A stretch of 64,000 bases of DNA from Pecten maximus (GCF_902652985.1 NC_047024.1:10478001-10542000), one strand, 5' to 3'. Positions 1-64,000 are shown, numbered from the stretch's first letter. The notes: generated by a model not told the origin, from the letters alone. Translations and numbers: made by a program.

Positions 1-1927
1 AATATCAGAATGGCGATACGTTAAAAAACATTTACTGAAAATAAACTTATTCTTAATTAGTTACTCCCTACTAGACAATGACACTCTCTTTAGACCACTT
101 TCGAAAAGTTAAATGCTAGACCTTGGGATGATTTACGTCAGTGAAGCAATTAATACGGCAACTTATCAAATACAAGTATACTATGATTACAAATATACAC
201 AATACTACTACTTGGAATGTTTATTTTTTGATAGATTTAATAATAAATCATATTTATGATAGCTGTCAACACATACTATATTAATAGCTATTAATCGTCA
301 ATCTCAAGCTTACAGTTTTGAATTCTGACATTCCGAACGCCGATTTTTTTTTATATCGACGAAACATAGGTTCCGCCAGTGACCATAAACGTGTATTTGC
401 TCTTTGGTGTTTAACAGTTTAGAGAATAATAATCGATACGAAAATAAGGTGTCGACTATATGGTCAGAAAGCGAGTATTCAAAACAATCGCATTGCAGAG
501 TCACAAACATATTTCTATAATATAGTAGTTGACAGACACGTGTCGTGGGATGAGTTATACTAGGCATACACTATCATGTATTTGTCATCAGACGGCGTAA
601 CAGAGCTGTCCTGCGACTAACACTTCATTATTACCGTAAGAGGTTTATGGAAGTTCTGTTCAGAGACGGGCATTGTGATGCTTTCAGCAACAGACGCAAC
701 AGTGGTATGTGATGATAAACGTGTTAACACTGCCACCAGATGACGTCACAGTATTCTTTGACGACTTTCACTACTGCACTATTACTGTGTAAAGACCGCC
801 AGCAACGGACGTTACAGTGATAGGTGACTAGTTTACACTGCCGCGAGAGGGAGCCACAGGGCTGCGTGACGACTGACATTTAGCAATGTCAACAGATGGC
901 GTAGCGATGGTGTGTAACGACTATTACGTCAATGCCACCGCAGCATAATTATACTATGACTAGACAATACAATACAACCTTATCATTAAATACGAGAATT
1001 CCTTTGTCCCTTTGATGTTTTTTGTTTTTGTTTTTTAATTTTTTTTAATTTTTGGTTTTTGTTTTCAAAATGTCATAACTCGAGCAATTGATTCCGAGGC
1101 GTACTTTTTCATACCACTCTTAACACCTGACCAAAATTCAATTACCATAATATTGTTTAACATTCTGATCAAACTTAGAAGATCGTACATTGACTAAAAC
1201 CAATTAGGATATTGTGTGCCGATGTAGACAAAGTACAATCTACAACAAATAGTATGAATATCTTTATAACAGTTTTTAAACTGTTCACACGAAGACAATA
1301 TCATCGTCTGGAAATCAATGCTTACTACTCCAGTTCCAGTTTCATATTGGTTACTGGTAAAATTGAATTATTAAGGAAACAGTCATCAAAATATACTTGT
1401 TACAATCATGGCAAAAGCCAAATTATACAAGATTTTGTAAAAAGAAAAAGAGTTTAGAAAAGAATATTATATACTGCGATACTAAAGAGTTCCGCTCAAT
1501 CCCACATACCTTAAATACTCTTCAAAATATGTTTAAATAACAATCAAGATTATGTGGAAAATCGGGAAAACCCTTGGGCTTCTAAGGTACCCGCAGATAC
1601 AGGTATATGTCCGTATACATGATCCTGGTAACAACGTCACGCTTTAATCCTAACCTGACTTGACAATATATCTGAGCTTACCTAATATCCAAATATCATA
1701 TAACTTAACCTACGTACATTAATTATATCATAATAAATATTTTAGATAATAGATGTAGGAAATAAGATGGCAAATTTATCTTTATCGTTTGGTCAATCAT
1801 AATCTCGATATAATCCGAAGCCTAATCAAGTAGAGCGATTAAACAGTTGCATATGTTACCTTTTAAACAATAACACAAATTAGTATTGTATTCATATCGA
1901 CACACCAAGTATAAGCCTAATGCTCAC

Positions 1928-2022
1928 CTTCGACCATTGTCGGAGTTATCCAACAACTAGCAGGTATAGTCAGTCTACAAACTTTCGGACAGTGACCTTG
2001 TTTTAGTGTCAACTACACAGAC
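1928..2022 (-). other. Possible 5' exon of a neighbouring minus-strand gene, ending ATG GTC GAA G|gtgagc
   Basis: Good donor AAG|gtgagc at 1928/1927, ATG at 1937, and either an acceptor (tatttatag|) or a TATA-like motif at about 2043-2050. No partner exon was found in the window. Confidence 0.25.
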
Positions 2023-4222
2023 CTATAAATACATATTCCTGGTATATATTTACACTCTCACTTACAGTATACATGAACAGCTTTCAAATTTGCGACTGCT
2101 AAATAAAAAAACCGCAATTTATTATCAAGAGATTGAAGATACAGAGTAAAAAATGCGAATATTACGTCTGTCAATAGATTTTAACCCGTTAGAAAATAAG
2201 ATCGAAGTAAAATATCAAATAACTTTTTCTATAATAATATTAGTTTCTGCTGCTTTGAAAACTTTTTAGCGCTGTTGCGTAAATTATTAATCCCAGATTT
2301 ATATAAAGTGTTATCCAGGTGGCACTAATGCCGATATAAAGAGTTCATGTCAGGAAGTCAATATCACAACAACTAGTCCAGTAAATCGAGAATGTTTTAC
2401 ATTGTAGAAGTATTATAAAAAAGTTTGCTAAATGACTGTAACGTGACGTCATCTAACTGTGAATATCACCAATGGACACCGGTCACATCAGATTAACAGG
2501 TCAGAGATGATGGACAAGACACAAAAATAAATCGTCCCTCTTCACCACCAATATTCAAAGCACACCCGGTAGAAGGGGACATCGCAGAAAAACCGACAAT
2601 CAAAAGAGAATTTGAGCAAATGTTGAAGGCTCGACACATTATACAACAAGCATTGGTTTCGAGCATACCTAGGACGTCAAACACACATCGATTAAGATTA
2701 TCAAAAAGAGAGAAAATGCAAAATACATTATTCAAAGAAACGGAAATTAGGTAGATGATCAAAGTTGATAAGTATACGTTATGTGATAAATAGTGCGTTC
2801 CGATTTATCTCAGATAGAACTTCTATAATAATGCATATGCTTATAGTATGTACAGATACCACTCCCGCACACAGACCAAATCTAATTATTATTCAAACTG
2901 TCTAAATCAAATGGCATTGTGAAAACTCGAGCGTAAAAGAAATTTAATACTTTTATCATGACATAGCTTTATGTCCCTTTTTATCGACAGCAAAAAATAC
3001 AAACCACTTTTTCAATTGTTTGCAGTTAAGTTTGATTTGTTATTGATGTATTTTCATATTTCATATATCAAATATCATTATGAGATAAACGCTTTTGTTA
3101 TGCTGATATAAGCTATATAGTTGGTCAATGTAAAGGTTTATTGTAGAAATTGATAGTAAGTTAAATGAAAGGTAAGTTACTTACTGGGGTGATACGCTAT
3201 CGGTAGGAATAGTAGGTTACTTGCGGGACAATAAATAACTAATAAGGATAATAAGTTACCTGTAAAGATATGTATTGATAACGATTCTTATTTGCAGGGT
3301 TAAGGTTTTCCAATGTATGTAACTGGGATGGGCAAACCGTAAATTGATTTGAATCCTTCTGATTATACCGTATTATCACGTGGGGAATATGAGGTAAACT
3401 GGCATCAAAGTAAAACAAACATGTATACAGATAAAACAAAAATATTTTTTTAAAATGTTATCAGGGTAAGAGCAAAGATAAAATTATGAGGTAATAACTT
3501 TCACAATGAAATCTAAATAATGTTATCACCGCATAGATCGATTCTATGCTCTAGTTTTCTTCTGCTAAACACATAATATAATAGAGAGAAAAAACCAACA
3601 AGTAAACTATATTTCCATACTGATTACTAGAACCGCCCAATTAATGTGTAAATTTTGAACAAGTACACATATACACCACTCATATAATCATACCGAACGA
3701 CACGCCTCATTCAGTCACGTATTCTGTAGTATTTACTCCACTAAACACTAACATCGCTGTTATTCAGTATCCATTGTGACAATCGGCCGATGGCCTATTC
3801 TCATTTTATCAGAATCTGTTCATACTAAAGTCCAATGCGTGTACAGTTTGAGTTGGATGTAGGAAATACATCCAAGCACTCACGCATGGGAAGTAGGATA
3901 ACATGCTCTTGATTTTTCTTTTAATATTTCACCATCTATTTTTCAAAGACATAATCTATTCCGATAGAATGACGTATTTTTCGACATCCATTGACACAGA
4001 AAGGAGGACATCACCGTTCGTGCCGCCATGTTTCACTGATACAGTTAAGAAGCCATTAACAGGGAACTTTTGTCCCTACACGCTTCTCATTTCTGCGTTA
4101 TACGGATGAACACGAGGAGGTCAATGTTTTCTGTTTTCCGGGAGGTGAACCTTTTCGAAAGACTTGTTTCTTGAAATAGATACATGTATTCGCCAACTTG
4201 TTTCCCATCCCGTTAGCTTCTG

Positions 4223-4287
4223 TTATTGAAATATGACTAGAATGTCCAAAATTACTTCAAATTCCAACCTGTCGATGCATCCATTTT
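4223..4287 (-). CDS. Terminal coding exon: (E)NGCIDRLEFEVILDILVIFQ*, completing the EF-hand
   Basis: Acceptor ttgtatttttcag|. Phase 1 joins exon 9281-9415 to give the 12-residue loop D-I-N-E-N-G-C-I-D-R-L-E (D1,N3,N5,G6,I8,D9,E12) followed by F. Stop TAA at 4225-4223. A minus-strand AATAAA lies at about 3137-3142. Confidence 0.88.
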
Positions 4288-6225
4288 CTGAAAAATACAA
4301 AATTTTACATTGTATTAATTTCATCAGTGGAACGTATAAGACGTATACGGAACGACAAATAAGTGACAATCAATCAGTATGTAGTGATAATTCTCTGATT
4401 TGTTTATATTAAGCGGTATAGCAATCTGGTTTCTAATGTAGGTATGCTGACGAAAACCAACGCAATTTCAAATTGAAGGTGATATTTAATAATTCTGTAT
4501 GAAATATCTAAGGTGTTTGCCGTTTACGACAAATATTCATAATACATCATCTTTGACGTCGTCTTGTAATGGCGTTACGCTTGGAAACTAAATAGCGACA
4601 GTAACTATGGACACCTTTTCTTTATTTCAGTCCGTTGTGGCCTAGTGCGATTTGCTAGCCAACCTTTTTAAATATATGAACTTTCTATCGTTTTACTTAA
4701 ATCCCAAGAGATTTCTTTATTGATATGTGTTTACGTTAGTTTGATAATTTGTGGTATTTCACTTCTAAAAGGTACTAGGGGGTATTTAATAGTTTCATAT
4801 AATATTTTATATTTCATGAACATTACAAAATAACGCTTTTTTGTTTTTTTTACATGACGGTGCAAAGTGAGTTTAGAAGACATAGCAGACCTGTATGTGT
4901 AAGTTTTTATCAGTATTTAGGTTTGTACAGCTATAGATAGCAAGTGCAACCAATGATCAATTAATTCAGATTAAATGTCCAACTTAGATCCAATGAAAGT
5001 TCGGGAAAAATCCAAATTTTCCACCTAGACACATAGTGATCGCAAATACCAAATGAAATGTGTGCGGACTCGCGGACTTGAAGCTTTTTGAAAACTTAAA
5101 GTGACTTTTGATGCAAAAAAGTTAAATCAAGTAGATAATAATAATAAATGATAATAATAAAGATAAATAAAAAATTGACATTATTTTACCCTAATAAACA
5201 TTGTAACTCCTAGATCTCTAATAGTTTAACCTAAAATAAAGTGTGTAGGGTGTGAAGTTGAGAACTTTTCAAAAACAAACAAACAAATAAAGGAAATACA
5301 AATTTTGGATGGGACGTCGACGTCGAAGAAACAATATTACAGTTGTAGCTTACGATTACTCGTTATCGGTGAACTAAAACTTTAGAAAAAAATATGTGTA
5401 CGTATTATAAACACACCCGACACAACTAAAGATGACACTTTAAATTATGCATGTTAGCAGCCAATTGTACATCATGGCAAGTAGAGTTTGGGGGCTAAAC
5501 TGGGCTATCAGCATTATCAACACCTTACAACAGACAGTTTAGAAATGTTCCAGTTATTTGACTTATGTTTGAGTAATAGAAGGGGTGTGTCTGAAGATGG
5601 AAAGCCTGGCTCTCGTTCGTACAGGGACGATTGTAATGGGCTCAGTATGTGATTCAATACTCGATGCATTATTATCTTAACCTAACAAAGTCGTGAAGTA
5701 AATTTAAAGCGGAGTATTGTCTTATACTCTAAAAAGACATTTCAGGATACTTGGTAAATAGTTTAGATACTGCACTCATACACAAGTGTTGGTGTTCTAT
5801 ACAAAGCTAGTAAAATTATAAAGTTAGTACACCTCCCTCCACTACTATTTTGGAACGTTTGTTTAGGTCGATTTTGATTTTTATCATTCGGATTCAACAT
5901 CTTAAAGCCCCTAGCAACGATATAGAGACCCATTCTGTTGATACCTCGGTTTGTAATGGATTTTGTCTCAGACATACGTAATAATCGAACGTTTGCTTGG
6001 TCAATTTCATTTTTTTCCCACCCGTATTCAACATCTTTATCATCTTTTCCCCCTAGCAACAATGCAGAGATGCAGTTATATTGATACCTCGACTTGTATG
6101 TAATGTATCTTTTTTTAAATACATACTTAACGATGTACTCCTGTATATTTAGTACATTGTGCTGATGGTATACCAATCTAAGATCGTGGAAATGTTGCTT
6201 CGTCAAGACACAAATACAAAATACT

Positions 6226-6645
6226 GTCGATAAAGTGTTAATAATCAATACACGGAGACAAACCCAGTCGATAAAGTGTTAATAATCAATACACAAAGAA
6301 ATCCCGTCGATAAAGTGTTAATAATCAATACACGGAGACAAACCCCGTCGATAAAGTGTTAATAATCAATACATGGAGACAAACCCCGTCGATAAAGTGT
6401 TAATAATCAATACACGGAGACAAACCCCGTCGATAAAGTGTTAATAATCAATACACGGAGACAAACCCAGTCGATAAAGTGTTAATAATCAATACACGGA
6501 GACAAACCCCGTCGATAAAGTGTTAATAATCAATACACGGAGACAAACCCCGTCGATAAAGTGTTAATAATCAATACACGGAGACAAACCCAGTCGATAG
6601 AGTGTTAATTATCAATACACGGAGACAAACCCCGTCGATAAAGTT
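6226..6645. repeat. 41-bp minisatellite, about 10 copies
   Basis: Unit gtcgataaagtgttaataatcaatacacggagacaaacccc. Confidence 0.95.
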
Positions 6646-7130
6646 TTCAACCATTGGTGCCGTTTTACTCTTTTGACTTAACAGTGTTTATTAGTCACGT
6701 GACATATCTTAAGTGTGGTTTACAGTGTACTAAACAGACAATGTAACTATCATTATTGTTTTGAAATCTAGACTACGTTCCGTCTGATTGTTGTTGAAGA
6801 AATGGAATACACATTTGAAATAGAAGCTAGTAAAAGATATTATTTTCTTTTTTTTTAATTAGTGACTTAATTACACCCATAGCCAGCTATTTAGAGCTAG
6901 ACGATGTTATCCTTAACGTAAATGCAAGATACAGAATATTAGTTTTTTTTTTTTTTTTTAGTTTTGATACACATCAAACAGTTGTTTTCCATATCATTTG
7001 GTGACAACTGTCTTTTCAAACAGATATATTTCACTTTCTTAACATAATTTCAAGAGTACAGGAGACTATGAAGACAATTAAATGCTTATATATAGTGTTT
7101 GCTTGACTGTAGATGTGTGGAGTCCGTCCA

Positions 7131-7221
7131 TAAGATATATGGTGATAATATCATCTAGATAAGATATATGGTGATAATATCATCTAGATAAGATATATGG
7201 TGATAATATCATCTAGATAAG
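7131..7221. repeat. 29-bp tandem repeat, 3 copies
   Basis: Unit taagatatatggtgataatatcatctaga. Confidence 0.95.
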
Positions 7222-9280
7222 CAGTTTACTGCATACAAAACAATCTTGAGGATTCGATTAACATCGCGGTTATTATCAACGCACCACTTTACATAGACTT
7301 AACGACCATTTGTGTCTGAAGGTATATTCTTATCATTAAATCGTGACCTATAAACTTTTAACAAGGTGTGGAATAAGCTCGTTACAATTTTTAATTATCA
7401 ACCAGGAAAAAGCTTCAAACGTTACTGAATTCTTTTTTCGACAGGACCAAAATGTTTCGAACGATAATGAACAGCTTGAATTTTGAGTGTATACTTCAAC
7501 TGGTAATAAAACTAATTTCGGGAGTCCTACAGTCCAATAGTAAATCGGAAGACTTCAATGCTGAAAATGGTAACAAAAATTCTATTTTACGATCCTAAAT
7601 ATGTTTCAAACGATAATTAATCGTATTTCGAGTGGACCTTAAATTCTTCATACAGTATTATGCTTCAAACGGTATCAAAATGAATTTCGGGATACTTATA
7701 AATATTTCAAACGTTAATTAAAGGTATTTCGGAAGAACGATAATAGTTTGTATTTCTGAAAATATATCAATACTTCTACCGGTAATGAAATGCGGTATAC
7801 CTCAAAATACTTCCAACGGAATTAATTGCTTTTTGGGAGGACCTAAATTGCTTCAAATGTTTTAAAATTTATTGCGAATGTTTTGCGTTTATAATGGATC
7901 TGTAACAGAATAATGATAAACACATAAGTATTGCAAAAACATATTAGTTATGGATAATACTTAAGCTATGGCGTAATTATTATCTTAATGTCACGTTTTA
8001 TGATATTAAATGCACTTAGACAGGTAAGTGATATTACTTACACTGGGTGTTTGTTTTGTGTTATTAACTACATAGAATGCATGCCGTATTGTATTTCCTT
8101 AATACACAATACCATTATCTACCGTTTTAGCTGCATGTTGTTTACATAGCGTCGATGTAAAAACTCGAGGGCATGTGATAAAGGCACATAATCGATGTGA
8201 TTATGAGGATACTGAAAGGCAATGATTCCATAAGATAAGCAATGCAGTTTGTGAATAGTTATAATCGTTTAAACAAAACTTGAATCCGAAAATTCAGCAT
8301 TCGATATTGTTTTTTTTTTTTTTTTTTACAGTACTTCTAACCACAGAAAGATTACGGTAAAGAAGGAAAGCCTTACTATCTCTCATTGCAATTACTTTTT
8401 ATCCAAGCTCAAATATTTGCTTTAAGTGGTATTATTGCGCAAGATGATTGGGACATTTATGAACGTAATTGTCGCTTCATGAATCGAACCTAAAACTTGG
8501 CTTAGAGACCACATGCATGATTATATCAATATTCTATCTTTTAATGAAGCTTAAGTGTCATTGTTAAGCAGGTTTAGTCTGTAGGTCTGGCGAGCATGCT
8601 AACGGCGTCCCATTAAGTTTCGGTTCTTCCGTTACACAAGGTGCGTACTAGGTATCTCAACCGAAACAATTGTACATAGAACTTTTATCTGGAAAATAAA
8701 TAAGCGCGTCTTACGCTTGTATTGCAATGGCTTATGTAGTTAGGTACAGGTTACAAACGCTAATTAATGAACGGAAACTGCTTGTTCGTTTAACAAATAC
8801 AAGATAGAGTAGTACGAAGTGTGCCGTGATGTGCAGTCCGACTTTTGCCTAATTGCATTGTTCTAAATATACCTTCGTTATACAGAGATGTGTTTTTTAA
8901 CAACTATGTAAGTCTGAAACTCCACAAACACACAGAACCCGCTTTTCAGAAGGCAGTCGGTGTATCCACGCCGTGTGGCTATCGCACTGATAGATCACGT
9001 CAGGTAAACATTCAAGGAAGACATGATAATATATTACTCATTAAAGCATTTATATCCTGAATATAAAGAAACATTAATTAATAAGGAATCATTTATAAAA
9101 TAATTAACGTAGTTATTATAAAATATACATTGAAACTAGGTATGTAAGAAACAGCATTAAATGGATTTATTAACGTGTAAAACGTATAACATATTATCCC
9201 ATTCTAGACTACCATTGAAACTCCGTACATCTGCGTACATTTGCATCTGTTGCCAGTGGCTGATGAATTACACCACTCAC

Positions 9281-9415
9281 CGTTAATATCAAATAAGTCA
9301 AACAGTCGTTCAAAAAAGGCTTCTTTACTTTCGTAAGAGGACGCATGTCTGCTAACAGAGTCCATAAATGTTCCATAAAATCCATTTCTCTTATTCCAGC
9401 GCATATCAGAGGACC
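9281..9415 (-). CDS. Coding exon 2: (G)SSDMRWNKRNGFYGTFMDSVSRHASSYESKEAFFERLFDLFDIN, with a KR site and the first helix and loop start of an EF-hand
   Basis: Acceptor tatttatctttttacag|, donor AACG|gtgagt. 135 nt, phase 1 at both ends. It is the real part of track ORF 9204..9461. FERLFDLFDIN fits an EF-hand E-helix and loop start. Confidence 0.88.
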
Positions 9416-9514
9416 CTGTAAAAAGATAAATACAATGCATAATAAATCTACATATTTGCAAATATATACAAGCATTACACGGATAGGTTCATTAGTGGGG
9501 GAAGAGGTTGTGAT

Positions 9515-10155
9515 AACCCTCCTGTGTGAGGACAATATATTGCGGCTGACCCTAGGATTCCCAACCCCTCCTTGGTAAGGACAATGGATGGTGGCTGATC
9601 CCAGAATTCCCAACCCCTCCTGGGTAAGGACAATGGATGGTGGCTGATCCTAGAATTCCCAACCCCTCCTGGGTAAGGACAATGGATGGTGGCTGATCCT
9701 AGAATTCCCAACCCCTCCTGGGTAAGGACAATGGATGGTGGCTGATCCTAGAATTCCCAACCCCTCCTGGGTAAGGACAATGGATGGTGGCTGATCCTAG
9801 AATTCCCAACCCCTCCTGGGTAAGGACAATGGATGGTGGCTGATCCCAGGATTCCCGACCCCTCCTGGGTAAGGACAATGGATGGTGGCTGATCCTAGAA
9901 TTCCCAACCCCTCCTGAGTAAGGAAAATGGATGGTGGCTGATCCTAGAATTCCCAACCCCTCCTGAGTAAGGACAATGGATGGTGGCTGATCCCAGGATT
10001 CCGCAACCCCTCCTGTGTGAGGACAATGGATGGTGGCTGATCCTAGAATTCCCAACCCCTCCTGGGTAAGGACAATGGATGGTGGCTGATCCAAGGATTC
10101 CGCAACCCCTCCTGAGTAAGGACAATGGATTGCGGCAGATCCCTGGATTCCCAAA
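9515..10155. repeat. 49-bp minisatellite, about 13 copies
   Basis: Unit aacccctcctgggtaaggacaatggatggtggctgatcctagaattccc. Starts about 100 bp from the exon 9415 acceptor. Confidence 0.95.
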
Positions 10156-10789
10156 CTCACACAGTCAATACAACGTTGTGGTGGGGAATAAAACATTTAA
10201 GATGTTTACAAAATGTGACTGGATTCAAAGATGGACAAAGAGCTTCAAGTACCTCGTGTAAGATGCCAAAGATACAATACTAAAACAAAATGGAACTATG
10301 CTTAAATTTGTTGTAAGCATGCGTAATTAAATTTACCTTTTTTTCAAACTTGGCATTAATCAAAGTAAGATTAAATATAGGGGTTTGTGTTTGGTTCACA
10401 TGACATAGTGAAGACGAGGAGACTGACATTGCGGCTGTTTACATTGCAATGGAATGTATAAAACATACCTAAAATATACGTTAATACGTGTATTGGTTGA
10501 TAGGAGACATTACCATATTAAATAAACATTTGGTTACATTTATTACTGAAGTATTTCGTAAATTCAGCCAGTATTAGTTATCTTTATACCTGTGTTTGAA
10601 CTTCTCTTCAATGTTTCAATTAACACACCAACCAGATGTATCAGGTTAGCTTGATCAGACGCTATACGATGATCAAACGGTTGTGGTCCTTTGTACGATA
10701 ACCTATCTCAGAGATTTGTGGTAAATAACGGAGCTTTCATCAATAGGATTTACTTGACCCTTCATGCTTCACATGGTACCTTAGATTGG

Positions 10790-13700
10790 AGGCGGGAGAC
10801 GATCGGGGGCGGGAGACACTTGGTGAGGTTAGCTAGGTCGGGGGCGGGAGACACTAAATGAGGTAACATAGATCGGGAGCGAAAGACACTTAATGAGGTA
10901 ACATAGATCGGAGGTGTGGGACACTTAATGAGGTAACATAGATCGGAGGTGTGGGACACTTAATGAGGTAACTTAGATCGGGGTCGGGGGACACTTAATG
11001 AGGTAACATAGATCGGGGTCGGGGGACACTTAATGAGGTAACATAGATCGGGGTCGGGGGACACTTAATGAGGTAACATGGATCGGGGTCGGGGACACTT
11101 AATGAGGTAACCTACATGTAGATCGGAGGCGGGAAATAATTAATGAGGTAACTTAGATCGGGGTCGGGGGACACTTAATGAAGTAACTTAGATCGGGGTC
11201 GGGGGACACTTAATGAGGTAACATAGATCGGGGTCGGGGGACACTTAATGAGGTAACATAGATCGGGGTCGGGGACACTTAATGAGGTAACATAGATAGG
11301 AGGTGTGGGACACTTAATGAGGTAAAATAGATCGGGGTCGGGGACACTTAATGAGGTAACATAGATTGGGGTCGGGGACACTTAATGAGGTAACATAGAT
11401 AGGAGGTGTGGGACACTTAATGAGGTAAAATAGATCGGGGTCGGGGGACACTTAATGAGGTAACATAGATCGGCGTCGGGGACACTTAATGAGGTAACAT
11501 AGATCGGGGTGTGGGACACTTAATGAGGTAACATAGATCGGGGTCGGGGGACACTTAATGAGGTAACATAGATCGGGGTCGGGGGACACTTAATGAGGTA
11601 ACATAGATCGGGGGCGAAAGACACTAAATGAGGTAACATAGATCGGGGTCGGGGGACACTTAATGAGGTAACATAAATCGTGGTCGGGGACACTTAATGA
11701 GGTAACCTACATGTAGATCGGGGGCGGGGGACACTTAATGAGGTAACTTAGATCGGGGTCGGGGGACACTTAATGAGGTAACATAGATCGGGGTCGGGGA
11801 CACTTAATGAGGTAACCTACATGTAGATCGGGGGCGGGGGACACTTAATGAGGTAACTTAGATCGGGGTCGGGGGACACTTAATGAGGTAACATAGATCG
11901 GGGTCGGGGGACACTTAATGAGGTAACATAGATCGGAGGTGTGGGACACTTAATGAGGTAACCTACATGTAGATCGGAGGCGGGAAATACTTAATGAGGT
12001 AACTTAGATCGGGGTCGGGGACACTTAATGAGGTAACATAGATCGGGGTCGGGGGACACTTAATGAGGTAACATAGATCGGAGGCGGGGGACACTTAATG
12101 AGGTAACATGGATCGGGGTCGGGGACACTTAATGAGGTAACCTACATGTAGATCGGGGGCGGGAGATACTTAATGAGGTAACTTAGATCGGGGTCGGGGG
12201 ACACTTAATGAGGTAACATAGATCGGCGTCGGGGACACTTAATGAGGTAACATAGATCGGGGTGTGGGACACTTAATGAGGTAACATAGATCGGGGTCGG
12301 GGGACACTTAATGAGGTAACATAGATCGGGGTCGGGGGACACTTAATGAGGTAACATAGATCGGGGTCGGGGGACACTTAATGAGGTAACATAGATCGGG
12401 GGCGAAAGACACTAAATGAGGTAACATAGATCGGGGTCGGGGGACACTTAATGAGGTAACATAAATCGTGGTCGGGGACACTTAATGAGGTAACCTACAT
12501 GTAGATCGGGGGCGGGGGACACTTAATGAGGTAACTTAGATCGGGGTCGGGGGACACTTAATGAGGTAACATAGATCGGGGTCGGGGACACTTAATGAGG
12601 TAACCTACATGTAGATCGGGGGCGGGGGACACTTAATGAGGTAACTTAGATCGGGGTCGGGGGACACTTAATGAGGTAACATAGATCGGGGTCGGGGGAC
12701 ACTTAATGAGGTAACATAGATCGGAGGTGTGGGACACTTAATGAGGTAACCTACATGTAGATCGGAGGCGGGAAATACTTAATGAGGTAACTTAGATCGG
12801 GGTCGGGGACACTTAATGAGGTAACATAGATCGGGGTCGGGGGACACTTAATGAGGTAACATAGATCGGAGGCGGGGGACACTTAATGAGGTAACATGGA
12901 TCGGGGTCGGGGACACTTAATGAGGTAACCTACATGTAGATCGGGGGCGGGAGATACTTAATGAGGTAACTTAGATCGGGGTCGGGGGACACTTAATGAG
13001 GTAACATAGATCGGGGTCGGGGGACACTTAATGAGATAACATGGATCGGGGTCGGGGACACCTAATGAGGTAACCTACATGTAGATCGGGGGCGGGAGAT
13101 ACTTAATGAGGTAACTTAGATCGGGGTCGGGGGACACTTAATGAGGTAACATAGATCGGGGTCGGGGGACACTTAATGAGGTAACATAGATCGGAGGCGG
13201 GGGACACTTAATGAGGTAACATGGATCGGGGTCGGGGACACTTAATGAGGTAACCTACATGTAGATCGGGGGCGGGAGATACTTAATGAGGTAACTTAGA
13301 TCGGGGTCGGGGGACACTTAATGAGGTAACATAGATCGGGGTCGCGGACACTTAATGAGGTAACTTAGATCGGGGTCGGGGGACACTTAATGAGGTAACT
13401 TAGATCGGGGTCGGGGGACACTTAATGAGGTAACTTAGATCGGGGTCGGGGACACTTAATGAGATAACTTAGATCGGGGTCGGGGACACTTAATGAGATA
13501 ACTTAGATCGGGGTCGGGGGACACTTAATGAGGTAACTTAGATCGGGGTCGGGGGACACTTAATGAGATAACTTAGATCGGGGTCGGGGACACTTAATGA
13601 GGTAACATAGATCGGGGTCGGGGACACTTAATGAGGTAACTTAGATCGGGGTCGGGGGACACTTAATGAGATAACTTAGATCGGGGTCGGGGACACTTAA

Positions 13701-14385
13701 TGAGATAACTCAGATCGGGGTCGGGGGACACTTAATGAGGTAACATAGATCGGGGTCGGGGGACACTTAATGAGGTAACTTAGATCGGGGTCGGGGGACA
13801 CTTAATGAGGTAACATAGATCGGGGTCGGGGTACACTTAATGAGGTAACTTAGATCGGGGTCGGGGGACACTTAATGAGGTAACATAGATCGGGGTCGGG
13901 GGACACTTAATGAGGTAACCTACATGTAGATCGGAGGCGGGAAATACTTAATGAGGTAACATAGATCGGAGGCGGGAGATACTTAATGAGGTAACTTAGA
14001 TCGGGGTCCGGGGACACTTAATGAGGTAACATAGATCGGGGTCGGGGGACACTTAATGAGATAACTTAGATCGGGGTCGGGGGACACTTAATGAGATAAC
14101 TTAGATCGGGGTCGGGGACACTTAATGAGATAACTTAGATCGGGGTCGGGGACACTTAATGAGATAACTTAGATCGGGGTCGGGGGACACTTAATGAGGT
14201 AACTTAGATCGGGGTTGGGGGACGCTTAATGAGGTAACATGGATCGGGGTCGGGGGACACTTAATGAGGTAACATATATCGGAGGTTGGGGACACTTAAT
14301 GAGGTAACATGGATCGGAGGTGTGGGACACTTAATGAGGTAACATGGATCGGGGTCGGGGGACACTTAATGAGGTACCCTGGACT
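10790..14385. repeat. G-rich 34-35-bp minisatellite (41-bp variants), about 100 copies
   Basis: Unit gacacttaatgaggtaacatagatcggggtcgggg. A variant carries cctacatgtag. Confidence 0.97.
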
Positions 14386-15555
14386 GGAGGTATTAACAAT
14401 ACAGAAAAACAGATTAAGTAAGAAACGTAGTCGTTTTTTCCTAAAGAAATGGTATTAGAGTTAGATGAATAACATTGTTTCCGCTATTTTAGTTGTGTGG
14501 TAATTTTGTTTTTCATCTATTGCCATCCGTAGGTTTAATTAGCCACAAATATTCCTCAACAGAAGTTTAACCACTTAATCTCCACACATCAACTGCATAA
14601 AATACACATTATCTTTTATACCGATTATAATGCGTTCCCGTAGCCATGTTAACGGAATTATGACATGAACATAATTGTGCTAATTCTACAAACATGACTA
14701 TAACGTAAGTTCCAACTATAAAATGTTACGTGGGTATGGGCGCTTTGGTGATTTACACGGTTAATTATCGTCCTTTCATTTGTACAACTATCAGGCTATT
14801 TCAGTAAATCAAATATTGGACAAAGAATAGAGAATGCCAGGGAACCTGCTGGTAAATGTCATGGGTTCTCCCGGAAGCTCAGATTAAATAGAATGACAAA
14901 GTTCAATGCATAGACTGTCGAGCCCTGTAAACACTTCGGCAAATTGACGATTCTCCATATCGATATTGTACATATCGTTTGATAGAAGTAAATATTGATA
15001 AGCAAAATTAGAAATATTTTTATCTTTAGGAAATCCAGATTGCTAATATTACACAAAATAAATAACAGTTAATATTGTGGTGAGATATAATACCTTTGTG
15101 TCTTTAAATAGAAAATATTTATAAAATCAAAGCCCAACAGATACCACGATGACTGTGATAACGGCCAAAGTAGGGATACATGTAACCAATGTGTGACCTG
15201 TCTGTCGTCCGCCTCCGGGTTATAAATTATCGATGACTTGGAGATTAGTGTGCGCCTGACTTAATGGATACAGACGAACATGTTAATCACAAAATTTAAT
15301 TATCATTTTATCTGTGCAGGTATTGCTGACAAGTGATATTTGTAATGTTTTAAATGGATATTTTACTATGAGGACTGCTTTGACCAATCCCATGCTTCCA
15401 AAACAACAAAATCAGTGGGATTAATCTGATTACAAATATCGTACTAGGTGGCTCCCTCTGGTGGGCAGCTACATTGTATGTGATAGCGCTACACAAGAAC
15501 TGTAATGTAGAAATCATACCACAGGTAGGTAGACGTCCACATGTAGGGAGAGTCA

Positions 15556-17450
15556 TTATTACACAATGTACGTACTATCACACAATGTACGTACTATCAC
15601 AATGTACGTACTTTTACACAATGTACGTACTATCACACAATGTACGTATTATAACACAATGTACGTATTATAACACAATGTACGCATTATAACACAATGT
15701 ACGTATAATAACACAATGTACGTACTATCACAATGTACGTACTATCACACAATGTACGTACTATCACACAATGTACGTATTATCACACAATGTACGTATT
15801 ATCACACTATGTACGTACTATCACACAATGTACGTATTATCACACAATGTACGTATTATCACACAATGTACGTATTATCACACAATGTACGTATTATCAC
15901 ACAATGTACGTACTATACGTACTATCACACAATGTACGTATTATCACACAATATACGTACTATCACAATGTACGTATTATCACACAATGTACGTACTATT
16001 ACAATGTATGTGCTATCACACAATGTACGTACTATCACAATGTATGTGCTATCGCACAATATACGTACTATCACACAATGTACGTATTATAACACAATGT
16101 ACGTACTATCACAATGTATGTGCTATCACACAATGTACGTACTATCACACAATGTACGTACTATCACACAATGTACGTACTATCACACAATGTACGTACT
16201 ATCACAATGTATGTGCTATCACACAATATACGTACTATCACACAATGTACGTACTATCACACAATGTACGTACTATCACAATATACGTACTATCACACAA
16301 TATACGTACTATCACACAATGTACGTACTATCACACAATGTATGTGCTATCACACAATATACGTACTATCACACAATGTATGTGCTATCACACAATATAC
16401 GTACTATCACACAATGTACGTACTATCACACAATGTATGTGCTATCGCACAATGTACGTACTATTACAATGTATGTGCTATCACACAATGTACGTACTAT
16501 CACAATGTATGTGCTATCGCACAATGTACGTACTATTACAATATACGTACTATCACACAATGTACGTACTATCACAATGTATGTGCTATCGCACAATGTA
16601 CGTACTATTACAATGTATGTGCTATCACACAATGTACGTACTATCACAATGTATGTGCTATCGCACAATGTACGTACTATTACAATGTATGTGCTATCAC
16701 ACAATGTACGTACCATCACACAATGTACGTACTATTACAATGTACGTACTATCACAATGTATGTGCTATCACAATGTATGTGCTATCGCACAATGTACGT
16801 ACTATCACAATGTATGTGCTATCACACAATGTACGTATTATAACACAATGTACGTACTATCACACAATGTATGTGCTATCACACAATGTACGTACTATCA
16901 CACAATATACGTACTATCACACAATGTACGTATTATAACACAATGTACGTACTATCACACAATGTATGTGCTATCACACAATATACGTACTATCACACAA
17001 TGTACGTATTATAACACAATGTACGTACTATTACACAATGTATGTGCTATCACACAATATACGTACTATCACAATGTATGTGCTATCACACAATATACGT
17101 ACTATCACACAATATACGTACTATCACACAATGTACGTACTATTACAATGTATGTGCTATCACACAATATACGTACTATTACAATGTATGTGCTATCACA
17201 CAATGTACGTACTATCACACAATGTACGTACTATTACAATGTATGTGCTATTACAATGTACGTACTATCACAATGTACGTACTATCACACAATGTACGTA
17301 CCATCACACCATGTACGTACTATTACAATGTACGTACTATTACAATGTACGTACTATCACAATGTACATACTATCACAATGTACGTACTATCACACAATG
17401 TACGTACTATCACACAATGTACGTACTATCACACAATGTACGTACTATCG
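15556..17450. repeat. 17/19-bp minisatellite, about 100 copies
   Basis: Unit tatca(ca)caatgtacgtac with tatgtgc variants. Source of the 563/375/274-aa pseudo-ORFs. Confidence 0.97.
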
Positions 17451-17679
17451 CCTACTTTTTAAGTAATTTGATTCAACCTTTCGTAATAGGCGATGTAGCC
17501 AGCCTCCGTGTGTAGGAGCTGACATTTACTTTCTACAACAGGGTTATCATCGTTTTTATTTGTTGAACATTGTTTGCCTTTTTGAGTTAACAGACACCAG
17601 TTACAAGGTATACACATTTCCCTTGTATTGATTATGATAGACACCAATTTAAAGCCGTACAAATACTAGCGTCAATTAT

Positions 17680-18110
17680 TGTTGACCTTGATGAGTTGGT
17701 AGACACAAATTACAAGGTTAATATATATTAGCTCCTATTGTTGAGTAGTGTTGACCTTGATGAGTTGGTAGACACACATTACAAGGTCAACATATATTAG
17801 CTCCTATTGTTGAGTAGTGTTGACCTTGTTGTGTTGGTAGACACAAATTACAAGGCCAACATATACATTTGTATTAGCTCCTATTGTGAGTAGTGTTGAC
17901 CTTGATGAATTGGTAGACACACATTACAAGGTCAACATATATTAGCTCCTATTGTTGAGTAGTGTTGACCTTGATGAGTTGGTAGACACAAATTACAAGG
18001 TCAACATATATTAGCTCCTATTGTTGATTTGTGTTGACCTTGTGTTGGTAGACACAAGTTACAAGGTTAACATATATTAGCTCCTATTGTTAAATAGTAT
18101 TGACCTTGTT
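17680..18110. repeat. About 69-bp tandem repeat with an internal inverted repeat, about 6 copies
   Basis: Unit gttgaccttg-atgagttggtagacacacatta-caaggtcaac-atatattagctcctattgttgagtagt. Confidence 0.92.
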
Positions 18111-20139
18111 GAGATCGTTCACATGTTAACGTATCAACATATATTAGCGCATATTGTTGAGTCGTGAGTAGCGTGCCCATTGCTGAGTAAGTAGAACCCC
18201 TCCTACAGATCACAGACTCCTTGTTGATGAGAAGGCAGACACTGGCCTTCATTTAATCTATGGCTAATGGATCTTTGGTCACGGAGCACAGTAATGAAAT
18301 TTTTCTGGGGAATTGTGCCCAGTGTCTTTACAAAGAACATTTAGTTTCATAAGCAATTCCTCCAGGATATACATATAACACTCCTACACCCTACTATATC
18401 AAGGTAATGAGAACATTAGGCTCCTTAAAATGTCAGCCACGCTCAAAAATAAAGCTCATTTATGTTCATTTTGCGCCCCACTCTCTCATTCTGTATACCT
18501 AGTGGAAATGACGGCTTCCTTTCTAGCTTCCGAGAATGGGAAGTTTTGCGTTTATTGACATTTAAAAAACAATATAGCCCAGGAAAAGCGTATAAATTTA
18601 TGGATCGGAGATCCGCAACGCAGTCTTTTATTCCATCATTATGTTGCACGCGTAAAAAACAGAATAAAAATGCAACTGCATAGTTTATTGTTCTCGAATG
18701 AAGACTGGATAGAGATTAACACCTGTTTATCTTTGTCATTTTTATACGTGTAGGTTAAGTAATCATCATGAATATTCCCTGTTTTATTAAGGTAAACTCA
18801 TTAAAGCCTAGTGTTGAAGATTCATATTAACAAATACATTTAAACATTTATCATTTCTGAACCTCAGGTAAGGACAATACAGAGTTATGCAGTACCGATC
18901 AGGTAGAATGAAGTAATTCTACCAGGTCGCTGTAACACCATATTAACCGACTATAACGTCCCTTATTTTTTTGGAGATAGATAATTGCATTATAAATTTA
19001 TCTTGAAGGAATTATTAACTGAAATATTAACTAAGATTTAGCCAATAAGAATTGACGAAAATCGGACCATATGTAATATATATATATATCTATATATGTA
19101 CAGGAACTGACTCGGACTTACAAACTGCCAAGTGTCCCCCATAACAATGATTCAATGACACACCTTTAGTGCTAGAAGCACGTGCCAAGTGCTCTAAGCT
19201 ATCATGTACAATAATGTATGATCGAAGTATCGCTGATGTACCAGACGTTTATACACAAACTACAGAAAATGGTTGGACAGTGTATTATGATTGTAAAGTG
19301 TATCTGTAATAAACTTCTTGGTGCCGTTCATCTTTCTTACTGTCGATACTCGTGTAGAGCGAAATTTGTCGTCCAAGTGTTGAGAGACAACATGTCCGCA
19401 ATTCATTCGAAAAGATTGTCTTAAAGTCCAAATATATACCATAACTTGGTTACACTAATGTATCCCATTCTCTTTGCTTCTTGAGCTTTCAGCATGCTGT
19501 AGGTGTGTCGTAGCTATAGGTCACGCTTTAATAACACAACTGGGATGTGTGATTGGAGGGTAAAGGTTGATTGTATATCTCAATTACGGCTGAAATCAAC
19601 AACAGGCGATAATCGTAACAGGAGCACGTTGTCTGACGTCCTTGGTTGACATAGTTCATAATTCTGTTTCAAAATCAATACAATCAATTATATATTGTTT
19701 CTATACATTTCCAGGTGGGACGATCAAGGTACTCGTAGTAAACCATTTGGGAAAGCGTTCTCCCACATTCTCCATAGCCTAAAAACTCATTTTGACAAAC
19801 GGTAGAGAGGACTGTTTTACAGTATGGCCAGTTCTCCTTCCATACCTTATTTTTGTTTTCTCTTTTCTATAACAAAAAACTTTGGGTTCGTTGACAGAAG
19901 ACAGGGGAAAAAAGCAATGGTAATTTATCATTTGCAAAAACATCGCATTTGGAATATATTACTGATAATTTTCTGTATATTCGAAAGCAGATTTATATAC
20001 ATTAAACACAAATTTGATTACGAAGCTCATGAAAGGAGCGTGTATTGAAACCAAGGGAGCAGTCGGCCTTTTTAACAGTTTTCAAAACGTGTGAGGTCCA
20101 CCTTATTTGTTCATTAATGACAATTCAATAGTAGGGACA

Positions 20140-20515
20140 CTCACAAGCTGGGGTATCTGACCACCGACAGAATAGAAGTGAGACGTCTTGCTGTCAATAC
20201 GAAGGACTACACATTTTTTCACATTGAACTTCATGCCCCAGTCACTTGTCCAACATTCAAGGTTATTGAGATCGTGATAGAGCTGACACGAATCTGTCGC
20301 TGATCTAATCTCTCGGTAGATCAAGAATTAATCAGCAAATTGGCGGACATTGTTTTTTATTGGACTGCATCAGGTAAGTCATTGATATAACAGAGAAACA
20401 ATAAGGGGTTGTTCTCCATCGAAGACTACCTTCTTGTCTCGAATGCAGAAGAAGGAGCTGAAACACCTGTGGATAGCACTGTGATTACCAGAGCTTTGCA
20501 GTTTGTGTAATAGTT
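20140..20515 (-). mobile_element. Non-LTR retrotransposon (CR1/L2-type LINE) reverse-transcriptase fragment, decayed
   Basis: Minus-strand translation across frameshifts and stops gives ...RDKKVVFDGE...PLLFLCYINDLPDAV...VRQFAD*FLIYREIRSATDSCQLYHDLNNLECWTSDWGMKFNVKKC. These are the RT PLLF..YINDL, FADD and W.M.FN..KC motifs. Confidence 0.9.
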
Positions 20516-21194
20516 ATCAAAAGTTATCTTTTCTTTATTTTTTATTTATTGTGAACAAAATGAAAAACATCATTTGTAGTGAGAAAACATGATTTGAAAC
20601 CTACAGCAAAAAGAAGAAAAGCAGCAGTTTTTTTTTTATTAAGATAATTTCCAATTACTTATCTTCCGATATTATTTAAACAGAAAAAAAATGAGAATTA
20701 ACCGTGGTGCTGTCACACATGTATGTCCTTTTATTACATTTGAGGGGATTTCATGATGTTACTGCCAGGGGCTTCTAGCGGAAACAAAATCTTTAGATCA
20801 GTACCCATATATTCCGTCATAGAATAGCGTGCAAAATACATACTTATGATGTGTATGGATACCGACTCCAGGGTAGCCAGGTAGCATTTTTAGAATTTTC
20901 TAAAAAAGAAAAAAAAAAGTTTACCCGCACCCGCTTATAACATGCGGATAATACTCTAAATTTACATATTCTTGATACTATTATTGGTGTCCAAAGTTAC
21001 AAACATTGTTGAGAGATCATAAGATTAGTATACTGTCTTATATCTGGTGCGACAACCATATTCTCAATATGCTATGAATTGAATAGATAACATGAGCATG
21101 ACCATTATATGTACACCTAGAGCTCTTTTGAAAACAAAATAAAAATACATAATCTGCATGTGTATATAGTAAAGGAAACGCAGTGTCCGCCACA

Positions 21195-22920
21195 ATAGAT
21201 ACTCCGCTACTCCAGATACTCCGCTACACCAGATACTCCGCTACACTAGATACTCCGCTACACCAAATAGTCCGCTACACTAGATACTCCGCTACACAAG
21301 ATACTCCTCTATACCAGATACTCCGCTACATCAGATACTCCGCTACACTAGATACTCCGCTACACTAGTTACTCCGCTACACTAGATACTCCGCTACACT
21401 AAATACTCTGTTACACTAGATACTCCGCTACACTAGATACTCCGCTACACCAAATACTCCGTTACACAAGATATTCCATTACACCAGATACTCCACTACA
21501 CCAGATACTCCGCTACACCAAATACTCCGCTACACTAAATACTCTGTTACACTAGATACTCCGCTACACTAGATACTCCGCTACACCAAATACTCCGTTA
21601 CACAAGATATTCCATTACACCAGATACTCCGCTACACCAGATACTCCGCTACACCAAATACTCCGCTACATCAGATACTCCGCTACACTAGATACTCCGC
21701 TACACTAGTTACTCCGCTACACAAGATACTCCGCTACACTAAATACTCCACTACACTAGATACTGCTTTACACCAGATACTCCGCTACACTAGATACTCC
21801 GCTACACTAGATACTCCGCTACACAAGATACTCCGCTACACAAAATACTCCGCTACACTAGATACTCCGCTACACAAGATACTCCGCTACACCAGATACT
21901 CCGCTACACAAGATACTCCGCTACACTAGATACTCCGCTACACCAAATACTCCGTTACACCAGATACTTCGCTACGCTAGATACTCCGCTACACTAGATA
22001 CTCCGCTACACTAGATACTCCGCTGAACCAGATACTCCGCTACACTAGATACTCTGTTACACAAGCTATACCTCTACACCAGATACTCCGCTTCACAATA
22101 TTACTCCGTTGCACCAGATACTCCGCTACACAAGATACTCCGCTACACCAGATACTCCGCTACACCAGATACTCCGCTACACCAAATACTCCGTTACACC
22201 AGATACTCCGCTACACTAGATACTCCGCTAACCAGATACTCCGCTACACTAGATACTCCGCTACACTAGATACTCCGCTACACCAGATACTCCGCTACAC
22301 TAGATACTCCGCTACACCAAATACTTCGCTACACTAGATACTCCGCTACACTAGATACTCCGCTACACTAGATACTCCGCTACACTAGATACTCCGCTAC
22401 ACTAGATACTCCGCTACACTAGATATTCCGCTACACCAGATACTCCGCTACACCAGATACTCCGCTACACTAGATACTCCGCTACACCAGATACTCCGCT
22501 ACACCAGATAATCCGCTACACCAGATAATCCGCTACACCAGATACTCCGCTACACCAGATACTCCGCTACACTAGATACTCCGCTACACTAGATACTCTT
22601 ATACACCAGATACTCCGCTACACTACATACTCCGCTACACCAGATACTCCTCTATACCAGATACTCCGCTACACTAGATACTCTGTTACACTAGATACTC
22701 CGCTACACTAGATACTCCGCTGCACCAGATACTCTGATACACCAAATACTCCGCTACACTAGATACTCTGATACACCAAATACTCTTATACACCAGATAC
22801 TCCGCTACACTAGATACTCTGATACACCAAATACTCCGCTACACCAGATACTCCGCTACACTAGATACTCCGCTACACCAGATACTCTGATACACCAAAT
22901 ACTCCGCTACACTAGATACA
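21195..22920. repeat. 17-bp minisatellite, about 100 copies
   Basis: Unit agatactccgctacac(t/c). Confidence 0.97.
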
Positions 22921-23554
22921 TTGTAATACGCTACATCAGACGGTCAAATACACCTGATTATCTCGCAAAAAAATCATCTTCAGATGCGACAAATCGTAAA
23001 GTCTGCGGGCTATACGTAGGAAATTAGGACTAAGTTAATATACAATGGACGAATGTATGTATACCACTTCCGGTCAGGGCCAATGTTAATACGTGGTGTT
23101 AGATCATACTATACGAATAACAAGCATGTGATTCAGTTTTAGGACTACGACTGTCAGATCTATAATTTGTCAGAAGTCCATCAAAGGTCAAGGACTGTCG
23201 GATTCCAAATGTATACGAAGGTCAAAGACTGTATAGTCAGATGCTGAAATTGAAAATATGTCATTGGCAATATACAACTATTGAGAATGAATTACACAAG
23301 TAAGTGAAACAGAAATAAAACAAAAAACTGAAGTGAAATAAGCTTGTAACCAAGAGTATATAACACTGAAAATGTCACCCAAATAAGATTTACGTGAACT
23401 TCATATTAAACTTTTCAAAAAAAAACAAAAAAAAATACATGTCATTTTATGTCGAAAGTAATTTTAGGGGCACAAAATGTGGGGATGTAGATGGAAAGTC
23501 CGGAAAGTCAGTTATATAATTGAATTGACATCTAAATGGACAAGTTTAGTTTAT

Positions 23555-23690
23555 TTGTGCATTCCGTTCAGTGCTGAGCGTCAAGCAAATAACTAAGGTG
23601 TAGCCAGGACAGAGAGCGCACACTCCTTCTCACAATGGAGGGCGATCAACTCAAGGCCAAGAGTGAGCCAGTGTCAAGAGAGATGTGAAA
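23555..23690 (-). mobile_element. Degenerate SINE remnant
   Basis: gtgctgagcgtcaagca...ccttctcac...caactcaaggccaagagtgag..gtgtcaag resembles, from recall, a common scallop tRNA-derived SINE in reverse. No TSD seen. Confidence 0.4.
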
Positions 23691-24624
23691 TGATTACTTC
23701 GTTATTATAGAGACATTTTAGCTAGACCTACCTTTAAAATTCATAAACAGTATTGAAAAGTGGTCATATTTTACTATGTACAGTTAAACGACATTATCAA
23801 GTTTCATTTTTGTTATATTGTATAAGACGGTTCCACTATACCTTTAACCCTTCTCTACAAAGAGCGGGTTTAATCACACTGTCATTTTTTAAATTATTTT
23901 GTATTAAGAAAATCAGAACGAACAAGAACTGCTATTTAATTTTTAGTATAACATATACAGAAGGTCGATTGAAATGATACACAATAGCACATAATGACCG
24001 AATATGTATTCATTATTTTTTGTATGTTGAGATGTATTGTCTTGTATGTATTGTGTTGTTTTCTTTTGTTTGTCAAAATGAAACTTTAATAGAACATTAT
24101 TTTTTTTAAATGATAGTTTAATTTCCGCCTGTTGGCTTTTTAACTGTTTTCAAGTACAGTGTTCCTGTATAAAGGCGGACCGAGTATCAAACAGTGACTA
24201 AGTAATATAAACACTGCAATGTTGTACGGAATCGGGTACATCATAACGGTTCTAATGAGCCCATTTCAAGGTTAATGGACTCAGGATATCATTACAGAAG
24301 CTATAAATCCAAAGATAGTCATTATTTAATTTGTGATAATATCAAAGAATGACGCTTGTTTCACCGTTAATCAAAGATGTATACACAGCCCATTAATTGT
24401 AACCATTGCCAGATATTTCACAATAGCTACCAAAGGTATGCCCGGCTCTTAACAAGGGGGTTACTGCCTAATTTGCTGGAGTGGTTAAAAGCTTTATCTC
24501 GTTAAGAACACCCGTGTGGTACGTGTCGACGGTAACCCATCAACTATAGACGTATGTCGCTCTGTCAGATCACTGCTCCCTCGTATAGCGTGGACATGGC
24601 ATACTGGCTGATGGAGTTCCATGG

Positions 24625-25205
24625 GATGAAGACACTGGCTTCAAATACTGGCTACATCTCACATATAGTTCACACACTGAAGACATTGGCTTCAAATACT
24701 GGCTACATCTCACATATAGTTCACACACTGAAGATACTGGCTACATCTCACATATAGTTCACACAATGAAGACACTGGCTTCAAATACTGGCTGCATCTC
24801 ACATATAGTTTACACACTGAAGATACTGGCTACATCTCACATATAGTTTACACACTGAAGATACTGGCTACATCTCACATATAGTTCACACACCGAATGC
24901 ATTTGCTACATATTTGATACAATTTTACGCGCTTTATACATTTGCTACATATTTGATATAATTTCATACGCTAAATACATTTGCTACATATTTGATACAT
25001 TTTTACGCTCTGAATACATTTGCTACATATTTGATACAATTCCACGCGCTTTATACATTTGCTACATATTTGATATAATTTCATCCGCTGAATACAATTG
25101 CTACATATTTGATACAATGTCATGCGCTGAATACATTTGATGCATATTAGAAACAGTTATAAACGCTAAAGGCATTGGATAATACTTCGATATAGTTCAT
25201 GCACT
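24625..25205. repeat. Compound array of 51/38-bp units grading into 39-bp units
   Basis: gaagatactggctacatctcacatatagttcacacact followed by tacatttgctacatatttgatacaattttacgcgcttta. Confidence 0.88.
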
Positions 25206-26677
25206 AAAGATTTTGAAAAATTTTTGCTGATTTAATTAGTACAGTAGTAGTATAAGGATAACTTATGATTTTACATAAATTAACCATGAGTAATATAATT
25301 CTGGATTTCGAAAAACTGGCAAATGTTTCAGTGGGAGATATGGGAAAATCGGGTCTGTCTTCATCGTAAACAATATGAATCCTAACTTAGTGCAGCTTCG
25401 ATATCGGACTCGGGTTAAACATAATTCTTAAAGTTTTTAATTAAGATTACAAGCCACAAATATCATTGATTATGAATCTCATATCTTAGGAACAATAACA
25501 GACTACAGAGTCCCTATACTATGTGACACCTAGGATCACTGGCTACATTTATCATGTGATATTTCTGAATAAAGATTTGGAGACAACATATCTTATAATT
25601 TGAAATGATACATGTTAAGATCCTCGACATACCTTAACGCCTCTCTCAGAATCTCGCATACTTTGACATACTAAAGATACGATTTCTGTGTTAAGAACTC
25701 CTGTGATTCGATATTTCCACTGTACATGTAAGTCTGTGATCTTAAGATTTTATTACACATACCATTAGGTATTTAATATATTCAAATAATCGTTAACGAT
25801 TCGGCTACAAATAGATACAGTGCGATGTGGTGTTGTCACAGCGTAGCTGATACCGGACTGGACAATAGTCGGCCCATGTAGTCGGCGTTTGTATTGGAAC
25901 CATAATGACGCGATTATCCTTAATTGAACATTTACCTCACAAATTGCTGTTGGCATAAATAGCAGGTCGTTCCGGGGAGTTAGGCCAGTACAGCTTCACA
26001 AAACGTCAAAGATATATCCTAATAGGACGTCATTTCACCGAAAGAATAAGTAAAAATAATAGGAATGACGTAAAAGTGCCAGGTTGATCATATGTTCAGA
26101 TACCGCAATAGTAGAGTTGAGCAATCACCGGGTATGTCCCAAAAAAATTTGATATACCCACTGTTAAGTTGGCACAATACCTATGAATCTGTTGTTTACG
26201 GTAGTAATTCCGACTCCAAAGGAGGTTATTAATTTTTCATGAATGCATTGCGTACTGAACCGGTTAAAGACATCAAAAACGCGCACTTGTAACGAATGCA
26301 TGAAATGACTGGAATAGCTACAAACGGAAGGCTAACTCGCAATTAATTGTATTCATATATCAAATGTAGAAATATACAATCGACCACATGTGAAGCGTTA
26401 GATGGGATATACACTCCGACGAGTGGTACGGCGTCTTCCGTTTTATATGTGTGTTCGCCATCATCGAACAATTACCAGTGGCATAACAAATAACACCGCG
26501 TCATGCTAATCAGGGACCTTGACATTTTCTGCGATTTTAAGTAATGCAGAATTTCATGATTGAAGCCTTCATTCACATCCATCAAATTTGAATCCTTGGC
26601 ATCATTTTCGGTCCATAAATTTTACGAATACCATCGTGGTATAAGTTGAAATTGGTATCAGCTGTGTAACTTTCTTG

Positions 26678-26706
26678 TTACATATCTGATTTACTGAGGT
26701 AGGAAT
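26678..26706 (-). CDS. Candidate alternative terminal exon: (D)SYLSKSDM*
   Basis: Strong acceptor ttgtttactttttttgtgccgcag|. Phase-1 reading gives 8 further codons and TAA. A minus-strand AATAAA lies at about 25748-25753. It is short and could be chance. Confidence 0.35.
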
Positions 26707-27189
26707 CTGCGGCACAAAAAAAGTAAACAATTTCAATGAACGCAATGGATGTTACTCCAGCTATGTTCAAATTAACCTAGCCAATCAGAATTACCGCATA
26801 TTTTTCATAGTTGATAGTATAATGAAATTATGTCAGAACTTATTTGCGCAGATATATCCTACACAGGCAAAATATCTTCATATCAATTTAGGCCAATTTC
26901 ATTTCATTTTCATGAACATTTCCAAGTCAAATTTTCCTCAAGACATTTTACCTGTGTTAAGCAACCAGAACAACACACAAATTACATCGAAGTCCATGAC
27001 AACACTTAAACTCTTACTAAACTACATGAAAAAAAATAAAAAATAAAAACGAACTGTCATTTTAAAGTTTGGTGATTTTATAGATTATTTGTAAACCATG
27101 CGTCTTCAAAGATTGTTTTTAAGTATGTAATTAAACCTTATTTCTAAGACATAGACACACCCTCATTTATTCGTAAATATGCTTTATTA

Positions 27190-27590
27190 CATTATTTACC
27201 AGTGAAATATCGCAAATTAATCATTATGTAAAAGTGATATTTTTTCATTTGTAAAAATATGTTACTTTTTCTGATCAGGCCAATCAAAACACTGTTTGCA
27301 AACGGCAACAGGAAAGATTAAAAGCTGACTCGGTATATTTTGCTATAAAATGTAATAAATATATAACAGGATCTTCATTAATAAAAATATATTTCACTCG
27401 TGTAGCTAATATTTGATATTAATGAAGACACTGTTAGATATCCTCTATACCATTTACATTGTATTTAGACACAACATGTGTACTTAAGTGAAATCTATAA
27501 TATGTACCCATTACATACGTTCTGTTTTCACTAGTGACAATATCACTTTTATAGAATGAATAATTTTCGATAATGCGCTGGTAAAACTAA
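27190..27590. mobile_element. Foldback/MITE-like remnant with nested inverted repeats
   Basis: 27192-27258 is an imperfect reverse complement of 27524-27590. Inner arms 27362-27392 and 27408-27440 (tcttcattaata / tattaatgaaga) form a second hairpin. Confidence 0.55.
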
Positions 27591-29939
27591 GAAATGTACA
27601 TTCTAAAATTGATATAGGTCACAGAATGTTCGAAACAAGCTGTTTGATATCAATGTATCTGTTACGTGAAGAGGAAGCGGGAAAACACTATCAAGAAATA
27701 GAAACTTCACCTTAGGGAATCACCACATTAATTATTAAATTGAGTAGCAGTTAAGATCCGGGTGCAACACTGATGTAGAAGATGTCCAAAATTATACGTC
27801 CCAATGATATAAGGTATATCACCGTACTTGTCAATAATGTTACAGAACATCTAAAGACAGCACGCTATCGATATATCCAAAAGTGAAATTGAAAGGATTG
27901 ATAACAACTTTGCTACATGTAGCTGTTCTTCAATACATCCTGTCTCGTAGGAAAAACCAAATAGGCCAATAGGAAGACACAGGCTGCCCATGGGTATATA
28001 CGCTAACTGTTCGTAAAGTCACGAAAAGCAATGCGGAGGTTACGTCAAAGGAATCACTCTCCAAATTATATCATAAACGTATTTATATTGGTATCAATTT
28101 TCACAAACTATTCTCAGAAGAAAAGAACAGGGAAGTAGTTTAATGTGAGAACTATGTCTAATATTTTTAAACGATACAGCAGTATAAATAGGTGTGCTTT
28201 TATTGAACGACTAAAGCCTTCCGTCAAGCTAGAGCATGCGATATTGCATACTATTAAATGCTAATGATATTTTATATTGAGGTTTCTAAATTTTCAAACG
28301 TCTGATATATTTAAGATATGTTAGTTTCAGTAGACATTTTGCCAATCCTGCCATATGTGCCACGTAGATAAATCTATACCTCAAAGTTCATTCTGTATTC
28401 ACCCCAGTGATTGCAATTTCCAAATCAAACGCTACCTCGTAAGCATTGCGTAAAATAATTGAATTCATAATGTAATTTCTTAACTTCCGTTTCCTTAGTT
28501 ACAAAACAAAGATTTCCCATGTCAGGCCTGTTTTTGTTCGCTGACAAAACAGTATATCCCCATGTCACTGCAAGATTAATCACCAAAACATTCAAAACCG
28601 GATGCTGCAGTGTAGCGGGAATAGACATGACAGGAAATACCATCTCGCAGATTAACACTTCACTATCGATATTGTGTGACCCTGACCTTCGTTTCCTCAA
28701 GAGGCATGATGGTAAAAATGCTCTAATAAACTGATAGTATATGTGGCATTCATTGAAGTCAGTAATTGTTAATATTATTAAACACCAAGCGTTAATAATG
28801 AAAACGTTGTCTATGAAACTATTTTGTCCAAGGTAACGAAGCGCACGAAGGGTTCTAATTATGCACGGTAACAACAGCCGATCAAACAAAAGAAAGATTT
28901 ACCATGGTTTTATGAACACGCGAGAGCATAATTCTATTTTCGTTAAAAAATTATACAAGTATATGTCAAAGCTCTTAAACGACAAACAAAAAGGGAAATT
29001 AAGCTTCTGCTTCATCGACGAGGTCTGCGACGTATTTCTATGTCAAATCAAAGTCATGGAACATTCCTAAAAGTATGAACAGCTTGGTGAAGGCAGCGCT
29101 TTAAATACCAGCATATAATGAGCACGTTCAAGTGTACATTTCACATGGAAAGATATTTCCAATGAGAGCATGACTTGCTCATAGGTTTTATCAATGGGTA
29201 CAAGCGGAAACCTTGTGTCACACCCATCAGTAGACGAACTATATAAAACTCTTTATGATATCTGAAGATCCGGCACATCTGTACGAATCTTAACAAGTTA
29301 GCACCATAGGTTTGGGAATTCAGGAGTGCTTCTATCATACAACAGCAACATAGACTATTGACTCTATACTTATATTTGTTTAACTCGGTAATCTCTTCTG
29401 TCTCTGTCCTCCGTTCATGTTGGTCACACTATTCGCGCGTATGTTTTATGTTTCAATCCTAAAGTAAACAATGGCTTTCATTATAATCATTGTCCAAAAT
29501 TGGTTCAAAGTACATCATTGTATTTGACACAAGTTGTAGCAACTGATGAAGCCTTTTCATTTCAAGAGAACATTTAGCATATATGCACATTAACATATAT
29601 CATTTTCTTTACCAAAGAGTAACCGATTTTAACATACCTGCACGAGCATTTAAATAAAATTGTTTCTAAAAAAATAGATGATAAGCATTTTGAAAATGGT
29701 GTCCACAAGAAAACAATGAGGTACTCTGCAAATGTAGAGTTGTTGAGAAAGGTATACACAATATGTGATATCAGTACAGTTAAAGACAATACGCCAGAAA
29801 TATGAGAAATTTAAATTTAAATAATTGATAAATTCATCATTTTGCAAGTGATGTAGCTATTACTTAATTAATAATTAATATATAAAGGTGTTAATGACTT
29901 GGTTGCGTTTTGTAATACGTTCTGAACACTCGTTCACCC

Positions 29940-30565
29940 CAAGCCTTTTGTAAACTCATTTTATACACTCCGTTTGTACATTCCTTTTGTAAACTCCTTT
30001 TGTAAACGCTTTTATACACTTCCTTTGTACACTTATCTTATACATTCCTTTTGTATAAGCCTTTTGTACAGTTAAACCTTTTGTAAAGGTATAAGTATAT
30101 TTTTTTAGCTTGTTTTCCAATCTTACATGTATATATGACTTGTACTGTGATGTTAGTATTTACAATTTTTATATTATTTGAACTAAACCTTTCGTACACG
30201 TCATTTGTAAACACATTTTGTACTCTCCTTTTTTTACATTCCTTTTGTGCACGCCTTTTTACACGCTTATTGTAAAAGCCTTTTGTACACGGGTTTTTAC
30301 ACGTCTTTTGTACACCTTTTTGTAAACGCCTTTTGACATTCCTTTTGTATATGCCTTTGTACATTCGTTTTGTCTAGTCCTTTTGTACACCCATTTTTAC
30401 GCGCCATTTGTACATTCCTTTTGTACACTCCTTTTGTACACGCCTTTTGTACACGCCTTTTGTACACTCCTTTTGTATACTCCTCTTGTACACGCCTTTT
30501 GTACACGTCTTTTGTATACTCATTTTGTACACGCCGTTTGTACATTCCTTTTGTACATCCCTTTT
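29940..30565. repeat. Degenerate 14-15-bp repeat (cttttgtacacgc), with an interruption
   Basis: Many ttttgtacac/ttttgtaaac cores, with a unique AT-rich stretch at about 30090-30185. Confidence 0.88.
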
Positions 30566-33500
30566 TCAAAGCATTGCCATTTGCCTTGATAACAAAACTT
30601 CAAAACCGCCATCAAATGCGACAAAGCTTGTGTCCACGAGACTACTTCAATACGTTTTCAAATTCGGATCAAATCATATTCACGATCTCACAATTTGTTG
30701 TACGGTAATAAAGGTGTCATATTCTACCTTTCCAATGCGATCCAGTAACATTTGTGGTTTATGTTTTAATAAACAAAACATAACAGTTGAAGTTTAGTAT
30801 TAATAAGAAAAGGTAAACAATTTAAGTTTACCTACAAATATGCAAATCAATTAAGTTTACCTATTAATAAAACAATGGTAAACAGTTTAAATTTGCATAT
30901 TAATAAACAAAGATAAACAATTTATGTTTACCTATCAATAAAGAATAATCAACAGTTTAAGCTTATCTATTAATTAAGCATTTAGAATTTTTACAGGAAA
31001 CCATTTACAATAATCGAGCATCTTTATACGGTGATCGTCTCACTGAGCATAATTAAGCAATTTAATCTAGTGAACTTTTTGATTTTAAATTATACAAAAT
31101 CTATCAACTAGAATTATGTTTATACATTAAATTGTGACAAGAATTTTGGAGTACGCACTGAACTACTATTCTTATAATCAAATTGTTCTAAATTACAGTA
31201 TATTTCTGTGTTTGTATTGTATGCATTGTTTAAATAGATATTTAACTTTAAATTGCTAATAGGATATTTAATCGAATAATAATAAAATAGCACTTTTAGT
31301 TTAACGCTACATGGCATGGCAATTTATTTCCCCTGTACGTCGTGTGTGCTGCACCCAACAGTATACCATCGAAAGTTGATGTTTATTACCGAAGACCTCC
31401 GCTGACAGCAAGCCGGAAAATGCAAGTTTATTAATAGTTTAACAGTGTTAAAACCGCATTAATGTTCATTCTGAATTTTCTACGTCTTTTGATTTAAAAC
31501 TTACAAGATACGGTTCGGATAATGTATTTTGTTAAGAATGCACCATTCACTCAATCTAAACATGGTAAAAACTAACCAGTCTTACTACATCTCAGGACTA
31601 CGTGGGAGATAACGTGGTTATACAAACATTTCTCCATGTCAATTACAATTCTAACCATGGCGTGGGAGGCTGCGGGAGGCCCATTGGAATCGTATAACCA
31701 TTTTCTCAGACACCTCAACGCCGCGTCCACATGGATAATACATGAGAGAGAGCATTTCGCACCTACAGCAAACACTTAAAGGTCCGTGTCCTCATCCTTT
31801 GGAAGCTTTGAATATTGTTAATGTCACAGTTCAGCTGCTTCTATCAGCGTATAAAGAGTCATTGTGTTAATATATAAACAATGCACCCAACTTGCAAGCA
31901 TATGGCAATGTCCTCCAGCAGCAGTAAATGCAATACCATGCGTGGCGATTAACGATACAAATACGGACGTGGTTACTATAACAATACTTTTATGTCATTT
32001 GTAGTAATGACCTTTAACAATTTCAATTTTGAATCAATCTTGCTTTTACGAACCCAGTGGAAAAAATTCAGATTTCGATCATATTACGGAACTTCAGTAA
32101 CACTATTGTTAAGAATAATTAGAAACCATGATATATTATGTGAACGTTTTATGGCGAAAGACTGATGGAGTATTATTTTTAATTGTTGCTATTGTCTCAA
32201 AAATCAGATATGTTACCATTGATTGTGGAAGACATCTTGGTAATGCGGCAATCTGATCAAAACTGGTTAATATGACCTACAATATGTTTCGCTAAAAGTA
32301 TGCATATTAAAAATATGACACAATCAAATCATGATGTAGGGAATATCACAATGAACTGTTATCAGCCTTAACTGACAATATATATTTTATTAACACCGTT
32401 AAAATATACATAGTATACATGTTATAGCATGTATCTAAGACAGTGGATCCATGGCGATATCTCGTATTACTTTGTATCCTGTTGACGAAGTTAAGGACCA
32501 ACTGGAGGGGTTAATTAAAAACCAAAATGCCTTTATAAATGAACATCATTAAGGTCCTTAGGAAGGGGAGCGGTTTATTGCAATCTCGCTAGGGGGTAGG
32601 CGATACCTAACAGACCCCTTCTGTAATACCGGTACCGATAATTCTACAGGGTTGCATGCATAGGTCAAACATATGACATTCACCAACTCTTAGGAGTTAA
32701 TGTTAAGTCCAAATTACTTGCCTCATTCCTACCGTGTCTCTGACACTTAACCTTACGGAATATATTTGCATTAAAACCAACATTAACGGCGATTCAGTAA
32801 GAATTAACTTTCATGTATTTGTTTCTGTATGACATTCCTCATTAAGGTCAGCTGATTGTCATTGAGAGTGACTTTATTACGGTTCGTGGGTGTACCTATC
32901 CCAGGTATATAGCAATAAATGTCCTAGTTAGAACACGTTTTTGAAGTCACTGGTTATTTTTGCAATGACAATATCTACATGTTGTAATAAGGAATTATCA
33001 CATTAAACAAATGTATATTAGTTGGGTACCTAAACGTCAATTATTGAAAAGTATTACTAGCTCGTTACACCTTAACATATTATGTGTATGCGTTACTAAC
33101 ACGCATTAACACACCCGTTTACTGAAATAAAGGGTGTCGTATTTTCATGGCTATCACAAACAACACTCGACGAACGACAATAAAGACTACCTTCGGTAAT
33201 TTCCGTCATGATTTCAATTTAACCTCACGTCGTGATTAGTTACCGGTGACACAGATTTTACGACGGAGCTACAGTTTCTGATCAGAAAGCTCTCACGTGT
33301 AACAATTCTCGCTTACAACATTTTGGGTTGATAGGATTGTACAACAGAAATATAAATTCTACCAAACTTTGTTTTATGGTTTATATAGACAACGTGCGTT
33401 GGTATTAAAGCTTCCGTCGACACAATTCACCCCAATTTCACTTCTATAGACACAGGCAGGGTATATGCTGACAATTAATTGAGTACTAGAGTGTAATCTG

Positions 33501-34271
33501 TGTGCTCCGTAATTAGTGAATTTACCTCTACGTCTGTTCTGTTAAAAAGCTTATTCATAGGGTGACGTCACTCACTGTCTGAGCGTTTAAACTGTTTGAC
33601 CGATAGGGGAGGAGGCGTATTTTTTGGCTTCTGATCAAAATATTTCCTTTTGTAGTACAAGAAAATTGGACATAAAACATGGAATTCTTCGATTAATCGG
33701 CAACACATTCTGTTTTCATATATATGAATGAATTTTTGTTGAATGAAAATTGCGAATGCCAAATGGATATTAAAATTTTACGAACAAGCCGTTATACTCT
33801 CGAATGCTTTGCCCTATCTTACATGTAACATAGCAGCGTATTAATAAGCTACTTTACATATTGAATACTTAAAACAAATACATGTTTTAATCATTTTGAA
33901 AATAAGTCTCAGTCATGTTCGAAATTCATGGACATGACGTGATGTGTTTTGTCTATTTTCAATGTCCTATGAAATACTCTCTTACCTGTTTACTCATATC
34001 AATAGTATTTTTTTTTAATCAATCATTTTGTGACAAGAGTAATATTTTACCATTTGAAGTTATTGATAGATGTCGTACAGCCGGTTTTACTAGAATTTCA
34101 CGCATCGCTGTGTGTCTTCACTATGTTACGTTAAACAATCAAAACAGTACAGTTATAATGGTTCAGTATCCTCCAGCCGGGGATAGCATCAGGAGGAGAG
34201 TTGTAACCACGCCACTTCGGGTGTTATCAAACAATCACACCAATATGAAAAACGTAACAATTGTTTAAACA

Positions 34272-34525
34272 AATAGACGATTTACTAGGTATAGATCGAA
34301 CATATCTTGTGATTGTGTATGACCATATGGGTGAATAGACGATTTACTAGGTATAGATCGAACATATCTTGTGATTGTGTATGACCATATGGGTGAATAG
34401 ACGATTTACTAGGTATAGATCGAACATATCTTGTGATTGTGTATGACCATATGGGTGAATAGACGATTTACAAGGTCAAACATATCTAGATCTCGTGATT
34501 GTGTATGACCATATGGGTGAATACA
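34272..34525. repeat. 62-bp tandem repeat, 4 copies
   Basis: Unit aatagacgatttactaggtatagatcgaacatatcttgtgattgtgtatgaccatatgggtg. Confidence 0.95.
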
Positions 34526-36204
34526 CTTCTCCTGAATGGTACGGAAACTGTACAAGTGACAGTGTCCACGATCATCTGCTTACAAACAAAGCAGTATTGG
34601 TTTTAAAATGAAGTTTAATATGAAACACAAATCTTTGAAATGCGGTTAGTTGTCGGAGCAAAATGTGGCAAGATCGCGATAGGAAATTAAAATAAACTCT
34701 AATAAAATGAATGCACATATACCTCCACAGCAAATTTGGATTCCTTTGATACACTGCAAAGCTGGAAGGAATTGTGTTTACGAACTCTCGAAATGAACTC
34801 CGGCATTACAGGCATTTACATGTGGAATGCGGACGGGCCGTGTATTTAATGTAATAATTTCACGGGTTTATCAAAGCGTGGTATTGTATGGTGTACCAGC
34901 TCAGAGACTTCACGAACATGTATCATAGAGGAAAAACTCAAATACCACATGTCTTCATTCTGTTAAATGAATTATTTGTAAATATCTATTTTAGATCATC
35001 AATATACATGCAGTCCATAAAACGTTAATTAAGAAATATTTCCTTTTCCATAATAGTAACATGGCAGAGTTTAAGGAAACAACATTTAAAAATCTGGCCT
35101 ATCTCCAAATTCACGAAAAAAAAATTGTGTTGATTTTAGATATCATTTTCAATTTTCATAAGTATACCAATACTGTAAATTCGCCTTGTAAATACGAATG
35201 TACAATGTAGATTTTCAGTATTATTTTCAAATTTATCCTCCGCTAAAAGTGAAAACATTCCGAGTACGCGGTATCAATTGTGCAACTCTAAACAGCTGCT
35301 TACAAAAAACGTATATTATTTCTGATTAATAAAACAAATATTGATAAGTCTTTTTGCTTAAGACCACTTCTTCTTATTAAATATCTATATGTTTTCTTTG
35401 TTCGTGAAGCTGATGAGATACAATCACGCCTGTTAAGCCGAAAGTAATGTTCCGAGAACATATCGAATATTATGGTCACAATAAAAGAAGTGTCCACGCC
35501 GACAGACACAGAATACGTCATTATGCCAATACGAATCTAACGAAAGCATGTCTAAATATGAATCGTCTTTCTTTTTTCACTTCCTCTGTCACTTTAAAAA
35601 GCTTAGTCTAGACATATACAGCAATATATTGAAAATTGTACCAAACAAACAAGGATATAGAAATGAATTTATCTGACAATAAAAAAAAACAAAAAAAAAA
35701 AAAAAACAGTACAATCTGTATGGGTATGTCTACGTTTCTGATTTACAACAGACCGAAGATCGGCGTAGTGTACAGATGTTCTCATTGTCGGTACATGTAC
35801 GTATATCACTGATTGTAAAAGGATGCACAAATCATCGCACATTATATAAATGTTAGTGTTCCCGTATGAATTCTGTATATCTGAAAGCAGAATTATGCAC
35901 TTCCCCTCATCGTCTGTCTGCCAAATTACGAAAATAGCCTTGTTTTCCTAAGTATCCAAAGTTTCAAGTTAAAATGTACACTACTACAGAATACAAATTT
36001 TAAAAGTATAAAGTATTAGCTGTAATGTAATAATTACAGAAAATCGTCTAGCTCTGTAAGTCTAGGATTGATTTTTTTTATCTAAGCATCCTAGAACGAG
36101 CATTTTCCCAAAGAGGAATATCCGTATCGTTAGACAAATGCCTCGCCAATTATCTCGCAAAGTGAACAATACAAGATTAATGTCAAAGAATCACAATAAC
36201 TTAC

Positions 36205-36358
36205 CGTGAAATCGAGAGCGTAGTGCCGCTATGTCGAGTTCCCGGCGAGGTCCCGATGTTTTCAACCGAGGAATGTAAAACCCCGAGGTAATTCCGAATT
36301 GTCCGACGATTAGTGTTAGAAGCAGACAACACCAATAAAGTAGTCCACACTGTTGCAT
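36205..36358 (-). CDS. Coding exon 1 of a putative secreted prepropeptide (signal peptide plus start of peptide region): MQQCGLLYWCCLLLTLIVGQFGITSG-FYIPRLKTSGPRRELDIAALRSRFH
   Basis: Acceptor ctactttcattttcttgtag| precedes exon start 36360, followed by AT ATG. There are 51 open codons with a hydrophobic core LLYWCCLLLTLIVG and a small-residue cleavage region (ITSG). Consensus donor CACG|gtaagt, phase 1. Too short for the ORF track. Confidence 0.8.
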
Positions 36359-38382
36359 ATCTACAAGAAAATGAAAGTAGAAACTATCACAGACAGTCCA
36401 ATAGTATCGCCCTTAACGTCCCTAAATCACTAGGAATCACGTCCTCAATATTGCTGAGCATTCCTTCAAGTTCCGAATGATAAAGAAGACCGCCGAAAGA
36501 CTTTGGCACTGCAGCAAAAGCAATGCAAACGATTTAGGATATTCGTTTCATCCCTGATCACTCCTAACTTTATAGATGAATGTGTAATGTAAGTCAAAAT
36601 CGTGAACGATATGGAGAGGCGCGTGGCTCTCCACACTCAACGTTGTAGGTTTTTAATTGTATCTGCCGATATTACGGAGCAGTTACACTGTGCTAATATG
36701 TGCACTTATAACTTCATTCCGTGGTCTAATTTTACAACTAGAGGGTGTCATATCGCCCTCACTGTTATAAATCATGGACACCCGCAGACCTAACATCACC
36801 ATCGTTACTAGTAAAAGGAAATAGAGGTCACACACCCGACACTTGTTTGTTATACGTAGTGTTCATTGCTGCACCTTTGTCGATACGGCACACTTTGGTA
36901 CTGGGTCTGTAATTAGCCTGTACAAGTAGGCTGGCTAGCGGGATACGTCATTACTTATCACGTGCGCTAACTACTACCCCCTCAGTCATGTCTAATGTAC
37001 CCGCGACGTCATTGACACAAACACTTCCAGAAGTCAGTGTGTCACGATAAGGTAGGCATACACGACAAAAGTTAAATTTCTATTTCTAAATACTGAGAAA
37101 GGGCGGTAACGAAATATTAAGTACTCGCAAGAGGTGACAAAATCCAATCAAATTCATAACTATAAACTGTTAAACGATGACCAATACAATTAAATTTAAT
37201 ATAGTTTAACATTTATATCCACGTACTCAGCTTTGTAATGATTGGTTGAGTATGTCCTACACAATAAAAATCCCTAGGATTGGTTACCGGTGATGACCAT
37301 CGGTCTGATTACGATCAGATCCGTCAATAACCAATACATGTATAACATCTATTTCAATCCCATATATAACCTGAGGATTTCCAATTTGCAGTTTATTCAT
37401 TTTCTGTGCCTTCGTGTGTTAATTACATTTAGAGCGTCTGTCATATAAATACTCGCGGACACCAGCAGCCATTGTGTGGGTCCCTCGAGGGTGATGACGG
37501 CACTAGGCCGCCGACTGGTCCAACCATAAGGATTCTCGGCTACCAAGTGGCTCGTACGCTGGAACCGGTCTTCCCAATCCGCCCTCACTTTCCGGTGTTA
37601 TAGTATTATAACAGGATGTTGCTATTTAAGCACATTGTTCCCAGGCTTTCGTAATGATAATACCCAAACCGAGTAAAATGAACAGTCCGGAACAGGATGA
37701 TCTTCCGGTCTGGTTAATGGAATCAACCATGAGCAAAGCATCTAGCTGATACCGATTGTTGAACAGGCAGAAGCGCCACGCGACGGCAATGGAACAGTAA
37801 TTGGTTCATAAGCAGGACGCGGCATGTACTCTCGGATGATTTAACTAACATCATTTCACAACGGTGACTTAGACACAGAGCAAGCACCACCCGTCATCTC
37901 ACAAACAGAGCAATGTGTTGATTGACTGACCAAGCGTATAAGAACTCATGAAGACTTTTACAGACAAGTCGGATACCTTTGTTTTTGGTTATTTTATATT
38001 GAAATTAGTTATAAGGTCCCTTTATATTAAAAGCATTTATACGTACTGTTTCTCTGAAACAGGAGAATCCATACAAGTGCTAGCCAAGAATTATTCCAAA
38101 GCTAACTTAACATTAAGAGTAAGAGTGAGGTTACCGGCGTATGCGTGGGAGTACAACAGCAGCGAGTATCGATACTGGTATAGAGTTATCCTGTAGGTTA
38201 CTACTCCCAGGAGCTCGTAGTAGACGCGAGAAACTATCAAATTAGATTTCTGTTGAAATTCCAATGACAAATTTTCCATCCAACTGAATATTTAAAATTG
38301 AATTTGTGTTTTAAATAGAAGAGTCCGAGAACATACCATATATATCTAAGATAGCGTACTACACAGTGTTACGAGTCATATA

Positions 38383-38404
38383 GGGGGGGGGGGGGGGGGG
38401 GGGG
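38383..38404 (+). repeat. Poly-G homopolymer (22 nt)
   Basis: Directly visible. Confidence 0.9.
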
Positions 38405-40204
38405 ATAGTAAGCATTTGGGGCTATGCCAAACACACCTCCATACGTCAGATTCTATATTCGTACACAACGGCGATCATATTAAGGTATTTGACACTAGCT
38501 CTATTTCCTTTTGGTATCAATAGTAGTGTATTTTTGTTTCTTTTCGCAAAAGAGTTATATAAATGGAAGCAAGTAACAACAACTCATGCCAAGTACGAGG
38601 TCATAGACCAAAGAGAAGATCATGTGCCCCCAGAATACTAATCGAAAGTCCAAAGGAAGGCCTGATACGGACGTGTCTTTATAGCCACTCGGTAATTAAA
38701 TAAGTGGGTTTTTGAAATTGTTGTGAGTCATCAGTCTTCTAACGATATGTCATGGACAAAGTGTATGTTGAGGGGAGACAGGAATTTGTTTTCAAAATGT
38801 TATAATTATAGTGTTATGTGATTAGAATACGTCTAGTCACATCGATTGTTCTGGGTAACTAGTAGTGCTAACACTGTGTCACAACATGATCGAATTGTAC
38901 AGCGAAACATTTGAAGGTGATTCCCAAAAAGATAGAGCGACCAATTCAGTACTAATGTCGAGACGTCACTGTACAACTTGTAACGGTTCATTAATGGGGA
39001 TGTTAGTTTCTTACACCTAACGCAGCATTACATTGGTCCGTCCAATACCTTTTCCCCCCTGACTTCGTTTTGAGTGTGGAATAAATTGGTTTCTTAACAC
39101 CAGATTCCATTTCAGCAATCTGAAGCTGTACGTATTTACATTTTATTGTAAGTATATTGGTATCAATTTAAGGTATTTTTCAATTTGAGTAATTCATAAT
39201 CGCTGTCTTGGTTATCAGTCCTGATTGCGACTTTGATTGTCATAAAATGACATATACAACATGTCATATTAGTACCACAGAATCATTGTTATTAATGTTA
39301 ACTACGCCTTAGTTTAATCCGAAGATTTGTGATGTTTGATCGACCCTTTAAAAATCTGACACGAACCGAATGGATTTTTCGACATACCTGCATGACCATA
39401 CATACATGTCACCACACATAAGTAAGTCAATCTAATCATTTCATGATCCATCTCCGAGTTTCCAAACATTTCGAAGCCATATTTGTATAGGCCGCGTTCA
39501 CAAGATCTGATGAGATCTCGCGTGTCACAGGACAATCCTCGTGCTGAAAATAGTTGTCGAACAGACTTATAATCACGTGATCCACAGTACAAAGATGGCC
39601 GCGATATGTTTCGAAACTCGGAAATGGATTATGAAATGAGTGGATTGACTTGTTTATGTGTGATGACATATATGTCTGTATGGTCAGGTATGTACATGTG
39701 TTTTTTCGCTATACACACGACGGTTTGAATAGTTGGAAACATACGCTAATCTGTCCATATCAGATTATTAAATAACCGATAATACACCAGTAATCTTGGG
39801 ATCAGCCTTAGTTTGACAAATACATCTATCATGATACAGGTCTTGTTTACTGTTAAAGATACTGAACAAACAAGAAACAACACAATACTAGCTAAAACAA
39901 AAAAAGTAGGGAAACATTTCCATCATCATAAATAAATAAATAAATAAGTCGATAAATAGATAAATATTTGGATAAATAAATAAACAGTGGACGTAACCAA
40001 TGTCTTACAGCATGAATTATTTGAAATTATTTAAATATTTATTTGAAATAACTACATTATGAAGTGATCATGTACACAACACACTCACTTCTCCAAGTGG
40101 CGGCAAAATATTTCTTTGTCTATGTATAGAAGTAGGGTGTTGTTTTGCTGGAAGATTTCACGCAGTAGTCATCTCTCCCCATACCAAATGGGGTAAAAGC
40201 AGCC

Positions 40205-41200
40205 ATATATTGTCTAACGTCCAGTCCCCACAAGTAATGTGAATCTGATACAGTAAGCCATATATTGTCTAACGTCCAGTCCCCACAAGTAATGTGAATC
40301 TGATACAGTATGTGAGACATTGTCTAACCTCCAGTCCCACAAGTAATGTGAATCTGATACAGTATGTGAGACATTGTCTAACGTCCAGTCCCACAAGTAA
40401 TGTGAATCTGATACAGTATGTGAGACATTGTCTAACGTCCAGTCCCACAAGTAATGTGAATCTGATACAGTATGTGAGACATTGTCTAACGTCCAGTCCC
40501 ACAAGTAATGTGAAACTGATACAGTAGGTGAGACATTGTCTAACGTCCAGTCCCACAAGTAATGTGAATCTGATACAGTATGTGAGACATTGTCTAACGT
40601 CCAGTCCCACAAGTAATGTGAATCTGATACAGTAGGTGAGACATTGTCTAACGTCCAGTCCCACAAGTAATGTGAATCTGATACAGTATGTGAGACATTG
40701 TCTAACGTCCAGTCCCACAAGTAATGTGAATCTGATACAGTAGGTGAGACATTGTCTAACGTCCAGTCCCACAAGTAATGTGAATCAGATACAGTATGTG
40801 AGACATTGTCTAACGTCCAGTCCCACAAGTAATGTGAATCTGATACAGTAGGTGAGACATTGTCTAACGTCCAGTCCCACAAGTAATGTGAATCTGATAC
40901 AGTAGGTGAGACATTGTCTAACGTCCAGTCCCACAAGTAATGTGAATCTGATACAGTATGTGAGACATTGTCTAACGTCCAGTCCCACAAGTAATGTGAA
41001 TCTGATACAGTATGTGAGACATTGTCTAACGTCCAGTCCCACAAGTAATGTGAATCTGATACAGTATGTGAGACATTGTCTAACGTCCAGTCCCACAAGT
41101 AATGTGAATCTGATACAGTATGTGAGACATTGTCTAACGTCCAGTCCCACAAGTAATGTGAATCTGATACAGTAGGTCATATATTGTCTAACGTCCTCTC
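40205..41200. repeat. 54-bp minisatellite, about 18 near-identical copies
   Basis: Unit attgtctaacgtccagtcccacaagtaatgtgaatctgatacagta(t/g)gtgagac. Confidence 0.97.
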
Positions 41201-41369
41201 TCAACAGTTAGGGGGATACAGCATAGCAGATATTCTCTAGCGTCCTCTCCCCGCAGGTAATGGAATGCAGTATGCCAGATATTGTTCAACGTCCTCTCCC
41301 AATAGGTAATTGAATAATAAAGCAGGACAGATATTGTCTAACATCCGCTCATCACAGGTAAAATGTATT

Positions 41370-42280
41370 GGGACACAGCAGACTAGAAATGGTCTCACCA
41401 CAGATAATGTGATACAGCAGACTAGAAATGGTCTCATCATAGGTAATGTGATACAGCAGACTAGAAATGGTCTCGCCACAGATAATGTGATACAGCAGAC
41501 TAGAAATGGTCTCACCACAGATAATGTGATACAGCAGACTAGAAATGGTCTCACCATAGGTAATGTGATACAGCAGACTAGAAATGGTCTCACTACAGGT
41601 AATGTGATACAGCAGACTAGAAATGGTCTCACCACAGATAATGAGATACAGCAGACTAGAAATGGTCTCACCACAGATAATGTGATACAGCAGACTAGAA
41701 ATGGTCTCACCATAGGTAATGTGATACAGCAGACTAGAAATGGTCTCACTACAGGTAATGTGATACAGCAGACTAGAAATGGTCTCACTACAGGTAATGT
41801 GATACAGCAGACTAGAAATGGTCTCATTATAGATAATGAGATACAGCAGACTAGAAATTGTCTCACCACAGGTAATGAGATACAGCAGACTAGAAATGGT
41901 CTCACTACAGGTAATGAGATACAGCAGACTAGAAATGGTCTCACCACAGGCAATGAGATACAGTATACTAGAAATTGTCTCATTATAGATAATGTGACAC
42001 AGCAGACTAGAAATGGTCTCACCATAGGTAATGAGATACAGCAGACTAGAAATGGTCTCACCACAGGTAATGAGATACAGCTGACTAGAAATGGTCTCAC
42101 CATAGATGATGAGATACAGCAGACTAGAAATGGTCTCACCACAGGTAATGAGATACAGCTGACTAGAAATGGTCTCACCATAGATGATGGGATACAGCAG
42201 ACTAGAAATGGTCTCACCACAGGTAATGAGATACAGCAGACTAGAAGTTGTCACAACAAAAGGTAATTAGATACAGCAGG
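41370..42280. repeat. 39-bp minisatellite, about 23 copies
   Basis: Unit gatacagcagactagaaatggtctcaccacag(g/a)taatg(t/a). Confidence 0.97.
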
Positions 42281-57100: not shown

Positions 57101-57357
57101 CTCAATTACTCTGGTGTCTCATATCTTCGGGCTAGCTAAGTGGTTCACCTGCTCAGTCAATTGGAGGTCCAGTGATGATTGGCAAAAGAACAATCTAGGA
57201 TTGAAAGGCGCTGACCATTTTAACCTGTCACTATCGCATTACAGTACGACTCGATAACAACATGGTACAAGCACGGCTTCCAACAATCAGCTCATTCATA
57301 AACTAATTGATTTTGTATAATAATGTAATTGTATTAGTGAAACCGTGCGTGGAATGT
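57101..57357 (-). other. Candidate first (5'UTR) exon of the prepropeptide gene
   Basis: Consensus donor GAG|gtgagt at 57101/57100, with a TATAA about 30-35 nt upstream of the inferred start. The coding exon at 36360 begins with an acceptor, so an upstream exon is required. The link between the two is inferred. Confidence 0.5.
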
Positions 57358-57650
57358 TTCTACACCAACTAAGCGCACCTGTCCCTTATATCGCACAACC
57401 GTAAAATGATTTCAGAACTTCGAAATTGTAACAGTGCCATATCGGAGAGTTTGTGAGACGGTTTGGGCATGCGTGACAGGGTTATGGTGGTGTCAGTATG
57501 CGCGGGGGTGGCTACAGTGGCTGTCAGTGTCTGTACACATCACACGTGCGACGGCAGGCTAAGCTCGCGCTCCGCTCGTGTGTGACTGCCGTGCGGACAA
57601 AGCATCGATATACTGCTGCGATCGATCGGCACTTTATGATCAGCGATGAT
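57350..57650 (-). promoter_or_regulatory. Candidate core and proximal promoter (TATAA at 57390-57386 with a GC/CpG-enriched upstream block)
   Basis: Minus strand reads gcgaTATAAgggac...gaaacattcc. The region 57460-57630 is locally GC- and CpG-rich and contains a CACGTG E-box at about 57543. Confidence 0.4.
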
Positions 57651-57793
57651 ATGGACATATAGAGGAACGGGTTGGGTTTTTACATAGCCTCCGGTTATAG
57701 TAATATAAATACGTTAACGACACCACCAAATGAACACAACGAGGATTTCGGTACCACAAACCAAGAGATGACACATCACATCAGCCTATCAAC

Positions 57794-57893
57794 NNNNNNN
57801 NNNNNNNNNNNNNNNNNNNNNNNNNNNNNNNNNNNNNNNNNNNNNNNNNNNNNNNNNNNNNNNNNNNNNNNNNNNNNNNNNNNNNNNNNNNNN
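57794..57893. other. Assembly gap (100 N)
   Basis: Run of N. A round length of 100 usually means the true size is unknown. Confidence 0.99.
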
Positions 57894-58236
57894 ACAGGGG
57901 CTAAGACCTGGCAGGTGCAAATAATCACAAATCGATAACAGCAACAGGTCGTCGACAAGGGGAGACTTGAAGGACCAAATAAATCAAAATGAACAAAACA
58001 ACAAATGTGAATTGAACTATTTCCGTTGATTTAGATAAACGATGAAGTAGATAAATTGACACATTAGTCTATCTTGGCATACGAAGTAACGTTATACTTT
58101 CAAAAGCATGCGCCCGACAAAACCTACCGAGTAAAAGATTTGATTTAATGTAAGGATAAAACGCAAACCAAATACATAATACAAAAATACTTCCAAAAAC
58201 AAAACATAAGGTAAACACGATCTGGTTCAATGTGGG

Positions 58237-59845
58237 GATAAAACCCTCACCATGGGTCTATATAAATCTACATGTACGCTGACAGATAAAACCCTCACCC
58301 ATTGGTCTATATAAATCTACATATACACTGACAGATAATACCCTCACCCATTGGACTATATAAATCGATATGTACACTAACAGATAAAACCCTCACCCAT
58401 TGGTCTATATAAATCTACATGTACACTAACAGATAAAACCCTCACCATGGGTCTATATAAATCTACATGTACGCTGACAGATAAAACCCTCACCCATTGG
58501 TCTATATAAATATATATGTACACTAACAGATAAAACCCTCACCCATTGGTCTATATAAATCTACATGTACGCTGACAGATAAAACCCTCACCATGGGTCT
58601 ATATAAATCTACATGTACGCTGACAGATAAAACCCTTACCCATGGGTCTATATAAATCTATATGAACGCTAACAGATAAAATCCTCACCCATTGGTCTAT
58701 ATAAATCTATATGTACACTAACAGATAAAACCCTCACCCATGGGTCTATATAAATCTATATGTACACTAACAGATAATACCCTCACCCATTGGTCTATAT
58801 AAATCTATATGCACACTAACAGATAAAACCCTCACCCATTGGTCTATATAAATCTACATGTACACTAACAGATAAAACCCTCACCCATTGGTCTATATAA
58901 ATCTACATGTACACTAACAGATGGAACCCTCACCCATTGGTCTATATAAATCTATATGCACACTAACAGATAAAACCCTCACCCATTGGTCTATATAAAT
59001 CTACATGTACACTAACAGATGAAACCCTCACCCATTGGTCTATATAAATCTATATGAACGCTAACAGATAAAACCCTCACCCATTGGTCTATATAAATCT
59101 ATATGTACACTAACAGATAAAACCCTCACCCATGGGTCTATATAAATCTATATGTACACTAACAGATAATACCCTCACCCATTGGTCTATATAAATCTAT
59201 ATGCACACTAACAGATAAAACCCTCACCCATTGGTCTATATAAATCTACATGTACACTAACAGATAAAACCCTCACCCATTGGTCTATATAAATCTACAT
59301 GTACACTAACAGATGGAACCCTCACCCATTGGTCTATATAAATCTATATGCACACTAACAGATAAAACCCTCACCCATTGGTCTATATAAATCTACATGT
59401 ACACTAACAGATGAAACCCTCACCCATTGGTCTATATAAATCTATATGAACGCTAACAGATAAAACCCTTACCCATTGGTCTATATAAATCTATATGTAC
59501 ACTAACAGATAAAACCCTCACCCATTGGTCTATATAAATATATATGTACACTAACAGATAAAACCCTCACCCATTGGTCTATATAAATCTACATGTACAT
59601 TAACAGATAAAACCCGCACCCATGGGTCTATATAAATCTACATGTACACTAACAGATAAAACCCTCACCCATGGGTCTATATAAATCTACAAGATAAAAC
59701 CCTCACCCATTGGTCTATATAAATCTACATGTACACTAACAGATAAAACCCTCACCCATTGGTCTATATAAATCTACATGTACACTAACAGATAAAACCC
59801 TCACCCATGGGTCTATATAAATCTACATGTACACTGACAGATACA
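58237..59845. repeat. 49-bp minisatellite, about 33 copies
   Basis: Unit cagataaaaccctcacccattggtctatataaatctacatgtacactaa. Confidence 0.97.
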
Positions 59846-60107
59846 ACCTTTCCTAAAGGAGCAGTATATTTAATTTGAAATTGTAATATGTAAGGAAGAA
59901 CGAAGTGAAAGGCGACGGGGAGGAGGTAGGTGTTGATATAGTCTTAAAGATCATACGGAAAACTTGCTTGTCCATTTTCTTGATCAGTGAAGTAGATTAT
60001 GAAAATGACACACGCGCACAGGTAAGTGATAACTTTGTTTGATAAGGCCTTAACCTACATTGCAATAACCCCTTGATACTCCATATCCTTCGATGATATA
60101 CAACTAT

Positions 60108-60251
60108 TGTAGAGAAAACTGGTGTAAAATATCACCAGTCCTCTCTAGAAGACTAATGAAATGGACTGTTAGGCTCCAGAACCAGATAATATGGCGGTTA
60201 CATTTACATGCCAATACGGTTCAGGGGAAACAACTCCATATTTTTACTACA
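60108..60251 (-). repeat. 3' LTR (144 bp)
   Basis: Plus strand tgtagagaaaactggtgtaaaatatc...tactaca. On the minus strand it directly follows the polypurine tract GGGGAGGAA (60260-60252). Confidence 0.85.
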
Positions 60252-61599
60252 TTCCTCCCCGTTTTATGAAGGTCCCTCCCTGGACCCTGTTAACTCCCTG
60301 GGAAAAGCAAGTGGGTTTTCTAACGTTCGTGGATCGAAACGCATGAAGGGCTCCAGATTCCAGGGTTGATGATCTTCCTAGGGACGACGAGGGTGTGGGC
60401 CTCCTTCAGCTAGATATAAAACTAGTTTTACTGTTTATGTCTCATGATTGGACAAGGTGCACCTTTGAACTGCTACCCACATAGAAAATTCTCTTAAAAT
60501 AACTTCTAAATTCTAAACTACTACTTTTGATATTTTGGAGAGGGATATTCATTTGAAATTAATATAACTTTCTTTATTAAATGCAATCAACTGAGTTAAG
60601 GAACAACTGTATGTGATACTGATATTGGTACAACTGGTTTTACCTGGTTTGACCATAACCTGGGGCTAAAGGAATGTTAATTATCTATTAGTTCTTAGAG
60701 AGGTTCTCCTAGGTGGGAAAAGTCCCCGCGGATCCCCGTCCTTTTGTCTAAACATTTAAGCAGCCTGCAGATATCTCGGGAAATTGAGATTGCGGTATAA
60801 ATCCTCACACCTGATCAATCTGTTGGTGTTCTGGCAGTGTGTACACTCCCAACAGACTCCCCTGTCAAACACATTTAGGAATGTCTCCGGCTGATCCCCG
60901 CTCCCTAGAGTGACCTGAAGCTCCACCAGCACTAGGATGCCGTTAACTCCAAACCATCCCTTCTGAGAGTTTGAGAATTCAAATCCCTCGTTACGTTCTA
61001 GAAAAAGATGTTATCCGCGATGCATATAGTCGGTTACATGAAGCTTAGGAAATCGCCCCTTGAGACTCTACCAATGATTAGGCCTGAACCCTACTAGGCT
61101 CTTCCCCGTTCGCGATTGCCGAGGCTAAATCCTCGACCTCCCACTGTAGGTCGTCAAACCCCTCTTACTGGGCATCCATGCTGGAAAAGAACGATGATCA
61201 ATGTTTATTGCATGACAAAGAGTATAAGAGCTAAACACAAGTTGATTAAACCCCAACATATGTTGTTATCTTACCCTCTCGTTCTGTACCCCCCAACGCC
61301 CAACCCCTTCCCAAAATACCTTAATGTATAATTAACTTATTGGGAACTATTTAGTTTGTGCATGGGCTGGTACCCACCGCGTCAATCTACAGTTTGACCG
61401 ACAGACCCGACAGACTCGACAGACCCCAGCCCTGGTTCGAATTCCCACAACACTGCGGAGCATGATCCTTTAACGCATTCTCGCGTATGGGGTCTACCGA
61501 CGCGTTTTTACGAAGCTCTGATCCCCCTCCTGGGTCCGGACCATTCTGGATCCAACACGCCAGTATTAACCCCACCACACGAAAGGCTTTAATACGCTC

Positions 61600-62118
61600 C
61601 TGTTGCGGCTCCTCATCTCCAGCCTTAGTTTTCTCGACGAACTCCACCTGTCCGTTTGAGAAGTGAGGCGACCGCATGCCGAACAACGCACGCATATTAG
61701 CTACGGAAGTCCTTATATACTGGAGGGCTTTGTGGATCGTTTTCTGATTTCTTTTCATTGCCCCTTGGGCCGCGGCTTTCTCGCAACAACCATTTAAGAA
61801 CGATTCTGTCCTTATCTTATATTGCGTGGTCTCAGCGGCATGCGCATAATCACCATTGGTTGAGGACTGAATCATCTGCGCTAATTGCTCTAGACTTTCT
61901 GTCTCCTACTGTTTTTAATACAGGAACTCGCGCAGAGCAACTACGGTGACGTTAAATACCTCTTCCATTTCCTTTTTTAAGCGACGGAAAGACAGCGTCT
62001 GTGAGAGTTTGTCTGCATACTCCAAAGCGCGTCCGCCAAGTAAGTCCTTTGTGGATTTACGCTCAGGCCACCAATTGTCTGCAACTCTACCGTCGAACTT
62101 AAGGCAATTGTTTCCCAC
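61600..62118 (-). pseudogene. gag: Retrotransposon gag pseudogene
   Basis: Track ORFs 61915..62118 and 61387..61875 are in the same frame, separated by two stops: KFDG..W...RALEYADKL...ALREFLY*KQ*ETESLEQLAQMIQ...ESFLNG...KTIHKALQYI. This fits the FDG/W and QxxxES..FL.G pattern of Gypsy capsid domains. Confidence 0.75.
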
Positions 62119-63698
62119 GTGTCTTTACCAGAATACGTTGGCATCTGTGACCTGCGGCCTTTTACTGATGGTAACCGCCTCTTCTGTCTTGGTCCGAACT
62201 GTCGCTCGAGTAATCCACGTTAGCCTCCTCCTGACTAGAACGGTTGTTCAAATCCGACGGCCCACTGTCTGATGAATCGGTACGTCTGTTTCTTCAGAGG
62301 GCGCAGCACGGATTGCGAGCATGACGCGGCCAAGGGGTCACTCGGTCAACTGAGACGTGCCGATTACCACCATCATCCCGTTTGCGCCTTTCGGGTCTGT
62401 ATTGTAAACAGAATATTTATCTACTGAACCCCTCTAGGCATAGCCTATTGGTGTCCCTCTATCTGGGTTTCTAGTTTAATATTGGAAATTTGTCAAAAAA
62501 AATCAAAAAAATCCATGTAACCTAAGAGAAGAGGGAATAATCCACCCGAGACCTACATCCGGAGTTTGTGGCTGGGATGATTAATACCCAGGGAAAGGGT
62601 TGTAAAACCACCCTGGTGACCCGATGGTATCTTGCTACCACCATTATACGGTAAATTCGTGGACTAAAAAGGGCCAGTGTCGGAGAATGCCTGGGCACAA
62701 GCAGATCTAATGCGCTGTCTGGTGACTTAGGACCTGACTGATATATAGGTGCATTACTGCATGTATATTGAATACCTTGATCTGAAAAGGCACTCCTTAA
62801 CTCAGGTTTAGTACACCTACAGGTGCTTTATCCCTGATTGGTGTATCAAAAGACATGGTTGGTTGTTCCACAAAATTCTGAATGTTAGACTTCGGTTCTG
62901 TAAAGCCCCAAGGGGTGGTGAAGACTGATTGTGGCTCCAATTGTACTCCTAAAAGGTTCACTTCGGATGATGGGGACATAGAATCTAGGTAAGGGTTACC
63001 TTGGGAATGTTGAGATTTGAAGTGTCTAATCCCCCTAATATCTCCTTTTCAACCTGGTGTTGGGCTGGGTCCCCCACATGCACTGACCCGAGGGGATAAT
63101 GCTGACTTCACACCGGTTGTACATGATCATATATGTAATGACTACCACCGGATTAAACATAACACCAAGAAACATGAAAGCAAACATGTTTTCAAACCTA
63201 AACTAGCCTTACAACTACCCTAACACTAATTTCTAACATTAAACAACCACTCTCACTAACTAACCCTACGCTACGTACGAGCGATTATAGTACTCCTCTC
63301 TACACCATCAAGATGTAAATGGGCGGCCCACAGCACAGGAGTACAAACGTACAAAAATAAAACTATCTAAAGTAAATAATCTTGTGAAAAAAACTAAAGC
63401 AATTGTATAATCTTATACCCGTCTTTTGTATGCTCCCAAAATGCTCCCAAAAAATGTATCATAACAACGCATTTTTTTTGTTGGAACGGTTATGTAACCG
63501 TTTAAACCTAAGCAAGCCTACAAATATTTATGAAAAAGCAACTAAATGTTATTTCTAGGTGTCGCTAAGAGTCGTGGATAGCACGTGCAGTGCGGTCAGA
63601 CGAGTCGTGGCAAGATGGCGCGAACACGTGCTTGCCGGAACACAACGACACTCAGACACAAAAACATGAAAAAACAAAATTCGGTGTGAAATTCTCAC

Positions 63699-63712
63699 AC
63701 ACTCTGACACCA
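63699..63712 (-). other. Primer-binding site, tRNA-Leu-like (TGGTGTCAGAGTG)
   Basis: Begins 1 nt after the 5' LTR terminal CA. Resembles the TGGTGTCAGAAGTG tRNA-Leu PBS of many Gypsy elements, with a 1-nt deletion. Confidence 0.75.
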
Positions 63713-63713
63713 G

Positions 63714-63886
63714 TGTAGAGAAAACTGGTGTGAAATATCGCTAGTAGAAGACTAAAGAAATGAATCTTAGAACCAGAACCAGACAATACGGAGAATATAT
63801 TTACACATCTTCAAGACTCGAGAGTTGCAATTAAGAGCACGGAAAGCGGGTTTCAATCAGGGAGATACTGCCCGATGGTCACTACA
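63714..63886 (-). repeat. 5' LTR (about 173 bp)
   Basis: Plus strand tgtagagaaaactggtgtgaaatatc...actaca. Shares tagaagactaa.gaaatg and ccagaaccaga.aata with 60108-60251. Confidence 0.8.
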
Positions 63887-64000
63887 ATACCACAAACAAA
63901 GTATACAAAAACAAAATCATAACAATATTCGAGCCTGTGTCAACATCAAAATTTTAATCTGATTTTTATCTTACATGCACTGTTTAATTTCAATCAGGGA

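What the first reader, a model, noticed from the sequence alone, without database searches (positions are those of the whole stretch)
4223..36358. Hidden 117-aa secreted precursor: signal peptide, dibasic-flanked peptide and C-terminal EF-hand
Seen: three small minus-strand exons with consensus splice sites and matching phase 1 junctions give MQQCGLLYWCCLLLTLIVGQFGITSGFYIPRLKTSGPRRELDIAALRSRFHGSSDMRWNKRNGFYGTFMDSVSRHASSYESKEAFFERLFDLFDINENGCIDRLEFEVILDILVIFQ. The EF-hand loop only forms across the last junction, which strongly supports that splice. Known: RR/KR are prohormone-convertase sites, and a signal/peptide/EF-hand-propeptide layout is described for mussel mytimycins, whose mature peptide is Cys-rich, unlike this one. 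Inference: processing would release FYIPRLKTSGP and ELDIAALRSRFHGSSDMRWN plus a Ca-binding C-peptide. That suggests a neuropeptide or defence-peptide family I cannot match to any named one. The 27-kb exon1-exon2 join is the weakest link, and further exons may intervene.
Basis: partly seen in the sequence, partly recalled or inferred. Interest (0 to 1): 0.85.

Follow-up and report, generated by a model that had tools for sequence, protein, structure and literature searches.

The report
Conserved bivalve secreted EF-hand precursor gene
The three small exons form a real gene, apparently unannotated in the king scallop, for a 117-residue secreted protein with a conserved Lys-Arg site and one calcium-binding EF-hand; it belongs to an uncharacterised family found across bivalves that is laid out like allatotropin-type neuropeptide precursors.

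Summary
Three minus-strand exons (36358-36205, 9415-9281, 4287-4223) have consensus splice sites and matching phase-1 junctions.

- **Orthologues:** proteins from two other scallops (Mizuhopecten OWF41716.1, 117 aa; Argopecten XP_069132017.1) tile exactly onto the three exons at 96-97% identity. No coding exon is missing and the C-terminus is the same.
- **Family:** it is present in oysters, unionids, venerids and myids, always named "uncharacterized". I found it in none of four mollusc/spiralian neuropeptide catalogues. No Pecten maximus entry turned up.
- **Conserved parts:** a 21-26 aa signal peptide, a hexapeptide motif directly after it, a basic cluster, W-x-K-R, and a C-terminal EF-hand with all calcium ligands.
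- **Relation to allatotropin:** the layout is not unique, because allatotropin and gastropod pleurin/HCS2 precursors also end in an EF-hand. The scallop's own allatotropin gene lies elsewhere and shows no detectable sequence similarity. The shared intron inside the EF-hand loop also occurs in calmodulin-like genes, so it does not prove kinship.

Best reading: a prohormone-like secretory protein cut at KR. Processing and function are inferred, and no RNA data could be obtained.

The parts
36205..36358 (-). Coding exon 1: Met1 to the first base of Gly52 (signal peptide, N-terminal peptide, RR, start of spacer). The donor is G|GTAAGT.
   Evidence: tblastn of P0001 residues 1-52 gives 98% identity, E 2e-32.
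36281..36358 (-). Predicted signal peptide, residues 1-26, with cleavage after T-S-G.
   Evidence: Hydrophobic core KD 2.5; small residues at -1 and -3. The equivalent site in all 12 family members directly precedes the conserved motif. No SignalP run was available.
36248..36280 (-). N-terminal peptide FYIPRLKTSGP (residues 27-37). Its first six residues carry the family motif [FLYM][YF]x[PR]x[ML].
   Evidence: Y28 and P30 are near-invariant. The motif segment has pair identity 0.56.
36242..36247 (-). Arg38-Arg39, a candidate convertase site.
   Evidence: Present in scallops. Other bivalves have RK, RR or RxxR clusters nearby that do not align strictly.
9416..36204 (-). Intron 1, 26,789 bp, phase 1. 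About 37% of it is tandem-repeat arrays.
   Evidence: The intron position is conserved in oysters, shown by read-through fragments P0044-P0049.
9281..9415 (-). Coding exon 2: rest of Gly52 to the first base of Glu97 (end of spacer, W-N-K-R, helix, E-helix and the first three loop residues).
   Evidence: P0001 matches at 91% and E 2e-26.
9387..9392 (-). Lys60-Arg61, the conserved dibasic site preceded by Trp58.
   Evidence: W58, K60 and R61 are invariant in A1/A2 and at least 90% conserved in A3.
4288..9280 (-). Intron 2, 4,993 bp, phase 1, inside codon 4 of the EF-hand loop.
   Evidence: Oyster and other fragments P0045 and P0012 have the same position. So do the scallop allatotropin gene and calmodulin-like genes.
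4223..4287 (-). Coding exon 3: rest of the EF-hand loop, the exiting helix, a hydrophobic tail and the TAA stop (4225-4223).
   Evidence: It is identical to the P0001/P0033 C-termini. All family members end 10-15 residues after loop position 12.
9281..9290 (-). EF-hand loop positions 1-3 (D-I-N) plus the first base of position 4.
   Evidence: loop columns.
4262..4287 (-). EF-hand loop positions 4-12 (E-N-G-C-I-D-R-L-E).
   Evidence: Ligand positions 1, 3, 5, 9 and 12 and hydrophobic position 8 are kept in all members.
36361..36362 (-). AG of a pyrimidine-rich acceptor two bases before the ATG. This is possibly the end of a 5'UTR intron; the upstream exon was not found.
   Evidence: The Argopecten RefSeq model has a non-conserved 23-aa N-terminal extension. 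This is inference only.
3920..3925 (-). First ATTAAA after the stop (about 298 nt downstream), a candidate poly(A) signal.
   Evidence: Pattern match only.

Best explanation
This is a genuine single-copy three-exon gene of Pecten maximus. It encodes a 117-aa protein that enters the secretory pathway through a 26-aa signal peptide. It belongs to an unnamed family of 110-130-aa proteins found across Bivalvia, and the family shares one layout:

- a signal peptide;
- a short peptide that starts with a conserved aromatic-Tyr-x-Pro-x-Met/Leu motif;
- a basic cluster;
- a variable, disordered spacer;
- an almost invariant W-x-K-R;
- a folded C-terminal piece of about 56 aa, made of one helix plus one canonical calcium-binding EF-hand.

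The most likely working is that of a prohormone. A PC1/3- or PC2-type convertase would cut after KR (and after RR in scallops). That would release a calcium-binding C-terminal polypeptide and a short N-terminal peptide, in the way that allatotropin and gastropod pleurin/HCS2 precursors carry an EF-hand tail behind their peptides.

Shown here: the gene model, its conservation, the signal-peptide features, the retained EF-hand ligands and the conserved KR. Inferred: cleavage, secretion, calcium binding and any signalling role.
For: **Gene model**
- Splice sites and phases are as described.
- Orthologues tile exactly onto the three exons.

**Constraint**
- The protein is 96% identical to Mizuhopecten and 97% to Argopecten.
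- The scallop allatotropin precursor is only 88-89% identical between the same genera.

**Family breadth**
- Members occur in Crassostrea, Saccostrea, Potamilus, Mercenaria, Ruditapes, Mya, Dreissena and Mactra.
- Full-length uninterrupted ORFs sit on 1-2 kb assembled contigs in relatives (P0002, P0004, P0011). That implies spliced mRNA, because both intron positions are also seen as read-through fragments.

**Conservation by segment**
- Pair identity is 0.65 for W-x-K-R, 0.58 for the loop, 0.56 for the N-terminal motif and 0.23 for the spacer.
- Signal-peptide features are present in all members.

**EF-hand**
- Pfam EF-hand_6 scores E 9e-5.
- The family profile hits GCAP/NCS EF-hands in the PDB at E 2e-10.
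- D1, N/D3, D/N5, I/V8, D/E9 and E12 are all kept.

**Structure model**
- The AF2 model of the Mya member has a disordered spacer. The modelled helices begin just before W-x-K-R and run on into helix-loop-helix, with pLDDT 63-76.

**Precedent for the layout**
- The scallop allatotropin precursor has the same layout.
- Anopheles allatotropin carries the InterPro EF-hand site.
- Biomphalaria pleurin ends in an EF-hand.
Against:
- No family member has a Gly-dibasic amidation signal or repeated peptides, which are the usual hallmarks of neuropeptide precursors.
- The low-confidence AF2 model of the scallop protein (pLDDT 55) puts W58 in a beta-bridge with loop position 8. If that were real, W-x-K-R would belong to a degenerate partner EF-hand and would not be a cleavage site.
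- The net charge of the C-terminal piece is not conserved: -7 in scallops and +2 to +5 in heterodonts.
- Pfam scores for the single EF-hand fall just below the gathering cut-off in the scallop protein (22.3 against 25 bits).
- A lone EF-hand normally needs a partner, and the homodimer test gave no answer.
Confidence: 0.55

Rival explanations
1. It is an uncleaved small secreted or ER/Golgi-lumen calcium-binding protein. Residues of about 43-117 would form one lobe, a degenerate EF-hand paired with the canonical one, and W-x-K-R would be structural. It would act as a calcium buffer, sensor or cargo helper, like MCFD2-type luminal EF-hand proteins.
For: The scallop AF2 model shows helix 43-50, a 12-residue stretch and helix 63-76, with a bridge between W58 and I101. 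Exon 2 has about the size and end point of the calmodulin-like exon that carries EF-hand 1 plus the start of loop 2. Atlas lists MCFD2 clusters at 0.76-0.77. There is no amidation signal.
Against: That model is low confidence, and the Mya model leaves the whole spacer disordered. The spacer varies in length by more than 12 residues and is poorly conserved. An invariant Lys-Arg has no role in EF-hand loops. The MCFD2 scores are below the tool's lead threshold.
Confidence: 0.28
2. It is an old duplicate of the allatotropin gene. It would have lost the amidated allatotropin peptide but kept the signal peptide, a KR site and the EF-hand tail.
For: The overall plan and size match (113 against 117 aa), and the EF-hand loop sits at residues 95-106 against 94-105. 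Both genes have three coding exons and a phase-1 intron in loop codon 4. Atlas gives allatotropin clusters at 0.92-0.93 with 170 shared features for the scallop protein.
Against: BLASTP finds no alignment. hhalign gives 3.4% probability, over the loop only. The Atlas link is not reproduced with the Mya member. Intron 1 differs in phase and place. The loop intron is shared with many calmodulin-like genes in this genome, so it is not diagnostic. The family's EF-hand scores best against NCS/GCAP-type hands.
Confidence: 0.2
3. It is a relative of pleurin/HCS2. It would be a bivalve copy that kept the EF-hand tail seen in gastropod pleurin while its PRX-amide peptide decayed.
For: By eye only, against the Biomphalaria pleurin precursor. 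There is a peptide starting with an aromatic-Tyr motif directly after the signal peptide, ending in PRL in scallops. A W-N-(D)-K-R lies before the last peptide. The precursor ends in a single EF-hand followed by a short tail. Pleurin peptides lie directly after the signal peptide.
Against: hhalign against the scallop's own pleurin precursor gives 0.2%. That precursor's coding sequence reads as one ORF with no EF-hand. Pleurin genes are reported to have a single intron (PMC8557429). Arg in the motif is not conserved outside scallops, and there is no Gly for amidation.
Confidence: 0.1
4. It is a defence-peptide precursor of the mytimycin kind, with a cationic N-terminal peptide and an EF-hand pro-region.
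For: The layout is signal, peptide, dibasic site, EF-hand. In scallops the N-terminal part is +6 and the C-terminal part is -7.
Against: The mature part has one Cys or none, against 12 in mytimycins. It has one EF-hand against two. The charge pattern is not conserved in heterodonts. The gene is single-copy, unlike expanded AMP families.
Confidence: 0.04
5. It is a chance assembly of open frames, or a dead gene.
For: There are no transcripts from this species, and no P. maximus protein entry was found.
Against: Orthologues tile exactly across three genera. Both intron positions are conserved in oysters. Calcium ligands are intact and there are no stops.
Confidence: 0.02

Closest known systems
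Allatotropin precursor (scallop Py-allatotropin MH045204; P. maximus 'allatotropins-like', P0034)
   Same: Both are small (113 aa) secretory precursors with a Cys-containing signal peptide, a KR site and a C-terminal single EF-hand at almost the same residue numbers. Both genes have three coding exons and a phase-1 intron in codon 4 of the EF-hand loop.
   Different: This protein has no G-F-R...G-F-Gly-Lys-Arg amidated peptide, and no sequence similarity is detectable. Its KR lies in exon 2 rather than exon 1, and intron 1 is phase 1 rather than phase 2. The real allatotropin gene is on another chromosome (G000:C19).
Pleurin / HCS2 precursor of gastropods (Helix HCS2, Bogdanov 1998; Biomphalaria pleurin in PMC5455113)
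   Same: [quoted passage not shown]
   Different: Pleurins give several PRX-amide peptides with Gly-dibasic ends, and this family has none. Scallop pleurin lies elsewhere, lacks an EF-hand and is not similar by profile.
Mytimycin precursors (Mytilida antifungal peptides)
   Same: Both have a signal peptide, then a peptide, then a dibasic site, then an EF-hand-containing C-terminal extension.
   Different: Mytimycins have a 12-Cys mature peptide and two EF-hands in the extension. This family has one Cys or none and one EF-hand. No member of this family was found in Mytilida.
Neuronal calcium sensor / GCAP EF-hand 2 and calmodulin-like EF-hands
   Same: These are the best sequence matches for the EF-hand (E 2e-10). 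Calmodulin-like genes of this genome share the loop-codon-4 phase-1 intron.
   Different: Those are cytosolic proteins with four EF-hands and no signal peptide or dibasic sites.
MCFD2 (luminal two-EF-hand cargo-receptor partner)
   Same: Both are small proteins with a signal peptide, a disordered N-terminal part and a C-terminal EF-hand region (Atlas 0.76-0.77).
   Different: MCFD2 has two canonical EF-hands and no conserved KR. The score is below the level the tool treats as more than a lead.

Membership tests
EF-hand (Pfam PF13405 / PF00036) | A 12-residue loop with oxygen ligands at positions 1, 3, 5, 9 and 12, Gly at 6 and a hydrophobic residue at 8, flanked by helices. | tested here: met
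   The loop D-I-N-E-N-G-C-I-D-R-L-E is canonical. D1 and E12 are invariant, and positions 3, 5, 8 and 9 are conservatively kept in 12 members. Gly6 is replaced by R, K, N or Q in heterodonts. Pfam gives E 9e-5, at 22.3 bits against a 25-bit cut-off. The PDB profile search gives E 2e-10. Helices are predicted on both sides.
EF-hand (Pfam PF13405 / PF00036) | Calcium is actually bound. | not testable with these tools
   This needs a binding assay on the C-terminal piece.
Allatotropin precursor | An allatotropin peptide (G-F-basic ... G-F/Y followed by Gly and a dibasic site) between cleavage sites. | tested here: not met
   After KR the sequence runs into the EF-hand domain with no Gly-dibasic site in any member. 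The true peptide is encoded at G000:C19.
Allatotropin precursor | Detectable sequence homology to allatotropin precursors. | tested here: not met
   BLASTP finds none. hhalign gives 3.4%. Atlas gave 0.93 for the scallop protein but nothing for the Mya member.
Allatotropin precursor | A C-terminal single EF-hand, split by a phase-1 intron in loop codon 4. | tested here: met
   The same intron occurs in calmodulin-like genes, so the feature is not specific.
Pleurin / HCS2 | One or more PRX-amide peptides (P-R-[ILVMF]-Gly-dibasic), the first directly after the signal peptide. | tested here: not met
   The position right after the signal peptide is matched. No Gly follows, and Arg is present only in scallops.
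Pleurin / HCS2 | Profile similarity to pleurin precursors. | tested here: inconclusive
   Against the scallop pleurin the probability is 0.2%.
Mytimycin | A Cys-rich (12 Cys) mature peptide followed by a tail with an EF-hand pair. | tested here: not met
   The mature part has one Cys or none and a single EF-hand, against two in mytimycins.
Regulated-pathway prohormone (generic) | An N-terminal cleavable signal peptide. | tested here: met
   By rule-based check only: a 21-26 aa leader, hydrophobic core KD 1.7-2.5, and G/S at -1 with T/S/V at -3 in all members.
Regulated-pathway prohormone (generic) | Conserved dibasic convertase sites that bound conserved products. | tested here: met
   KR is near-invariant, and a basic cluster follows the N-terminal peptide in most lineages.
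Regulated-pathway prohormone (generic) | Processed peptides detected, and neuroendocrine expression. | not testable with these tools
The protein is absent from the scallop ganglion catalogue and its MS tables.

The most novel reading that the evidence does not exclude
The family is a so far uncatalogued bivalve peptide-hormone precursor. The conserved N-terminal peptide, which begins with aromatic-Tyr-x-Pro-x-Met/Leu right after the signal peptide, would be a new non-amidated signalling peptide. The EF-hand C-peptide, cut off at W-x-K-R, would be either a second secreted product or a calcium-dependent sorting or aggregation module for dense-core granules. Such a module may be shared by descent with the EF-hand tails of allatotropin and gastropod pleurin precursors.
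Probability: 0.3. Interest if true: 0.65.

Novelty: new variant of a known kind. Interest (0 to 1): 0.45.

Why it matters
If the reading holds, bivalves carry a conserved secretory precursor that is missing from the four neuropeptide catalogues I could search. These were the scallop, oyster, pan-mollusc and spiralian sets.

It would also be a third independent example, after allatotropin and pleurin/HCS2, of a peptide precursor that ends in a calcium-binding EF-hand. The role of that tail has never been explained. A family in which the tail is the best-conserved part and no amidated peptide competes for attention would be a clean system for asking what it does. Candidate roles are calcium-dependent sorting, granule condensation, or a secreted calcium-binding factor.

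On the practical side, this is a gene that appears to be missing from the P. maximus annotation. The cause is probably a 27-kb satellite-rich intron between two tiny exons.

It is not a categorically new kind of molecule. Orthologues are already in the public databases as unnamed proteins.

Tried and rejected

**The joined model.** Exons were searched by reference. The natural Mizuhopecten orthologue P0001 (5 differences) stood in for whole-protein analyses.

- Short peptides copied from the supplement of PMC5996578 were accepted.

**Searches that gave nothing useful.**
- Pfam on single exons found nothing.
- AF2 models were low confidence (mean pLDDT 55-56).
- Foldseek against the PDB gave nothing.
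- The complex prediction homodimer of residues 62-117 returned no answer, which is evidence neither way.

**Ideas tested and dropped.**
- Exon 3 might splice onward from an internal GT. Rejected, because all orthologues end at the same stop.
- The loop intron might prove allatotropin kinship. Rejected after I found the same intron in calmodulin-like genes.
- The Atlas allatotropin hit was not reproduced with a divergent family member.
- P0003 is a Nucella repeat protein that scored E 5e-22. It is a sum of ten weak repeats of about 9 bits each, not a relative.

**Other checks.**
- The family was found in none of four neuropeptide catalogues, as far as their supplements are held as text. LOC105318014 and KP79_PYT02132 appear in no paper.
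- The search of earlier findings returned nothing.
- There are no tRNAs or Rfam matches in the window, and other long ORFs are repeat-derived.

Full report
**What is in the sequence.** On the minus strand there are three short coding exons.
- Exon 1 starts at the ATG at 36358 and ends with G at 36205, followed by GTAAGT.
- Exon 2 runs 9415-9281, between TTTTTACAG and GTGAGT.
- Exon 3 starts at 4287 after TTTTTCAG and reaches TAA at 4225-4223.

Both junctions are phase 1. Introns are 26,789 and 4,993 bp. About 37% of intron 1 is made of ten tandem-repeat arrays. The window's only run of N (57794-57893) lies outside the gene and was left alone.

I never submitted the joined P. maximus protein to any tool.
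- The open frame around exon 2, scored over the exon alone, found one protein: Mizuhopecten yessoensis OWF41716.1. It is a 117-aa "hypothetical protein" with 91% identity over the exon.
- Its cluster also holds Argopecten irradians XP_069132017.1.
- tblastn of both proteins against the window gives three significant hits only, and these are the three exons. They cover residues 1-52, 50-100 and 96-117 with nothing left over.

So no coding exon is hidden in the 27-kb intron, and the stop in exon 3 is the real end. My initial suspicion was that exon 3 splices onward from an internal GT to a second EF-hand. That is rejected, because every family member ends 10-15 residues after the loop.

Overall identity is 96% to Mizuhopecten and 97% to Argopecten. 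The allatotropin precursor of the same species pair is only 88-89% identical, so this protein is at least as constrained as a proven neuropeptide precursor. Each exon is single-copy in the genome.

The genome is Pecten maximus. A locus in it is 100% identical to a RefSeq protein named for that species.

No P. maximus protein of this family appeared in either database search, although P. maximus RefSeq proteins are in that database. The gene therefore seems to be unannotated here.

**The family.** An exhaustive phmmer search with the Mizuhopecten protein and a profile search recovered members from:
- oysters (C. gigas LOC105318014, C. angulata, Saccostrea);
- a unionid (Potamilus);
- venerids (Mercenaria, Ruditapes, Mactra);
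- myids (Mya, Dreissena);
- unnamed transcript-like contigs.

All are named hypothetical, uncharacterized or "EF-hand domain-containing". I found nothing outside bivalves, but the searches could not prove absence.

Oyster fragments that read through into introns show that both introns sit at the same codons and phase as in the scallop. Full ORFs on 1-2 kb contigs imply spliced mRNA in relatives.

**Anatomy and conservation.**
- In all 12 aligned members a 21-26-residue hydrophobic leader ends in a small residue at -1 and at -3.
- The next six residues form a conserved motif: FYIPRL in scallops, LYLPEM or LYLPNM in most others. Tyr28 and Pro30 are near-invariant.
- A basic cluster follows after 5-10 residues. 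It is RR in scallops and RK, RR or RxxR elsewhere.
- Then comes a spacer that varies by more than 12 residues in length.
- Then comes a near-invariant W-x-K-R.
- Last is a C-terminal piece of 54-59 residues.

Mean pairwise identity by segment:

| Segment | Pair identity |
|---|---|
| W-x-K-R | 0.65 |
| EF-hand loop | 0.58 |
| N-terminal motif | 0.56 |
| Flanking helices | 0.50-0.53 |
| Spacer | 0.23 |

The EF-hand loop keeps D1, N/D3, D/N5, I/V8, D/E9 and E12 in every member. Gly6 is replaced in heterodonts. Pfam sees EF-hand_6 at E 9e-5, just under its cut-off. The family profile matches GCAP and neuronal-calcium-sensor EF-hands in the PDB at E 2e-10.

AF2 models are weak. In the better one (the Mya member) the spacer is disordered. 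Helices 65-87, 91-102 and 112-122 form the C-terminal piece at pLDDT 63-76, starting right at W-x-K-R. The scallop model (pLDDT 55) instead hints at a short helix and a bridge between Trp58 and loop position 8.

**How it probably works.** The signal peptide sends the protein into the secretory pathway. A Lys-Arg that is conserved across more than ten genera sits where a disordered linker meets a folded domain. That is the usual signature of a convertase site in the regulated pathway.

Cleavage there would free a calcium-binding piece of about 56 residues. Cleavage at the upstream basic cluster would free a peptide of 11-16 residues carrying the conserved motif. All of this is inference. There is no amidation signal, no repeated peptide and no expression or peptide data.

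The main rival is that the protein stays whole, with W-x-K-R being part of a degenerate partner EF-hand. A lone EF-hand needs a partner. The homodimer prediction gave no answer, which counts neither way.

A defence-peptide reading is unlikely, for three reasons: the mature part has one Cys or none, the charge pattern is not conserved, and the gene is single-copy.

**Comparison with what is known.** The layout of signal, peptide, dibasic site and EF-hand is not new.
- *Allatotropin.* The scallop precursor printed in the supplement of PMC5996578 ends in a canonical EF-hand. Anopheles allatotropin is listed with the InterPro EF-hand site (PMC9387463).
[quoted passage not shown] HCS2 is the pleurin precursor (PMC8398477). 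The Biomphalaria pleurin precursor shows that tail.
- *Mytimycin.* These precursors carry two EF-hands behind a 12-Cys peptide.

I located the scallop's own allatotropin gene on another chromosome. It has three coding exons, and its EF-hand loop is split in codon 4, phase 1, exactly as here.

That looked like strong evidence of kinship until I checked calmodulin-like genes of the same genome. Dozens of EF-hand-pair matches stop at the same profile position. All five that I inspected have the same phase-1 intron. So the intron says only that the EF-hand is of the calmodulin type.

Sequence gives no support for allatotropin kinship:
- BLASTP finds nothing.
- hhalign gives 3.4%.
- The Atlas allatotropin hit for the scallop protein (0.93) did not recur with the Mya member.

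The scallop pleurin coding sequence reads as one ORF with no EF-hand, and it is not similar by profile.

The family therefore fails the defining tests of all three named families while working on the same plan. It is absent from four neuropeptide catalogues, as far as their supplements are held as text: scallop, oyster, pan-mollusc and spiralian.

**Verdict.** This is a prohormone-like secreted EF-hand protein of an unnamed bivalve-wide family.

I rate it a new variant of a known kind, of moderate interest. The interesting part is the unexplained EF-hand tail, which is here the best-conserved part of the precursor.

Noticed in passing
window 9517-34523 (intron 1): Ten separate tandem-repeat arrays fill about 37% of the 26.8-kb intron. 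Examples are a 35-bp unit x101 at 10801-14376 (G-rich, GC skew +0.4), a 19-bp unit x103 at 15557-17449 and a 17-bp unit x102 at 21186-22919. The long multi-frame ORFs in the window are translations of these arrays.
   Followed up: partly
window 40202-42279, 46297-48509, 51627-53341, 58237-59848: Upstream of the gene there are further long satellite arrays with 54-, 39-, 20/47-, 31- and 49-bp units, plus a 26-nt poly-C at 42297-42322. No other protein-coding gene, tRNA or Rfam family was detected in the 64 kb.
   Followed up: partly
window 57794-57893: A run of 100 N (assembly gap or mask), outside the gene. It was left untouched.
   Followed up: no
L003:1456-1686 (-) and L004:850-1594 (-) = G000:C19 about 5.132-5.147 Mb: This is the P. 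maximus allatotropin gene. Exon 1 holds the signal peptide, the peptide and the start of the spacer (phase-2 donor). About 14 kb further on lie exon 2 and exon 3, which split the EF-hand loop in codon 4, phase 1. A pyrimidine-rich acceptor sits 11 nt before the ATG, as in the gene studied here (2 nt).
   Followed up: yes
G000:C3 about 6.6-7.4 Mb (also C16 about 9.09-9.15 and 31.44-31.51 Mb): There is a large tandem cluster of calmodulin-like EF-hand genes, with dozens of PF13499 matches. Many exons end at profile position 52-56. Five were inspected (one from the C3 cluster, one on C16, two on C18 and one on an unplaced contig), and all have a phase-1 intron in codon 4 of the second EF-hand loop.
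   Followed up: partly
L006:1498-1857 (-) = G000:C2 about 53.207 Mb: This is the P. maximus pleurin precursor: a 119-aa ORF with a signal peptide, then a peptide ending in FPRI-Gly-Lys-Arg. It has no EF-hand, unlike gastropod pleurin/HCS2.
   Followed up: partly
P0033 (Argopecten XP_069132017.1); also P0038, P0040 and P0043: Several RefSeq models of the family start at an upstream in-frame Met and add 23-36 non-conserved residues before the conserved Met and signal peptide. The P. maximus sequence upstream of the ATG is unrelated and has stops further up. These extensions look like translated 5'UTR.
   Followed up: partly
P0003 / P0056 (Nucella lapillus KAL8586503.1, KAL8586504.1): These are gastropod 'proteins' of 560 and 4398 aa made of near-identical repeats of about 55 aa. 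Each repeat weakly resembles residues 24-49 of the scallop protein. The strong E-value is the sum of ten chance-level matches, and the proteins are probably translated satellite.
   Followed up: partly
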